The notes below the pieces were generated by a model. The model had not been told where the DNA came from. It made no database searches and was given only the letters and a program-made list of their open reading frames with translations. Made by a program: the position numbers and the translations under genes. Of a stretch of DNA of 64,000 nt, positions 1 to 64,000 are shown in pieces (the stretch's first letter is position 1; the number at the start of each line of letters is the position of its first letter). Source of the DNA: an uncultured Ignavibacteriales bacterium (lineage in GTDB: Bacteria > Zixibacteria > MSB-5A5 > GN15 > FEB-12); NCBI GenBank assembly GCA_964371785.1, contig CAYJOL010000004.1:185588-249587 (forward strand), read 5' to 3'.

Positions 1-3000
1 GATTCTGCCGGCTTGGGTCCGTGGATCAACCATGCCTTTCACATCAACGCGCCACCACCTGCACCGGCAGTACTCTACCCTCTTGCCGGCTCCTCAGTCA
101 GCCCCTTATCCACCGTCTTGGCTGTCGACAATGTGGCAGATCCCGAAGGGGATTCAGTCAGATATTTGTTCGAGATTTACGAAGACCTGCCACTCACCAA
201 TCTGGCTTACTCCGCCTATGGCATAAAGGCCGGCATCCCATATACCCGGTCACCTGTATGCTCGTTGCTGGTGGCCGGTCGTGACTATTGGTGGACCTGC
301 CGCGCGACTGATGGATATGACACTTCCGTTGCTACCGCCCCGACACTGATCCATACTCACAGTTCTCCGGGTAAGGTCACGGTACCGGGTGATTTCAGTC
401 TGTTACAAGCGGCAGTTTATAATAGTTCTACGGATGATACAATCGAAGTTGCTCCGGGTACATATCAGGAGCCGGTTGTATTTGACAGAAAGTTTGTCAA
501 CTTCCGCTCTTCCGGAGGCAGTGGCGTGACATTTCTTGAATCTGCCTCTAATGACACAAATATCATCACCATAATCGGCGGCCGCGGAAATCTTCCGGTT
601 ATCGACGGCTTCACACTGTCGGCAAAAAACAGAGTACGCGGTATTCGCGCCGCTGGCGGAGGACTTGTTATCAACTGTGACATCGGCGGTGCCAGTGTCG
701 CCGATGGCGCGGGAATTTATCTTGCCTCATCCGGGGTGACGGTGAGAAACTGTCAGATACACGATAATACAGCTTCGAAATCCGGCGGCGGCGTTTACCT
801 GGTTGGCGGAACGGTTGAAAATTGCAGAATATTCAACAATAGCGCGACGATGGGGTCCGGAGTTAACATCTACGGATCAGCGACCATTACACGAAATCTT
901 ATTTACAGTAATCTGGGCGATACCAATTTTGCTGCAGGTGTCTGCATTACCTCTGGCTGCAGCTCCTGCAATGTTCAGCTTGTCAAAAACACGATTGCGA
1001 ACAATTCACGCGGATTGGTTGTAAGAGCCTTCGAGATTGGTTCAATATCGGGCAATATTATCGCGTTCAATGACCACTATGGCTATTGGGATAGCAGTCC
1101 ATATCATGACGCTTACCCCAGATATAACGATTTTTATGGCAACGGCTCCGGCGACACTTCCCGCGACTGGCATGGGATCACCGTGGATCCCCTGTTTGTC
1201 GACACGGTCGGCCATGATTATTCACTGCAAATAGCTTCTCCCTGCATCGATGCCGGTGGTCCGGACACTCTAGTCTATGATCCCGACGGTACTCCTCCTG
1301 ATATAGGCGCAATACCGTATCAGTTTTCCCAGCCAGTTCCAATCCGTATAAATACGGGTATCGACCATATCCGTCACGTCATATCATCTGAGCCGACGTT
1401 CTTCTGGAGTGTGGCCGATTCGCTCCATCGCTCGCAAACAAATTTTGAGATCGAGGTGGGCTCAAGCGCTTATCCCCCAGTCTTCGATTTGTGGAAGACT
1501 GGCCCGGTCATGTCCGACAGCATGTCTGTTGTCTTTGGTGCTTTCGGAGCTTCAGCGCCGCTAAGCGACGGACAGACCTACCGGTTCAGACTCAGGGTAG
1601 GAGTCTCCGATGCCGTCGGCGATTGGCACTACGGTCTTTTCTCCACCAACTCTCCTCCGGGTATCCCCGCACCGATTTCACCTTTGAGCGGCTCGACCAT
1701 CAATTTTTCTAGTGTAAGCCTAATAGTGGACACTGCGGCGAACTACGATTTTGATACTATCTCATACTTCTTTGAGATTTATGAAGACACGGCCAATGAT
1801 ACGCCGCTCGTACAAACCTACAGTGTCCCGATGCCCGGTGTGTCGCCGGCTTATTCCTTGCCCGTCAGAAACTTGCAGGCAGATCACTTGTACTTCTGGA
1901 GAGCGCGCGCCTGGGATTCATTTGAGTACTCGGAATGGTGTCCTTTTCAGTCCTTTCAAACCCGTAGCGGTGGTATCAGACTGGCTGTCCCTCTGCAGTA
2001 TCCCACAATTCAGGACGCTATCGATGCCGCGTCATCGAGCGACACAATTGTAATAAGTCCAGGAACATATGCCGGCCCTGGTAACCGTGATCTTGGTTTT
2101 CGATGGAAAGGAAACATTACACTCTACGCGCCTGCCGGGCCGAATGCGACAATTCTGGATGCAGAAGGGACTTCCGCGGAACCTCATCGTATTGTAAGTC
2201 TTGGAAATTACAGGGAGAGTAACCTTACTTTTGAAGGATTGAGTTTTGTCCACGGACATGCGTCACAAGGCGGGGCAGTCAAGGGCTATCAAAACGGTTC
2301 GCCTCTGAATTTCATAAATTGCACCTTTCGTGACAACCATGCTGTGCAAGGCGGAGCAATTAGCTCGTGGACGCTGAACTTGACACGTTGCCTCTTTTCC
2401 AACAATGAAGCAGAAGGTGAGGGAGGAGCTTTGTTCGGAACTGTCAATGGGGGCCATGTGGACGACTGCCGCTTTATCGGTAATTCCGCAGACTTAGGCG
2501 GCGCAGTTTCTTACGTAGAACAGCTTATATTCAGCAATTGCGAATTTAACAATAACTCCGCCGACTATGGATCTGGCGTTTACCTCAGCCGGGGTTCATT
2601 TACGCTTAATAACTGTCTTATCGTAAACAACAAGGGACCAGTGTTCTACTTGGAAGCGGCTGGAGGGGCTTTCAACTATTGTACAATGGTGAACAACAGC
2701 AGCAACGTCATCGTAGTTGTTGACGCTGGAGCCGTCCTCAACAACTGCGTTAGTGCGTTTAATGCCGGTGCCGCAGCTGTCTGCGAAAGGCCGTTTCCGG
2801 ATTATCCCTGGATTGGGACAGCAACAGCCAGCAACTGCTGCTTCTTTGGAAATGGTAATACGTATGGAGATTGCATAACGAGTCAGACTGACACCAACGG
2901 CAATTTCTCGCAGAATCCCCTGTTCTGTAACCAGACTGATGATTTCCGCCTTCAATATGATTCCCCCTGTGCCACCGCCTCCTCGGATGGCGGTCCGATC

Positions 3001-3339
3001 GGCTATGGATCGGTGGGGTGTCAGACTATCGACGTCGGTGATGACAACCCGCCCTTGGCTTATACATTCGATCTTATTCAAAACTATCCCAATCCGTTCA
3101 ATCCGACAACAACCATAAACTACTCGCTGGCAAGGGCCTCTAACGTCAGGCTGACTGTCTACAATCTGCTCGGTCAGATTGTCATAACCCTGGTCAATGA
3201 GCGACAGAGTGCCGGCAACCATTCGGTCGCGTGGAACAGCACAGACCGAGCCGGTCATCCGGTCGCCAGCGGTGTTTATTTCTACCGCATCACAGCAGGT
3301 GACTTTGTTGCCTCCAAGAAAATGATGCTTCTCAAGTAA
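1..3339 (+). CDS. Secreted parallel beta-helix repeat protein with T9SS-type C-terminal sorting domain (5'-truncated by window edge)
   Basis: Frame 1 is open from nt 1. The track ORF 13..3339 begins at TTG and has no signal peptide, so the N-terminus lies upstream. There are two beta-helix blocks with Gly/Asn-rich turns (GGGVYL, GGAISS, NNSADYGSGVYL), each preceded by a PGTY cap. The C-terminus NYPNPFNPTTTINYSL...GVYFYRITAGDFVASKKMMLLK (nt ~3085-3339) matches the Por/T9SS type-A (FlgD-Ig-like) sorting-domain signature. Confidence 0.8.
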   Translation, partial: DSAGLGPWINHAFHINAPPPAPAVLYPLAGSSVSPLSTVLAVDNVADPEGDSVRYLFEIYEDLPLTNLAYSAYGIKAGIPYTRSPVCSLLVAGRDYWWTCRATDGYDTSVATAPTLIHTHSSPGKVTVPGDFSLLQAAVYNSSTDDTIEVAPGTYQEPVVFDRKFVNFRSSGGSGVTFLESASNDTNIITIIGGRGNLPVIDGFTLSAKNRVRGIRAAGGGLVINCDIGGASVADGAGIYLASSGVTVRNCQIHDNTASKSGGGVYLVGGTVENCRIFNNSATMGSGVNIYGSATITRNLIYSNLGDTNFAAGVCITSGCSSCNVQLVKNTIANNSRGLVVRAFEIGSISGNIIAFNDHYGYWDSSPYHDAYPRYNDFYGNGSGDTSRDWHGITVDPLFVDTVGHDYSLQIASPCIDAGGPDTLVYDPDGTPPDIGAIPYQFSQPVPIRINTGIDHIRHVISSEPTFFWSVADSLHRSQTNFEIEVGSSAYPPVFDLWKTGPVMSDSMSVVFGAFGASAPLSDGQTYRFRLRVGVSDAVGDWHYGLFSTNSPPGIPAPISPLSGSTINFSSVSLIVDTAANYDFDTISYFFEIYEDTANDTPLVQTYSVPMPGVSPAYSLPVRNLQADHLYFWRARAWDSFEYSEWCPFQSFQTRSGGIRLAVPLQYPTIQDAIDAASSSDTIVISPGTYAGPGNRDLGFRWKGNITLYAPAGPNATILDAEGTSAEPHRIVSLGNYRESNLTFEGLSFVHGHASQGGAVKGYQNGSPLNFINCTFRDNHAVQGGAISSWTLNLTRCLFSNNEAEGEGGALFGTVNGGHVDDCRFIGNSADLGGAVSYVEQLIFSNCEFNNNSADYGSGVYLSRGSFTLNNCLIVNNKGPVFYLEAAGGAFNYCTMVNNSSNVIVVVDAGAVLNNCVSAFNAGAAAVCERPFPDYPWIGTATASNCCFFGNGNTYGDCITSQTDTNGNFSQNPLFCNQTDDFRLQYDSPCATASSDGGPIGYGSVGCQTIDVGDDNPPLAYTFDLIQNYPNPFNPTTTINYSLARASNVRLTVYNLLGQIVITLVNERQSAGNHSVAWNSTDRAGHPVASGVYFYRITAGDFVASKKMMLLK

Positions 3340-3699
3340 TCGCTCACAGTCGTTCAAGAAACATCACACCCGCCTGCCAGCACTCTCAAGTCCGTTTCGC
3401 TAATCCGTCCATGAACAAAAGTGGTCAAAAAGGAAGATTTTGATTGAAACATCGCCGCCCAAAGTGTACTTTAATTCCGCTGGTCACTGACGAGCCTGAA
3501 GCACTTGTGTCTCATAGGGATAGCGAGGCCGCCGGCTCGACCCTCGAAAAAACTGAGGGAAGGTGATTGCTTTGCCATGTGAGAAAAGTACGTTGCACGC
3601 CTTTTGTCCGGACCTTGCGGGCCGGTCAAGTGGTTTCAGGATATTGATGAACTTGAATATAGAAATATAGTAAGTGAATAGTGGCACAAAGAACACTGC

Positions 3700-3716
3700 T
3701 TCTGATGAAATCAGAA
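3700..3716. promoter_or_regulatory. Perfect 7-bp inverted repeat TTCTGAT-gaa-ATCAGAA about 80 bp upstream of the efflux operon (candidate operator or small hairpin)
   Basis: Read directly: ttctgat (3700-3706), gaa, atcagaa (3710-3716). It lies in the 456-bp non-coding region before the HlyD-family gene. Confidence 0.25.
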
Positions 3717-3795
3717 AAAGGCAGACACGTACAGTCACGGCGGAAAATCAAACACTCAACGGTGAGTTGCCAATGAAACGAAGGATACGGATAGC

Positions 3796-4761
3796 ATGAC
3801 CAGAGTATCTGACGGAGTCGAAATCGAAGTAGTCGCAAGGAAATCACTGTACCGGCGCAAACGGGTGATCATTCCACTGCTCTCAATGGTTATCGTGGCC
3901 GCTGCGGTATTTGCCTATTGGTATCTTTATCTGCGCGGATATATATCGACTGACGACGCATTTGTCGATGGCGATGCAATCACGATTAGTTCGAAGATCC
4001 TCGGACGAGTTAGGGCGCTGACAGCCGACGAGGGTGATTCGGTAAGCCCCGGTCAGCTTTTAGTGCAACTTGATGACAGCGACCTGTTGGCCCAAAAAGC
4101 CCAGGCGACCGCCGCTTTCCAGTACACACAGCAAAGTGTCCCGGTGGCAAAAATCAATTTAGACAGGGCTGAGGATGATTTCAAGCGCACCTCGATGCAG
4201 TTCAACGATGGTGTTATTACTCGCGAGCAGTTTGATCATGCTCGGCAGGCGCAGGAATTAGCCCGAGCGCAATACCAGGTGGCGCAGAGCCAGGTAAAAT
4301 CATCAGAAGCCCAGTTGGCGGTAATTGAAACTCAGTTATCCCACACCCGCGTTGAGGCTACCTCGCCGGGGATCGTCGCCCGCAAATGGGTCATGGTCGG
4401 CGATGTTGTCCAGGCCGGTCAGCCGATTTTCACCATCTTTGATCTCGACAGTGTTTGGGTTACCGCTAATTTCGAAGAAACCAAGCTTGGTTCCATCAAT
4501 CTGGGTGACAGAGTGGACATCTCTGTGGATGCATATCCTGATCGATCTGTTGCCGGCAAGGTGGCCTTCATAGGAGCCGCGGCCGCATCCAAGTTTTCCC
4601 TCATTCCACCCAACAATGCTTCGGGAAACTTTACCAAGGTCACCCAGCGTGTTCCGGTTAAGATTACTATCGATCCGGACGCGCCGATTTCAAAGGCCGC
4701 TCACATGACCCTCCGCCCGGGCATGTCGGTTGAAGTGAAGATCCTTACGAAGGTAAAGTGA
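3796..4761 (+). CDS. HlyD/EmrA-family membrane fusion protein of an MFS efflux pump
   Basis: 321 aa with a single N-terminal TM (IIPLLSMVIVAAAVFAYWYLYL). This is followed by YISTDDAFVDGDAITISSKILGRV...GDSVSPGQLLVQLD (lipoyl-like hairpin) and a long coiled-coil, as in EmrA. Only a 3-nt gap separates it from the pump gene. Confidence 0.85.
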   Translation: MTRVSDGVEIEVVARKSLYRRKRVIIPLLSMVIVAAAVFAYWYLYLRGYISTDDAFVDGDAITISSKILGRVRALTADEGDSVSPGQLLVQLDDSDLLAQKAQATAAFQYTQQSVPVAKINLDRAEDDFKRTSMQFNDGVITREQFDHARQAQELARAQYQVAQSQVKSSEAQLAVIETQLSHTRVEATSPGIVARKWVMVGDVVQAGQPIFTIFDLDSVWVTANFEETKLGSINLGDRVDISVDAYPDRSVAGKVAFIGAAAASKFSLIPPNNASGNFTKVTQRVPVKITIDPDAPISKAAHMTLRPGMSVEVKILTKVK

Positions 4762-4764
4762 GCC

Positions 4765-6405
4765 ATGACTTTTCCCCGGTGGCGGTCGTTTCGCACGAGG
4801 CTACAACAGGATTACCCTCAGCTCAATCCTGAACACCCGAGCTACCGTTGGTTGGTTTTAGGCTCCGTGATGATTGTGACTTTCATGGCCGTGCTGGATG
4901 CCACGATTGTCAATGTCGCCATCTCGAAACTCATGTCTTCGTTCGGCGTCTCGGTCGACAGCGTTGAATGGGTGCTGACCGCCTATCTGCTGATTTTCGG
5001 AGTAGTTCTCCCCACCTCGGGTTGGCTGGCCGATCACCTTGGATACAAACTTGTGTTTTCGCTTGGCCTTATTCTGTTCACGGTAGGTTCATTTCTGTGC
5101 AGTCTGTCATGGAGTCTCGATGCTCTGATCGCGTTTCGCGTTGTTCAGGGAGCCGGTGCGGGAGTGGTAATGCCGGTGGGACTTGCAATTATCACGCGTG
5201 AATTTCCCCCGGAGAAGCGTGGACTTGCCCTGGCGTTCTGGACTGTCTCCGCCTCGGCGTCGGTCTCCCTCGGCCCCGCCATGGGCGGCTACCTGATAGA
5301 CAATTATTCATGGCACACGATTTTCGATATCAATGTCCCCATCGGCGTGTTCGGCCTCGCGGTCCTTCTGGTCGTACTTCGCGAACAAAAAGCCGCTACC
5401 CGGACATCGTTTGATTTTCTTGGCTTCATTTCGCTGACTGGATTTCTCGCCTCGCTTCTGTTGGCCCTAGCGAGCGGCAATTCCGCATGGAACACCGGCG
5501 GCTGGACTTCCGATTACATCCTCTCCTGTTTCGCTATCTCAGCCGTCTCTCTGGTTGTCTTTTTGACCACAGAGCTTAGTGTCAAACACCCCTTGATAGA
5601 CCTTTCCCTCTTCCGTTACGCGAGCTTCACTATTACTAATTTCGTCGCATTCATGTTTGGCATCGGACTTTTCGGAAGCACGTTTCTTCTGCCGATTTAT
5701 CTGCAGGATTCTCTGGGATACACTCCATTGCAGGCAGGTCTTGTCTTTCTTCCGGTCGGATTCCTGCAGGGCATCTCGGCGCCGCTTGCGGGTCTTTTTT
5801 CCGACCGCTACACGCCAAAAATCCCGGCCTTCATTGGTATGGTTCTTATGGCCGTAACCTTTTTTCAATTCAGCACCCTGTCGTTTCTGACTGAGCATCA
5901 CCAAATTATGCTCCCGCTTTATATTCGGGGCGTCGCCATGGGGATCCTGTTTGCACCGCTGACGACCATGGCTCTCACGGAGATCTCGAATCAGCGGATG
6001 GCGCAGGCATCCGGGCTGCTCAATGTCATTCGACAGATTGGTGGCAGTTTCGGTGTCGCTGTTTTCGGAAGTCTTTTGACCCGGCGCGAGATTTACCACA
6101 CGGCCATTTACGGCCAGCAGATAAATCCGTACTCCGAGACTTTTCGTGAGACTACCATGAGACTCCAGGGCCATGCCGCAAGCACCGGAGGAGGGGCGCT
6201 CGGCCAGTCCGCGGCGCAGGCGAAGGCCTTGCTGGGATCCTTTGTCGCCAATCAAGCGTTTATCCAGGCGGTCGATGATGTCTTTCTGGTTGCCGCCTTT
6301 GTCGTCCTGATCGGTGCGTTACCGATCTTGTTCATTCGAATTCGAAAACACAAAGCCGGCCCTCCCGGGATTCAGTCTAAATCTACCCCGGTTGCGGTAG
6401 AGTAG
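4765..6405 (+). CDS. DHA2-family (EmrB/QacA-type, ~14 TMS) MFS drug efflux permease
   Basis: 546 aa and highly hydrophobic with many TM segments. It carries the MFS motif-A-like SGWLADHLGYKLVF. The size and position between a membrane fusion protein and a TolC-like gene fit an EmrB-type pump. Confidence 0.85.
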   Translation: MTFPRWRSFRTRLQQDYPQLNPEHPSYRWLVLGSVMIVTFMAVLDATIVNVAISKLMSSFGVSVDSVEWVLTAYLLIFGVVLPTSGWLADHLGYKLVFSLGLILFTVGSFLCSLSWSLDALIAFRVVQGAGAGVVMPVGLAIITREFPPEKRGLALAFWTVSASASVSLGPAMGGYLIDNYSWHTIFDINVPIGVFGLAVLLVVLREQKAATRTSFDFLGFISLTGFLASLLLALASGNSAWNTGGWTSDYILSCFAISAVSLVVFLTTELSVKHPLIDLSLFRYASFTITNFVAFMFGIGLFGSTFLLPIYLQDSLGYTPLQAGLVFLPVGFLQGISAPLAGLFSDRYTPKIPAFIGMVLMAVTFFQFSTLSFLTEHHQIMLPLYIRGVAMGILFAPLTTMALTEISNQRMAQASGLLNVIRQIGGSFGVAVFGSLLTRREIYHTAIYGQQINPYSETFRETTMRLQGHAASTGGGALGQSAAQAKALLGSFVANQAFIQAVDDVFLVAAFVVLIGALPILFIRIRKHKAGPPGIQSKSTPVAVE

Positions 6406-6411
6406 GAAAAT

Positions 6412-7719
6412 ATGAATGCACGCATACTGATAGTAACTGCAATCCTTGTCGCACGAGTCGGCATACTCCATGCCGCCGAACCGCCAACGAGTGACTCTCT
6501 GACAATCGACGATGCTGTACATCTGACGCTGGAGAATCATCCCGCCGTTCGACTGGCCAAGTCCGACCTCGCGGCCTCAGATGCCCGTATAGGCATCAGT
6601 GAAAGCTCCAAATACCCGGAAATATCATTGTTCGGCGACTACACGCGTCTCGGTCCTGTTCCATCCATCGATCTCAATAACGAAAAGTTCAATCTGTATC
6701 CGGCCGACAATTTCGACTTCCATCTCGCGCTGAGTAAAACCGTCTATGATTGGGGACGCACCGCGAGCGCAGTCAAATTGGCGCGCACTGCCCGGCAATC
6801 ATCCGAGGACAATGTCGAGGTCGTGGAATTTAATCTGGCCTATCGGACGGCGGTGACGTGTAATGCGATCATGATTCTGCACCAAAATATCGACGTCATT
6901 CAGGAGCAGATCGATGCTCTGAATCAGCATATGGAGGTGGCACAAAAGAAGGTGAAGTCAGGCACTGCAACTGATTTTGACGTGCTCACGACGCGCGTGC
7001 GGGTCGCCGGCGCGAACGATCAGAGAATCGAAACATCCCGCGCCCTGCAAAATCAAGAAATCATTCTCAGGCAATTGACCGGATTGCCGGATGAACAGCC
7101 CATCAATCTCATTGGAGAATTTTCATCGGCGGCAATATCGCTCAACGCGGATTCTTTGATCGGCGCCGCCGAGCTCAACCGCCCCGAAATCATTGTGGCA
7201 CGCGATGCCGAAGCCGTTGCGGCGGTTAAGTCCGACATGACCGCGCTTGGAAAGAAACCGACGTTAGCCGTGAACATTACCACCGGACTCAAAAATGGAT
7301 ACATACCTGACCTCGGTACGTTGAAAGGGAACTATACTGCCGGCCTGTCCGTTAACGTGCCTCTTTACGATGGTTATCGGACCCGTCATCAGCAAGACGA
7401 AGCACGAGCTGAGTTGAATTCCGCCAAAGAGCAGACCAGTGACTTGACCCGACAAGTTATATCCGAGGTCAGGCAGGCGATCACCGGCGTCATTACAAGC
7501 CGCGACAAAATCGACAATGCGGAACTACAGCTCAATCAGGCAGAGCGGGCCCTCGCGATGGCCCGCGCCCGTTACGAAGCCGGGGTCATCACCAATCTGG
7601 ACCTTCTTGATGCGGAGACCGCTTTGGCTCAGGCAAAGCTGGTTCGACTGACCGCTCTCTATGACTACGCAGTCAGTCGTGTAGCTCTCGACAAAGCTAC
7701 CGGCAAGAAGACGTGGTAG
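6412..7719 (+). CDS. TolC-family outer membrane efflux protein
   Basis: 435 aa with a signal peptide (MNARILIVTAILVARVGILHAAEP) and an internally duplicated helix/strand pattern. Typical OMF segments are present (LTIDDAVHLTLENHPAV; LDLLDAETALAQAKL...YDYAVSRVALDKATG). A 6-nt gap follows the pump gene. Confidence 0.8.
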   Translation: MNARILIVTAILVARVGILHAAEPPTSDSLTIDDAVHLTLENHPAVRLAKSDLAASDARIGISESSKYPEISLFGDYTRLGPVPSIDLNNEKFNLYPADNFDFHLALSKTVYDWGRTASAVKLARTARQSSEDNVEVVEFNLAYRTAVTCNAIMILHQNIDVIQEQIDALNQHMEVAQKKVKSGTATDFDVLTTRVRVAGANDQRIETSRALQNQEIILRQLTGLPDEQPINLIGEFSSAAISLNADSLIGAAELNRPEIIVARDAEAVAAVKSDMTALGKKPTLAVNITTGLKNGYIPDLGTLKGNYTAGLSVNVPLYDGYRTRHQQDEARAELNSAKEQTSDLTRQVISEVRQAITGVITSRDKIDNAELQLNQAERALAMARARYEAGVITNLDLLDAETALAQAKLVRLTALYDYAVSRVALDKATGKKTW

Positions 7720-7921
7720 ACTGGAAGCTCTGGCCCGGCTGGGACCTTAGCTGTTCTGTATCTATTTGTTCCATAGGCGGATACAGGCGTTCCGCCAGCG
7801 GCGGTTGAGCTCCTCGGGGAATCCTCATGGTCTCATTCGCCGGACCATCATCGACCGAACATCCATGCCGGTTTTTCGTATATGTGATTGACAGAATTAA
7901 TCATGTTAACGAGATTATTTT

Positions 7922-8934
7922 ATGATGCGCTCATCCGATACACAGCACTTCAAAGAAGTATTACTGGAACGCCGGCGCCTCTTAGACGAGTGGTTTCAGT
8001 CTCCCGTGTCGCTCCGCGGCGACGAAGCAACTCTGGTGCGACAGCTTCTGGCACAGATTCACGAGGCCCTTCGCAGGGTCGATGACGAATCCTACGGGCA
8101 GTGCGAAATCTGTCACGACGAAGTCGAGCGGTATCGCCTTGAGGTCCAACCAGCCACCAGCGTCTGCCTCGGCTGCATCAGCGATAAGGAAAAAGCTGAA
8201 CTTGAAGAAGACCTGTATCTCGCCAGCAAGATTCATCGGGCGCTTCTTCCGCAGACAATCCCGGTCATCAATTCCTTTGACACGGCGGTACGGTCACTGG
8301 CGGCCGGAAGTATCGGCGGGGATTACTATGACTTTCTCGACGGCCCAACGGAAAACCGGTAAGAATTGTGATCGCGGATGCCATGGGAAAGGGTCTGCCG
8401 GCCGGATTGTTGATGTCGAATCTTCAGGGAGCCTTGCGCATCCTGTCTTCGGATATTGCATCGATAAAGCTCTTGGTTGAGAAGCTGAACTCGTGGCTCT
8501 GCCGGAATGTGCCGGTCACCAAATTCGTGTCGCTCGTCTGTCTGGAACTGGATCGAGTCGATGCTGTCGAAACGCGGGTGACCTACTCAAATGCAGGACA
8601 CTGCCCGCCAATCCTCATCAGGAAGAATGGCGATGTTGAACGCCTGGGCGTTACCGGTGGCGTACTCGGAGTCCATGAGAAGTTCGCTTACGAGGAGCAC
8701 AACCAGATTTTGAACTCGGGCGACTTAGTGATGCTCTACACGGACGGAATAGTCGAGGCTGAGGACTGTGACGGCCAACTTTTTGACGAGAGTCGCCTTA
8801 TTGAATTTATCAGGGCAAATCGTGCGGCCCCAGCTGCCAATATCCTCGACAATCTTATCCTGCAAATTTGTGAATTCAGCGGCAGGAAGCAGGCGGACGA
8901 CGACCTCACGGCTATTCTGCTCCGAAAGAAGTAA
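7922..8934 (+). pseudogene. TraR/DksA C4 zinc finger::PP2C (SpoIIE-type) Ser/Thr phosphatase, interrupted by a 1-nt frameshift at an A4 run (8352-8355)
   Basis: ORF 7922..8362 ends ...GGDYYDFLDGPTENR*. Frame 1 reads ...GKPVRIVIADAMGKGLPAG from nt 8350 and continues as ORF 8368..8934. Joined, the two halves give the canonical PP2C core GGDYYDF-x10-IADAMGKG (compare GGDYYDFIEYDDNRIGFLVADVSGKS in the PP2C at 47623..49251). The N-terminal CEIC-x17-CLGC (nt ~8102-8176) fits the DksA/TraR C-x2-C-x17-C-x2-C pattern, including the internal R and P. Confidence 0.75.
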
Positions 8935-9054
8935 CCGCCTTCCGGATGAGCAGCATTTCGACGTTCGCAATCGGGTTTCCCTTGATCAAGTAAGGTCGAG
9001 ATTAATTTCAATTTTACGCTGTCTTTTGCCGGCAGTTACCCTTACCTTGGTTCA

Positions 9055-10299
9055 ATGGTAAATAAATCACTTCCCAAAGGATTCAGCGGACTCGGGATAG
9101 CTCCCGGACTATTGGCCGCCATAGCACGCCTTAGATTCACCGAGCCGACCCCCATTCAACTCCGTTCGATTCCGGTCGGACTTGAGGGGAAAGACCTGAT
9201 CGCTATCGCCCAAACCGGGACGGGCAAGACTCTTGCCTTCGGCATACCTCTAATTCAGAGACTGGCTCAGGTCAAGGGCCGGGGACTGGTAATCCTGCCG
9301 ACTCGGGAGCTGGCGATGCAGGTAAACGAAGCGCTGCAAGCGGTCGGACACTCTGTTGGATTGCGAACCGCCGTATTGATCGGCGGAGCCGCCGAAGGTC
9401 CGCAAAAACGAATGCTGCAGAAGAACCCGAGAATTATAATCGCTACCCCCGGTCGACTTGTCGATTTTCTCGAACAACGAGCAGTGAGCCTGTCCAACGT
9501 CCAGATTCTGGTCCTGGACGAGGCCGATCGAATGCTCGACATGGGCTTTGCTCCCCAGATCAACAAAATCCTGCAGGCGCTTCCGCAGGATCGGCAGACT
9601 ATGCTGTTTTCCGCCACTATGCCGTCGGAGATTGTAAAACTCGCGCGGCACCACATGCAACTGCCGATTAATATTGAGATCGCGCCTTCGGGTACCGCCG
9701 CTGAGAAAGTCGTGCAGGAAGTATTCTTTATCGAGAAAGAGGCCAAGAGCCGGCTACTTGAAGTATTACTGAGTGAATACCACGGGCCGGTACTCGTCTT
9801 CACGCGCACCAAGCATGGCGCCCGCAAACTGACGCGGCATGTGAAAGCAATGGGGCATGCGGCGGCCGAGATCCACTCTGATCGGAGCTTGGGACAAAGA
9901 CGCGATGCGCTCGACGGGTTTAAGGCGGGTAAATATCGGGTGTTGGTGGCCACGGACATCGCCGCCAGAGGCATCGATGTTGTAGGAATTGAACTGGTCA
10001 TCAATTATGATCTGCCCAGCAACACACAGGATTATGTCCATCGTATCGGTCGAACGGCTCGCGCCGGTATGACCGGGCGGGCTATTTCGTTTGCGACGTT
10101 TGAGCAGAGAAATGACATAAGAGATATCGAAAGATTAATTCGGACCGGGCTTTCGGTAAAGCAGGTACCGGCCCTGCCCTTTGATCGCGCTCCGCGCCGT
10201 CTTCCCGCTTTTGTCGCCGAGCGGGCTCGAACCGAGAAGAAGCGTGAACCTTTTGGCCGCTCTACTAAAAAGAAATCAGCCAAGAGCCGGCGCCGATAG
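9055..10299 (+). CDS. DEAD-box ATP-dependent RNA helicase (RhlE-like)
   Basis: Motifs AQTGTGKT (I), PTRELA (Ia), VLDEADRMLDMGF (II, DEAD), SAT (III) and HRIGRTARAG (VI). There is a basic C-terminal tail. Confidence 0.92.
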   Translation: MVNKSLPKGFSGLGIAPGLLAAIARLRFTEPTPIQLRSIPVGLEGKDLIAIAQTGTGKTLAFGIPLIQRLAQVKGRGLVILPTRELAMQVNEALQAVGHSVGLRTAVLIGGAAEGPQKRMLQKNPRIIIATPGRLVDFLEQRAVSLSNVQILVLDEADRMLDMGFAPQINKILQALPQDRQTMLFSATMPSEIVKLARHHMQLPINIEIAPSGTAAEKVVQEVFFIEKEAKSRLLEVLLSEYHGPVLVFTRTKHGARKLTRHVKAMGHAAAEIHSDRSLGQRRDALDGFKAGKYRVLVATDIAARGIDVVGIELVINYDLPSNTQDYVHRIGRTARAGMTGRAISFATFEQRNDIRDIERLIRTGLSVKQVPALPFDRAPRRLPAFVAERARTEKKREPFGRSTKKKSAKSRRR

Positions 10300-10574
10300 A
10301 AAATTGCTCGACTGATATTCTGTTTATTTGGGTCGCTCGCCTGACCATAAAGGCGCACCATATCTCTTCGTTTTCTCAATACTGGCACAAGTGAATGCCT
10401 CGCGTCGGGACAGACCGCGAAGAAAAGTAACTTGAAGCGTACCAATCTCGTCACGCAAATTGCTTAGAACAAACCACCCCTTTCCTGCGTTTAATAAATA
10501 TACTTGTCAATCCTCAATTGCCTTTGCAGTGTTATCGTACAAGTTCGATTAATTGGGTTTTGCGGAGATTTGCT

Positions 10575-11762
10575 ATGCGGAAATCTGGCCTAATCTTACC
10601 CTTATTTATACTTCCGGTACTGCTAATCGCGGCCTGCGATGACGGCCCGCCAACAGGGGGCGATCGCACTAATATAACAGCCATTCCGAACGCGATCGGT
10701 ATGCTCTGGAAATACGAGGTGTATGATAGCCTGACTCGTAAAACCGACACGGTCTGGGTTTCGGTGACGGATACCATGACCGTCGCTGGAGGCGAACTTG
10801 ACACTGAGCGGCGACTTATTAGCCTGCGCACGCAATCCGTCGAGGTCCAGTACTTTCAGCTCAGAGGGGACACCTTGGACATCTCTAAGAACTCTACCTC
10901 CGCACCCGTTTCAGAAAGAATCATCTTTCCTCTTTCGTTGGACGACACGTGGCAGGGCCAGGCCGGCGTCGATGATACCAGTCAGGTGAGCCTGATTGGA
11001 ACGGTCGCGGTTCCCGCAGGAAGATTCTACAACGGGGCCCGTATCGACCGGTCATGGAATCGTGATTTGGAAGGAGGCGGACAATGGAGCAAAACATGGA
11101 TCATCCCCAATGTCGGGATTGTGTCGCGCTCTTTGCTTAGCAAAGTCTCAAACGGAGCTCACATAACTGTCACACGAAATGAAACCTGGAGCCTGCTAGA
11201 CTATGACCTCACCACTTTTGCCCTGTCGAAATACCCTTGGTCCGTAGGCGATACCTGGAGTTACCAGCAAGTTGATTCGATCAGAATTGGACCGAATGCG
11301 ACCAGGGTCAGTTGGGATACGGTTAGAGTAACGACTGTCGAGACCTACCGACTGAGCCCTGATGATCGCTATGCCGTTCAGGAAATCGAGAGCAAGTCCG
11401 GTGTCGATACCCAATACATTATGATCTATGACGAAATATTGAGGATTCAGGCAGATAGCCTTCCCAATCCCCTTTGGGATAACTACTTTCGTTTTCCTCT
11501 CGCGGTAGGTCGCAACTGGGGAGTCCTCACATCTGCACCCGTCCCCGAAGTACTCGACAAGGAACAGATTCTCACCTCGGCCGGGATCTTCCCGTCGTGC
11601 TTTCACACCCGGTTGCACGGAGGCCAATTCGACGATTCCTGGATGGAAGAGGACTGGCTTGTGCCTGACATAGGTATGGTGAGGAGCTCGCGCCGGCAGT
11701 ACGGTCTGACCCCTCAGACCTCCAGAACCAGACTTCTTATCGCCTACCAACTGTCTCGTTGA
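10575..11762 (+). CDS. Hypothetical lipoprotein
   Basis: An internal ATG at 10575 gives MRKSGLILPLFILPVLLIAAC with a lipobox (L-I-A-A-C). I recognise no domain in the remaining ~375 aa. The upstream 19 codons of the track ORF are probably not translated. Confidence 0.6.
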   Translation: MRKSGLILPLFILPVLLIAACDDGPPTGGDRTNITAIPNAIGMLWKYEVYDSLTRKTDTVWVSVTDTMTVAGGELDTERRLISLRTQSVEVQYFQLRGDTLDISKNSTSAPVSERIIFPLSLDDTWQGQAGVDDTSQVSLIGTVAVPAGRFYNGARIDRSWNRDLEGGGQWSKTWIIPNVGIVSRSLLSKVSNGAHITVTRNETWSLLDYDLTTFALSKYPWSVGDTWSYQQVDSIRIGPNATRVSWDTVRVTTVETYRLSPDDRYAVQEIESKSGVDTQYIMIYDEILRIQADSLPNPLWDNYFRFPLAVGRNWGVLTSAPVPEVLDKEQILTSAGIFPSCFHTRLHGGQFDDSWMEEDWLVPDIGMVRSSRRQYGLTPQTSRTRLLIAYQLSR

Positions 11763-11950
11763 CTGAAGGGACCGGAGACGCTGAAGATTCGTTGAACAGA
11801 CTACGTTCCCGAGTCGTAACCTGAGGGTGGTCCGCCGATACAATACTCTTGCTCTCCCGCTCAACATGTTATATGTATACTGTTGTCCATATACCGGGCG
11901 ATTCACAACTTTGAATTTCTCCGTATTTAACCATTTATTCGGAGGCTCAT

Positions 11951-12523
11951 ATGTCTCGAGTCTTCAGTCTACCTCACTCCTGCAAATTATTGATCCCTTC
12001 TTTGTTGACCCTCGTCTTCCTTTCGACTTGCCGTGCGGATGAATTTCAAGAGCCTGTCGACTCAAGCACCGGGGATTGTTTCTGGTTCAACGTGGGGGGC
12101 GGCGGCGGTTCACTTCCGAGAAGTCTTGGCGAAGACAACGGTGGATTCTCGGGCGGTTTGAGCGGGCACTATCAAACCAAAAAACACTTGTTCTCTATTC
12201 GATGGACGACCACCGAAGAATTCAAACTCGACTTGTTCGGATATAGCGGACCACCCGCCCGGGTATGGGACGTCGGTCTTCTCTACGGTCGTTTTGCCAA
12301 AGCTAAGCATGGTATTGCCGCCATTTCCGGGGGAATCAGCATAGTTGGGGCGACTGACGGTTACAACGACGCACCCCTCCGAATGGGACTGCCTATCGAA
12401 GGCCAGTTGTTCTGGATTCCAAGTGACATTGTCGGCCTTGGGTTCAGCACGTTTGCTGACGTCAACTCGAGAATGTCCTTCTGGGGTATTCTATTTTGCA
12501 TTCAGCTTGGCCAGCTGAAATAG
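11951..12523 (+). CDS. Hypothetical small secreted / possible outer-membrane protein
   Basis: 190 aa with an N-terminal hydrophobic signal ending LSTC (possible lipobox). The sequence is Gly-rich with alternating hydrophobic stretches. I recognise no family. Confidence 0.45.
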   Translation: MSRVFSLPHSCKLLIPSLLTLVFLSTCRADEFQEPVDSSTGDCFWFNVGGGGGSLPRSLGEDNGGFSGGLSGHYQTKKHLFSIRWTTTEEFKLDLFGYSGPPARVWDVGLLYGRFAKAKHGIAAISGGISIVGATDGYNDAPLRMGLPIEGQLFWIPSDIVGLGFSTFADVNSRMSFWGILFCIQLGQLK

Positions 12524-12589
12524 AAGACAGTATACGCAAGCCCCCTCTTCCCTCTTGTAAACTCGACCGGCACAGGCTATATTCCGCCT

Positions 12590-13570
12590 ATGGCCGACCA
12601 ATTAAATGACCCCAAGACCGGTGCTCCGCTGGATATGGCGCCAATCCTGGCCCCTTTAGAACAGCTTCGAGATTGCACCTGTTGCCCTCGTGACTGCCAT
12701 GCCGATAGATTTGGCGACCGCTTGGGCTTCTGTCAGAGCGGAACCGGTATCTCGATCGGATCGATCTGCGCGCACCGGGGCGAAGAACCGGTGATTTCTG
12801 GTGAGCACGGCATATGCAATATCTTCTTTACCCGCTGTAATATGCAGTGCGTTTATTGCCAGAATTTCCAGATAAGCCGGCGCCAGGGCGAAATTGAGGA
12901 AATTGCCGTCTCGTTACCGGATGTCATTCGCCAGATTGAAACGATTCTGGAGCGTGGCTCGCACGCCGTGGGATTCGTGTCACCGTCTCACTTCATCCCG
13001 CAGGTCAGGGTCATTATGAATGCCCTCGCCGCAAGGGGTCGAAAGCCGACTTTCGTGTTCAATACCAGTTCTTACGACAAGGTGGAAACTATTAAGTCAT
13101 TCGATGGGCAGGTCGACGTCTGGTTACCGGATTTGAAGTATCTTGACGACAAACTCGGCCGGGCATACTCGGACACACCGAACTACCCTGAAATAGCGTG
13201 CGGCGCCATCAAAGAGATGTTCTACCAGAAAGGATCGAGCATCCGGTTGGACGACAATGGATGCATCACATCCGGACTAATAATTCGCCATCTGATACTC
13301 CCGGGTCGAATAGAAAACTCCAAGAAGATTCTTCAGTGGATTTCATCGGAGCTCTCACCTTCGGTTCACGTCTCACTCATGTCGCAATATCACCCGACAC
13401 CCCTGGTAGCGAACCACCCCCGGCTTGGTCGGACACTCACAGTTGAGGAGTATGACGAGGTTCTGGAAGAGTTCGACCGCCTCGGCTTTTATCGCGGCTG
13501 GGTTCAGGAGCTGGACAGCCCGTCGAACTACCGCCCGGATTTCGCTTATGACCATCCATTCGAGCGGTGA
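12590..13570 (+). CDS. Radical SAM protein, PflX-like (pyruvate formate-lyase activase homologue, COG1313 type)
   Basis: Radical SAM cluster motif CNMQCVYCQN (C-x3-C-x2-C), preceded by the N-terminal Cys-rich CTCCPRDCHADRF...GFC typical of PflX-type proteins. Confidence 0.75.
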   Translation: MADQLNDPKTGAPLDMAPILAPLEQLRDCTCCPRDCHADRFGDRLGFCQSGTGISIGSICAHRGEEPVISGEHGICNIFFTRCNMQCVYCQNFQISRRQGEIEEIAVSLPDVIRQIETILERGSHAVGFVSPSHFIPQVRVIMNALAARGRKPTFVFNTSSYDKVETIKSFDGQVDVWLPDLKYLDDKLGRAYSDTPNYPEIACGAIKEMFYQKGSSIRLDDNGCITSGLIIRHLILPGRIENSKKILQWISSELSPSVHVSLMSQYHPTPLVANHPRLGRTLTVEEYDEVLEEFDRLGFYRGWVQELDSPSNYRPDFAYDHPFER

Positions 13571-13937
13571 CGGATTCCTTGCCGATCCGATAAGTACCAG
13601 CGCTGCTACAGCAGGTACTTGACTTCCGGTGTGTCTCGGTCGGTCACCGGTCTATCCGGGCAACCCGTTAGGTTTCAATAAGTTTTGAGTCAATTTCGAG
13701 AGCGGCTCGGTTTTTGGCCCCTTCAGCTGTAAATTTTGCCGGAATTCGGCAGAAATCGTTTGGAGATTTTGACATAGACCGCTATACTCCTCGTAGTTTT
13801 GATTGACCCGGGCGGCAATAAACCGAACCGGGTCTTCTTTTGTGTTGTCTCCCCTCCATGACCAGTGTTGTCGGTACCTTGGGCGGAGCAAGAAAGAATC
13901 GGGAACCCGCCCGCGAAAACAAAGGTTGAACGACAGC

Positions 13938-15851
13938 ATGACGCCCATAACACATATTAGAAATCTGGCCATCATCGCCCACATCGATCACGGTAAAACT
14001 ACCCTCATCGATTCGATTTTCAGGGCCACCAGAACGTTCCGTGACAATCAACAAGTCGCCGAGCGCCTTATGGACAGCAATGCGATTGAACGAGAACGCG
14101 GCATCACCATTCGCTCCAAGCACTGTACCGTAAACTGGAAAGATTATCTCATCAACATTATTGATACCCCCGGTCACGCGGATTTTTCGGGCGAAGTCGA
14201 GCGTGTATTGTCGATGGTCGACTCCGTTTTGCTTTTGGTGGACGCGAATGAAGGACCGATGCCGCAGACCCGCTATGTCCTGATGCGGGCGCTTCGTCTG
14301 GGATTACGCCCTATCGTCATCCTTAACAAAGTCGATCGGCCGAACGCCCGCCCTGGCCACTCCCTGAACAAGACTTTCGATCTCTTTATAGAACTGGGCG
14401 CGTCGGACACTCAGGCGCACTTCCCCGTGCTGTATGGTTCCGGGCTCGATGGCTGGTTCGTGAGGGACATTGAAAAGGAAGATCGAGTCGGCATGGATCC
14501 GCTGTTCGAGACGATTATTCAGGAGGTTCCCGCACCGCAGGTCGATCAGGACGGCCCCTTCTTGATGCAGGTAAGCTCTCTTGACTGGAGTGACTATGTC
14601 GGTCAGATAGGTTGCGGGCGGGTGCTTCGCGGCACCCTGAACAAAGGCGACGAATTCACAAGAATAGTCTCCCGTCGTAAGGATCAGTCCCGGCCGGAAG
14701 ATGGCTGGGAGGTTGTCGGGACATCGCGCGCCAAAGGAGTCCATCTCTGGGTCACCCGGGGACTGAGCCGGGTCGAATCGGATACAGCTACGGCCGGTGA
14801 CATAGTTTGGTTGGCCGGGCCGGATGAAATCGGAATCGGTGACACGTTCTCAGCGATCGATGATCCTGCCGAAGGCCTCAAGCCGCTCGAGATAGAGGAA
14901 CCGACCCTGTCGATGTTTTTCCTCGTCAACAGCGGTCCCTTTTCTGGGCAGGATGGCAATGCCATTATGCTGCGTCAGTTGAAAGACCGGCTGCGAAAAG
15001 AGATGAATACTAACGTAGCTATGCGTATGGAAGATGTCGGTCGTTCCGATGGTGTCAAGGTGTCAGGAAGAGGCGGCCTTCATCTCGCAATTCTCATCGA
15101 AGAGATGCGCCGTGAAGGTCTCGAGTTCTGCATCTCGCGCCCTGAAGTCATAACGCACGAAGACAAAGACAACAATATTCTCGAACCGATCGAGCAGCTG
15201 CTTATCGATGTCCCGGAGGAGTATCAGGGCGTCATCATTGACAAACTCGCCCGCCGCAAAGGGAATCTGCTCGGCGTGGAAAATTCCGGTACCAACACCG
15301 TCCGGATGGATTTCGAGATTCCGACACGGGGACTGTTCGGCTACCGGTCTGAGTTCATGACCGACACCCGAGGGCTCGGTATTATGGCGTCCCGGTTGGT
15401 TGGCTATGGCGCCTGGCGGGGCGAAATTGTCGCCCGCAACAAAGGCTCCGTCATTTCCATGGAAACCGGCCCGGCGACCGCGTATGCGATCGAAGGGCTG
15501 CAGGAACGCGTCACCATTTTCGTCGAACCGAGCGAACGGGTATATACCGGCCAAATCGTCGGCGAAAACACGCGCCCTGATGAGTTGCCCTGCAATCCCA
15601 CCAAACGCAAACACCTGACTAACCACAGGTCGTCGACCAAGGATATGGCAGTCAGTATCGATGTTCCGCGCAAGATGACGCTGGAACAGGCTATGGAATG
15701 GATTCGTGAGGATGAGCTGGTCGAAGTCACTCCGAAGGCGATTCGGATTCGTAAAGCAATTCTCGATGCCGACTTGCGGCGCCGGGCCCAGAATACCGCA
15801 CTGGATACTAAATCCGGACAGCGCGTTTTGCTCACCCGACCGACGGTGTAA
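13938..15851 (+). CDS. typA: Translational GTPase TypA/BipA
   Basis: The start is taken at ATG 13938 ([23 protein letters not shown]). G motifs [16 protein letters not shown] and NKVDR are present, with EF-G-like domains following. The upstream 45 codons of the track ORF have no BipA counterpart. Confidence 0.93.
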
Positions 15852-15996
15852 TTTCCCACACTTCTGTGGTCAACGCTTCATCCGTGTCGGGCTATGATCC
15901 CAATCCCGTCCCGTGAATGATGATCTTTCCCTGATAAAGCTCCGTTACAACGAGATAAATCGGTAGCGCCGGTCTGCCCGGCAATGTACGCGTTGC

Positions 15997-16431
15997 TCAG
16001 TCATCGATAAACCGTTCACGAATATCCGTGTCAGGACGCGGACAGGAATCGACATCTCCCCAAACACGGTATCTGTTTCGAGCTATATAATCGTAAGCCG
16101 CATCGAGCCAACTCCACGGAAAAACCCGGACAATCAGCGCCAGTTTCCAAGGCCAACCAAGTTCGTGGGCGATAAACAAGACTGCCCCGGACCGAGACAG
16201 CAGTTCACCGTCGGCCGCTGTGTAATCCTCCTTAACAAAGAGGGTATAACTCTTATCTGGATCTATACCTTGCTCGCCAAGTAGTTCAATTCCCCGGCGG
16301 CTCTGAAGTCGCGCAAATACAAACTGTCCCTGATCATCATGAGTTGCAATGAACCGGGCGAGACGGTTACACAACCCGCACTCCCCGTCTATCAGTACCA
16401 GGTGCTTTATTCCCATCTGTTCAGTCATCAT
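15997..16431 (-). CDS. DCC-family thiol-disulfide oxidoreductase (DUF393)
   Basis: LVLIDGECGLCNRLARFI contains the D-G-x-C-x-L-C signature. AGGAGG lies directly upstream of the tandem ATGs at 16431/16428, so the longer track ORF (to 16494) is unlikely. Confidence 0.7.
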   Translation of the reverse strand: MMTEQMGIKHLVLIDGECGLCNRLARFIATHDDQGQFVFARLQSRRGIELLGEQGIDPDKSYTLFVKEDYTAADGELLSRSGAVLFIAHELGWPWKLALIVRVFPWSWLDAAYDYIARNRYRVWGDVDSCPRPDTDIRERFIDD

Positions 16432-16779
16432 CTTCCTCCTACTCCGATATAACGTCCCGACCCCCGATCGAGGTCCGCAAAATATTGACCCCACACGACC
16501 GGTCCAAACGGTCGCAACTAAATCCGTTGTCGGGACCGTTTCAAAGGGCTCGGCGTCGAGGTCAATTTCCGTTTAGACTGTCGTTTCACGGCGATATCCC
16601 TTCCCCAACAATTCATTGACATGGTTCTCCAGTATTTAAGATATTTGTTATGATGTCTTTGTCTGGTCGGCACTCTTACGCCGTCTGCCCGAATCCTCAG
16701 CAAGACATGGCTGGAAAATTGTGCCGAATTTTCGCACCGGATTGATGAGTTCTACGAACCTTTAAGGAGGAGAACTGAT

Positions 16780-17331
16780 ATGTGGCGAAGAGTGGTTCTG
16801 GCCGGGCTTGTTGGATGGGTGGCGATGTTAGTGATCGTATTCATGGCCAACGGATTTTACGGATTCAGAGCTCGCATCGACTTCAATCAACTCGACAACG
16901 AGACTCTGGTTTATGAAACTCTCAAGCAGAACATAAGTGTCCCCGGGCGATATATCTGCAATCCGCCATTAACCACATCAGGAGTTTTTCCGGGCGGAGA
17001 ACCAGTATATAGCATCTTCTACAGTGGCATCGGACATGAAGCCGCTTCGCGTGAGCAGAGGATGCACTACCTGAGTTCACTACTTTTGACCATGATTGTT
17101 GCGGCACTGCTTTCAATGACCTCGGTTCGGGTCCTATCCAGCTATGGCCTGAAACTCCTGTTTGTTGCCCTTGTTGGACTTCTGTTGGCGATCTCCGGCA
17201 ACCTCGCTCAATTCGGAATCGGTGGCTATCCCTTCGATGATGTCCTCCGACTCGGCCTGTTCCAAGTCGCGCTGTGGCTTGTATTGGGCTTAATCATGGC
17301 CGGGTTGATCAGACCGTCTCGCGTCCGTTGA
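16780..17331 (+). CDS. Hypothetical integral membrane protein
   Basis: 183 aa with about 4 hydrophobic helices. A GGAGGAG Shine-Dalgarno sequence lies upstream. I recognise no family. Confidence 0.5.
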   Translation: MWRRVVLAGLVGWVAMLVIVFMANGFYGFRARIDFNQLDNETLVYETLKQNISVPGRYICNPPLTTSGVFPGGEPVYSIFYSGIGHEAASREQRMHYLSSLLLTMIVAALLSMTSVRVLSSYGLKLLFVALVGLLLAISGNLAQFGIGGYPFDDVLRLGLFQVALWLVLGLIMAGLIRPSRVR

Positions 17332-17370
17332 GATAGTTCGACGCTCAGCGATCATGTTTGCATTCAACAA

Positions 17371-17396
17371 GAAACCCCGGCTGGGGCCGGGGTTTC
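17371..17396. terminator. Perfect 11-bp stem hairpin between convergent genes (bidirectional terminator candidate)
   Basis: gaaaccccggc-tggg-gccggggtttc, read directly. It lies between the + gene ending at 17331 and the - gene ending at 17423. Flanking U-tracts are weak. Confidence 0.5.
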
Positions 17397-17422
17397 CATG
17401 CATGTTCGATTCTAACAATCCA

Positions 17423-18937
17423 TTACTGAGGAGTAGCTTCAAGTGTCATCGGGTCACGGAGCGGAAGGATTGTGATCTCTCCAAAATCTGAGAATTTCTC
17501 CGCGTGTTTGTCCGATCCCTTCATGACCGCCTCCGGATCCCCTACTACCAGAAAGACGAGTTTATCAGGGCGCAAGTATTTCTGGGCGACCGCCAGCACC
17601 GCATCGGGCGTGACCGCCTCGAAATTCTTCTTGTAATTCTGCCAGTAATCGTCGGGACGACCGGTATACTGGTCATCGGCAAAGGTGTTTACTATGCCGC
17701 TCATGTTACTGAACGGATTGACCACGTTGCTGATAAACCCGGCTTTTGAATTCTCGACAATCTCTGATTCGCACTTTTCGGTGCGAATCCGATTGATTTC
17801 ATCGACAATTAGACGGGTTCCGAAAGCGCCCGTCTCATGTTTGGTCTGGAACCAGGCACGAAATGTTCCGGGGAAGTCAACCGGTCGCTCAAACGCACTT
17901 CCGGAATTATAAGCCAGTCCCTCGTCCGAACGGACCCGGCGAACGATTCTCGAGGTAAATCCGCCGCCACCGAGAATGTCATTCATGACCATCAACGCAT
18001 AAGCATCGGGGATATCGCGCTTGACGCCGATATGACCGACCCGAATGCGCGACTGATTGACATCCGCCTTCTTTATCATGTAGACGCCCGGTTTCGGGTC
18101 GGGGATCTGATCTGAAATCGAAGGAAGGTCAAGCTTTTGGTCCGGCCACTCCGCAAACAGAGTGTTCAGCTTGCCAATGATATCCTTGGTCCTGAAATCA
18201 CCAGCCACGGCCACAATGAAGTTCTTCGGGAAAAAGTACTTATCACGGAAGGCAATCAGGTCATCGCGGGTAATCGAATTGATCGATTGCTCGGTAGTAC
18301 GATATGGAGTCGTGCACGGGTGGTCGCCGTACATGAGGAATTGCCACTCCCGTGATTCGATCGCCGATGTGGACGAATTGCGCTGTTCCATTCCGGACAG
18401 CAGGTCTTTGCGATAACGGTCGAGAGCATCCTGCTCAAACACGGGATTCCGAAGCACCTTGCTGAACAGCTTCAGGCCCTCATCGATGTCTTTCGACAGG
18501 CAGAACAGCGTCGCCGTCCCCTGCGAACCATCGATTCTCACCGAGATGTCTCCTGCAAGATAAGCCAGGCGCTCATCGATGGCTTTTGCGGTCATTCCCT
18601 CGACTCCGCCGTTGCGCATCAGATAGCCGACCATTCCGGCCAGCCCGGCCTTATCCACCGGCTCATACATGGAACCGGTGCGCACCAGCACCGTCAATTC
18701 GAATGTTGGCACCTCATGGTTCTCGGCGATGTAGGCGTTGATGCCGCACTTCAGGGCATGGCGATAATCAGCCGGCTTGGGCGGCTGATAGTTCAAATCC
18801 GGATAGGTAAGCTTATCGGGATGGTCGACAATGTCTGCCGCCGAAACATACGCGGCAAAACAGAGCAGGAGGGCAAGCGCCAGTACTACCACACGCACCC
18901 TCAATTGACTGCTCGGCATACAGAGTATTCTTAGCAT
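17423..18937 (-). CDS. M16-family peptidase-like protein lacking the HxxEH zinc motif (non-catalytic partner subunit type)
   Basis: 504 aa with a signal peptide. It has the M16 two-domain layout and similarity to the neighbouring M16 gene, but the region aligned to the zinc site reads GLAGMVGYLMRNGG (no HxxEH). It starts 25 bp downstream of the catalytic paralogue. Confidence 0.7.
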   Translation of the reverse strand: MLRILCMPSSQLRVRVVVLALALLLCFAAYVSAADIVDHPDKLTYPDLNYQPPKPADYRHALKCGINAYIAENHEVPTFELTVLVRTGSMYEPVDKAGLAGMVGYLMRNGGVEGMTAKAIDERLAYLAGDISVRIDGSQGTATLFCLSKDIDEGLKLFSKVLRNPVFEQDALDRYRKDLLSGMEQRNSSTSAIESREWQFLMYGDHPCTTPYRTTEQSINSITRDDLIAFRDKYFFPKNFIVAVAGDFRTKDIIGKLNTLFAEWPDQKLDLPSISDQIPDPKPGVYMIKKADVNQSRIRVGHIGVKRDIPDAYALMVMNDILGGGGFTSRIVRRVRSDEGLAYNSGSAFERPVDFPGTFRAWFQTKHETGAFGTRLIVDEINRIRTEKCESEIVENSKAGFISNVVNPFSNMSGIVNTFADDQYTGRPDDYWQNYKKNFEAVTPDAVLAVAQKYLRPDKLVFLVVGDPEAVMKGSDKHAEKFSDFGEITILPLRDPMTLEATPQ

Positions 18938-18962
18938 TGTTTATTCTCCTCTGGCGTCTGCC

Positions 18963-20753
18963 TTACATTTCGTTGGCAGCCTTGAGTTCTTTGAGGCGGT
19001 CGTTGGCTATCTGCAGCAGACGGGTCATCTGAGCCTTCTGCGCCGGATCTGTTATCTGATCCATCTGCGAAGAAAACATCCCGATCATCTGCTCGAGACG
19101 CGCCGGGTCCTTAATCGACATGATCATCTGCTTGGCCTGCGCGAACTGCGGATCTTCGGCCGCTTCGCCCGCACCACCCTGAGTCGCCTTTGTATTTATT
19201 ACCATCACATTTCGCTGATCATTGGCAAAATACTTGTTCGCTACGCGCTGGATGTCCGCCGCAGTCACCGAATCGCACTTCTGAGGATTCAGGTTGGCTT
19301 CCTTCCAGTCGCCCATGGCCGCATTCTGACCGATGTAGAACAGGATGCCGATACCCGCCATCCGGTCCATGGAACGAATCATGTCGACCTTCATCTGGTT
19401 CTTGACTTTCTGGAGCTCATCCGGTGTCACCGGGTTAGCCTTGAGGGCCTCAATTACCTCGTAAATCGCCTGCTCCAGATCTTCCGCACGTACTCCGGAT
19501 ATCCCTTCAGCGTCAATCTGGAACATGCCGGCGAATCTTCTGGAATCCTGCGACGCACTCACCGCCAGTCGGCCGCCGCCCATCCCGCGACCGCCACCGC
19601 TGACCGAACCTTTGGCAATCCCTTTTTCATCGACCAGTTTCTTGTATAAGCGCCCGGTCTTGCCGCTCATGATTCCCGCCATTACTTCAAGTGGGTAGCT
19701 GTCGGTGTGTTTGAATGCGACCGTGTGATACGCGACCGTGGCCTGAGGGCTTGCTTCCGCATCCGATATCAGGCGCTTTTCACCGTACTGCTGTTCTTCG
19801 AGGGTCACCACCTCCGGCGGGGGCGTAGTCCCGCGCGGAATCCGCTCAAAGTATTTACGTACCATCACGATCATCTCATCCGGATTCAGGTCCCCAACCA
19901 GTATCATCGACAAATTATTGGGAGCATAATACGTATTGTAATAATTATCGGCTTGCTCGCGCGTGATGCTTCCAAGATCGGATGGCCAGCCGATTACATC
20001 CCAATGGTATGACGATGACTTCCAGAACATCGCCTGAAAGTCCTCCTCCACCCGTCCGGTCGGCGTAGATTCTACACCAAGCCGGCGCTCTTCACGCACA
20101 ACATCACGCTCGGAATAGAATTCCCTGAAAACGGGATGACTGAATCGATCAGATTCAAGCCACATATACAGCTCGATCTTGTTCTTAGGCAGACGCAAGA
20201 AGTAGGCAGTCATGTCCTGCGAGGTAAAGGCATTAAGGAATGACCCGCCGTTCTTGCTGTAGAGCTCATCGAGCTGGTCCTTGATAATCAACTGGCGTTG
20301 TTCCAGTATGAGACTGTCGAACACCTTTTCAATCTCTCTATAGCGAGGAGTCTTGGCCTCCGGATCGAGCATGTCGGAAATCTGACCGCGTCGGAGTTCC
20401 TCGCGCATTATGTTCTCCTCGGCGCGCATTAACCCACGCAGTGAGTCAAGCTGGGCCATGATTTCGCGATCGCGCTTGATATCCTTGGTGCCAATGATTT
20501 CTGTCCCTTTGAACATCATATGTTCAAACAGATGCGAAATTCCGGTTATGCCGGGAATTTCATTGGATGACCCGACCCGGGCGAAAATGGCGGCCATGAT
20601 CGTGGGAGCCTCGTGCTTTTCCACCATCAGGACCTGCATGCCGTTGTCCAGCCGGTACTCTTTGGCATCGATGTTCTGCGCGGCCGTCGGACACGCGACG
20701 GCCAGAAGCAACGCCGCGACGACCACACCTGCATACAGACTGCGCCTGTTCAT
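18963..20753 (-). CDS. M16-family (pitrilysin/insulinase-like) zinc metallopeptidase
   Basis: 596 aa with signal peptide MNRRSLYAGVVVAALLLAVACPTAAQ. The inverted zinc-binding motif is HLFEHMMFKGT (HxxEH). Confidence 0.85.
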   Translation of the reverse strand: MNRRSLYAGVVVAALLLAVACPTAAQNIDAKEYRLDNGMQVLMVEKHEAPTIMAAIFARVGSSNEIPGITGISHLFEHMMFKGTEIIGTKDIKRDREIMAQLDSLRGLMRAEENIMREELRRGQISDMLDPEAKTPRYREIEKVFDSLILEQRQLIIKDQLDELYSKNGGSFLNAFTSQDMTAYFLRLPKNKIELYMWLESDRFSHPVFREFYSERDVVREERRLGVESTPTGRVEEDFQAMFWKSSSYHWDVIGWPSDLGSITREQADNYYNTYYAPNNLSMILVGDLNPDEMIVMVRKYFERIPRGTTPPPEVVTLEEQQYGEKRLISDAEASPQATVAYHTVAFKHTDSYPLEVMAGIMSGKTGRLYKKLVDEKGIAKGSVSGGGRGMGGGRLAVSASQDSRRFAGMFQIDAEGISGVRAEDLEQAIYEVIEALKANPVTPDELQKVKNQMKVDMIRSMDRMAGIGILFYIGQNAAMGDWKEANLNPQKCDSVTAADIQRVANKYFANDQRNVMVINTKATQGGAGEAAEDPQFAQAKQMIMSIKDPARLEQMIGMFSSQMDQITDPAQKAQMTRLLQIANDRLKELKAANEM

Positions 20754-21022
20754 GAGTTAGTCCTTCTCTGTTTTGTGCTTATTGAGCCAACACTCTGCTC
20801 GGCATCCCCTTTCGGGCTGCGTCGAAATGTATACTATGCTATCCCCTTTAGAAAATCAAGCGGATTGTAATGGTTGCATATGATATCGGTTTTCATCTAC
20901 ACGGTGTGTGTTCGTACCGGCCAGCGGACACTTGCGTTGATTTCGTCAACTGACTATCATTATTCCGTAGCAAAATCATTCACCCTCTGTGAAAAAGCAC
21001 TTCTGTCGAAGGAGTCAGATTA

Positions 21023-22969
21023 ATGAGTTACTTCTTGCGAATTTCAATCAGCTTTCTTGTTTTCATGAATTTCGCCGCTGTTGTCATGCCAGATAGTCAA
21101 CAGACGATGCATATCCGTTCGCACGACCGTACAAAAGTGATTACCGACCCATCCAAAGGTTACAACAGCTACCCGGCCTGGGCAGTCTTTCCGTCGGTCA
21201 CGACCGACTATCGTAAGGTCGTGCTGAACGTGACCTACGCCTGCCCTGACAGCCAGCACTGCGGTGAATGGGATTATATCGACGGCATCTATCTGCGTCG
21301 AACCGGGGGTCAAGGCGGCACTTCACACGATATCGAACTTGCCCGCTTAATATCACCCTATGGTTGGCAGTTTGACTCCACCTGGGGCTTCACATGGCAT
21401 GTCGACATCACCGATTTTTCGTTTTTATTGCACGATTCGGTAGAAATTGAATTCAGGCACACCGGATACGAGAAAAACGATGACCGTGGGTGGCTTATCA
21501 CGCTTGATTTCGCGGTTGCCGAAGGCCGCCCGTCAGTCGCGGTGCTTGGAATGGATACCCTTTGGTGCGGCTCAATTCCGTACGGTGATTCGACCAAACC
21601 GATCGACAGCATTCTTTCGCCCACAAGATTCACCGGACGACCTGACGCAGACATGGTCCGCCTTCGCATCCATCAGACCGGCCATGGCATGGATGATTTC
21701 GAAAACTGCTCTGAATTTTGCAGCAAGTGGCGGCAAGTCTACTTTGACGACTCCCTTGTCGATCAACGTCAGGTCTGGCGCAAATGTGGAGACAACCCGC
21801 TGTATCCGCAGGCTGGAACCTGGCTGTTTGATCGCGCTAATTGGTGCCCGGGTTCAATTGTCTTTCCCGATATCTATGACTACCCAATCACGCCCGGTTC
21901 CTCGCACACGGTGACCATTCGCATGGAGCCATATACTGACACCCTCAAACCTTCGGCGAATTATTTCCTGTACTCCTATCTCTTTTACTGTGCCAGACCC
22001 TGGGCGACGAATGATGTCTCACTCGAGGACATTATCGTCCCCTCGACCGCCGACGAATACTCGCGCCAGAACCCGGCCTGCGCTTATCCGATAATCCGCA
22101 TCAAGAACAGCGGTAACGCACCTCTGACTTCTGTAATCGTGCGTTATGGCCTCGTCGGAAGCCAACTACAGACGTATGAATGGGCGGGACAACTGGCTCC
22201 CCAGCAGTACGCCAATGTCGACCTGCCGGGACCAATTGATGGTCCAGAAGGAAATCAGCAGTTCAACGTGTCATTGGAAGAACCAAACGGTGAGAGGGAT
22301 GAGTACCCGGCCGACAACCAGCTGACCTCAACGGTCAAACTACCGCCAGTCTACGGAACGAAGTTCATCGTGCTGTTTCGAAGCAATACTGACTCAACTG
22401 ATAACGCATATTCCGTCCAGGATGCCGACGGCGATAAGCTGATGGAACACCAGCTCGGCTCGATGACCGCGAATACGTCATACCACGACACTCTGGACCT
22501 TCCCGCCGGATGTTATCGGCTCATTGTCGAAGACACTTCTGGCTCCGGACTTAATTTCTGGTTCAATCCCGAAGGCGGCTATGGGTTTATCCGCATGCTC
22601 GATATGCATGGCCACCTATTGCATGCGTTCAATTCGGATTTTGGGAGCAGTATCGACTACTGGTTCACGACTTCCGACAATCCGGCACCGACTGCACTGC
22701 CTGACACCCCGTTGGTGAACCCATTTCCTCCCCGAAACGAAGGTAAATTCGACGTTGAAGTGTTTCTGAATGACACTGCCGACGTAACAATACAGATCTT
22801 TCCGGCCGACAGTGCCAGATTGGTATTCGACAAGAACTACCAGGCAGTCAAAGAAGCGTTCCTGCCGGTAGATATAAGTTCTGAGCCCGATGGTGTTTAT
22901 TATGTTAAGTTAAGCACGGGCGATAAGACTGTATCCCGACGGATCCGCGTCAAGCGAGAGGGTCCGTAG
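21023..22969 (+). CDS. Secreted PNGase F (peptide-N4-(N-acetyl-beta-glucosaminyl)asparagine amidase F) homologue with extra beta-sandwich region and T9SS-type C-terminal domain
   Basis: Segments match my recollection of Elizabethkingia PNGase F. CPDSQHCGEWDYIDGIYL corresponds to CPNKTCDEWDRYANVYV, ARLISPYGW to GRFITPYW, VDITDFSFLL to IDVTDFKSLL, CSEFC to CAEWC, and GTWLFDRANWCPGSIV to GNWAPDRAGWCPGMAV. The C-terminus (nt ~22709-22966) NPFPP...DGVYYVKLSTGDKTVSRRIRVKR resembles a T9SS sorting domain. Confidence 0.72.
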   Translation: MSYFLRISISFLVFMNFAAVVMPDSQQTMHIRSHDRTKVITDPSKGYNSYPAWAVFPSVTTDYRKVVLNVTYACPDSQHCGEWDYIDGIYLRRTGGQGGTSHDIELARLISPYGWQFDSTWGFTWHVDITDFSFLLHDSVEIEFRHTGYEKNDDRGWLITLDFAVAEGRPSVAVLGMDTLWCGSIPYGDSTKPIDSILSPTRFTGRPDADMVRLRIHQTGHGMDDFENCSEFCSKWRQVYFDDSLVDQRQVWRKCGDNPLYPQAGTWLFDRANWCPGSIVFPDIYDYPITPGSSHTVTIRMEPYTDTLKPSANYFLYSYLFYCARPWATNDVSLEDIIVPSTADEYSRQNPACAYPIIRIKNSGNAPLTSVIVRYGLVGSQLQTYEWAGQLAPQQYANVDLPGPIDGPEGNQQFNVSLEEPNGERDEYPADNQLTSTVKLPPVYGTKFIVLFRSNTDSTDNAYSVQDADGDKLMEHQLGSMTANTSYHDTLDLPAGCYRLIVEDTSGSGLNFWFNPEGGYGFIRMLDMHGHLLHAFNSDFGSSIDYWFTTSDNPAPTALPDTPLVNPFPPRNEGKFDVEVFLNDTADVTIQIFPADSARLVFDKNYQAVKEAFLPVDISSEPDGVYYVKLSTGDKTVSRRIRVKREGP

Positions 22970-23010
22970 ACTGTCAGCAGCAGATACACGCATGATGAGT
23001 GCAAATTAAA

Positions 23011-23046
23011 AGCGGTGGGATGATTTCGTTCCACCGCTTTGTTTAT
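23011..23046. terminator. Rho-independent terminator between convergent genes
   Basis: agcggtgg-(12 nt loop)-ccaccgct followed by ttgtttat, with an A-run (ttaaaa) on the other side so it can serve both strands. Confidence 0.6.
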
Positions 23047-23068
23047 CTGGGTCGAAGAATTTTGACGG

Positions 23069-24397
23069 CTAAGATTGACTTCCGGATTTCGATGCCGCCA
23101 GAGCTTGTTCAGCACCCGGAGTCTTCCGTTCGAACCGTCGCCCGATCATGAAGAATAGGATCGTCACCACGATCATCATTATAGTCATCGCGCCAAAATA
23201 TGACCCTGGCGCCACCTGGGTATAGATGCGAGAGAACCATGCGGCAAGTGTATCGCCAAGGAATACCGTGAACAACCAGACGCCGGTGATCACGGATTTC
23301 ATTCGATCCGGCGCCTCTTCGAACGCCAATTGCAGACCGACTACCGAGATGCACAGCTCGGCCATGGTTATCAGGATATATGCGCCTAATTCCCACATGA
23401 TCGAGACCTTGGAATTGACCCCGATATAACCTGCCAGCGACATAAGACCCATACACAACACCACCAGCACGAAACCTATGAGCATCTTTCGCGGCGATGA
23501 CAGCTTGTGCGTCTCATCGCGGTCTGTACGTGACCATATCCAGGCAAAAAGCGGCGTCATGATTACAATCAGTACCGGATTCAGGCTCTGAACAGCATCG
23601 GGTGGAATGTGCCAAGTCCATTTAAGGATCTGTATGTCAAGAATCATGTAGTCACGCGCAAAGAGTGTCCAGGTAGAGTACGATTGATCGAAAATCGACC
23701 AGAAGAAAACAATCAGAAGAAACAAACCTGAGAGCCGGATAAGAGCTGCTTTTTCCTCGTGCTTCTGCTCCGGGGTCTTGACCAGTTGCCGGTCCCTTTT
23801 GATCTCTTCTTTCGGATAGTATTTCTTTCCGTAATAAAAGATTCCCAGTGACACAACCATCAGCACCGTTGGCGCCATGAAAGCCGCACCATAGCCGTAC
23901 CGATCCCGGATAAACGGAAGGGAGAAGGTGGTAACGAAGGCGCCGATATTGATCGCCATGTAAAACCAGGAGAACGCCTGTGTCATTAAATGGGATTTGC
24001 CTTCCTTCTGATACATCAACCCCATCAGCGTGCTGATATTCGGCTTGATTGATCCGGATCCTCCGGCCAGCAGGAGCAGCGCGGTATACAGTCCTATCTG
24101 ATTATTGAACGTTCCGAGTATTATGTGCCCGAGAATGTAAGGAATCGCAAAGTAGATAATCGTTTTGAACTTGCCCAGGTAATTGTCGGCTATATATCCG
24201 CCGACAATAGGCAAAATGTAGCAGAAGGCGGTGAACAGCGAGACCACCGAAGCGCTGTTTGCATCGCTATAGTTGAGCGACTGTACCATATACAGAAGCA
24301 GCAGCGTCTTCATACCATAGAAGCTCGCCCGTTCGGCCAGTTCCCCCCAGAAAATAAACCAGAATCCTCGTGGGTGATGATTGTCTACTACATGCAT
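23069..24397 (-). CDS. POT/PTR2-family proton-dependent di/tripeptide transporter
   Basis: 442 aa polytopic membrane protein. The TM1 signature FWGELAERASFYGMK is the ExxER(F)xYYG-type motif of POT transporters. Confidence 0.85.
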   Translation of the reverse strand: MHVVDNHHPRGFWFIFWGELAERASFYGMKTLLLLYMVQSLNYSDANSASVVSLFTAFCYILPIVGGYIADNYLGKFKTIIYFAIPYILGHIILGTFNNQIGLYTALLLLAGGSGSIKPNISTLMGLMYQKEGKSHLMTQAFSWFYMAINIGAFVTTFSLPFIRDRYGYGAAFMAPTVLMVVSLGIFYYGKKYYPKEEIKRDRQLVKTPEQKHEEKAALIRLSGLFLLIVFFWSIFDQSYSTWTLFARDYMILDIQILKWTWHIPPDAVQSLNPVLIVIMTPLFAWIWSRTDRDETHKLSSPRKMLIGFVLVVLCMGLMSLAGYIGVNSKVSIMWELGAYILITMAELCISVVGLQLAFEEAPDRMKSVITGVWLFTVFLGDTLAAWFSRIYTQVAPGSYFGAMTIMMIVVTILFFMIGRRFERKTPGAEQALAASKSGSQS

Positions 24398-24425
24398 ACC
24401 TTATACCTCCAAAAGCGTTGTCGTT

Positions 24426-25742
24426 CTACTGTCGGGATGGTTCTTTCACCAGATCCGAGGCGGTCATCGGAGTAACCATGAGTTTCAAATATCGCGCCCA
24501 TATCTCAGAGCTATCCGGGTCGCCTCTGAACACATAATTTCGGGTCAATTCTTCTCCCAGTGTATAGTTGATGACGTACGATCGGTAGTTTTTGTAAAAA
24601 TCAATCGCTTCCTTCGCCCCCCCTTCAGATCGTCCCGCGTATTTTACAAGGAATTCGACGGTCTCGCGTTCAGTTTTTGCGCCGTCGAGAAACATCCGGG
24701 CCGCTTCGGTCCAGGCCAAGTCCATAGCCCGAGCCTCTTGCATCACCTGCAAATACTGGTCGACAAGTGAGGTATCCAGCCCGGCCACAGGAAACAGAAT
24801 CTCCCTGTAGAATTGCCTTTTCTCTGAAGGCGTGAAGAGAACGTCAATCCCCAGATTGGCCAGCCCCTCTGATATCAGAGAAGACGGACAGTACAAGGGC
24901 TGAACGGCATATTCGACCCAGCCACTATCATGATAGAGCTGCTTCTCCTGAATGACCGCCAGCACGTGGTGTCCCGGGTACCCTTCGTGTGCCGCCGTAC
25001 CGAGTAATCCGCCGAGATCAAAACCTCTGTCGGAGTTTACTTGGATAAGACTTTCCCCGTTCCCTCTGTACCAGTTGTAAGCGCCCCATGGTTTGTTGCT
25101 GACGTACTCAATTGAGAAGCGTTCGTTTTCAGGAAGTGTAATATGCCCCCTTGTTCGTCGACGACACTCCTCCACGCATGTTCTGAAAATTGTGTCGAGC
25201 CGCTCAGGGGGAAATTTGAACTGCTTGGTGTACTCAATATATCGTTTGGAGACCGGCCCGGTGCCCGGAAGAAGATCATCCAGCAAATTCAATGCTCGCT
25301 GGAAGAACAGGCTGTCGCGGTGAGGCAGCACGGCATCAAACAGCTTCTTTGACTCCTCATCGAACGATATCCGACGGCCGTCCAGTCTGTCGACTATAGC
25401 AAGCGCGGCTATCACGTGAGGCTGGAGCGAACTGACCCGATACTTATCGGTTTGGCTCAGCGCGCTTTCGGGCAAGGATGTGAGAGCTTGAATTAAGAGG
25501 TGCCCCTCATTGGCCAGATCTATATAAGGAAATTCCGGCGGTGCGGCTGAATCGATGGCTGTCCGCCACGATTCAGGACCGAAATACGCGTCAACAAAGT
25601 CAGGCTCAAAATGGCCGATCTTCAGAACGAATTGAACATATGCCTCAGCCAGTGAATCGACCGCTGATTCGGATGCACGCGCGGTCGCACTCACTAATAG
25701 TGCTGCGGCTACACATAAGAATATTCCGGCGCGTCCGGCCAC
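24426..25742 (-). CDS. Secreted DUF885-family protein (putative metallopeptidase-like)
   Basis: Signal peptide MAGRAGIFLCVAAALLVSATARA. The motif AAHEGYPGHHV is the HExxPGHH signature I associate with DUF885. A 28-bp gap separates it from the downstream POT gene. Confidence 0.6.
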   Translation of the reverse strand: MAGRAGIFLCVAAALLVSATARASESAVDSLAEAYVQFVLKIGHFEPDFVDAYFGPESWRTAIDSAAPPEFPYIDLANEGHLLIQALTSLPESALSQTDKYRVSSLQPHVIAALAIVDRLDGRRISFDEESKKLFDAVLPHRDSLFFQRALNLLDDLLPGTGPVSKRYIEYTKQFKFPPERLDTIFRTCVEECRRRTRGHITLPENERFSIEYVSNKPWGAYNWYRGNGESLIQVNSDRGFDLGGLLGTAAHEGYPGHHVLAVIQEKQLYHDSGWVEYAVQPLYCPSSLISEGLANLGIDVLFTPSEKRQFYREILFPVAGLDTSLVDQYLQVMQEARAMDLAWTEAARMFLDGAKTERETVEFLVKYAGRSEGGAKEAIDFYKNYRSYVINYTLGEELTRNYVFRGDPDSSEIWARYLKLMVTPMTASDLVKEPSRQ

Positions 25743-25858
25743 TAAACTCCTCTCGGCCCAATCGGCTGCCCGGTGATAGAAACCAACACCTTCGCTTATA
25801 CCGTGGAGTACAATGTCAGGTTTACCGGAAAAAAGGGCAAGAGGAATCTTGGAGCGGA

Positions 25859-27256
25859 TTAGACCGTCGTCACATTTTGTCCGGGGCTTCCCTGAAGTAT
25901 CGCCGCCACCGTCTTCAGGCCGGTGCGGAGCAATTCCCGTGTATGCGGCACTATAACCGAAAGTCTCACGGCCATGACCGGCGCTTTCGAGTCAACCGCG
26001 AACGCTTCGCCGGGAGCGATAACCACGCCGCGCAACTGCGCTTCCATCGCCACCTGCATGCTTGTCCACCCACCCGGCAGCTCCAACCAGAGGTGATAGC
26101 TGGCGGGATGATTTCTGAACGACAGCCCTCGAAAGACTTCTGACGCCACCTTCTGCCGCAGAGCGGTGTCTTCGCGCCGCCGCGCGATAACCTGATCGGC
26201 TGTACCATCGTCCCTCCACATGGTGAACAATTCACCGACCAGCGGCGTCACACCCAGACACGAAGCATTTAATCCTTCTATCATTCTCCTGCGGCTCCGA
26301 ACCGGCGCCAGCACGAATCCTATCCGAAGACCTGCCGCGATCGATTTGGACGCCGATATCGTTAGATAGCTCTGCTCGGGAATCAGCGAAGTAATGTATC
26401 CGGGATGCTCCGTCAGCAGGGGCCGCATTATCTCATCCTCGATGACCGTCACACCATATTTCTCGGCGATCGCGGCAATTTCTCTTCGACGAACGGCCGG
26501 CCAGATGGTGTTGGTGGGATTCTGAAGCGATGGGTTGCAGTAAAGGGCGCGGATTCGACGTTGCCGACAGGCCGTCTCGAGAACATCTGGCAACATTCCT
26601 TGCTCATCGGAAGCTATACCGATCACCTGAAGATTCATCTGTTCGGCCAGCGCACGAATACCCGTGTACGTGAATCTTTCCACCGCAATCGAGTCACCGT
26701 GCTTCGTCTCGGCTGAAAGTATGACTGACAGAGCATGCTGGGCTCCCGACGTCACAAACACCGACTCCGGTTCGGCCTCAATACCGAGCGATTTCAACCA
26801 CTGCGCGCCGCTCTCACGGTGTCTGGTAAATCCGGCCGCCGGTGGATACTCCAACAATGAATGAGCGCTTCGTGAACGGGCGATTCGCTTCAATGCCGAA
26901 GGAAGGTCCGGATCGAGACTATAGACCGGGTGATTCTTGCTCAGGTCTATTCCTACCTGGGGACGTTCTGCGATACTGGCCAGAATGGAACGACCCGTCC
27001 GGGGCGACCCGACGTATGTCCCGCGACGGCCTTCGCTGCGTATCAACCCTCGCTGTTCAGCCTCGGCATAGGCGCGGGTCACCGTTCCAATCGCCACCGA
27101 GAGAGAGTCCGCCAACTCCCGCTGAGTCGGAAGTTTTGTCTCATCTGCCAACCTCCCTCGATTAATATCATTCTCAATAGCCTTTACAATTGCCATGTAG
27201 AGGGGTTGGTCGACCGACTGAAGATCTGGTTTCCAGGATACCTGTTCTATGCTCAT
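25859..27256 (-). CDS. MocR-family transcriptional regulator (GntR wHTH fused to fold-type I aminotransferase-like domain)
   Basis: N-terminal GntR-type wHTH (LPTQRELADSLSVAIGTVTRAYAEAEQRGLI) plus a ~350-aa aminotransferase-like domain with PLP-lysine context SASKSIAAGLRIGF. Confidence 0.85.
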   Translation of the reverse strand: MSIEQVSWKPDLQSVDQPLYMAIVKAIENDINRGRLADETKLPTQRELADSLSVAIGTVTRAYAEAEQRGLIRSEGRRGTYVGSPRTGRSILASIAERPQVGIDLSKNHPVYSLDPDLPSALKRIARSRSAHSLLEYPPAAGFTRHRESGAQWLKSLGIEAEPESVFVTSGAQHALSVILSAETKHGDSIAVERFTYTGIRALAEQMNLQVIGIASDEQGMLPDVLETACRQRRIRALYCNPSLQNPTNTIWPAVRRREIAAIAEKYGVTVIEDEIMRPLLTEHPGYITSLIPEQSYLTISASKSIAAGLRIGFVLAPVRSRRRMIEGLNASCLGVTPLVGELFTMWRDDGTADQVIARRREDTALRQKVASEVFRGLSFRNHPASYHLWLELPGGWTSMQVAMEAQLRGVVIAPGEAFAVDSKAPVMAVRLSVIVPHTRELLRTGLKTVAAILQGSPGQNVTTV

Positions 27257-27324
27257 AATTTATTATACTTCAATATGATAGATCATCTAGTTGATATACG
27301 GGCGACTGGTTGTCGACGGCTTAC

Positions 27325-27367
27325 ATTGTTTATTGTCACTATGACAATATAATTGTAACTCTATTGT
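27325..27367. promoter_or_regulatory. ATTGT repeat array (4 direct copies plus 1 inverted, including the perfect palindrome ATTGTCA-cta-TGACAAT): candidate MocR operator
   Basis: ATTGT starts at 27325, 27332, 27352 and 27363. The palindrome spans 27332-27348. The array lies in the 187-bp divergent intergenic region between the MocR gene and the aminotransferase gene. Confidence 0.4.
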
Positions 27368-27443
27368 ATCATATAATGTATTATAAAAATGAAGTCAAGA
27401 CAAAGTTTCAAGATTGATGCCCTCCGTGGTTAGGAGTTGACAT

Positions 27444-28691
27444 ATGGTTGAATACAAATTCTCGTCGATGGCAACCCGGCTCCGTCGAACGGAAATTCGA
27501 GAGTTGCTCAAGCTGACCAGATTACCCGACACTATTTCATTCGGTGGAGGTCTGCCCGACCCGGCTATTTTCCCGTACAGCGCGGTCGAAGCTGCTTCGA
27601 TGCGAGCCATTCGTGAAAGCGGCCGCCTCGCGCTTCAGTACAGCCCCACTGAAGGCGAGCCGTTGCTGAAAGACCAGATTGCGGCCTTCCAGAAGAGGCA
27701 GGGCGAAGAAGTCAGGCCGGAAGACATGATTATCGTATCATCGTCACAACAGGCGCTGGACTTGCTCGGTAAGGTATTTTTAGACGCCGGCGACGCTGTG
27801 ATTGTCGAGAGGCCCTGCTATGTCGGGGCGATACAGTCTTTCCGCGCCATTGGAGCGGAATTTCACGGAATCGACATGGACCATGAAGGTATCATTCCTG
27901 AGAAGCTCGAGCAGACAGTAGCCGGCCTCATCAGCCGCAAGAAGAAACCCAAATTCATATACCTGATTCCTGATTTCCAGAATCCATCCGGACGGAACCT
28001 GAGTCTGGCCAGACGCCGCCAGGTGCTGGCCATTGCATCTAAATATGACATCCCGATTGTCGAAGACAGCCCCTACCGGGAGCTTCGGTACTCCGGCGAC
28101 CTACTGCCATCGATTCGGTCTCTGGACGCCGATGGCCGGGTGATCCAGATGAAGACACTTTCGAAAATCTTTTGTCCCGGCTTCCGTCTCGGCTGGTTGA
28201 TAGCTCCAGCCCCGGTTCTTGAGAAACTGATTATGGCGAAGCAGGGAACAGACCTCTGTACGTCCGCTTATGTTTCAATCGTAGCCGCCTACCTGCTGAT
28301 GGACGGTCACATAGAGAAGCAGATCGACATAAGCAGAAAGCTATATGCTCGCAAAGCTGCCACCATGCTCCGTGCTCTCGATACCTACATGCCGGCCGAC
28401 GAAGGTGTGACCTGGTCGCGGCCCGATGGCGGCATGTTTCTCTGGTTGACGCTTCCCCCATATATGGACACGGTTGAGATGATCCAGCAGGCGGTTCAAA
28501 AGCGGGTCGCCTATGTAGTGGGGTCGGCTTTTTACACCGATGGTTCCGGCAGAAATGAGATGCGTCTCAACTTCTCGTATCCGACCGAAGAACAGATTGT
28601 GCTGGGCATCGAAAGACTTGCCGAATTGGTTCGGAACCGCCTGACCCAGGAGCTGGCCACCAGTTGCCGCACACTTTCGCAGGAGAGCTGA
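27444..28691 (+). CDS. PLP-dependent aminotransferase, class I/II (2-aminoadipate/aromatic aminotransferase-like)
   Basis: 415 aa. The PLP-lysine context is TLSKIFCPGFRLGW, with YxPxxG-type N-terminal segments (LQYSPTEGEPLL). It is divergent from the MocR regulator. Confidence 0.8.
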   Translation: MVEYKFSSMATRLRRTEIRELLKLTRLPDTISFGGGLPDPAIFPYSAVEAASMRAIRESGRLALQYSPTEGEPLLKDQIAAFQKRQGEEVRPEDMIIVSSSQQALDLLGKVFLDAGDAVIVERPCYVGAIQSFRAIGAEFHGIDMDHEGIIPEKLEQTVAGLISRKKKPKFIYLIPDFQNPSGRNLSLARRRQVLAIASKYDIPIVEDSPYRELRYSGDLLPSIRSLDADGRVIQMKTLSKIFCPGFRLGWLIAPAPVLEKLIMAKQGTDLCTSAYVSIVAAYLLMDGHIEKQIDISRKLYARKAATMLRALDTYMPADEGVTWSRPDGGMFLWLTLPPYMDTVEMIQQAVQKRVAYVVGSAFYTDGSGRNEMRLNFSYPTEEQIVLGIERLAELVRNRLTQELATSCRTLSQES

Positions 28692-28723
28692 CTTCCAAGA
28701 GTAGGCTAAGATACACGTTCGAT

Positions 28724-28757
28724 GACGCCGGTTTCATTCTGCCGGCGTCTTTTTTTT
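28724..28757 (+). terminator. Strong rho-independent terminator
   Basis: gacgccgg-(10 nt loop)-ccggcgtc followed by T8, located 33 nt after the aminotransferase stop. Confidence 0.85.
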
Positions 28758-28843
28758 GCCTCTCCTGTTGCATAAGTCGCCTATTTCCGTACCTTGACAG
28801 GCAGTGATTTTCACAAGTGACTCCATGGGTTGAACGGCAGCAG

Positions 28844-30043
28844 ATGAGTGAACAAGGCAATCTCCCTCCGACCATCGATAACCGCCCGATGTTTATCTAC
28901 TTGGCGGTCCTCACGATGGCCTCTACACTCGGTCTTCAGGGATGGCGAACCCTGTTCGACAATTTCTCGGTCCGAGTCATCGGCCTGCAGGGTGACCAGA
29001 TCGGAGTCATTCAATCGATTCGAGAGGTCCCCGGTTTTCTCTCCCTGCTGGTGATTTATGTCATGTTTCTGCTGAAGGAGCACCGCGTCGCCTCCCTCTC
29101 CATCATGACCATGGGCGTGGGGATCGGCCTGACCGGATATTTCCCCAGCTATGTCGGGTTGATTGGCACCACTTTCATCATGAGTGTCGGATTCCACTAT
29201 TTCGACACGGCCAACCAGTCGCTGACCCTGCAGTACTTCGACCGAAAACAATCCCCCGTCGTGCTGGGACGGTTGCGGAGTATCTCCGCTGCGTCGAATA
29301 TCGCCGCAGGCATTCTCATTTTTGTCCTCACCCCGGTCTTATCGTTCTCGCAACTGTTTCTTGTGCTCGGCGGAATTATATTCGCCTCGGGTCTTTGGAG
29401 TTTCACGCGTCAACCCACCGACAAAAACATTGTCCCTCAACGACGAAAGATGATTATTCGAAAACGATACTGGCTCTATTACTTCCTGACCTTCATGGCC
29501 GGCGCCCGTCGTCAGATAATTGTAGCTTTCGCCATCTACCTGCTCGTGCGCAAATTCGACTACAGCGTGCAGGAGATCACTATTCTCTTCTTGGTCAACA
29601 ACGGTATCAACTATTTCCTGAGCCCGATGATCGGCCGGGCTATCTTGAAACTCGGGGAACGGCGCGTTCTCTCCCTTGAGTACTTCTCGCTCATCTTTAT
29701 TTTTGTCGCCTATGCTTACGTGGATTCAAAACTTGTGGTGGCGCTCCTGTATATCGCCGACCAGATCTTCTTCAACTTTGCCATTGCAATTCGGACCTTC
29801 TTCCAAAAAATCGCGGACCCACAGGATATCGCGCCCTCGACAGCAGTCGGATTCACAATTAACCATATCGGCGCGGTGATCTTTCCACTGGTCGGGGGTC
29901 TGCTCTGGATGGTCGATTACCGGATTCCTTTCATTGCCGCCGCCGTCATGAGTATAATATCGCTGGTGGCCGCCCAGATGATCACCGGACAGGTCCGCCG
30001 CGCTTTGGTTCGGGAGCAGGCACAGGCGGAATCACTCCCGTAA
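28844..30043 (+). CDS. MFS-type transporter (about 12 TMS), substrate unknown
   Basis: About 399 aa and polytopic, with two six-helix halves separated by a basic loop (QRRKMIIRKRYW). The start is uncertain: GTG 28817 in the track, ATG 28844 preferred. Confidence 0.55.
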   Translation: MSEQGNLPPTIDNRPMFIYLAVLTMASTLGLQGWRTLFDNFSVRVIGLQGDQIGVIQSIREVPGFLSLLVIYVMFLLKEHRVASLSIMTMGVGIGLTGYFPSYVGLIGTTFIMSVGFHYFDTANQSLTLQYFDRKQSPVVLGRLRSISAASNIAAGILIFVLTPVLSFSQLFLVLGGIIFASGLWSFTRQPTDKNIVPQRRKMIIRKRYWLYYFLTFMAGARRQIIVAFAIYLLVRKFDYSVQEITILFLVNNGINYFLSPMIGRAILKLGERRVLSLEYFSLIFIFVAYAYVDSKLVVALLYIADQIFFNFAIAIRTFFQKIADPQDIAPSTAVGFTINHIGAVIFPLVGGLLWMVDYRIPFIAAAVMSIISLVAAQMITGQVRRALVREQAQAESLP

Positions 30044-30141
30044 CGAAAGATTGCCGCGTTCCTTGGTTCCGGTTTCATATTGCGTCCTGACCCTTGATTG
30101 CTCTATATTCCCTGGTAGAAATCAACCACATTATTCTGGCA

Positions 30142-30813
30142 ATGACTGATTATTATCAAAAGCATTTGAGCGGCGAGCGACTTCGCCGATGCTACGATCT
30201 CGCCCCACCCCGCATTCGACAGTACCTTCAGGCAGAAATCGAAGTTGTAGTCAGCCTGCTTGATCGGTCCTGCAATCTGCTGGAGCTCGGTTGCGGATAC
30301 GGAAGGGCGCTTCTGCCTCTGAGCGAGCATTTCGAATCGGTCACCGGTATCGATACTTCGACTGACAGCCTCTTCCTCGCCCGCAAGCTGACCGCCAACT
30401 TCGCCAACTGCTATCTTGCACCTATGGATGCAAGAAGGCTGGCTTTCGCCGACTGTTCATTTGACGCTGTCATCTGCATTCAGAACGGATTATCTGCATT
30501 TCATGTTGACCCAAAATTGCTGGTGCGGGAGGCGAAACGGGTCTGCCGTCACGGAGGAATCGTGGTCTTTACAAGCTATGCCGAGGGCATATGGAACGAC
30601 CGTCTGCATTGGTTCGAATTGCAGGCCCGCCAGAATCTGGTAGGCGAGATCGACTACGACCGGACCGGCGACGGCCAGATTGTCTGCAAAGACGGCTTTA
30701 CCGCAACCACCTTCTCCCTTGCCGGATTCCGCCAGCTCATCGAAGAACTCGATTTGCACGCTGATATCTTTGAATATGACAATTCCGTGGTCGTGTGCAA
30801 AATCGGTCTATGA
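30142..30813 (+). CDS. Class I SAM-dependent methyltransferase
   Basis: Motif I is LLELGCGYGR, with an acidic post-I residue (TGIDTS) and motif II AVICIQNG. The start is taken at ATG 30142 (MTDYYQKHL). Confidence 0.75.
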   Translation: MTDYYQKHLSGERLRRCYDLAPPRIRQYLQAEIEVVVSLLDRSCNLLELGCGYGRALLPLSEHFESVTGIDTSTDSLFLARKLTANFANCYLAPMDARRLAFADCSFDAVICIQNGLSAFHVDPKLLVREAKRVCRHGGIVVFTSYAEGIWNDRLHWFELQARQNLVGEIDYDRTGDGQIVCKDGFTATTFSLAGFRQLIEELDLHADIFEYDNSVVVCKIGL

Positions 30814-30893
30814 TCGCATTCAAATGTGATTGACACGTCCCTCTGACCAGATTAGTATACAGACAAAGATCAAACTTCGAATGTGAGGATGCA

Positions 30894-31403
30894 ATGGTGG
30901 CAAAATCGGCTGATCTCGGAATCAAACTGCTGCTTGAACTGATCGATCAAGCCTATGACAAGAGCGCGTGGCACGGCACCAACCTTCGCGGCTCCCTGCG
31001 CGGACTGAGCCCGGAACAACTCCTCTGGCGTCCGGGCAAGGGACGGCACAATATCTGGGAAGTCATGCTGCACACGGCCTATTGGAAGTACATAGTCGTC
31101 CGGCGCTTGACTGATGGCTCCAAAGGTGAATTCGAGCGCTCACCCAGCAATTGGCCGGAAATTCCGGACAAGTGCGACACCGCAACTTGGAAGAAAGATA
31201 GCGGCCTGCTGACGAAATATCACAAACTGCTGCACGATGCGGTGGCGAGTTTCCCAGCCGATAGGCTTTTCATCGTTCCGCCGAAAGCCAAGCGGACTTA
31301 CGCGCAGTATATATATGGAATCGCGTCACACGACCTGTACCACGCCGGACAAATCCAGTTGCTCAAACGTTTGCAGAAGTCGACCGGACAAAAATCAGCC
31401 TGA
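30894..31403 (+). CDS. DinB-superfamily (DinB_2-like) metal-dependent four-helix-bundle protein
   Basis: WHGTNLRGSLRGLSPEQLLWRP...HNIWEVMLHTAYWK...HDLYHAGQIQLLKR. The spaced His residues and overall pattern are typical of DinB/YfiT-like proteins. Confidence 0.65.
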   Translation: MVAKSADLGIKLLLELIDQAYDKSAWHGTNLRGSLRGLSPEQLLWRPGKGRHNIWEVMLHTAYWKYIVVRRLTDGSKGEFERSPSNWPEIPDKCDTATWKKDSGLLTKYHKLLHDAVASFPADRLFIVPPKAKRTYAQYIYGIASHDLYHAGQIQLLKRLQKSTGQKSA

Positions 31404-32066
31404 CGCCTGACTCCCGATCTCGGCAATCTGTTCGGATTCATAAACGTGAACCCCCGCGGACACTTGTAGTGAGACGGCGAACATCGCCGAGGCGACTACT
31501 CGGGCATGAATCGGCCGATATCGTTTGAGCCCCCCGACCATAAGCGGCGCAAGCGCAGTCATGACCGCTGTACTTACTCTCTCACCGGCCCGATATTCGG
31601 TTCTGTCATCCAGCAGAAGTGAAGGACGAAAAATCGATATTGAATCTATTTTACATCGGCTTATCACCTGCTCGGTCTCGCCTTTCACACGACTGTAAAA
31701 AACCCGGGACTCCGGATTCGCTCCGATCGAGCTGATCAGCAAAAAACGCGGTACACCGGCTTGTTCACATGCCCGGGCCAAATAGCTGACATACTCACGA
31801 TCCACCATGCGGAACATCGCCTGACTCCCGGCTTTCTTGATGGTTGTTCCCAGACAACAAAAGCAAGCCGATACAGACTGATTAAACAAATCGTGAGGCA
31901 GATGGGAATAATCAACGACTCTCTGCATGAGCTTGGCGTGATCTACCGAGAGCTTCGTTCGTCCAATCGACGTTACATGGTCATACTGTCCTGAATCCAA
32001 AAGGATCTTGAGCAGATACCCGCCCGTCAATCCACTTGCTCCGGCGATTAAGGCCTGTGCTGACAT
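31395..32066 (-). CDS. NAD(P)H-binding atypical SDR-like oxidoreductase
   Basis: An N-terminal Rossmann motif IAGASGLTGGYLL (GxxGxxG) in a 223-aa protein. Its 3' end overlaps the convergent DinB gene by 9 nt. Confidence 0.6.
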   Translation of the reverse strand: MSAQALIAGASGLTGGYLLKILLDSGQYDHVTSIGRTKLSVDHAKLMQRVVDYSHLPHDLFNQSVSACFCCLGTTIKKAGSQAMFRMVDREYVSYLARACEQAGVPRFLLISSIGANPESRVFYSRVKGETEQVISRCKIDSISIFRPSLLLDDRTEYRAGERVSTAVMTALAPLMVGGLKRYRPIHARVVASAMFAVSLQVSAGVHVYESEQIAEIGSQASG

Positions 32067-32163
32067 GATTCACCCATCGGATAAAAGAGTTCTATGCTGC
32101 CGTTACATCAAGTATACACTTTGGGCTGGACAAAAAAAAGACAAATGAAGAGCTTGGATTAGC

Positions 32164-33846
32164 TTAACGGAGAGTGTTGAACTCTGACTGGCCGAGCCGG
32201 TCCAGCAGGTGGCACCCCTCGATGAGAATAGAATCGATACTCCGGTCGTTGTTGGGTTCCGGCAGGTCATCGCGGCTTATCGGATCAACACTCCAGATTC
32301 CCGCCTTCCAGGTAAGACCATCGTACACCGCTTCGGCGCCATACTTGTCGTCGCAGGCGGCATAAGTCAATTTCCCGTGATCGAGAAACATGGTCAGGTG
32401 TTTGCCTGAACCCGTGACACTGATGCGGACTGTCTTGTCTCCCGGTCCCATCGCCTGCAGCAGGTCGATCACATTCATATCTTTGAGCGTCCCATGTGTG
32501 CCCATGTCATGGAGGGTCTGTATCCGTTCTCCCTTTTCCTTTTCCAACCGTGATCTCATGCGATTGAGTTTGATCACCAGCGACTGCCACTCCGGATCGA
32601 TCGGTACGATATCTTCCACGCCTCGGGTGAGCAGCCAGTTGAGATTGGCGACTGTAGTGAAATCGGTAAGTATGTACGTAGGAACCCTGTCCATGACATA
32701 ACCGTTGGCCGCCAGCTCACCGATCATCGCCGCCACCTCATCCGCGTTCCCATGCCTGCATAGCAGAACGATATCGGCCCCCTCACGTTTGAAGTGTTTG
32801 GCACAGTCCTGAATTGTTTCAGACTGGTGCACCACAAACAGATTTGTCTCCAATTTGTGTTTCAGGCGCGATGATTCCGCGCCCACCGGCGCGTGCAGAA
32901 GTAACCGTGAGCGGGAATTGGCTTCACCGATCGGAATCGGCATAGTTTTGCCGAACCCGCCGCCGGCCGGTATCGTTTGGGGTTCGGCCTCGTGCTCATC
33001 CACCAGAACGAATTCGCTGATCCCGGTGAAAAATCGCACATTCGCCCGCGGTGCGCGGTCCCTCAGTTGGAGAAGCAGATCCACGGCGAGGTCACTGAAG
33101 TTCGAATGAATGAACACATGGGTGAAGCGGAGCTTTTCGCAGTACTGCAGGCCCACCTGGGGGTCGCTCACAATGCGCACGGCACAGTTGTCGTGGCGCA
33201 GTGACTGGGCCAGATACTTCACCATCGCCCCTTCCGGAGCAAGTATCAGCACCCTGGTCGGCAGAGTCGACTCCGACAGCGACCATAGCGACTCCTCAAG
33301 GTCAATTGCCGGTACCGGCGCTTTGCCCGTCGATGCAGAAGCTGTGAGCATCTGATCGCTCAGGCTATCGTCGAAATCTTCCGATTCCCGGCTATCCGAA
33401 CTCTCGCCGCCGACACACGATTCACGGTAGTATGTCAACAGACTGCACTTCAGATCCGTCTCAAGCGCCACGCAGTATTTGATGTCACTTCCGGGCAAAA
33501 GGGAATCCAATTCTGCTTTTAGCGACGGGTCTTTGGGATTGGCGCAGGCGAGCGTCAGGCAACCGGATTGTTCGTCATAGGCCAGGGGAATAACTTTAAG
33601 CCGCCAGGCCTCGGAAGCCGGTAGTTTACCAAGCGCCGTCGAGTCAACTTCGGCCGTCCGCAAATCAATATCGGGACATCCCGACATATAGCTCAGCACC
33701 TGGAGCAATTCCACTCGGCCTGCATAGCCGAAGCGAAGCAGGTGGTCGGCAATACTCCCTCCGTACCTGCCTGCCGACGCAACCGCCTCCCTGAGCTCAT
33801 CCGGGGTGACTATATCTCTATATGATAATGGTCTTGTATCAACCAT
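32164..33846 (-). CDS. Multidomain signalling protein: T2SSE_N/MshEN-like N-domain, two receiver-like domains lacking the usual acidic pocket, and a C-terminal DUF4388 (PATAN) domain
   Basis: The N-terminus SIADHLLRFGYAGRVELLQVLSYMSGCP...LPASEAWRLKVIPLAYDE...LTLACANPKD resembles GspE/MshE N-domains. The blocks VLILAPEG...HVFIHSNFSD and LLLHAPVG...IVLLCRHGNAD resemble CheY-like folds without the DD/D triad. The C-terminus GTLKDMNVIDLLQAMGPGDKTVRISVT...LDHGKLTYA is DUF4388-like. Confidence 0.55.
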   Translation of the reverse strand: MVDTRPLSYRDIVTPDELREAVASAGRYGGSIADHLLRFGYAGRVELLQVLSYMSGCPDIDLRTAEVDSTALGKLPASEAWRLKVIPLAYDEQSGCLTLACANPKDPSLKAELDSLLPGSDIKYCVALETDLKCSLLTYYRESCVGGESSDSRESEDFDDSLSDQMLTASASTGKAPVPAIDLEESLWSLSESTLPTRVLILAPEGAMVKYLAQSLRHDNCAVRIVSDPQVGLQYCEKLRFTHVFIHSNFSDLAVDLLLQLRDRAPRANVRFFTGISEFVLVDEHEAEPQTIPAGGGFGKTMPIPIGEANSRSRLLLHAPVGAESSRLKHKLETNLFVVHQSETIQDCAKHFKREGADIVLLCRHGNADEVAAMIGELAANGYVMDRVPTYILTDFTTVANLNWLLTRGVEDIVPIDPEWQSLVIKLNRMRSRLEKEKGERIQTLHDMGTHGTLKDMNVIDLLQAMGPGDKTVRISVTGSGKHLTMFLDHGKLTYAACDDKYGAEAVYDGLTWKAGIWSVDPISRDDLPEPNNDRSIDSILIEGCHLLDRLGQSEFNTLR

Positions 33847-34130
33847 GGTTCGTTTGGGCAGTCCGCTCCACTTGCCCCGCTCAATTGGCAGGGTGTACGA
33901 AAACTGAGAAGACTTTCTTCGACACCTGCACGGGGTATATTTGGTTTTCGAGCACTATTTTCTTATTTAATCGGCTTATTTGCAAATTTGTTGACGGGAG
34001 GAAATCGGGAAATTGGACCAGGAAGCCTTACTTCTTTTTAGCTATTGTGACACAACGACTTACGCCGTCGTCTCGGATCATTCAAGACAGACGTTCGGCG
34101 ATGATACAGACAGGGAAAATCTGAGCGTTT

Positions 34131-37100
34131 TCATTTAAAATCTCTGGATTTAAAAGCTATTTGCTTGTCATCCAGATGGAGCGGGTAAAATCTCTCCCCC
34201 ATGACATTGATGACGCCATCTTTCTTTTCCAGCGTTCCCTGGACCAACAAAGCGGAGGATCCGATAAGTTCCACTCGATACTGTTTAGCCAGATTAGGCC
34301 TGACGATTATATTGGCAAACCCAGTCTCATCTTCAAGCGTGATAAACATAAATCCTTTGGCTGTCCCCGGTCGTTGGCGAATTACTACTACCCCGGCGAT
34401 TAGCACCGATGCCTGGTTTGTCTTATCTAGAAGATCGGCAGCGGAGCTGATTCCGCGCTGAGCCAGATTCTCACGCACTACCGACATCGGATGTGGGCCG
34501 GTCGACAAATCCAATCCCCTGAAATCGGCCGCTACTGTCTCAAAAATTCCCATCTCCGGCAGAAGTTCCCTGCCGGTATCGTCCTGTGCGAATTTCATCT
34601 CCAGTTCACCCCTTTTTCGAATCGCCAGCATCTCCCAGAGCGCTTCGCGTCGCTTCAACCCAAAGCAATCAAATGCTCCCACCATCGCAAGCTGCTCCAA
34701 AGAGTCCTTGTCAAGGTTGGTCCGGTAGACAAAATCCTCAAGCGAAGCAAAAGGACCTTTGCCTAATTCACGTTCCAGTATTTCTTTTGAAGTCGGTCCA
34801 AGTTTTTTTACATACCTGAATCCCAATCTGATAGCATCGCCTGCTGTTGCACAATCCCAGTTGCTTTTCAGCACGTCTACCGGCAATACCTTGATTCCCC
34901 GCCTCTGTGCTTCGTAGATAATAGTCGCGGGCGTATAAAATCCCATCGGTTGGGCGTTCAACAACGAACAATAAAATTCCAGCGGGTAATACACTTTGAA
35001 AAACGCCGAGACGTACACAAGCAGCGCGAAGGAGGCCGCGTGTGACTCGGCGAATCCAAAATCTGCGAACGACGCCAGCTGCAGAAAAATCTTTTCCGCA
35101 GCCTCCCTGCTGTACCCGTTTTTGAGCATACCGTCGATAAGCGCCATACTGAGCGCATCGATCTTCTCCCGCGACCGCTTATGCCCCATGGATCGCCTGA
35201 GCTCATCCGCCTGGCTCGCCGAGAACCCCGCCGCAGTAATGGCCACCCGCATTCCCTGTTCCTGAAACAAGGGAACACCGAGAGTTCTTTTCAAAATCGG
35301 CTCCAGGGATGGATGCGGGTAGGTTACTTTTTCTTCACCATTGCGCCTTCGAAGATACGGGTGGACCATGTCGCCCTGGATCGGTCCCGGGCGAATCAAC
35401 GCCACCTCGACCACAAGGTCATAGAACTTGCGGGGCTTATGTCTCGGCAGAGTGTTCATTTGCGCCCGTGATTCTACCTGAAAGACGCCGACTGTATCTG
35501 CCCGGCACATGAGTTCGTACACTCGCGGATCATCATAAGACAGTCTTGCCGGATCGATAACAACGCCATGATTCGTCTTGACTAAGCATATAGCCATATC
35601 GATGAGTGTGAGCATGCCCAGACCGAGCAGGTCGATTTTGGCCATCCCGATATCCCCCGCATCATCCTTGTCCCATTGAATCACGCTCCTGTCCGGCATG
35701 GTGGCGTTTTCGATCGGGACCAGCTCAGAGAGCGGACGACGAGTAATAATCATGCCGCCGACATGAATTCCCAGGTGCCTCGGGAAGCCTTGTATCTGTT
35801 CGCATAACTCGGTGAGCAACTGTACCCTCCGGTCGGAGCGATTCAGCCGGGCATCCTGAAGGCGCTGCGGGATCTCCTCGCCCCGGGAATAGTAATCCAT
35901 AATTTTGGACATCTTGTTTACATCATCCTGGGAAAACCCGAGCGCTTTGCCCACATCGCGAACCGATGACCTCCCGCGGTATGAGATCACCTCACAGACC
36001 ATTGCGGCATGTTCACGACCGTATTTCTCGTACACATATTGAATGACTTCCTCCCGGCGAGTATGGGCGATATCGATATCGATATCCGGCGGATCCGTTC
36101 GCTCTTCTGAAATAAACCGCTCGAATAGCAGGTCAAGTTTGATTGGATCCACCGCCGTTATCGCCAGGCAATAACAGACCGCGGAGTTGGCCGCCGAACC
36201 TCTCCCCTGGCAGAGAATCCCTCGCTCCCGGCAAAATCGAACAATGTCCCAGACAATGAGAAAATACCCTGAAAAATCCAACCGATGTATCAAGTCCAAT
36301 TCATGTTCAAGCTGCTTTATCACACGTGCTGTTAATTCGCCGTAGCGCTCCCGGGCGCCTTCGTAGGTAAGTTTGTGAAGGTAGCTGTATGATGTTTCAT
36401 CAGGAGGAAGCGCGAAGTCCGGCAACGAAGTATTCAACTCGTTCATATCAAGATCACACAGCTCGGCGATGTGCACGGAAGTATAGAGCGATTCAGGACA
36501 GGCTGAGAATCTTTTCTTCATCTGCGCGAACGATTTCAGATACCGCTCACCGTTTGGATACAACAGCTCCGCCGCTTCATCGAGATTGGTGCGATTTCTG
36601 ATGCAAGTCAATAGATCCTGGAGTTTCCGGCGGTCCCTGGTAGCATAGTAGACATTATTGGTTGCTACGGTAGAAATACCCAGTCGCTTACCGAGTTCGA
36701 CGAGACGGGCACAAAGAAAATCGTGCACGGGGAGATTGTGATGCACCAGTTCAAAGTAAAAGCTCCGTGAACCGAATATTTCGGCATATAATGCCGCCTG
36801 TTTACGCGCATTTTCGATTTCGCCGTCTATCAACAGCTGATCAAACATCGTGCCGGAAAGCGCGAACAACCCTTCGCTATACTCGGCTATAAGATTCCGC
36901 GTCACTCTTGCCTGTCCCTTAGTCCCCGCCAGTTGAGCTTTTGAGATCAACCGGCTGAGATTTGCGTACCCATGCTTGTTCTTTGCCAGAACAACCAGTA
37001 CGCGTTTATCTTCAAGCACAAGTTCCGCACCGAATATCGGGTGGATCTTCGAGACTCGACAGGCTTCGTTGAATCGTACCGCCCCGTATAATCCGTTCTG

Positions 37101-37268
37101 ATCGGTTAGCGCCAACGCGTTATATCTGAGTTCGACCGCCCGCTTCACCAGTTCCTCCGGATGACTCGCCCCCTGCAAAAACGAGAAATTCGAGTGGCAA
37201 TGTAACTCGACATACCCTTCTTGAGTTTTTCCTGTACGTTTCAATCGAACACCCCCTGCAGGTACCAT
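34131..37268 (-). CDS. dnaE2: Error-prone DNA polymerase III alpha homologue DnaE2 (ImuC)
   Basis: 1045 aa. It has the N-terminal PHP domain YVELHCHSNFSFLQGASHPEELV, a Pol IIIa core and a C-terminal OB region. The size (~1,050 aa rather than ~1,160) and its position after imuA-imuB are typical of DnaE2. Confidence 0.9.
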   Translation of the reverse strand: MVPAGGVRLKRTGKTQEGYVELHCHSNFSFLQGASHPEELVKRAVELRYNALALTDQNGLYGAVRFNEACRVSKIHPIFGAELVLEDKRVLVVLAKNKHGYANLSRLISKAQLAGTKGQARVTRNLIAEYSEGLFALSGTMFDQLLIDGEIENARKQAALYAEIFGSRSFYFELVHHNLPVHDFLCARLVELGKRLGISTVATNNVYYATRDRRKLQDLLTCIRNRTNLDEAAELLYPNGERYLKSFAQMKKRFSACPESLYTSVHIAELCDLDMNELNTSLPDFALPPDETSYSYLHKLTYEGARERYGELTARVIKQLEHELDLIHRLDFSGYFLIVWDIVRFCRERGILCQGRGSAANSAVCYCLAITAVDPIKLDLLFERFISEERTDPPDIDIDIAHTRREEVIQYVYEKYGREHAAMVCEVISYRGRSSVRDVGKALGFSQDDVNKMSKIMDYYSRGEEIPQRLQDARLNRSDRRVQLLTELCEQIQGFPRHLGIHVGGMIITRRPLSELVPIENATMPDRSVIQWDKDDAGDIGMAKIDLLGLGMLTLIDMAICLVKTNHGVVIDPARLSYDDPRVYELMCRADTVGVFQVESRAQMNTLPRHKPRKFYDLVVEVALIRPGPIQGDMVHPYLRRRNGEEKVTYPHPSLEPILKRTLGVPLFQEQGMRVAITAAGFSASQADELRRSMGHKRSREKIDALSMALIDGMLKNGYSREAAEKIFLQLASFADFGFAESHAASFALLVYVSAFFKVYYPLEFYCSLLNAQPMGFYTPATIIYEAQRRGIKVLPVDVLKSNWDCATAGDAIRLGFRYVKKLGPTSKEILERELGKGPFASLEDFVYRTNLDKDSLEQLAMVGAFDCFGLKRREALWEMLAIRKRGELEMKFAQDDTGRELLPEMGIFETVAADFRGLDLSTGPHPMSVVRENLAQRGISSAADLLDKTNQASVLIAGVVVIRQRPGTAKGFMFITLEDETGFANIIVRPNLAKQYRVELIGSSALLVQGTLEKKDGVINVMGERFYPLHLDDKQIAFKSRDFK

Positions 37269-38764
37269 GCGGATCCTTCGAGGTCGTAAAATACAAGCAG
37301 CGATTGATGTTTAATCGTTTCGATATCATAATAAAGCCGTTCAAATCCTTTGCTCCACCACCCGCCGGACAACCGCCACGGTCCGCGTTGGTTAAGAATC
37401 GCATACCGTTTTCCTTTGATATGAACGGCCAGTAATCTTCCGTCCTGTGCTTCAATTGTCGATACTCTCGGTTCTGAGAGCAGACGCATCCCTGAAACCG
37501 GACGCGATGTATAATTTGCGAATTTTTCTTGAGCTACATTCTCCCCCGATTTACGTTTATTCTGTGGCGTGAGTGCCGCCAACGAATACCTGTCCTCGGG
37601 GAGACTCCTCGAAATAGGAGTAATCGCGTAAACCGCTTTTTCAAATAAATTCTGCATCATCCGCTCTGGTATCGGGCATCGGGAACCTGTTCGAGAATCC
37701 AGTTCAAGTTGTTCCGCCTTTAGCATGACCGATTCAGTCAATACCATTACTATTTCCGTAATTCCGCCCGTCAGATTTACCTGTTCAAAACAGACTTCTG
37801 CCTGACGATGAAATAAAACCGAAAGGGTAGTTGGATTATCCAATGAGACTGGCACTACTATCGAGGAGCCGTCACTGCAATAACAAATTACATTAATCGT
37901 TTTCCCCCCTTCCGATGTTTGTCGCAGTGGCTTAAGTAATTCTTCAAACATCTCTTTCAAATATTCATGCAAGATCGTCCGTGTTGTGATCGAAAACTCA
38001 AACGTAAAACGGGACATGCGGATGAATGATAATCGGGCCGGGAGGAATAGCGACAGATCCTCACCACGGGCATATCGAGCCAACGCGATCACTTCGTCAC
38101 CGAATCGGAAGGTAATCTCATGAGCGGGAAACCTGCCCAAATCCGCGATAGTTCGTATCCCGAGTTCATGAAGTTTCTTGACCGTGCCAACGGGTAATCG
38201 AAGTTGCGAAACATCAAGCGGGCCAAGAAATGCAACCTCTTCACCCGTGGGTACTATAATGCTATCACCTTCATGACAATGATGCGCCGCAATACCCGCA
38301 ATGAGCTTGTTACATCCGACACCTATCTGTATGGGATATGAGACCGGTTGAACAATCCTGAAAATTTCTGCGATGATCCCGGTTTCGCTTCCGTACAGCC
38401 TGGTCAAACCCGATGCTTTAAGGTAAAATATCCCATCTCCGGATGTCTCCACGCAGGGACCTACCTGCTGCAGGAGCTTGAGGATGCTTCGGGTGACCTG
38501 CTGTTCACGTTCGATATCTCGGATGAGTATCTTGAGTTCGGGACAATAGACGCCAGCCTGCGCAACGGTCATTTCCGTGGTTATTCGCTGGACTCGGGCA
38601 GGTTGGTTTATTGCGATTAGCTTCGATATCGCCTTGTTCGCTTCCGCAACCACCACAGGCTTATCCATAGGATATGCGCTATCGCGCACACATACCTGCA
38701 AGGGGAATTCAGGAATCAGGACACAGACAAGTCGTTCAGGATTCATACAGGGGGACCTCCGCAT
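37241..38764 (-). CDS. imuB: ImuB, Y-family polymerase-like protein without the catalytic carboxylates
   Basis: 507 aa. The N-terminus LVCVLIPEFPLQVCVRD replaces the DxD catalytic motif of active Y-family polymerases. It has a Y-family-like palm/thumb pattern and overlaps both neighbours (28-29 nt ORF overlaps). Confidence 0.8.
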   Translation of the reverse strand: MRRSPCMNPERLVCVLIPEFPLQVCVRDSAYPMDKPVVVAEANKAISKLIAINQPARVQRITTEMTVAQAGVYCPELKILIRDIEREQQVTRSILKLLQQVGPCVETSGDGIFYLKASGLTRLYGSETGIIAEIFRIVQPVSYPIQIGVGCNKLIAGIAAHHCHEGDSIIVPTGEEVAFLGPLDVSQLRLPVGTVKKLHELGIRTIADLGRFPAHEITFRFGDEVIALARYARGEDLSLFLPARLSFIRMSRFTFEFSITTRTILHEYLKEMFEELLKPLRQTSEGGKTINVICYCSDGSSIVVPVSLDNPTTLSVLFHRQAEVCFEQVNLTGGITEIVMVLTESVMLKAEQLELDSRTGSRCPIPERMMQNLFEKAVYAITPISRSLPEDRYSLAALTPQNKRKSGENVAQEKFANYTSRPVSGMRLLSEPRVSTIEAQDGRLLAVHIKGKRYAILNQRGPWRLSGGWWSKGFERLYYDIETIKHQSLLVFYDLEGSAWYLQGVFD

Positions 38765-39410
38765 GTTGCCCCTCTGATGATATCCTGCTTTTGCTCACGT
38801 TGACTATTATAGAGACGCCGTCTTTTTTGGAAATTTCAAATCTCATTGAAATCATACTGGGTGGAATGAGCGATGAATTATCTTCGGCTAAAAAGAAGAG
38901 CATCGAAGATGACCTGACGGTAAGCGTGCGCAATCGGTGAAATGCGGGAACCTCGATCGTCCCGCCTTGACCCACGAGGTCGATAACGATCGTTCCTGCA
39001 ATATGATATTTAAGTAAATGTTCTGCAGTCCTGAGCGCCTCGGAAAGACTCTTTGGCTTGACCACCAGAAGGTACTTCAGGTCCAAACCCGATGCGACCG
39101 CGGCGTCCGGATAAAACATATCACTGAGATCGACATAGGCCACCCGTCCTTGCTGAATCTCCCCCGCGAGCATGCGCATCAAAAGCGATGTCTTCCCGCT
39201 GGCCATCCCGCCGGTAACTTCTATCAACTGGCCGTACGGAATACACCCTGTCTTGAACATACGATCAATGCCGGGTATTCCGGATTTCCAACCGGTTACC
39301 TGACCTGAATTTGCATAGGATCGCAAATGAGCTTCGGGAAACCGGTCACGTAATTTCATCCGGATACTCTCAAGGGCGTCAGCAGAGCGGTTTGGTTCGA
39401 AAATATTCAT
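38736..39410 (-). CDS. imuA: ImuA-like RecA-fold protein of the imuA-imuB-dnaE2 cassette
   Basis: RecA/SulA-like P-loop segment GIPYGQLIEVTGGMASGKTSLLMRMLA, located first in the cassette. The start is set at ATG 39410 (224 aa). The track ORF extends to 39536 but would then contain the palindromic operator-like region. Confidence 0.6.
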   Translation of the reverse strand: MNIFEPNRSADALESIRMKLRDRFPEAHLRSYANSGQVTGWKSGIPGIDRMFKTGCIPYGQLIEVTGGMASGKTSLLMRMLAGEIQQGRVAYVDLSDMFYPDAAVASGLDLKYLLVVKPKSLSEALRTAEHLLKYHIAGTIVIDLVGQGGTIEVPAFHRLRTLTVRSSSMLFFLAEDNSSLIPPSMISMRFEISKKDGVSIIVNVSKSRISSEGQHAEVPLYES

Positions 39411-39427
39411 ACCTCTTCTATCGTAAC

Positions 39428-39453
39428 ATACTGCACATCTGTTTAGTATAAAC
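39428..39453. promoter_or_regulatory. Overlapping palindromes upstream of imuA: ATACT-N12-AGTAT (CTG-N10-TAG, LexA-box-like) and GTTTA-gta-TAAAC
   Basis: Read directly: atactgcacatctgtttagtat (39428-39449) and gtttagtataaac (39441-39453). They lie 19-44 nt upstream of ATG 39410 on the minus strand. Confidence 0.3.
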
Positions 39454-39607
39454 ATACCCTCTTCCCCCCTGCAATCAATCACATTTGTTAAGCTGTTATC
39501 GGGCTGACTCATACCGAGCTGCTCGATTTTCTTCAAAAAGATGGTTGTCTTTCAATTTCAGTTCAGTAATTTCAAGTCATTATCACAATAGAAGTAATGA
39601 GGGAACG

Positions 39608-40363
39608 ATGATCAGACTCAAAGACAAGGTCACGCTGATAACCGGCGGATCCCGTGGAATAGGGCGGGCGACGGCAATTATGTTCGCTCGAGCCGGGAGC
39701 CATGTGGCAATAAACTACCGCACCGACAAGGCTAAAGCTGAACAAACAGCAAAAGAAGTTGAGGTCCATGGTGTACATGCCCTGCGCGTCCCGGCGGACA
39801 TTTCGAATAAAGATCAGGTTGACGGTATGGTTAAAAAAGTGATGGAGCGATTTGGAAGACTCGATGTACTGGTCAACAACGCCGGTATCTGGGAATACAA
39901 CCCAATTGATTCCATGCAGGCAAAACAGCTGAAGCGGACTATTGATATCAATCTCTACGGGACTTACTATCCTATCATGGCCGCGGTTCCGGCAATGATC
40001 CGTCAGCAATCAGGATGTATTATCAATATATCCTCTACCGCAGGTCAACGGGGCGAAGCCTATTATTCTCCCTATGGTACAACTAAAGGTGCGGTTATAA
40101 GCCTCACCAAGTCGCTTGCGTCCGAACTGGCACATCACAATATCAGGGTTAACTGTGTCGCTCCCGGGTGGGTGGAGACTGACATGAGCCGTGACGCCCT
40201 CTCTGGTCCCGACAAAGACAAAATATTTCAAACTATTCCGCTTGGAAGGGTGGCCGATCCGGACGAACTGGCGGGACCGATTCTGTTTCTGGCGTCGGAC
40301 CTTGCGACTTTCATTACCGGCGAGATACTGAATGTCAACGGCGGAGCCGTCCTCTGCGGGTAA
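39608..40363 (+). CDS. Classical SDR oxidoreductase (FabG/3-oxoacyl-ACP reductase-like)
   Basis: TGGSRGIGRA (TGxxxGxG), NNAG, and catalytic YSPYGTTKGA (YxxxK). Starting at ATG 39608, preceded by GAGGG, gives a typical 251-aa SDR. Confidence 0.85.
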   Translation: MIRLKDKVTLITGGSRGIGRATAIMFARAGSHVAINYRTDKAKAEQTAKEVEVHGVHALRVPADISNKDQVDGMVKKVMERFGRLDVLVNNAGIWEYNPIDSMQAKQLKRTIDINLYGTYYPIMAAVPAMIRQQSGCIINISSTAGQRGEAYYSPYGTTKGAVISLTKSLASELAHHNIRVNCVAPGWVETDMSRDALSGPDKDKIFQTIPLGRVADPDELAGPILFLASDLATFITGEILNVNGGAVLCG

Positions 40364-40371
40364 GCGGAACG

Positions 40372-41793
40372 CTATATGCTCCGGGCAGTCTGTTGAATCA
40401 ATTCCCAGGCGTTACTCACGTCTTCGTGCTGAACGTTCGTCTGCGCTATTGACATACGCAGCGTATAAGCGCCATTGAGTTTGGTGTGAGTCATGTAGAG
40501 TTTCCCGGTCGAGTTCAATTTGGCCAGCAGGGCTTCGTTCAGTTGATTGAGAGTGGCTGTATCATCGACACCTTTCGGATGGTATCGAAAGCATACCAGG
40601 GCAACCGGAACCGGCGCAAGCAGCTCAAAATCATCTGACTGCTCAATTTGCATGGCCAGTTCTTTGGCTAATCCGATATGGCGACGGACCATCTCCTGCA
40701 ATCCGGAGACACCGAACGAACGGATGACAAACCAGAGCTTGAGCGCTCGGAATCTTCGACCCAGCGGTATCCCCCAGTCACGATAGTTATTAACTGAAGA
40801 ACCCTCAGCGGTCTTAAGATACTCCGGCAGGATCTCAAATGTCCTGATCAAGGCTCCCTTATCTTTGACGAAATAGGCCGAGCAATCAAAATTGGTTGCC
40901 ATCCATTTGTGCGGGTTAAAAACAAAAGTATCGGCCAATTCGAGACCGTCCGACATCCACCGCATCTCCGGCAGCAGCAGGGCAGTCCCGGAAAACGCCG
41001 CATCGACATGAAGCCAGACTTTGTACTTCTTACAGATTTCACCAATCTTACGTATCGGGTCTACCGCGGTCGATCCGGTAGTGCCGATGGTAGCTATCAC
41101 GCAAAGAGGAATAAACCCCCGACTGATATCATCATGTATCGCATTTTCAAGAGCATGTGGAAGCATGGCGAACTTGTCATCGACTTGAACCTTCCTTAGA
41201 TTCGTCATTCCCAAACCCGCTATTTTGACCGCTTTCTCGATTGAGGAATGGGTTTCACTTGAGCAGTAAACCGCATAACCAGGTTTCGATTGCATTCCCT
41301 GATTGTTGATGCTGTAATCAGTAGCATGCTCACGGGCGGTCAGTATTGAGCAAAGGGTCGCTGTCGATGCAGTATCCTGGATGACACCCGTGAATTCAGC
41401 CGGCAACGCAAGCATCTGTTGAAGCCAGGACATCACCCGCTCTTCCAGCTCGGCCGCGGCAGGCGAGGTCTGCCAGATCATACATTGGGCGCCAAGTGCC
41501 GAAGTCAGCAGTTCCCCAAGTACCGAAACCGGACTGCTGTTCGCCGGAAAATAGGCGAAGAATGAAGGATGTTGCCAATGGGTAATTCCGGGAAGAATTG
41601 CTTTCTGGAAATCGTCGAATATCCTGGCAAAGGGCTCGTTCAGCTCAGGGGGTGATTCCGGCAACTTGTTCAGTATTTCACCCGGTGAAACCTTCGCTTT
41701 GACCGGATATTTGTGGATCGATTCGTAGTAGTCTGCAATCCAGTCTATGAGTTCATGGCCATGCTGTCTGAATTCTATAATTTTCATGATCAC
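40372..41793 (-). CDS. Group II PLP-dependent aromatic-L-amino-acid decarboxylase (DDC/TDC-like)
   Basis: 473 aa. HWQHPSFFAYFPANSS, and FVFNPHKWMATNFDCSAYFVKD with the PLP-lysine in NPHKW, closely follow the DOPA/tyrosine/tryptophan decarboxylase pattern. Confidence 0.85.
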   Translation of the reverse strand: MIMKIIEFRQHGHELIDWIADYYESIHKYPVKAKVSPGEILNKLPESPPELNEPFARIFDDFQKAILPGITHWQHPSFFAYFPANSSPVSVLGELLTSALGAQCMIWQTSPAAAELEERVMSWLQQMLALPAEFTGVIQDTASTATLCSILTAREHATDYSINNQGMQSKPGYAVYCSSETHSSIEKAVKIAGLGMTNLRKVQVDDKFAMLPHALENAIHDDISRGFIPLCVIATIGTTGSTAVDPIRKIGEICKKYKVWLHVDAAFSGTALLLPEMRWMSDGLELADTFVFNPHKWMATNFDCSAYFVKDKGALIRTFEILPEYLKTAEGSSVNNYRDWGIPLGRRFRALKLWFVIRSFGVSGLQEMVRRHIGLAKELAMQIEQSDDFELLAPVPVALVCFRYHPKGVDDTATLNQLNEALLAKLNSTGKLYMTHTKLNGAYTLRMSIAQTNVQHEDVSNAWELIQQTARSI

Positions 41794-42173
41794 TCCAACA
41801 AAAAAGCAGTCATCTCATTACGTAGATAATAGAGCGAAGCGGTCCTTTTGACAAGCTCCAATTCAGGGCACGAAAGTTGCTTTGTTATCAGACATGCCGG
41901 GATTGTACAGCCCGGTTTCTGCTCGAATCTTATAAGAGTTTGGCGCTGGATGCAGTAGTGCTGGCATCAATGGCGAATGCCAGTGAGGGTACATTCTTCA
42001 ACGGGAAAGGAGAAAGATAGCAGACGACTGCCAAACCTCTTTTGAGTTGCCTCATGTCTGAAAAAAGTCACGCCTGTAATCACGCCAGAGATTTGCACAT
42101 TTGATGGAAATTATTGCCAAATCACGGACAATCTCTGCAATTCTGTAGGACCGTCCTAAATGGAGGACTTAAA

Positions 42174-43259
42174 ATGTCTCGTTTTATCAGCCTTATCGCA
42201 TTAGTTCTTATCGCCGGGCTTCTCGTGGTTGGATGTAACAACCAGAATCCGGTGGTATCTCAGTCTGATCTGCCTGTCGGGATGATGGCCGGCCAGATCG
42301 TCGTGCCCGCCGGTGCGGTGCTCGAATCAGCCACCTTGAATATTTTCGTGAATGTAGCCAACGGCCAGCAGATCGATATTCATCGCATCACGTCCGACTG
42401 GACCGAGACCACGGTTACCTGGGGTAACTTTGGCGGCGCCTTTGACCCGATCATAGAGAATTCGTTTATGTCGAATTCCTACGGCTGGCACCAGGTTGAT
42501 ATTACCGGTTTGGTTCAGGGCTGGATCGACGGCACCGATCCGAACTACGGACTGCTGCTCGACCAATCCCTCATGGCCTTCCCGATGGGTGTGTTCTTCA
42601 GCCGCGAAGACGCGTTCAGACCGCCATATCTGGAAATCTGTTACAGCCTGAACGGCTCGACCACCTGCGTGCAGGATGTTGATATCGCCGATACTTACAT
42701 CCGGGAGCTGTTCCCCAATGACAACTACGGCACTCAGCAGTATCTGTTCACCGGCTGGGAAAACGAAACCAGTTTGGAGAAACAGGCTCTGTTGCGCTTC
42801 GATATCCAGGGAACGCCGCCTCCTGGTGGATGCACCCGGACGATCGGATACTGGAAGACCCATGCCGGCTTTGGCCCACAGGCCGATGTCGTCACTCCGC
42901 TCCTTCCGATCTGGCTTGGTACCAACGGCGGAGCCAAGAGTATTCAGGTCACAACCGCCGCTATGGCAGTTGACTTCCTGAAGCAGAATGTCTATGGCAC
43001 CCAGTCCAACGGTATCACGAAACTGTATGCGCAGTTGCTCGGCGCTAAGCTAAGCATTGCCAGCGGTGCCAGCGATGTCGATGTCGCCGCCACGATAGCC
43101 GCGGCCGATGCTTTCCTGGCGACGCACAATTATCTCGATTGGTCCAGCCTGAGCAAGCCCGACAAGGCGATGGTGCTCGGATGGCAGTCGACTCTGGATA
43201 ATTACAATAACGGACTGATCGGACCAGTCCATTGTGACGACGCCGTTACGAACGAATAG
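42174..43259 (+). CDS. Lipoprotein with DNRLRE-type domain and an uncharacterised Cys-bracketed C-terminal domain
   Basis: GGAGGA Shine-Dalgarno then MSRFISLIALVLIAGLLVVGC (lipobox). ITSDWTETTVTWGNFGG...GWHQVDITGLVQGWIDGTDPNYGLLL and YIRELFPNDNYG...ALLRFDI fit the DNRLRE domain pattern. The C-terminal ~150 aa begins CTRTIGYWKTHAGFG and ends GPVHCDD. Confidence 0.6.
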   Translation: MSRFISLIALVLIAGLLVVGCNNQNPVVSQSDLPVGMMAGQIVVPAGAVLESATLNIFVNVANGQQIDIHRITSDWTETTVTWGNFGGAFDPIIENSFMSNSYGWHQVDITGLVQGWIDGTDPNYGLLLDQSLMAFPMGVFFSREDAFRPPYLEICYSLNGSTTCVQDVDIADTYIRELFPNDNYGTQQYLFTGWENETSLEKQALLRFDIQGTPPPGGCTRTIGYWKTHAGFGPQADVVTPLLPIWLGTNGGAKSIQVTTAAMAVDFLKQNVYGTQSNGITKLYAQLLGAKLSIASGASDVDVAATIAAADAFLATHNYLDWSSLSKPDKAMVLGWQSTLDNYNNGLIGPVHCDDAVTNE

Positions 43260-43387
43260 ACTCTAAGCAGAAGAGTCGACCGAAGGCCCCGGGGTGAAAC
43301 CCACCGGCCGTCTTATTTTGATGCAATGTTAGGTTGCATAAATAGTTTATATTATATATAAATTATAAAACACAAGGAGGGATCATC

Positions 43388-44338
43388 GTGAACACGCAGG
43401 ATTCGACGGTAGGCGATATTGCGGCTGACAATCCGTCAGAAGTGCAGCCGCTTATAAAACAGGGCTGGTTACGGGCCCTTTTATTCTACATCTCGTTCTT
43501 CATCTATACAATTGTCATCAGCGTCGGTGGAGGCTTGATCCTCACACTAGGCAGCAGCAATGGATTTGCACTCGATTTCGCCTCGATCGCGATGATGCTG
43601 TTTGAATTAGTAAGTGTCCTGGGCTCTTTTCTGCTCATCGTGGTCTTTCGCACTCTTATCGATCGACGATCGGTGGTGTCGCTCGGCTTCGCCTTCAATG
43701 GAAAGTATCGCCGTGACCTCGGCTACGGCATACTCCTTGGCGTGGTCCTTCAATTATTCATGTTCGGCGCGCTCTGGGCGACCGGTCAGACGCATGTAGC
43801 AGGATTCAGATTTGTCTTTGGCCCACTGGTTGTCATACTATTTACCCTTATATTCGCCGCGGTACAAGAAGAAATAGTCATGCGCGGGTATCTGTTGTGC
43901 AACCTGATGGAATCAGCAAACAAATACCTGTCCCTCATATTAGTCAGTGTCGTGTTTGCATTCATGCACGGTATGAATCCAGACATATCGATAGCAGGTG
44001 TGCTCAACATCATTTTGGCAGGTCTGCTGCTCGGGATGTATTACATCCATCGCAAAAACCTCTGGTTTCCGATAGGGTTGCACATCGCGTGGAATTACTT
44101 CGAAGGGCCGGTTCTTGGGTCCCCTGTGAGCGGCGTGAAAGTCGACAGCATCGTGCTGCTTGACTTCATAGGAAAACCAATGTGGACAGGCGGATCATTC
44201 GGATTTGAAGCGTCCTACGCCCTCTCGATCGTCCTGATCTTGGCAATCATAGCGGTTCATCTCATTTACCGGACAAAACCGACTGCGGATCCTGCCTCGC
44301 CTGTATCAAGCCTGCCCCAAAACGACCCACCCCGTTAG
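43388..44338 (+). CDS. CPBP-family intramembrane glutamic endopeptidase (CAAX protease / Abi-like)
   Basis: Polytopic, with motifs EEIVMRGYL (EExxxR), FAFMHG (FxxxH) and HIAWNY. Confidence 0.75.
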   Translation: MNTQDSTVGDIAADNPSEVQPLIKQGWLRALLFYISFFIYTIVISVGGGLILTLGSSNGFALDFASIAMMLFELVSVLGSFLLIVVFRTLIDRRSVVSLGFAFNGKYRRDLGYGILLGVVLQLFMFGALWATGQTHVAGFRFVFGPLVVILFTLIFAAVQEEIVMRGYLLCNLMESANKYLSLILVSVVFAFMHGMNPDISIAGVLNIILAGLLLGMYYIHRKNLWFPIGLHIAWNYFEGPVLGSPVSGVKVDSIVLLDFIGKPMWTGGSFGFEASYALSIVLILAIIAVHLIYRTKPTADPASPVSSLPQNDPPR

Positions 44339-44428
44339 CAACGGATAAGACCATTGATTGGTGCGTAATTCTGTCACTATCCGTAGGCACATTTCCAGAA
44401 GAAAAGGGGAGATTGTAAGCGGTCGGAG

Positions 44429-44629
44429 CTAATCTCTGATGGAGACGAAGATGCGGCTTCCCTGAGTTCGATAACTCACTTTTCCTTCGCGGGCCAGCCA
44501 GCCCAGTGCCTGGTAGACAACTACGTCTTTCTCTTTCAGTGTCTTTGGTAATTGCGATACACTAAGCTCCTCACTCTTCTTGAGTGTGCTCCAGAGCTTG
44601 CCGGCGGTAAGTCCTATTAGTTCCTGCAT
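44429..44629 (-). CDS. Small winged-helix protein (DUF2582-like)
   Basis: 66 aa. LSVSQLPKTLKEKDVVVYQALGWLAREGKV resembles the DUF2582 wHTH family. Confidence 0.45.
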   Translation of the reverse strand: MQELIGLTAGKLWSTLKKSEELSVSQLPKTLKEKDVVVYQALGWLAREGKVSYRTQGSRIFVSIRD

Positions 44630-44825
44630 CGAGTCCTCCTTGAACTGCTTTGTGCTCTTAGAATTATTCCACTAGAACAACTGAATGTCAAGATTGTTCA
44701 ATCACATTCCCGAGGTAAACCGGCGCAGTATTGGACGAGGATATGAATTAGGGTAGATGTAGTCTTTAATTGTGCCCGATTCGGCCAGTCTGTGCCCAGA
44801 CTGCCCCGGGGTACTCTGGGGTACT

Positions 44826-46505
44826 CTATTGTATCACATTGGGACCAGGATTGACGATATGGGCTGGGAATTGGAAGGTAAACGTCGTCCCCTTACCGAC
44901 TTCCGAGTCAATCTGAACGGTAGCCGCGTGATTGGTGATAATATTGCCGACCGTAACCAATCCATAACCATGTCCTTTTTCTTTGGTCGTGAAATGGCTT
45001 CGGAAGAGCTTCTCTTTCAATTCGGGGGCGATGCCAACCCCATTATCAGATATTGAAAAATGAAGCATTTCATTTGCTGAAAAAGTCCTGACCAGGATCT
45101 TGCCGGTAGGTCGATGTGCCTCCTTGATCGCGTCAGCGGCATTATTGAGCAGGTTAAGCAGGAGTTGCGCAATCTGCTGGTCATCCATGTCGGTCTTCGG
45201 TATGCTCTTATCCAATTGGGTAGTGATTGTGATGTCGCTGAATTTCTTCTGGACGGACACAAACGACAACACATCGGTGATTACCCCGTTCAAATCTCGA
45301 AGAGCTTTCGAAGTATTGAGTCGTGAGTAGTCCATGAGTCCCGACGTAAACCGTTCCATTTTGGCCACGGTCAGTTTAAGTTTCTCAAGAGTCCCGGCAA
45401 GCCGCTTCAAGTCGTTCTTCTGTACGGCCCTCTCAGCCAGTTCCACGCCGCCGAGTACTAGTCCGAGGAAGTTGTTCAATTCGTGCGCGATGGATGATGC
45501 CATGAGTCCCTTTTCGGCAAATTTCTCGAGATCGAACAAACGCTGTTCACTTTGCTTCTGATCGGTAATATCGTCTACTGTCACCGCCAGGTCATGATTT
45601 CCGTCAGGTCCCCTGAGGACCTTGCTGACTCTGATGTTGTATATTCTCTCACGCGCTCCCTTCTTGGCCACCATGTTCTCCAGTGTGCGCCCCTGGTTAT
45701 CATCACGCGAGGAATCTATTCGGGATAACCAACCCGGGAAAGTTTTCTCCGAGAAGATCAAGTTGATCGGGACATCCTGTAAAGACTCTGGTGACTGCAG
45801 ATTCGATTTCAGTTCGGCAAGCAGTTGAAATCCCGATGAGTTCACTTTTTTCAATCGACCGGAGACGTCGAACACAAAAACTCCCTGCTTTACGGAGTCC
45901 AGAATCGAGAGATGCCACGTATTCAGTTTGGATATTTCTATGAACAGAAAGGAATTCGCGATAAAGGGGGTCACGGTATTGACGATGGTAGTGAGCAGGT
46001 CACAGTCGCTGGCAGTGCAGGCCTTTCCCGCTACGCGATTGCCCATTCCCAGCAGACCGATCATCTTTCTATCGTGTATGAGCGGGATCACCACGTGCAC
46101 ACCACATTCCTGGAGAATGTAGCCATAATTGGCGAGGGAACCGGACAGATTGAGATCGGCAACCAACTGCGGTCCTGTTGACCGCGTGAAATAGTCTTCC
46201 AGCTCTTCCGTCAACAGCAGGCATGAAAGCAGATCGCTCTGTTTGAATCTGCCGGTGCCGAAGTAGATCTGTCTCTGTTTGTTCGAGCTTGGATTGAGCA
46301 GCATGGCAAAAGAGCTTGTCACGGAGAATTGACCACATAGAGTGAGCAACAAGACGTCAATGAGTCCGTGCAGATCGGGCTTGTTGGAAAACTGTCGGGC
46401 AAGCTTGGAGAGGGCGTCGAGCGCCAGAATATTCCTCTCCTGAATGGTCGATCCCTCAGGGCTTCCGACTACAGTTTCTTCGTGTTTGTGCGATGTAGAC
46501 GTCAT
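44826..46505 (-). CDS. Soluble sensor histidine kinase (GAF-like and PAS-like N-terminal regions, HisKA, HATPase_c), no cognate response regulator nearby
   Basis: H-box SSIAHELNNFL, N-box LLNLLNNAADAI, G1 SDNGVGI and G2 GHGYGL. There is no TM segment. The start ATG overlaps the upstream STAS stop (ATGA at 46502-46505). Confidence 0.85.
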   Translation of the reverse strand: MTSTSHKHEETVVGSPEGSTIQERNILALDALSKLARQFSNKPDLHGLIDVLLLTLCGQFSVTSSFAMLLNPSSNKQRQIYFGTGRFKQSDLLSCLLLTEELEDYFTRSTGPQLVADLNLSGSLANYGYILQECGVHVVIPLIHDRKMIGLLGMGNRVAGKACTASDCDLLTTIVNTVTPFIANSFLFIEISKLNTWHLSILDSVKQGVFVFDVSGRLKKVNSSGFQLLAELKSNLQSPESLQDVPINLIFSEKTFPGWLSRIDSSRDDNQGRTLENMVAKKGARERIYNIRVSKVLRGPDGNHDLAVTVDDITDQKQSEQRLFDLEKFAEKGLMASSIAHELNNFLGLVLGGVELAERAVQKNDLKRLAGTLEKLKLTVAKMERFTSGLMDYSRLNTSKALRDLNGVITDVLSFVSVQKKFSDITITTQLDKSIPKTDMDDQQIAQLLLNLLNNAADAIKEAHRPTGKILVRTFSANEMLHFSISDNGVGIAPELKEKLFRSHFTTKEKGHGYGLVTVGNIITNHAATVQIDSEVGKGTTFTFQFPAHIVNPGPNVIQ

Positions 46506-46870
46506 AAGCAGTTTTTTGCACCACAGGAAACCAGGGCTTCCTGCACGCTCCCTTTTACTGTCAGATAATCAAGCAGGTCAAGAACTCTGAGGACATGGAC
46601 TATAGTCTCCGATGGACCGGCCAGGATAATATCGCCGCCCAACTCCCGCGAGCCCTCTACGGTGCCAAGTATTGACCCGACTCCCGCTGACGAGATAAAC
46701 TCGAGCTCGCTCATATCTATGACGATGTATCTCACCCCTCTGGATTGAATCGAGTTGACAATCTCCACCATCTCGTGAGCATTGTTGTTATCAAGCATGC
46801 GGGCAGTCTTAATGACAACAACGTCGTTACTGACTTCGCGGGTGATAATATCAAAGTCACTCATCGGCAC
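46502..46870 (-). CDS. STAS-domain protein (anti-sigma-factor antagonist, SpoIIAA/RsbV-like)
   Basis: 122 aa. DMSELEFISSAGVGSILG carries the conserved phosphorylatable Ser context (F-I-S-S-A-G). Confidence 0.8.
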   Translation of the reverse strand: MPMSDFDIITREVSNDVVVIKTARMLDNNNAHEMVEIVNSIQSRGVRYIVIDMSELEFISSAGVGSILGTVEGSRELGGDIILAGPSETIVHVLRVLDLLDYLTVKGSVQEALVSCGAKNCL

Positions 46871-47672
46871 GCTCCAGCTTCTTGGTCAGGGTAAGGACGT
46901 TGAGTTGACCCTGTTTGCGCTCGTAATGCATTCGGTCGGTCATTCGTTTGATCAGTATCACGCCGATTCCATGATTCTGCCGGCGATTTATCACCTGCGA
47001 GGGATCGAAATCGTCCTTATGAGGGGTTGGATCGAATGCCTTCCCTTTGTCGATGAATCTGAATTCGGCCTCGTCCCCGTTCAATTTGACGGACACGTCG
47101 ACCGCGTCTCGCTCGGCAAGCCCCGAGTGCAGCCTTATGTTGGTGGCAACTTCGTAGAAAATAGTCTCGAGTTCGACAATCTCTCGGTCACCGACACCGC
47201 GCCGGACAAGGTGCTGCCGAAGCTTCTTCATCGCCGATGCAACGGCCATCGGACTCAGCTCAACGCGCAGTAATAATTCCTGGCCGTATTCTTCGGGACT
47301 GACCGTTGATCTGGTGACGCTGCAAGTATGCTGTTGGACGTTGTGCAGATAGAAAAGATCAGCCAGATCCAGCACTTCGAGAACTTTCAGAAAATTAGGA
47401 TGCAAATTATCCAGACGCAAATCGACTCTGCGCTCAGCGCATCGCGATCGCACGTTCCAGAGAATGTTGATGTGCGTGGACGTAATACGCTCTAATCGTG
47501 AACAATCAAGAACCACTTCATTCGGATTCGTCTGCAATAGATCATCCACCGCCGCCAGAAGATTTGAGATGGTGCCGGGGGTAAGTTCCGCGGGGACCTT
47601 GATTTTTGTCCTATTGTCAGTATCAGCGAACATGCACTTCGCTTTCTTTGCTAATAACTCTTTTATCGTCAC
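46857..47672 (-). CDS. Fusion protein: N-terminal STAS-like domain plus C-terminal RsbW/SpoIIAB-type Ser kinase (HATPase_c_2-like)
   Basis: The N-terminal half VVLDCSRLERITSTHINILWNV...FLKVLEVLDLADLF is STAS-like. The C-terminal half IFYEVATNIRLHSG...FRFIDKGKAFD...NHGIGVILIKRMTD is anti-sigma kinase-like. Confidence 0.65.
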   Translation of the reverse strand: MTIKELLAKKAKCMFADTDNRTKIKVPAELTPGTISNLLAAVDDLLQTNPNEVVLDCSRLERITSTHINILWNVRSRCAERRVDLRLDNLHPNFLKVLEVLDLADLFYLHNVQQHTCSVTRSTVSPEEYGQELLLRVELSPMAVASAMKKLRQHLVRRGVGDREIVELETIFYEVATNIRLHSGLAERDAVDVSVKLNGDEAEFRFIDKGKAFDPTPHKDDFDPSQVINRRQNHGIGVILIKRMTDRMHYERKQGQLNVLTLTKKLERADE

Positions 47673-49251
47673 GGAATCCCGTCCATTTCATAGCCAGTAA
47701 GGTAATATCGTCAAATTGCTCGGTATCCCCGACAAATTCAGTATGTTTTCTCATTATGCGGTCTGTGAACTCCGCAGGTGTGTCCGCTCGGGCTCTCACA
47801 ACCGCGTCCATCAGCCGGTCCATACCGAACTCTTCCCCGTTCTTTCCGGGGGCTTCGTTAATCCCGTCGGTGTACTGAACCAGCCAGTCACCGGGGGCCA
47901 AATCTATGACTCCTAATTCGATGCGGCTGTCAAACGGTTCCGGTGGCATCATGCCCAGCGGGTAACCTTTCGTTTTGAAAAGCTCAGCCTGACCGGTCGC
48001 TCCGGATATTTTGATTAGCGGGTTGTGGCCGGCCGAAGCAAAACTGAATTTGCCGGTAGGAATATCAAGGATTCCAAGGAACATCGTCACAAACATACCT
48101 TTTTTGATATTTGTCAGAATCTCACGATTGACTTCCGCCAGCAACTTGTCCGGCTCAATGTTATTTCTCGCTATCCGCTTGACGATATCCCGTGTCAGAA
48201 GCATCACGAGCATACCAGGCAGAGATTTGCCCGAAACATCGGCCACCAAAAACCCTATTCTGTTGTCATCGTACTCAATAAAGTCATAATAATCGCCGCC
48301 CACCTCCCTGGCGCTGCGATATGATCCGGAGAATTCGAACCCCGGTCTGACCGGATAACTACGCGGCAGGATATTGGCCTGAATCTCGCGGGCAATTTCC
48401 AATTCGCGGGCAATCCGCTCCTTCTCAATAATCTCATGTTGAGCCGCGTTCAGCTTCCGGCCCATTACACGAAGCGTCTCGGACAGGTAACCAAACTCAT
48501 TCCGGTTGGTCACCGGGACATCAAAAGCGATATTGTCGAAATTGATCTGTTTGAGCGAATCCGTTATCTGCTTGATCGGCCGAAGTTTCCTATGCAGCAG
48601 AACCATGGTCACCGGTATTCCCACAAGAAGCAGCACAATAGTAATTGTGATGACCGTGACGATCGATTGACGTCGTGCTATCATAATCTGACGGGCGGAA
48701 GAGGCTATCCCCAATTGACCTACCAGAATATCATTCTCCCTGATCGGTACGGTGATGAGTATTGTATCCCTGACCAGTCCAAACGCCTCAGCATCATGCA
48801 GAACATCGCTGAACTGATTCGATTTAACGACTTGAAGGCTGGATGTCGAAATGACTTTCTTGATATCGGTATGGGCAAGGAACCTGCCGTCCCTGTCGGT
48901 TATTCCGACCCAGCGAATGTCCGGATTGTCGGACGCAAGTTTTCGGCATATGTTATTCAGCAACAGAGCATCAGGGCCATTGGTCGACAGTATCAGTTTG
49001 CCGGCCGGTCCGGAATATGAACGCGCCTGGATAAGGAGCTTCTCCACTTCGGCGCGCGTGACGGTCTTTACATATCTATCCGTCATGATATAACCGGCCG
49101 CAATCATCAGCAGAAAAATTATCGCCGATATATACAGTGAGAATTCAACGCGAATCGAACGTTTGAATTGCTTCGGTTCGGGCCAATCGTGCGCAAGCAC
49201 GCTCTTATCGTTCGAATCCATAAGACAGTTCCTGCATTTTGCTGATTTCAT
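47623..49251 (-). CDS. Membrane-bound PP2C (SpoIIE/RsbU-type) phosphatase with extracytoplasmic sensor region and HAMP linker
   Basis: Two TM segments (LYISAIIFLLMIAAGYIM; IVTVITITIVLLLVGIPVTMVLL) bracket a loop of about 150 aa. A HAMP-like region follows (RKLRPIKQITDSLKQI...EFGYLSETLRVM). The PP2C core is GGDYYDFIEYDDNRIGFLVADVSGKSLPG...YTDGINEA. An alternative start at ATG 49221 is possible. Confidence 0.85.
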   Translation of the reverse strand: MKSAKCRNCLMDSNDKSVLAHDWPEPKQFKRSIRVEFSLYISAIIFLLMIAAGYIMTDRYVKTVTRAEVEKLLIQARSYSGPAGKLILSTNGPDALLLNNICRKLASDNPDIRWVGITDRDGRFLAHTDIKKVISTSSLQVVKSNQFSDVLHDAEAFGLVRDTILITVPIRENDILVGQLGIASSARQIMIARRQSIVTVITITIVLLLVGIPVTMVLLHRKLRPIKQITDSLKQINFDNIAFDVPVTNRNEFGYLSETLRVMGRKLNAAQHEIIEKERIARELEIAREIQANILPRSYPVRPGFEFSGSYRSAREVGGDYYDFIEYDDNRIGFLVADVSGKSLPGMLVMLLTRDIVKRIARNNIEPDKLLAEVNREILTNIKKGMFVTMFLGILDIPTGKFSFASAGHNPLIKISGATGQAELFKTKGYPLGMMPPEPFDSRIELGVIDLAPGDWLVQYTDGINEAPGKNGEEFGMDRLMDAVVRARADTPAEFTDRIMRKHTEFVGDTEQFDDITLLAMKWTGFRDDKRVISKESEVHVR

Positions 49252-51229
49252 TCTCGGTCCGCCTGATGTAGTCGGCTATTTCATCGTTGTTGGGCTGGAG
49301 TTGTGCCGCCTTCTTCCAGACGCTTACCGCCTCTTTCAGTTTATTCTGGCCATATAACTCGACACCAACATACTTATATGCGTTAACCAGATAGGTCCTC
49401 ACTGATTGGTAATCCGGTGAGAGAACTTCCACTTTCTCCCAATACTGAATCGCCTGTTTAAGGTCGCCGTTCTTGAAATGCTTCTGGGCAGTTTCATAGT
49501 CCGACTCAACCTCCCGGGTCATTTCAGCGCTGAGCGACTTAGGCAGCTCTTTGGCAACAGCCACTTGCTGACCCGGCTGACCTTTAATCGACTGAGCCGC
49601 CAGAATCTGTCTTCTCAATTCCAGGCAGTAGCCGTGGCCGGCAAACAGTGAAAGAGCCGAGTCAACTGCATTAAGTGCCGACACCAGATTCTCTTGTGCG
49701 AAATCTCGCGCCGCTCTCTGTCGGAACCTCTCGAACTTCACCTTCTTGACCGCCAGTTGAACGCCCTGGTCATCGGGTGCGAATTGAGCAAGTGCGGAAA
49801 CAACTGACTGAGCCTCGTCGGTCTTACCATAACTCAGCAACGAGTCAGCCAGCCAGAGTCGAGTTGAAATTGACTCATCGCGCAGGAAACTCTGCTGAAT
49901 CGCATCGTTGGCCTTAGTCAAAAGTGAGGCTGCTTCAGCCGAATTCAGTCGCTCGTTCAGAGCTATGCCGGCGTAATAACGGACTCCGAGATAATCGGCC
50001 AGCGCCAATCTGGCTTGCGCCGAGTCAATCGCCTGACTGTAGCGCTGTCCGCTGAGCAGATCATTCAGGCGTTGCTTACACTCACTTGCCAGAGCCGAGA
50101 TTGCCGTGGTATCCATATTGCCGCTGCGACTTAAGAACAGGGCACGGTCGAAGGCGCTTGCCGCGCCCGTCAGTTCGCCCTCCCCCAGCATCTGTTTGCC
50201 TTGACGGATTAGATCGCCTATCATCTCGCTGTTGTGTTTTTGTAATTGATCGCTCATCAGTTGGTTGAATTCCTGTTCCTGCTTCCGGGCCCGGGTCTCC
50301 CTTCGAACAGATGCCGGAGCACCGAATGCCGAGGTAAGACTGAACATGTGAACACTCCCCATATCCCGCTGAACGAGCGAATAGTCAAAACTTATTGAGC
50401 GATAGCTCAGCCCCCCTCCCACCGCCAACTTGGAGTCGTTTAAGCCTCCGCGCAACCAGACCGCGTTTAGAAAGCTGTATTCCATGCCGAGCGACAAACG
50501 CGAACTGACCTGATTGGTCTTATCCACGCCGGCGAAGACTGTCGCTTCCTGCTCCCACGACGGATTCGGCAGAATTGTGGCTGAAACGCCGATAGCTACT
50601 TGTGTCGGGAAACTGATATCCTGCTGATCAAGCTTCATCTCCGGTTTTACCGCATTCCGAATCTGCACCGCTAGATCGAACCGGGTCACTCGCTCGGAAC
50701 CTGTCGTAACGGTGCGAATTGCCGCCAGATTCAGTCCCGGTGAAGAGGTTGCTGAATAACTATCAAGCGAGTGTTGCTCCAGCTGGATCGCCAAACCAAT
50801 ATCAAAACCCGAGAGACGGCGTCCGTAGGCAAGGTAAATCGCCATGCGATTATCCGAAGTCTCTCCAAGCAGCAGGTTCGAAGCATCACGCTGTTCGATA
50901 CCGTCGACTCCCAGGCGGAATACTCCGATTCCGAAGGATCCCCAGTCAAGAGTTGGCACCGCCACACCTGCGTATTGATAAGCAACATCCGATTCAAACA
51001 ACCGGGTATAGAATCCGGTAATCGCCGTCCGCTCAGCCCGGGCGAGTCGGGCCGGATTCCAGAACGCCGCCACCGCATCGGCCGGAGCTGTCCACGATGC
51101 ACCGCCGAGCGATAATTCCCTCGCCCCGGCGCCGAATGAGAACGGGGACACCGTGCCGCCGTCGTTTGCGCCCAGACCAACACCCGACAGCGCAAGCAAT
51201 AATCCGATTGACAGTAACCAGCGTTTCAT
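49205..51229 (-). CDS. Fusion of an N-terminal outer-membrane beta-barrel (PorV/PorP-SprF/UPF0164-like) with a C-terminal TPR-repeat region
   Basis: The start is taken at ATG 51229 (MKRWLLSIGLLLALSGVGLGA signal peptide), overlapping the giant gene's stop as ATGA. About 300 aa of alternating beta-strand pattern carry GAGARELSLGGA...AFWNPARLA and end in FSLTSAF. About 350 aa of helical TPR-like repeats follow (e.g. AIQYWEKVEVLSPDYQSVRTYLVNAY, AVSVWKKAAQLQPNNDE). Confidence 0.6.
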   Translation of the reverse strand: MKRWLLSIGLLLALSGVGLGANDGGTVSPFSFGAGARELSLGGASWTAPADAVAAFWNPARLARAERTAITGFYTRLFESDVAYQYAGVAVPTLDWGSFGIGVFRLGVDGIEQRDASNLLLGETSDNRMAIYLAYGRRLSGFDIGLAIQLEQHSLDSYSATSSPGLNLAAIRTVTTGSERVTRFDLAVQIRNAVKPEMKLDQQDISFPTQVAIGVSATILPNPSWEQEATVFAGVDKTNQVSSRLSLGMEYSFLNAVWLRGGLNDSKLAVGGGLSYRSISFDYSLVQRDMGSVHMFSLTSAFGAPASVRRETRARKQEQEFNQLMSDQLQKHNSEMIGDLIRQGKQMLGEGELTGAASAFDRALFLSRSGNMDTTAISALASECKQRLNDLLSGQRYSQAIDSAQARLALADYLGVRYYAGIALNERLNSAEAASLLTKANDAIQQSFLRDESISTRLWLADSLLSYGKTDEAQSVVSALAQFAPDDQGVQLAVKKVKFERFRQRAARDFAQENLVSALNAVDSALSLFAGHGYCLELRRQILAAQSIKGQPGQQVAVAKELPKSLSAEMTREVESDYETAQKHFKNGDLKQAIQYWEKVEVLSPDYQSVRTYLVNAYKYVGVELYGQNKLKEAVSVWKKAAQLQPNNDEIADYIRRTENEISKMQELSYGFER

Positions 51230-54200
51230 CGAAGTACTGCTACCTTCCTGCGGAAGCTCTCCGACTTGCCCGAGGTGTAGTGGGCCGTTATCCGGCAGAA
51301 ATAGGTACCGGGCAATACTTCGCGTCCGGCATCGTTGATTCCTGACCAATGATCGCTCTGGTGCGCACCGGCCACCCTGAATTCGTGGTCCGCTATGGTT
51401 CCCACAAAGTCGCCCGTGATCGAGAACAGGTCGATGTCCACATAGGCATCTTCGGGCAGGACAAAACTGATGGCCGTTTGTTCACCGCGGGACGGATTAA
51501 ACGGATTCGGATAATTCACAAAGGACTGTTCCAGACCCTCACTTGCCACGGACACCTCGATACCACGAACCGGATACGTACCCTCGACCAGTGACGGATA
51601 GATGGCCGTCAGCAAATACTGATCGGACATCTCCAGACAGCTGGAATCCGAAATTATTACCTCAAAATTGCCCTGGTCAGCGTCACTTCTGATATCGCCG
51701 ACAATCTGTAGCGTTTTAGAAGAACCTCGTTCTATAATAGACGGTGACGCCAGTACGAAGACAATGGAATCTCCTTGCAACAGGCTGTCCACCGCCACGA
51801 CCTGACCGTCTACCATCAGAGATATCGAATTCAGAAGGTCCGATGCCCGTGCCGGTGCATATACCGACGACGTATGCCGCAGCAGCGAACCGGTCACCCT
51901 GTTTAGCGCGACATTTCCTTGCAGAATCGGCGACGAGTATGTGAGGTCCGACTCAAAAAGTCTCACGCTCTGCTGACCGCGGCTGACCACCTGAACGGGA
52001 AGCTGGACGGGTGAGACACTCGGTCGACCAGCCGGACGATAAATGGACGTTGTACTTGTCGCTAACGGGTACTGACCTCCGCAGGAAGCGTCAACTACTG
52101 TCGAAACCGTTCGAATCGTGTCGGTGCAGTCCACCGTCCCGATTGTCTCTGCCGATCCCAATACCAGTTTGAAATTGTCAAACGGAACCATGACCTCGAT
52201 GTCTGCCATCAAATCGAGGGTAATGTCTGACCCTGGTGTAACCACCACACCGGTGTCGGAGAAGATGAATTTCGCCGCTCCGTTGTAGAGCAGTATGAAC
52301 TGCTGGTAAGCAATCGAACCACCGTTCATTCGGTAGCCGATTCGGTCAAACATGTCATTTGGATAGAGCGGTTTCCCGACCGAGTCAAGGCAGTCCACCA
52401 CCATATACCTTATCCGAACTGACGAGAAACCGGAGTCGACAGGGTAAGAGAAATTGAGTCTCATGAGCGTCAGTGAGTCAACTCCGGCCACGACCGAAAC
52501 CGGAAGCATCGGAGTCAAGCATATCAGCGGACTTTCGGCCGGCTGCTTAAAATGGGCCACACTAGAAGTTATGGGGAAGGCCTGTCCCGTTGCCAATGTC
52601 GCGGTGTCGCTAGCCGAATTAATGAGCGAGCCGGAGCTCAGATCGCGTACGATGAAGGCGGTGCTATCGGTGATTTCAAGCGAAAAACCGGCAATCACGG
52701 GTACTGCGCTGACATCTACACAGATACTCAAAGAGTCTTCATTGCCGGGACTCAATGTTATGGGAGAACTAAGGGTGAGATGGAGTCGAGTAGAATCAAC
52801 GTCAAACGTCACCTGTTCACCCATTATCGTCTGTCTCCGCATAATACGGACGGTCTCGAATAGATCGCCTGGACTTACGGGCGTGCCGTACTCATCGCGA
52901 AACAGCAGGGATATCGAGCTGAGTTGGATCTGCGAAGTACCCGGCGCACCCGGATGACGCAGGTTCAACTGTTCCACCGCCACATTCCGCTGACCAAAAT
53001 TGACTGCGCCTGACAACAGATTGGTCCACGCAACCATCATTTCCTGCGATGGGTCGTCTACCCGGCATGTTGCAGTTCTCATAGGAAAGCTCGTGCCCGC
53101 TTCATATGGTACGGTCAGCCCAGTGTTGTTGTCTACACAGATGAGATCCGAGGCAACGGAAAGCACCATATCAAATGAAGCCACTGTAGCCGAACTGTCG
53201 ATATCTACCAGCAATGACAAGTTCTTCTGTACTCCCGGCAGGTACACTATCGGACTGTCGAATCTGAAAGTCACCGAAGACTGGCTGGGGACCGAATCGA
53301 TTACCGCCAGCGTTTGGTAGCCGCTTAAGAGCACCATCCGGCTGAATACATTGGACGCAGGACATGGAACTCCTCCGTCGGTTTCGACGGTGAGCGTGAC
53401 GCTGTCTGTCTTCACCATCGCAGTAGTGGAAGTAGTATCCGGTTGAACGATTCTGATATTCAGCGGAAATACGTTGGTTTGCCCTCGGTTGACCGATGGC
53501 GGAATCGAATTTGCGAACTGGATCATCATCTGCGACGGAGAAGACTGGACCGTTATTTCGTCCGTCTGAATAATGACCGAGTATTCGCCGAGCGAAGGGG
53601 CCGTGGCGCGAAGTTGCCAGGATACCCGTCCTACCCGGGCCGCCCTGTAGTAAAACGTAAAATCTGTGCTTTCTCCGGCTCCGAGATTGACCGGCCCGGC
53701 AAAGCCGCTATCGAGCGTCACGACACTTGAATCACTCAGGCCAACAATCAATCCGCTGACGCCATCGACGGCCGAGTCGAGAAGATTGGTGACGATCAAG
53801 TGCAGCGGTATCGATTGGCCTACTGAATACGTTGCCCCCCCCAGCGCGTAAGCTACACGAAGACTCGATGTTGATATCGTGAATTGTCCCCCGATACTCA
53901 TTGCTGCGTCCCTCGGTCCGTCGTTGTCCGACGCATATATACATCCGTTTACCGGAAGCATGAGATCAATCGTCCTGGCCGCATTTGCCGCAGATGCGAT
54001 ATCCGCCACTATCATCAATGCAGGAACCGGGGTTGATACCATGAGGTCCAACGACGACACGGACCACAGCCCCGCGTCAAAATTGAAGGCTCCGATCATC
54101 GAATCCGACGATTGCCAGGCGTCATCGCCATTGAGATCCAACCACAGTTCCATGTTGCTTATGTCCGACGAGTCCGCGTCTCCCCTGTTCGAGACTGTAA

Positions 54201-57200
54201 TTGACGTGATGTCATCCGTCAGACTGCCGTTGGGCGCCGGAACAAAACGAGCCAGCGTGATCGATGTATCGCCGGGACTCACGGAACGTGCTTTTTGGGC
54301 AAGCTTTGTGTACTGAATGCTGATTGAACCGTCGGCCACAAGATATCCGCCTCCGGTAAGCGGAAAATCGCCGTTCACGGTCGCGGCCGGCGTAAAGGTC
54401 AAGTCGATGTTTGACGAAACCTGCAGCCTCAAGCTGTCGCTGTCGATTACATCGAGCGGCACATCACCAACCACAAAGAAGTACGCGAGCGACTCCGGCG
54501 GGAGGATCTGGTTCAGACCATTCAGGTTGAGCAGTCCATCGACAAATGAGCCGGTTGCCACCAACGAATCGCCGCCAAACACCCGGTCATTATCCGTGTC
54601 CATGTATAACGATATCGAGCCGAGTTCATAATCCGAGTACGCCCGACTTGATGCGGTGTGAGAGCTATTGGTCAGACGAATCGCGTCAAGGTCTTGCGGC
54701 TGGCTTACGAATCCGTTGTACAAGGCAAAGGTCAGCAGGACATTCTCATCGCTTCCCGGAGGGAGGGACGATGAACTCTGTGGGATCGCGAACGCGGTTA
54801 CCCGGTCTGATGGAAATACCACCAACTCATTCGGATTGCTCACACCGGTATCATCAGGTCCAATAGTACCGGATGCATATTTCACTCCTTCGGCCGGTAT
54901 CTGTATCTTAATTGTTCCGACATTGAACTGCTTGTCGAGCACATTGACGACCACAAAGAATCGCCTTCCCGGCAGAGGTATGGAGCACGCGAGTTTCGAT
55001 ATACTCCAATTGGAGCCTGAGGCGGTGAAAGCCCCCAGGAGGGAATCATCGGAAGTGAAACCGTCGCCCGTGCGATCGGCAAAGAGCGCGATTGATGAAA
55101 GCGCATCGACTTCATCCAGCGTGCCAATATTGGCAATTGTCAGCTCGTTGAGCACTGCCGGAGAATAACCATTGGACGGTAATGTGAAATCAAGCACTAT
55201 CTTGCGGGATTGTCCGCCGAATAGAGGAGATGATTCGATCGCCCGAATGGCAACTGCCGCGGCAGGAAATGCGTCTATGAGCGAGGAGGCACTATTGATC
55301 AGCGGATAGCTGGCTTCAGTCCGTATCGGAAGATTGAAAAACAGGTCGGTAGAGTCCTGAAGTGAGAGACTGATACGATTGCCGTTTTTACTGTTAGTCA
55401 AACTCATGAAGGCGACGATTGACAGTGTCCGTGTAATTCCGGTCCCCTCAAACGCAAACCCGGATGTCGCAAATGTGGCTCGACCGTTCAGGACGGTTGC
55501 TTTCGCCATTAAGCTGTCCGTACCGCCAATGGCTTGGTTGTTGTCATCGTTGTCCGAATAAAGATAAAGCGAATCTATTTGCGAATCCAACTGCAACTGG
55601 GTGGCGCCACTGGCATCAGTAGCCGTCACCGTTACCGTAAGACTGTCCAATTCGGTACCGGAGGTATAATTATTGACGAGGTTGAATACGAGTAGCGGCG
55701 CCGTCACTGAGCCCGGTATTAGTGTTCCGGCAGGCACATTGACAATACTCAGCCCGACCGACTCGATCGGCTCGATTTGAATCGTGTCAATCGGAAGAAC
55801 AGCGGTATCGATTGGTCCATCGTTACCGGAAGCTACTTCTATGCCGTTTCTCGGGACGAAAAACGAAATGGTCGCGCCGTTTACCGGATATCCGGCTAGC
55901 CTCCCGGCTATATAAAAGCGGGTTTGCGAGGTGGTCAACGGACTCTGCAGCCCGCTGAGCGTCCATCGATCGCCGGTGAATGTCAGCCGGCCCTGACGGG
56001 TCTCCGTCGACGGTCCATTCCACACGTCGTTTCCATTATCGCGATAGAGCATCAATGAATCGAAATCGGAATTAGTGGCGGTACCGGCATTGGCGATGGT
56101 CATGACTTGCAGACTGTCGCTTGTGTATCCGTTACGAGGAAGATCCATTATCATGAGCAGGTAAGTAGAGTCACCCGGCGAGATGAGCCCTGTTCCCGTG
56201 TGTTGCCGCGAAATCTGTGATGCTACCATGCCATCAACAAAACACCAACCCAGGGAGTTCACTGTATCCGGACCGTCGATTGTCGTGCCATCGAGTGTCG
56301 TGATATCAGACGAAGGCAACACCATGACATCCAGCGAGTCCCCATCGCGGGCGAACGAAGAAATCGCGATTGTCGCCAGAAATGTAAGTCCTGACCCGGC
56401 CGGGACTCGGAGTGGCGGAAATGTCAATGTCTGAGGAGAAGCAGTAAAAGGTGTGACCGCAATCAAACTGTCGAAACCATCCAGCGTTGAATCACCATCT
56501 CTGTCGACATAAAGGTAGATCGAATCGATTTCCGCGAGGATTTGAGCTTCGGTTCCCACACCATGAGAATGGTTCCTCAGCGATATGCTGGTCACATCTT
56601 TATCGCGCAGGAAATCGTTCGTCAGCCGAAAAGCGAGGACCTCCACTCCTGACTGTCCCGGGTGAATGGCATTGGTGCCGATCGGAATACTGGTGATTGA
56701 GAGAGCCTCTATGACCACCGCGCCACTGGTATCTGTCACGCCGTCGATACTGCTGCTGGCTGATACATACTCCTGACCCGATGAACCCGCGATAAACGTA
56801 CCTGAAGAGTCAATCGTGCCTTTCCCGTTTCGCAAACCCCAGCTCAGCGTGCCGACATCTGTCAGGTTAAATGAACCGTCGTAACCGACCGCACTGAACA
56901 GTAAGGTGTCACCAATCTTCACTGTAGCCGAGTCAGGTGTTTCGCTCAAGTACATCAACCGACCTGGGGTTACCTGAATGCTGCTAGTAGTATCCGCGAT
57001 TCCGAAAATCTCGCTCACGGCGGCAATTCCTCCGCTGCCGACTGTTAGGGGAATAAATTCTCCGTCGGTATTGATATCACCGATTCCTCCGAGCGTCGAC
57101 CAGTCGATCGGACCAAGCCCCACAGCATTGCCGTCGCCGTCGGTGCCACCTAGCGTAAAGACAAGCGTACTATCAGTGCTGATGACCGCGGAATCCGGAC

Positions 57201-60200
57201 TGATTATCATCGTTATGGGTCGACCTGCCTCCACTTCAAGCACTGACGAGGAATCAATAGGTCCCAATGCGGAGATCACAACCACTCGCGCTGTTCCTGT
57301 AGTGACTGCGTCAAACAGACCCGCGCTGTCAATCGAGCCAATCGCGGACGTCAACGACCAGCTGAGACTTCCGGGATCCTGGCTATTACCGTGAGCATCA
57401 AACCCGCTCACGCTGAACTGCCGCACCGAATCAGCTGAGACAATAGTGGTATCCGGTGAGATCGCAATTTCCTGAAGCGCGCCTGCGGTGACGCTGATGA
57501 AGTCGGACGTATCTGCGAGCGTGAGGCCGGTAAATGCCACCCGACCGTTGCCAACGAGCGTCGGTGAGAACAGGCCGGTGGGGCTGATGGTCCCGATATT
57601 CCCGATGACGGACCAGGTTCCGACTACGCCGACCGATGTCAAATTGTTGTCGGCATCAAATTCGTCGATGCTGAACTGAATGGATGTGTCGGCCGAGACC
57701 GAATCGACCCGTGGTGAGACTGCCAGTCTGGCCGGCATACCCGACTCGCTGGTAATCACACCGGTGGAATCGATAACCGAGGCCGAGTAGGTCGCCACCA
57801 CTCGTCCTGTACCAGGAGTAAAGAGTTCAAGAACGGCCGAAACTCCGTCCGACGTACCTAATCTACCTACCGAATCCGGCCCGAGCATACTCCAGCTTAC
57901 GGAGACATCGCCAAGCAGATTATTTCCGGAATCATAGCCCCTGCAATACAAACTGGTAGTATCATTATCTGTCGAAAGAGTTGAATCGTTAACGGCCGTT
58001 CCGGCCACTGTCTCGATTCTAATGTGATTCAGGGCGCCGCTGGGAATGATCGCCACTGTGCCGGAGTCCCTGAATGACCCGTAATTCGCGATAACATAAA
58101 ACAAAGGCGGAGATGGGTTCGGGCCCGCACGATACATCCCGCCGGGTGCTATACTGCCGCCAGGATCAGTGGTAGTCCAAGTTACCGAGTCCGTGAGGCT
58201 TTTAACCAGATTGGAATCACTGTCATATCCTGTGGCGGAGTATTGATACGATGAATCCTCGATCATTGTGTTCACCGAAGGGGAAACTGCGATATATGCT
58301 GGGACGCCCGGTAACACTGAGATCGTATCGCTGATATTCGATGAGCCCAGGTCGCTGATGACCCGGATGAACCCCGGGCCGGCGTGTGTTGGCGTAAAGA
58401 GACCGGCAGGGTCGATACTTCCGATCCCGTTTAGCACCGACCAGGTCAATGATCCCACATCGGTCACGGGATTACCATTGCTATCTGTACCGATAGCGGC
58501 AAACTGAAGTGAGGAGTCGGCAGACACGGTGTCGCGCGATGGTACAACTGTCAGATTACTCAGCGAACCTGCGACCACGTGCATGACAATAGAAGTGTCT
58601 TTGACGGAATTTATGCTCGACTTGACGATGATTGTCCCGCTACCGATCTGATTCGGAGTGAACAGACCACTGTTGTCGATCGTGCCTGTGGCAAACGTAT
58701 GAGACCACAAAAGACTCCCTGGATTGGCCGGCAGTCCAGCGCTGTCCATCGCAATCACCGTAAACTGGTAAGTGGAATCCGCATACAATGTGTCAAGCTC
58801 CGGAGTTATAAGAAGTGAGATTAGCTCACCAGACTCGTAAGCTCCCATGTCGGGGGCGGAACCGGAATATGGCAGGCCGACGTTCGTTCCCGCATCTATG
58901 CCGGGTGAGCCCTGTGCCATAAAGAAATCCCCTCCCGAAGGATCAAGGAGCTGCGGGTTTTTGATCAGACAACTCAGCCCAAGCAGCGCTCCTCCCGACG
59001 CTGTAGCGCCATTGGCAAAGAACATCGAATAAGTTACTGTGTTGAGGAGCCCGGCCCGAACACCGGCGCTGTCGTGTCCCTGGAAAATGTCGTTGGTGAT
59101 ACTAAGCAGGCCGCCGTCGGTTTTGAAGCCATAGTGCTGGTTGCTGTAGAAAGTATTGTTGTACACGTTTGCGCCCCCGCTTGCAACTTCGTATACCCCC
59201 GAATTCCCATTAAAGGCAAAGACATTTTTTGTCAGATCAACCGGTTGGACCGAGTAAAGACCATAGCGTCCCGCCCCATTCAACCGACAGTATGCTACTG
59301 TCACCCCTGACCCGGTGATCTGTATGTTATCGCTCCCGGCGTCGCTGACGGATATTTGTTCCCAGGAAATGTAGTCGCCTGCTATCCGTACTCCGGTTGT
59401 AAGCCCGTTAGCATTCAGTAGCACCGAATCCAGGACACCGAGGTATACGATGCGATCATCGTTAGCTATACCGGCATCGGAGATGATAACTGAATCAGCG
59501 TAGGTACCGGTCGCCACATGCACCGTATCACCGGGAAACAGAAGGGAATCGGCGCGGCTGATCGTGCGCCAGGCTGTCGCCGTAGACTTGCCGCTCGCAC
59601 TGTCGTCGCCGACAGGTGAAACAAAGTAGACATTGTATTTCTCTTTCGCGCCCATATCGGGGGCAGCGCCGTTGAAAGCGTAGCCGAGTGGAGTCCCGGC
59701 GTCAATTTCCTGGGCGCCGACCTTCAGGTCAAATCGACCGGCGGCCGTATCGACAAATTTAGGAAGCACCGAAATTCCTCCGGCCGAATCGATCACACCC
59801 ACATAATCACCCCCCGGGTTCCCCCATACATTGTTGAAGCCGCAGATGTTTTGAACCGGCCCGGTGATGCCGCGATTCTTGTTCTGGGTGATTATGTTGT
59901 TGAATATCCTGTCGGTCGTCACCGCGGCTTTTAGTTCGATGCCATGGTCGTTGGCAGCATGAATCGTATTGTTGTAAATCCGGTTCATGCTTCCGGAGTC
60001 TTCATTCTTGATGCCGTCGCCGCCACTGGCGTATATCACATTGCCGACCAGCACATTATTGGTGCCGCCGATATGTATCCCAATCTTGTCAATGTCGTGA
60101 ATGTAGCACTGCCTGATAATCGTGAAGTGGCCATTAAGAAGGATACCATCATTGCGCGTGTTGGTAATCTCAATGCCCGCCAGCGAAAGGTAACTGCCTT

Positions 60201-60540
60201 GAATATCAAGGGCAGGTTTGTCGGCATTGCTCAGATTGAGGATAACCTTCCCCTTACCGACTCCCCTGAACACAATCAGATTTCCACTGCTACCCGATGA
60301 CTGCAGCGTGATCGAGTTACTAACAGCATAGGTACCGGGCAGAATATTTACGGTGTCTGCCCGAATTAGAACATTGGCGTGACTCTGATCGCCCTGATCG
60401 ATGGACTGCCAGGCAGTCGCGGGCGTAAGTCCGTCCAACGCATCATCGCCGGTTGGGGAAATATAATAGTTCACTGCCCCGACGTGGGTCGCCAGAAGAA
60501 AAAGGAGTATACTGAGAAGCTGCCTTTTATTCATCGCCAT
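51226..60540 (-). CDS. Giant (3,104 aa) secreted surface protein: signal peptide, two beta-helix units, 8 Big_2-like Ig repeats, about 11 beta-sandwich-like modules, T9SS-type C-terminal sorting domain
   Basis: A single uninterrupted ORF. Signal peptide MAMNKRQLLSILLFLLATHVGAV. See the sub-features for domain evidence. Confidence 0.9.
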   Translation of the reverse strand: MAMNKRQLLSILLFLLATHVGAVNYYISPTGDDALDGLTPATAWQSIDQGDQSHANVLIRADTVNILPGTYAVSNSITLQSSGSSGNLIVFRGVGKGKVILNLSNADKPALDIQGSYLSLAGIEITNTRNDGILLNGHFTIIRQCYIHDIDKIGIHIGGTNNVLVGNVIYASGGDGIKNEDSGSMNRIYNNTIHAANDHGIELKAAVTTDRIFNNIITQNKNRGITGPVQNICGFNNVWGNPGGDYVGVIDSAGGISVLPKFVDTAAGRFDLKVGAQEIDAGTPLGYAFNGAAPDMGAKEKYNVYFVSPVGDDSASGKSTATAWRTISRADSLLFPGDTVHVATGTYADSVIISDAGIANDDRIVYLGVLDSVLLNANGLTTGVRIAGDYISWEQISVSDAGSDNIQITGSGVTVAYCRLNGAGRYGLYSVQPVDLTKNVFAFNGNSGVYEVASGGANVYNNTFYSNQHYGFKTDGGLLSITNDIFQGHDSAGVRAGLLNTVTYSMFFANGATASGGALLGLSCLIKNPQLLDPSGGDFFMAQGSPGIDAGTNVGLPYSGSAPDMGAYESGELISLLITPELDTLYADSTYQFTVIAMDSAGLPANPGSLLWSHTFATGTIDNSGLFTPNQIGSGTIIVKSSINSVKDTSIVMHVVAGSLSNLTVVPSRDTVSADSSLQFAAIGTDSNGNPVTDVGSLTWSVLNGIGSIDPAGLFTPTHAGPGFIRVISDLGSSNISDTISVLPGVPAYIAVSPSVNTMIEDSSYQYSATGYDSDSNLVKSLTDSVTWTTTDPGGSIAPGGMYRAGPNPSPPLFYVIANYGSFRDSGTVAIIPSGALNHIRIETVAGTAVNDSTLSTDNDTTSLYCRGYDSGNNLLGDVSVSWSMLGPDSVGRLGTSDGVSAVLELFTPGTGRVVATYSASVIDSTGVITSESGMPARLAVSPRVDSVSADTSIQFSIDEFDADNNLTSVGVVGTWSVIGNIGTISPTGLFSPTLVGNGRVAFTGLTLADTSDFISVTAGALQEIAISPDTTIVSADSVRQFSVSGFDAHGNSQDPGSLSWSLTSAIGSIDSAGLFDAVTTGTARVVVISALGPIDSSSVLEVEAGRPITMIISPDSAVISTDSTLVFTLGGTDGDGNAVGLGPIDWSTLGGIGDINTDGEFIPLTVGSGGIAAVSEIFGIADTTSSIQVTPGRLMYLSETPDSATVKIGDTLLFSAVGYDGSFNLTDVGTLSWGLRNGKGTIDSSGTFIAGSSGQEYVSASSSIDGVTDTSGAVVIEALSITSIPIGTNAIHPGQSGVEVLAFRLTNDFLRDKDVTSISLRNHSHGVGTEAQILAEIDSIYLYVDRDGDSTLDGFDSLIAVTPFTASPQTLTFPPLRVPAGSGLTFLATIAISSFARDGDSLDVMVLPSSDITTLDGTTIDGPDTVNSLGWCFVDGMVASQISRQHTGTGLISPGDSTYLLMIMDLPRNGYTSDSLQVMTIANAGTATNSDFDSLMLYRDNGNDVWNGPSTETRQGRLTFTGDRWTLSGLQSPLTTSQTRFYIAGRLAGYPVNGATISFFVPRNGIEVASGNDGPIDTAVLPIDTIQIEPIESVGLSIVNVPAGTLIPGSVTAPLLVFNLVNNYTSGTELDSLTVTVTATDASGATQLQLDSQIDSLYLYSDNDDNNQAIGGTDSLMAKATVLNGRATFATSGFAFEGTGITRTLSIVAFMSLTNSKNGNRISLSLQDSTDLFFNLPIRTEASYPLINSASSLIDAFPAAAVAIRAIESSPLFGGQSRKIVLDFTLPSNGYSPAVLNELTIANIGTLDEVDALSSIALFADRTGDGFTSDDSLLGAFTASGSNWSISKLACSIPLPGRRFFVVVNVLDKQFNVGTIKIQIPAEGVKYASGTIGPDDTGVSNPNELVVFPSDRVTAFAIPQSSSSLPPGSDENVLLTFALYNGFVSQPQDLDAIRLTNSSHTASSRAYSDYELGSISLYMDTDNDRVFGGDSLVATGSFVDGLLNLNGLNQILPPESLAYFFVVGDVPLDVIDSDSLRLQVSSNIDLTFTPAATVNGDFPLTGGGYLVADGSISIQYTKLAQKARSVSPGDTSITLARFVPAPNGSLTDDITSITVSNRGDADSSDISNMELWLDLNGDDAWQSSDSMIGAFNFDAGLWSVSSLDLMVSTPVPALMIVADIASAANAARTIDLMLPVNGCIYASDNDGPRDAAMSIGGQFTISTSSLRVAYALGGATYSVGQSIPLHLIVTNLLDSAVDGVSGLIVGLSDSSVVTLDSGFAGPVNLGAGESTDFTFYYRAARVGRVSWQLRATAPSLGEYSVIIQTDEITVQSSPSQMMIQFANSIPPSVNRGQTNVFPLNIRIVQPDTTSTTAMVKTDSVTLTVETDGGVPCPASNVFSRMVLLSGYQTLAVIDSVPSQSSVTFRFDSPIVYLPGVQKNLSLLVDIDSSATVASFDMVLSVASDLICVDNNTGLTVPYEAGTSFPMRTATCRVDDPSQEMMVAWTNLLSGAVNFGQRNVAVEQLNLRHPGAPGTSQIQLSSISLLFRDEYGTPVSPGDLFETVRIMRRQTIMGEQVTFDVDSTRLHLTLSSPITLSPGNEDSLSICVDVSAVPVIAGFSLEITDSTAFIVRDLSSGSLINSASDTATLATGQAFPITSSVAHFKQPAESPLICLTPMLPVSVVAGVDSLTLMRLNFSYPVDSGFSSVRIRYMVVDCLDSVGKPLYPNDMFDRIGYRMNGGSIAYQQFILLYNGAAKFIFSDTGVVVTPGSDITLDLMADIEVMVPFDNFKLVLGSAETIGTVDCTDTIRTVSTVVDASCGGQYPLATSTTSIYRPAGRPSVSPVQLPVQVVSRGQQSVRLFESDLTYSSPILQGNVALNRVTGSLLRHTSSVYAPARASDLLNSISLMVDGQVVAVDSLLQGDSIVFVLASPSIIERGSSKTLQIVGDIRSDADQGNFEVIISDSSCLEMSDQYLLTAIYPSLVEGTYPVRGIEVSVASEGLEQSFVNYPNPFNPSRGEQTAISFVLPEDAYVDIDLFSITGDFVGTIADHEFRVAGAHQSDHWSGINDAGREVLPGTYFCRITAHYTSGKSESFRRKVAVLR
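51229..51528 (-). other. T9SS type-A / FlgD-Ig-like C-terminal sorting domain of the giant protein
   Basis: FVNYPNPFNPSRGEQTAISFVLPEDAYVDIDLFSITGDFV...LPGTYFCRITAHYTSGKSESFRRKVAVLR. Confidence 0.8.
51556..53865 (-). repeat. About five further degenerate modules of the same general type without Asp-rich loops, aa ~2226-2995
   Basis: Recurrent module openings include GQSIPLHLIVTNL, NRGQTNVFPLNIRI, NFGQRNVAVEQLNLRH, VAGVDSLTLMRLNFSY and SRGQQSVRLFESDLTY. Boundaries are approximate. Confidence 0.4.
53866..56694 (-). repeat. Three tandem copies of a ~318-aa double module (A+B) with Asp-rich loops, aa ~1283-2225
   Basis: A-type loops are IDSIYLYVDRDGDSTLDGFDSLIA, IDSLYLYSDNDDNNQAIGGTDSLMA and LGSISLYMDTDNDRVFGGDSLVA. 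B-type loops are FDSLMLYRDNGNDVWNG, LSSIALFADRTGDGFTSDDSLLGAF and ISNMELWLDLNGDDAWQSSDSMIGAF. B modules end in ASGNDGPIDTAV, ASGTIGPDDTGV and ASDNDGPRDAAM. Module starts recur every 315-320 aa. Confidence 0.7.
56701..58827 (-). repeat. Eight tandem Big_2-like (bacterial Ig-like group 2) repeats of about 88 aa, aa ~572-1280
   Basis: The recurrent pattern is (I/L)xVSPxxxT(V/I)xADSxxQFxAxGxDxxGNxxxxxGxLxWSxxxxIG(S/T)IDxxGLFxxxxxGxxxV. An example is LTVVPSRDTVSADSSLQFAAIGTDSNGNPVTDVGSLTWSVLNGIGSIDPAGLFTPTHAGPGFIRV. Confidence 0.8.
58831..60471 (-). other. Two tandem right-handed beta-helix (pectin-lyase-fold / DUF1565-like) units, aa ~24-570
   Basis: YYISPTGDDALDGLTPATAWQSI...ILPGTYAV and YFVSPVGDDSASGKSTATAWRTI...ATGTYADS caps are followed by N/G-rich helical turns. 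Each unit ends with IDAGT...APDMGA(K/Y)E. Confidence 0.7.
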
Positions 60541-60877
60541 GTTTAGTGATTCCCGGTCAATGAATTAATTGTCGGAAAGTCGCTTGCCGAATTAAGCTCT
60601 TTGCTCGAATTGCTTCCGGACGAAGAATCAACCCGGGTAAAAAGAGGTCGCCTGTTTCAGAGTGAAACGAAACTTGCCGAAAACGTTCTGACTTAACCGG
60701 GCGGATGTAGATTAGCCTTGTTCGGTCAGTTCAGGTGGATACGGTAACCCCGCTTTCGCGCTTTCCCCTGAGTTTAAGCTTGCCTATCGCCCAGTCTCGA
60801 TACTAATTCATTAGCATAGGCAACCAGGAATCACATAAATTCGGCCAGCGCACCAAACGTTAAAGTGGAGGATAACT

Positions 60878-61342
60878 ATGTCCATGATGAAAGAATTCAA
60901 AGAATTCGCCATGCGGGGCAATGTAGTCGACATGGCGGTTGGTATCATCATCGGAGCGGCCTTCGGAACAATCGTAAAGTCTCTGGTAAGCGATGTCATC
61001 ATGCCTCCGATTGGACTGCTTCTGGGCAATGTCGATTTTTCGAACCTCTTTGTCGTGCTGAAACATGGAGCGGCCGCCGGTCCATACTTGACTGTAGCAG
61101 ACGCTAACGCGGCCGGTGCCGTAACACTGAACTATGGCATGTTCATAAATACGATCATCAGCTTCCTGATCGTGGCTTTCGCAATCTTCATGCTCATTAA
61201 GAATCTCAACCGGTTCAAAGCTAAACAGGAAGCACCAACGCCGGAACCCCCGGCTACACGTGAGTGTCCGTACTGCCTGTCGGCCATCCCGCTGAAGGCT
61301 AAACGATGCTCTCACTGTACCTCTGAAGTAACGCCAGTCTGA
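60878..61342 (+). CDS. mscL: Large-conductance mechanosensitive channel MscL with a C-terminal CxxC...CxxC zinc-ribbon-like tail
   Basis: GGAGGA Shine-Dalgarno, then [46 protein letters not shown] (canonical MscL TM1). TM2 is [19 protein letters not shown]. The tail is [24 protein letters not shown]. Confidence 0.9.
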
Positions 61343-61366
61343 GCGTTGCATACCTCCGTAAAATAC

Positions 61367-61393
61367 GACGGGCGGTCAAGCTGACCGCCCGTC
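61367..61393. terminator. Perfect 11-bp stem hairpin between convergent mscL and CBS genes (terminator candidate)
   Basis: gacgggcggtc-aagct-gaccgcccgtc, read directly, with a modest T-rich tail (tgcgtcttcatttg). Confidence 0.55.
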
Positions 61394-61439
61394 TGCGTCT
61401 TCATTTGTTAATAGGGGAACCTGGGAACAAATCGCACGA

Positions 61440-61898
61440 TCAGGTGTCGGCTGAACGGTCGCGGCTATGAAGTCCGTTCATGTACATGCTCAAGTACCGA
61501 TTCTCAATGTCTGTCGAGGCGGCAAGAGTCTTGATAATGTCCCTTAAAGACACCAGACCGACCAGCCGATTATTCTCGACAATCGGCACATGCCGAATCC
61601 AGTTCTTCTCCATCATGCCTGCGATGTAGCTGATATCATCACTTGGTAAGCCGACAATTACGTCTGAAGTCATTACATCAATTACCCGGAGGCGGTGATA
61701 ATCCCCCTTCACCTCGTGAATCTTTCTGAAAATGTCTTTGTCGCTGACAATTCCTGTAAGTGCCCCCGTGTCATCGACAACGGGTAGGCAGCCGATCCCA
61801 TTGGCGATCAGCAGTTCCATCGCTTCGTCGACCGAAGCCGCGGGGCGCGTGGTGATAATCTGGTGGGGCTTGGTCTTGAGAAGGGTCTTTACTAACAT
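61440..61898 (-). CDS. CBS-domain pair protein
   Basis: 152 aa with two CBS motifs (IGCLPVVDDTGALTGIVSDKDIF; IRHVPIVENNRLVGLVSLRDII). Confidence 0.8.
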   Translation of the reverse strand: MLVKTLLKTKPHQIITTRPAASVDEAMELLIANGIGCLPVVDDTGALTGIVSDKDIFRKIHEVKGDYHRLRVIDVMTSDVIVGLPSDDISYIAGMMEKNWIRHVPIVENNRLVGLVSLRDIIKTLAASTDIENRYLSMYMNGLHSRDRSADT

Positions 61899-62018
61899 AA
61901 TCCGGCCCTTTCTGATTTGACATTTATTTGATGTCTCAAGACACCGCAGTGCTAGTGATAATATAGACGATAATGTCCCGCTTTACAAGTCAAATCGACT
62001 CCGTCGTGTTGCGTCGTC

Positions 62019-63056
62019 TCAAACGTGGTTCCGCAGCATCAGCTCTTTCGGATGAGGATTCAGATAGATCTGCTCTTTGATATATTCGACATTGTGCTTG
62101 TCGACGTAGTGCCTGACTAGAGTGATCGGTACGATCAGCGGCACCAGACCACGGTGGTAATCGTCAATAACCTGAATAATGTCTTTCTTTTCCCCGGCGC
62201 TGAGCTGCTTTTTCAGATAGCCCAGAATGTGTTGAAGCACGTTGACATTCTTCTTTACCGTCGAAATGACCGCCAGCCCTTCCATCAGCAACTGGCCGTA
62301 TTTTTCGCGCAATTCCCCCGGAGCGTACTTACGGACGTCGGCCACCAGTTGCCCCAGCAGTTTGTAGTGTTTAACGCTGTGGGACATGAGCAGATACTTG
62401 TGCTGAGTATGGAACACTACCAGCCGGCCCGCGGAGTATTGATTCTTATAGAGCTGTTGGAGGCGATGAAAAGTGAAAACGCGTACGATGAAGTTTTCTC
62501 TGAGGCGCGGGTCATTGAGTCGCCCTTCCTCCTCAACCGGCATTTGGGGATGCTGTCGAATCAACGACGCCGCATACAGCCCCACTCCCTTTCGTTCGGC
62601 CGCGCCTGATTCGTTGAACACCTTCACCCGCATCATGCCGCAGGACGGTGAGTCTTTTTTCAGGATGTACCCGCAGAGGTTGGAGAAATCTCGTTTAGCC
62701 ACCCGACTCTCGGCATAAGCGTTCATCTGGGCTGTCCAATCGACGCCTGACTTATTGCCAACCATCTGCGGTGACTCGATACTTCCAACCAACCGCACGG
62801 CTTCTCTTGGAATGCCCATCCCCACTTCTACTTCGGGGCAAATCGGCACAAACGTGAAATACTCCCCGAGTACATCGGTGATGAACCGGTCGTGCTTGTG
62901 CCCCGCGTCATATCGGACCTTCTGGCCGAGCAGACAGGTGGATATGCCTAGTCGGATGATCTCGGCACGGTCTTTTCTTTGGGTCACTCTCAAATACTCC
63001 CGAACACTCAAGTTTCGCACCGAAAGGTGCGCTAACTCACGCTGGAACGCAACCAC
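62019..63056 (-). CDS. DUF523 (TudS/YbbK-like) fused to a DUF1722 (YbgA-like) domain protein
   Basis: RLGISTCLLGQKVRYDAGHK...FVPICPEVEVGMGIPRE is DUF523-like. The C-terminal half (FHRLQQLY...HILGYLKK...YLNPHPKELMLRNHV) is DUF1722-like. The true start may be internal to the track ORF. Confidence 0.7.
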   Translation of the reverse strand: MVAFQRELAHLSVRNLSVREYLRVTQRKDRAEIIRLGISTCLLGQKVRYDAGHKHDRFITDVLGEYFTFVPICPEVEVGMGIPREAVRLVGSIESPQMVGNKSGVDWTAQMNAYAESRVAKRDFSNLCGYILKKDSPSCGMMRVKVFNESGAAERKGVGLYAASLIRQHPQMPVEEEGRLNDPRLRENFIVRVFTFHRLQQLYKNQYSAGRLVVFHTQHKYLLMSHSVKHYKLLGQLVADVRKYAPGELREKYGQLLMEGLAVISTVKKNVNVLQHILGYLKKQLSAGEKKDIIQVIDDYHRGLVPLIVPITLVRHYVDKHNVEYIKEQIYLNPHPKELMLRNHV

Positions 63057-63424
63057 TGAGTATGTATACGCCCAAAAACCCGATTTCTAGCCGAATATTT
63101 GGTGTCCTGAAGACTCCTTTTTCAAGTTACCTGACTTTGTCAGTCCGCAGAGTTCCAATCGGCATACTCACTCATACTCAATATCTACTCAAAATTGTCT
63201 CATCGTGCGGTCGATGGGGACTGCCGATGAACTAAATAGAAATTATAAAGAAAACCCGTCGGTGCGAGTTCGGGGCGAGAAGATGGGCTAGGTAGGGGCT
63301 AAAGGGGGGCACGACCGGCGACAAAGACAACTTGCGGTCGCAGAATAACTGGCGGGTTTCTTTTTTAAATCGGCCGAAATGGAATCTTCGGTTAATCTCT
63401 TTTCAATACCTTCTCTATAAATTA

Positions 63425-63451
63425 CGGGCCGGCCTCATAGGTGTCGGCCCG
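63425..63451 (-). terminator. Hairpin terminator candidate 29 nt downstream of the DUF2207-like gene
   Basis: cgggccg-(13 nt loop)-cggcccg. On the minus strand it is followed by TAATTTAT. Confidence 0.4.
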
Positions 63452-63479
63452 TAGTATTTTGAGGCCGAAGGCGACGGGT

Positions 63480-64000
63480 TTACCAGCTACCGCCACCACC
63501 GCCACCGAATCCCCCGCCGGAAAAGCCGCCGCCACCACTTCTGCCAGACGCACCACTTCCACGCGGGGCCGAAAACATCGCGGTACCGAGTGTGGAGGTC
63601 ACATTTCCCAACGATCGACCGAAGGCCACCGGATTGAATATCTGGGTCGAATATGGGGCAACGTACCATGCTGGAGGCGCCGCGGACTCCGCAAAAACAT
63701 CCGCAAACGCCTTTGACCAATGATCGACCACATCCAGCGCTATTGCGTACGGCATATACTTATAGAAAACTTCCGGACCCATCCGCTGCAGACGGTCCTT
63801 GTCGGCCCGATTCATGAATTCCTGGAATCCGTGAATGCCTTCGTTGGCCAGCGCTCCCTCGCGCGTTTTGGCCGGCATCGCTCCCGCAAAAAGCACGACA
63901 ATAAGCCCCGACAATCCGAACATGATAATCGACTTCACGACCGAATCAGGTGTAAGGATCAGCGACGCAAAGACTCCGAAAATGATAATCACTACACCGA
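63480..64000 (-). CDS. DUF2207-family membrane protein, C-terminal part (5' end beyond window)
   Basis: TM helices are followed by GIHGFQEFMNRADKDRLQ...FYKYMPYAIALDVVDHWSKAF and a Gly-rich tail GGGGFSGGGFGGGGGGSW, as I recall for DUF2207 C-termini. The reading frame is open to nt 64000. Confidence 0.65.
   Translation of the reverse strand, partial: GVVIIIFGVFASLILTPDSVVKSIIMFGLSGLIVVLFAGAMPAKTREGALANEGIHGFQEFMNRADKDRLQRMGPEVFYKYMPYAIALDVVDHWSKAFADVFAESAAPPAWYVAPYSTQIFNPVAFGRSLGNVTSTLGTAMFSAPRGSGASGRSGGGGFSGGGFGGGGGGSW

Follow-up and report, generated by a model that had tools for sequence, protein, structure and literature searches.

The window analyzed here, a stretch of 64,000 nt from a Zixibacterium, contains six open reading frames (ORFs) between positions 44826 and 60540, all on the minus strand. 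In the order of the cluster they encode a giant secreted repeat protein, an outer membrane barrel fused to a TPR arm (barrel::TPR), a membrane phosphatase of the PP2C type, a STAS::kinase fusion, a single-domain STAS protein and a histidine kinase (HK). A sequence-only reading had described this layout with ATGA overlaps at 51226-51229 and 46502-46505, and both the ORFs and these overlaps were found at those positions, the latter being given by the ORF ends. Overlaps had also been described at the other three junctions. They amount to 47, 50 and 14 nt if the longest ORFs are taken, but to only 17, 11 and 8 nt if translation begins at the starts favored by both ortholog alignments and gene calling on this genome (49221 for PP2C, 47633 for STAS::kinase and 46864 for STAS). 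The gene overlaps suggest that the cluster is transcribed as one operon.

The first gene is preceded by a noncoding stretch of 337 bp (60541..60877), as had been reported, which separates it from mscL, transcribed divergently on the plus strand (60878-61342; NCBIfam equivalogs, 167 bits). This intergenic region presumably contains the operon promoter; no strong sigma-70-like site was found in it. At the other end, the previously described hairpin with a 7-bp stem (CAGTCTG-GGCA-CAGACTG, 44786..44803, minus strand) is present 23 nt past the HK stop codon. It is devoid of a U-tract, and the terminator scan made no minus-strand call there. It is not a canonical intrinsic terminator, and it may mark the end of the operon. 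Inside the cluster, 15 terminator-like sites were found versus 14.3 expected, none of them prominent, and Rfam, tRNA and terminator scans of the window yielded nothing relevant. Profile searches returned significant family matches for each of the six ORFs, and profile HMM annotation upheld every domain call made for their products.

The first gene (51226..60540, minus strand) codes for a protein of 3,104 aa, whose organization was established from Pfam matches, self-BLAST repeats and orthologs. Its hydrophobic N-terminus, with a signal peptide, is followed by two beta-helix domains (residues ~25-300 and 305-570; Pfam Beta_helix/NosD matches), some eight Ig-like repeats (residues 564-1290; weak Big_2 matches), about six repeats of 160 aa (residues 1250-2235) and about four repeats of 165 aa (residues 2310-2965), with a sorting domain at the C-terminus. 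The repeat map was obtained by windowed self-BLAST, as self-BLAST of the whole protein gave the diagonal only. In relatives, orthologs of 2,147 to 3,362 aa are encoded upstream of the barrel gene.

The sorting domain corresponds to the last 104 aa (51229..51540, minus strand) and appears to be a divergent T9SS type-A-like C-terminal domain (CTD), as judged from TIGR04183 matches in the orthologs. The sorting-domain assignment of the sequence-only reading thus held as to homology, but the window copy itself lies below the curated cut-offs, with 17.8 bits against 23 for TIGR04183 and no match to PF18962. The bona fide CTD to which it is homologous is that of the window protein encoded at 13..3339 (40% identity, E 1e-10), which is above the cut-offs of both PF18962 and TIGR04183. 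All 25 orthologous giant CTDs, out of 25, matched TIGR04183 at E <0.1, the best at E 9.7e-8. Two other proteins of the window exceed the PF18962/TIGR04183 cut-offs, indicating that the organism uses a T9SS-type sorting signal. The top PDB profile match of the giant CTD was the C-terminus of PorU (E 0.01). We rejected the idea that this CTD is specifically PorU/PorZ-like, which would have implied an anchor that is retained without cleavage: the PorU and PorZ models are also matched by the canonical CTD of 13..3339, and the likeness is therefore generic. The CTD is the best-conserved part of the giant protein, with a median identity of 59% versus 37-45% elsewhere.

The second gene (49205..51229, minus strand) encodes a predicted outer membrane protein of 674 aa with a signal peptide, assigned to the PorV/PorQ family on the basis of NF033709, TPR family matches and an AlphaFold2 model. 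Its ORF can be extended to a TTG at 51349; the ATG at 51229, which yields the signal peptide, is the start chosen by the gene callers. The barrel occupies residues ~25-302 (nt 50324-51157) and a helical TPR arm of ~370 aa residues 306-669 (nt 49223-50314). The PorV/PorQ family model NF033709 scored 92.4 bits over residues 71-341, above its cut-off of 90. The equivalog level (NF033710, NF033711) was not reached, the scores being 29.2 bits against 250 for PorV and 36.2 against 220 for PorQ, nor was that of PorV2 (50.3 bits against 325). The only PDB sequence match was PorV. In the AlphaFold2 model (pLDDT 89.5), the barrel has a predicted FadL-like outer membrane beta-barrel fold resembling solved PorV: Foldseek ranked the PorV chains 8gl6_F and 6h3i_F first and second (E 2e-10 and 9e-9; target-normalized TM scores 0.66-0.67). 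We found more than 120 ortholog clusters of barrel::TPR, each of ~670 aa. The terminal TPR module shows 59% identity versus 40-49% for the rest of the protein.

The third gene encodes a membrane sensor phosphatase of 532 aa counted from Met11 (47623..49221, ORF to 49251, minus strand), with a SpoIIE domain (PF07228, 156 bits). It consists of a first transmembrane (TM) segment, an extracytoplasmic Cache-like domain of ~138 aa (nt 48667-49080), a second TM segment, a HAMP/coiled-coil region and a SpoIIE-type PP2C domain. The extracytoplasmic loop previously proposed is framed by two clear hydrophobic segments (residues 37-55 and 200-218), but in the window protein both the Cache domain (sCache_3_2, E 0.003) and the HAMP domain (E 0.013) remain below threshold and are called only in homologs, sCache_3_2 in the phosphatases of loci L084-L086. 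The catalytic motifs EVGGDYYDF, ADVSGKSLPGM, TDGiNEA and DDITLL are kept across orthologs, which identifies the enzyme as PPM/SpoIIE-type. Its relatives in the PDB are RssB, Rv1364c, a 'putative serine phosphatase' (6k4e) and SpoIIE. The periplasmic domain, at 55% identity, is nearly as conserved as the catalytic domain (59%). The best-conserved parts of the system are thus those facing the envelope, namely the giant CTD and the terminal TPR module, with the periplasmic domain of PP2C near the catalytic level.

The product of the fourth gene (46857..47633, ORF to 47672, minus strand; 258 aa from Met14) had been called an RsbW-like kinase. The call was right for its HATPase_c_2 domain (55.1 bits against 27.4), but the gene codes for a fusion of a STAS domain (STAS_2, 44.8 bits) with an RsbW/SpoIIAB-like serine kinase. 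The N, G1 and G2 boxes and Ser64 are conserved, in keeping with a GHKL kinase of the RsbW/SpoIIAB type, and the AlphaFold2 model (pLDDT 80.7, pTM 0.76) matched SpoIIAB, RsbW, UsfX and SiaB in Foldseek searches. The next gene (46502..46864, minus strand) encodes a single-domain STAS protein of 120 aa, confirmed as such by PF01740 (59.4 bits) and TIGR00377 (59.8 bits against 53.45). The serine of its 'FISSAGVG' motif, Ser59 in the 120-aa numbering, lines up with a SpoIIAA position occupied by Ala in the 1tid/1til variant; we take this position to be the phosphorylation site, Ser58. The motif is found in at least 90% of the STAS orthologs and also in distant lineages. The protein is the presumed phospho-substrate and switch protein.

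The last gene (44826..46505, minus strand) encodes a cytoplasmic, AtoS/ZraS-like HK of 559 aa (HATPase_c, 79.8 bits), with a GAF-like N-terminal domain and a PAS domain, both below threshold, followed by HisKA and HATPase_c. The HisKA match is weak (19.5 bits, below cut-off), and the H-box 'AssiaHeLNN' as well as the N and G boxes are conserved, consistent with a sensor HK. The protein has neither a receiver domain nor a strong TM segment. No cognate response regulator is encoded in the window or in the conserved flanks, and no sigma factor in the window or any conserved flank (50 loci). The window contains no T9SS core gene either, as had been noted.

We compared the locus with those of relatives, and gene order was found to be kept across a phylum and beyond, as the proposed linkage predicted. 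Among 66 species-representative Zixibacteria genomes with a barrel::TPR gene, the six genes are colinear in 49, the cluster is cut by a contig end in 15, and it has decayed in 2. Thus, 49 of the 51 informative Zixibacteria species keep order, strand and overlaps, while none of the gene families in the flanks is shared by more than 5 of 50 loci. The giant gene is joined to the barrel gene by an ATGA in 24 of 28 loci, and barrel::TPR and PP2C overlap in 52 of 52. For the remaining junctions, the distance is at most 30 nt in at least 96% of cases. The two decayed copies reside on closed Zixibacteria MAG chromosomes and are deletion remnants, with a truncated PP2C in one and a TPR fragment devoid of signal peptide plus a degenerate STAS in the other. 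We had considered these two partial clusters as natural dependency tests; being deletion remnants, they provide little information either way.

The same order occurs in at least two other uncultured lineages: it was seen in Krumholzibacteria (L084) and in further lineages (L083, L085 and L087/L088), with identities of only 25-33% for barrel::TPR and 30-33% for PP2C, and the N-terminal 'heads' of the giant proteins differ between them. In L085, PP2C and the kinase are fused into one protein of 800 aa, and an ECF sigma gene is located two genes downstream. The HK is retained beside STAS in Zixibacteria, Krumholzibacteria, L083 and L085. In L087/L088 no HK follows STAS, and an HK-like gene lies divergently upstream; the HK is thus not an obligatory sixth gene. 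The cluster of six genes is one conserved functional unit. Its make-up, its tight gene order with translational coupling and the persistence of this order across lineages are what the data establish directly.

Each half of this unit has counterparts in known systems. The barrel resembles PorV and PorQ, the shuttle/anchor barrels of the Bacteroidota T9SS, in that it passes the family HMM cut-off, its model superposes best on Flavobacterium johnsoniae PorV in the SprA translocon, and its gene adjoins that of a protein with a T9SS-type CTD. It differs from them by falling short of the equivalog cut-offs, by its C-terminal TPR arm, by its genetic dedication to one giant cargo and its translational coupling to a phosphatase gene, and by its distribution, barrel::TPR being found in Zixibacteria and Krumholzibacteria and not in Bacteroidota. 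A giant repeat protein encoded next to its own outer membrane barrel is also reminiscent of F. johnsoniae SprB, a very large repeat adhesin whose gene lies beside that of a dedicated barrel, SprF, needed for its secretion or display. Other cargo proteins of F. johnsoniae likewise have an adjacent PorP/SprF-like barrel. SprB and these other cargo proteins use type-B CTDs with barrels of the PorP/SprF family, and the sprB operon is not known to include signaling genes. Here, in contrast, a type-A-like CTD is paired with a PorV/PorQ-family barrel, and signaling genes are part of the operon. SprE/PorW is a TPR lipoprotein of the extended T9SS translocon and is bound to the SprA-PorV complex (PMC10994853, PMC8754138). 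By description, it shares with our protein a periplasmic TPR scaffold tied to a PorV-type barrel, but the TPR arm described here is fused to the barrel and is not a lipoprotein.

The siaA-B-C-D genes of Pseudomonas aeruginosa encode a membrane HAMP-PP2C, a kinase, a small switch protein and an output enzyme, without a sigma factor (PMC7647112, PMC8457831). The order PP2C, kinase, STAS and output enzyme in the cluster mirrors that of the sia genes, the SiaA model hits the phosphatase with E 1.4e-15, and SiaB is among the fold matches of the kinase. Nevertheless, with 56.9 bits against a cut-off of 700, the phosphatase is not an equivalog of SiaA. The output position is held by an HK and there is no GGDEF gene, whereas the Sia output is a diguanylate cyclase. 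Moreover, the switch protein is a true STAS protein with a SpoIIAA-type serine, whereas SiaC, a member of another family, receives its phosphate on a threonine, and the link to a surface protein and a barrel is absent from Sia. The three families are also those of the RsbU/RsbV/RsbW and SpoIIE/SpoIIAA/SpoIIAB switches, with conserved phospho-serine and catalytic motifs. Unlike in those switches, no sigma factor target is found in the window or the conserved flanks, the fusion partner of the kinase is a second STAS domain or, in L085, PP2C, and the phosphatase is a two-TM envelope sensor. In RsbRST-type modules such as the Vibrio vulnificus stressosome locus, STAS and kinase genes are found alongside two-component proteins and not a sigma factor (PMC9237108). 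The cluster shares this association of STAS and kinase genes with a two-component protein, but it has no RsbR-type sensor or stressosome set, its input is a membrane PP2C, and its context is a secretion and anchoring pair.

These features suggest a surface-protein/anchor module wired to a SiaABCD-style partner switch with the HK as its output, a reading to which we give about an even chance and in which the two parts would be physically coupled. The giant protein would be exported by Sec and then follow a T9SS-type route by means of its CTD. Its own PorV/PorQ-family barrel would handle it and probably hold it at the cell surface, and the periplasmic TPR arm of the barrel would reach the Cache-like domain of the HAMP-PP2C phosphatase in the inner membrane. 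The state of the surface protein or barrel, whether loaded, pulled or ligand bound, might then set phosphatase activity. The RsbW-like kinase would phosphorylate STAS on its conserved serine and PP2C would dephosphorylate it. Unphosphorylated STAS would act on the HK encoded just downstream, as the SiaABCD switch protein does on the neighboring enzyme, and the HK would signal to a response regulator encoded elsewhere. The flow might also be reversed, the circuit then adjusting how much of the surface protein is made. The contacts that we infer are those of the TPR arm with the Cache-like domain, of the CTD with the barrel, and of STAS with the HK. The circuit may sense the envelope through barrel::TPR, or it may only regulate the operon. 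In its full form, a trans-envelope device in which a barrel-held adhesin reports load, ligand or presence through the TPR arm to the PP2C sensor and the STAS/kinase switch gates the HK, the proposal must be regarded as unlikely.

Regulation might instead operate from the inside out only, which we consider somewhat unlikely. The Cache-HAMP-PP2C protein would then itself sense a small extracytoplasmic molecule, the switch and the HK would govern how the giant protein and its barrel are transcribed or secreted, and the TPR arm would serve secretion or assembly with no contact to the phosphatase. Cache domains usually bind small molecules, so a Cache-like sensor would not need a TPR arm, and the sensor domain of the phosphatase does resemble single-Cache domains, typically small-ligand binders. 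A conserved operon structure would be expected equally under autoregulation, and the Bacteroidota provide a precedent, as their T9SS genes are under the dedicated regulators PorX/PorY/SigP (PMC8754138). However, the barrel::TPR-PP2C junction, overlapping at all 52 loci, is the most invariant coupling of the cluster, and conservation of the terminal TPR module and of the sensor domain is unusually high. In addition, in one lineage only (L117), a distant barrel::TPR-like gene directly follows a gene for a TM-HAMP cyclase. The barrel::TPR protein might also be a housekeeping part of the T9SS. It would then carry all CTD cargo in these phyla as their general PorV-type shuttle, with a TPR scaffold of the PorW/SprE kind built in; the giant protein would be no more than the neighbor that stands out most, and the signaling genes would regulate the whole secretion system. 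The barrel is PorV-like in sequence and fold, the genome also codes for other CTD proteins, and among the loci fetched the barrel::TPR gene is usually present once per genome. A PorV-TPR fusion could moreover merge known partners, SprE/PorW being bound to the SprA-PorV translocon (PMC10994853, PMC8754138). We find this distinctly improbable given the distance to the PorV and PorQ equivalog cut-offs (29 versus 250 and 36 versus 220 bits) and the ATGA coupling, in those 24 of 28 loci, to one giant cargo with a distinct, highly conserved CTD subtype. The decay seen in two closed Zixibacteria chromosomes would be surprising if the gene were essential for secretion, and one MAG has two copies of the barrel::TPR gene on separate contigs (L036, L051).

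Could the surface pair and the signaling genes be adjacent by chance, with no functional link? The synteny data contradict this, and we find it hardly credible: order, strand and overlaps are maintained in 49 of the 51 informative Zixibacteria species while the flanks are shuffled, and the arrangement persists across lineages at only ~25-33% identity. The signaling genes might on the other hand form a classical switch. The RsbW-like kinase would then act as an anti-sigma factor on a sigma factor whose gene lies elsewhere in the genome, STAS would be its antagonist and PP2C the input, and the HK would be a parallel sensor sharing the operon. It may be that the kinase sequesters such a factor. 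By sequence and fold, the nearest relatives of STAS, kinase and PP2C are SpoIIAA/SpoIIAB/SpoIIE and RsbV/RsbW, no HK occupies the sixth position in L087/L088, and L085 has its ECF sigma gene nearby. Still, no sigma gene was found in the window or the conserved flanks of 50 loci, the HK is kept next to STAS in Zixibacteria, Krumholzibacteria, L083 and L085, and the kinase has its own STAS domain or a PP2C fusion, a feature that we do not know of in any anti-sigma factor. We regard the classical switch as quite unlikely.

The sequence-only reading had known of no system of such composition, and our literature searches gave no description of one, nor did we find literature linking T9SS components to partner switching. 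An apparent match to 'PorV2' in the T9SS literature turned out to be 'PorV' followed by reference number 23. The operon, through which cells may sense what happens at their surface, bears on how bacteria perceive the deployment or engagement of their adhesins, and on T9SS regulation outside the Bacteroidota, of which we know no account. It is a concrete and widely conserved candidate for linking a cytoplasmic phospho-switch with a cargo carrier of the outer membrane, and the small size of its parts makes them accessible to co-expression, pull-down and phospho-assays. It would extend non-sigma partner switching to an HK output, and with PorV::TPR the T9SS repertoire gains a fused architecture. 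If the trans-envelope device were real, it would be the first signaling pathway hard-wired to a T9SS-type cargo/anchor pair and the first partner switch with a two-component kinase as output, and it would be common to several uncultured phyla of the FCB group. A likely role can also be assigned to six genes conserved throughout Zixibacteria, where barrel::TPR is currently annotated as a hypothetical or TPR protein and the other genes bear generic names.

An apparent barrel::TPR-PP2C fusion (P0257, 1,259 aa, L086), at first sight a Rosetta-stone case, was discarded as an artifact, as its translation has frame-shifted tails and the kinase gene is fragmented, in a long-read assembly. Hybrid HKs with a receiver domain exist in some relatives, and their tblastn match to the window HK spans only its N-terminal sensor region (residues ~23-342).

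The six minus-strand open reading frames of the operon (44826-60540) lie exactly where the sequence-only reading had placed them, and the ORF ends give its two ATGA overlaps (51226-51229 and 46502-46505). Taking the longest ORFs, the three other overlaps that it reported measure 47, 50 and 14 nt; they shrink to 17, 11 and 8 nt if the genes begin at the starts that both orthologue alignments and the gene calls for contigs of identical sequence (L078) support. The 337-bp region upstream of the operon is present and is a divergent intergenic region common to the giant gene and mscL. The hairpin with a 7-bp stem at 44786-44803 was also found, with no U-tract, and no terminator-like site stood out within the cluster in a terminator scan.

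The linkage proposed from this single stretch is kept in relatives. Homologues of the barrel::TPR protein came almost always from Zixibacteria MAGs, and the other labels of several loci (Ignavibacteriales, Calditrichota, Acidobacteriota) look like binning or labelling noise. Taking one genome per species yielded 70 loci, 66 of them with an orthologue; the six genes are colinear on one strand in 49 of these 66, contig ends interrupt 15, and two carry deletion remnants. Giant and barrel genes join through ATGA in 24 of 28 loci, the barrel-to-PP2C junction, the most invariant of the operon, is overlapping in 52 of 52, and the other junctions do not exceed 30 nt in at least 96% of loci. No gene family in the flanks recurs in more than five of 50 loci, indicating a unit with sharp borders. 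These data show the composition of the operon and its conserved, translationally coupled linkage. Two closed Zixibacteria MAG chromosomes (L066, CP070756.1; L069, CP070766.1) carry a decayed operon: in one, PP2C is truncated mid-domain and the switch and HK genes are lost; the other keeps a TPR fragment devoid of signal peptide, PP2C, the kinase and a degenerate STAS gene, without the giant gene and the barrel. One MAG labelled Candidatus Eisenbacteria (JBDRNT01) has two complete six-gene clusters on separate contigs (L036 and L051).

A hydrophobic N-terminal signal opens the giant protein (3,104 aa), which further contains two beta-helix domains, approximately eight Ig-like repeats and two more families of 160-165-aa repeats. 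Its last 104 residues, the C-terminal sorting domain (CTD), matched no convincing Pfam model (FlgD_ig at E 0.13) and scored 17.8 bits with TIGR04183, below the cut-off of 23. Because TIGR04183 is matched by 25/25 orthologous C-termini (best E 9.7e-8), and because the window copy resembles the C-terminus of the window protein 13-3339 (40% identity, E 1e-10), which passes PF18962 and TIGR04183, we treated this CTD as a putative divergent type-A-like sorting domain. The 13-3339 gene (plus strand; its ORF begins at the window edge) codes for a secreted beta-helix protein, and 21023-22969 (plus strand) for a secreted PNGase-F-like protein; both pass the T9SS type-A sorting-domain models, and thus the source organism uses this signal widely.

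The 674-aa barrel::TPR protein passes the PorV/PorQ family model (92.4 bits, cut-off 90) and scores far below the PorV, PorQ and PorV2 equivalogs. Its AlphaFold2 model, built with 115 sequences (pLDDT 89.5), comprises a barrel (residues ~25-302), a 44-residue helix and a TPR solenoid extending to residue 669. In the PDB, the model best matches the PorV chains in structures of the SprA translocon from F. johnsoniae, and PorV was the sole match in a PDB sequence search. Paralogues in the same genomes (L074 9884-10750, L075 5045-5878, L076 1899-2957 and L077 4845-5327) have the reverse domain order, with a signal peptide followed by the same ~100-aa terminal TPR module, a linker and a C-terminal region that resembles a small beta-barrel, as judged by eye only. 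It looks as if this module can be reused as a periplasmic adaptor of outer-membrane proteins. In a distant lineage (L117 8435-12181; also L118), a TM-HAMP adenylate/guanylate cyclase gene is followed after 18 nt by a gene for a 756-aa protein; here too, a protein of this kind is encoded beside a membrane HAMP signalling enzyme. Pfam calls only TPR families in the 756-aa protein, and its identity to the barrel::TPR family is 22%.

The phosphatase has two clear TM segments and a strong SpoIIE-type PP2C domain; the HAMP match that precedes this domain is weak in the window copy, and HAMP is called outright in homologues. The same holds for the 138-aa domain between the TM segments, with weak single-Cache similarity here and outright Cache calls in homologues. 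The next gene does encode an RsbW/SpoIIAB-type kinase domain, not as a plain kinase but as a STAS::kinase fusion. The STAS call for the 120-aa protein was borne out, and the serine of its 'SSAG' motif aligns with the SpoIIAA residue replaced by Ala in the 1tid/1til variant, presumably the phospho-site Ser58. The HK, a cytoplasmic protein, has a conserved H-box as well as GAF-like and PAS regions; when it is compared by tblastn with hybrid-kinase variants, the match spans only its N-terminal sensor region. Elsewhere in the window, 8368-8934 (plus strand, 188 aa) encodes another SpoIIE-type PP2C catalytic domain with no sensor or STAS partner nearby; this ORF may be a gene that is truncated or has the wrong start assigned.

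Searching 1.84 billion cluster representatives with a profile yielded 494 barrel::TPR-related proteins at E ≤1e-30, with Zixibacteria orthologues at 740-947 bits and a second tier of same-length proteins at 230-365 bits. Among loci of this second tier, L084 (Krumholzibacteria) and L083 retain the order giant, barrel::TPR, HAMP-PP2C, kinase, STAS, HK. In L085 (GCA_030431975.1) the order is the same except that a Cache-HAMP-PP2C and an RsbW-like kinase are fused (12227-14629, 800 aa), and L087/L088 have the first five genes with no HK in sixth place. Between these lineages barrel::TPR identity is only 25-33%; the C-terminal two-thirds of the giant protein, CTD included, are 24-26% identical, and its N-terminal head is swapped for other domains (CBM96, CLIPPER, CARDB). 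The core therefore consists of the cargo stalk with its CTD, barrel::TPR, PP2C, kinase, STAS and usually the HK. L085 also has an ECF sigma factor gene (18057-18644) two genes downstream of the HK. In a metagenome assembled from long reads (L086 6569-10348), what looks like a 1,259-aa barrel::TPR-Cache-HAMP-PP2C fusion was rejected as unreal, since its frame-shifted tails and the broken kinase gene indicate indel errors.

Chance adjacency of the six genes is excluded by the synteny data. In Flavobacterium, the giant cargo SprB has an adjoining dedicated barrel, SprF, and the operon would likewise pair a giant cargo with a dedicated barrel, which may handle the CTD in a PorV-like manner, as its predicted fold suggests. 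Alternatively, barrel::TPR might be a general PorV-plus-PorW-like T9SS part of these phyla, given that the PorV translocon has a TPR protein, SprE/PorW, bound to it (PMC10994853, PMC8754138). Within the envelope proteins, conservation is highest in the CTD (59%, vs 37-45% elsewhere in the giant protein), the last TPR module (59%, vs 40-49%) and the phosphatase sensor domain (55%), a pattern that fits protein-protein contacts. The Cache phosphatase might instead sense a ligand and merely regulate the operon.

In siaABCD, the switch protein in its unphosphorylated form turns on the enzyme encoded next to it (PMC7647112, PMC8457831). The gene order here is likewise PP2C, kinase, switch protein and output enzyme, but the enzyme in the output position is a histidine kinase. 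As the sequence-only reading had stated, the window contains neither a sigma factor nor a response regulator nor any T9SS core gene; the kinase might target a sigma factor encoded elsewhere, as in a classical sigma switch. Going beyond composition and linkage, we favour, at about even odds for the unit as a whole, a surface-to-cytoplasm relay, in which surface state would pass via the TPR arm to the phosphatase sensor domain, then to STAS and the HK. The TPR-sensor and STAS-HK contacts would be its weakest links.

Every part of the operon belongs to a known family, and existing source names are generic ('hypothetical', 'TPR repeat protein', 'PorV/PorQ family protein', 'RsbU', 'anti-anti-sigma factor'). 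What appears undescribed is the conserved combination, together with the PorV::TPR and STAS::kinase fusions: full-text searches returned no paper on Zixibacteria together with T9SS or type IX secretion, or on PorV together with partner switching, and 'T9SS' was absent from the 12 top-ranked matches for T9SS with STAS, SpoIIE or RsbU.

About 196 bp after the operon lies a 66-aa DUF2582 winged-helix gene (44429-44629, minus strand) with an AGGAGG ribosome-binding site, preceded by the best sigma-70-like promoter match of the region (44663-44691, 11/12). Among the loci compared, only the closest relatives (L001/L009, L008) have it after the operon, which places it outside the core unit. Adjacent minus-strand genes at 34131-39536, for a RecA-like protein (266 aa), an ImpB/UmuC-family polymerase (507 aa) and a DnaE-type polymerase (1,045 aa), look like an imuA-imuB-dnaE2 mutagenesis cassette. 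In L001, a close relative, the operon is likewise followed by this set, up to the point where the locus ends within the RecA-like gene. The 560-aa protein encoded at 32164-33846 (minus strand) combines DUF4388 with an MshEN domain, which binds c-di-GMP, and may be a second-messenger receptor.
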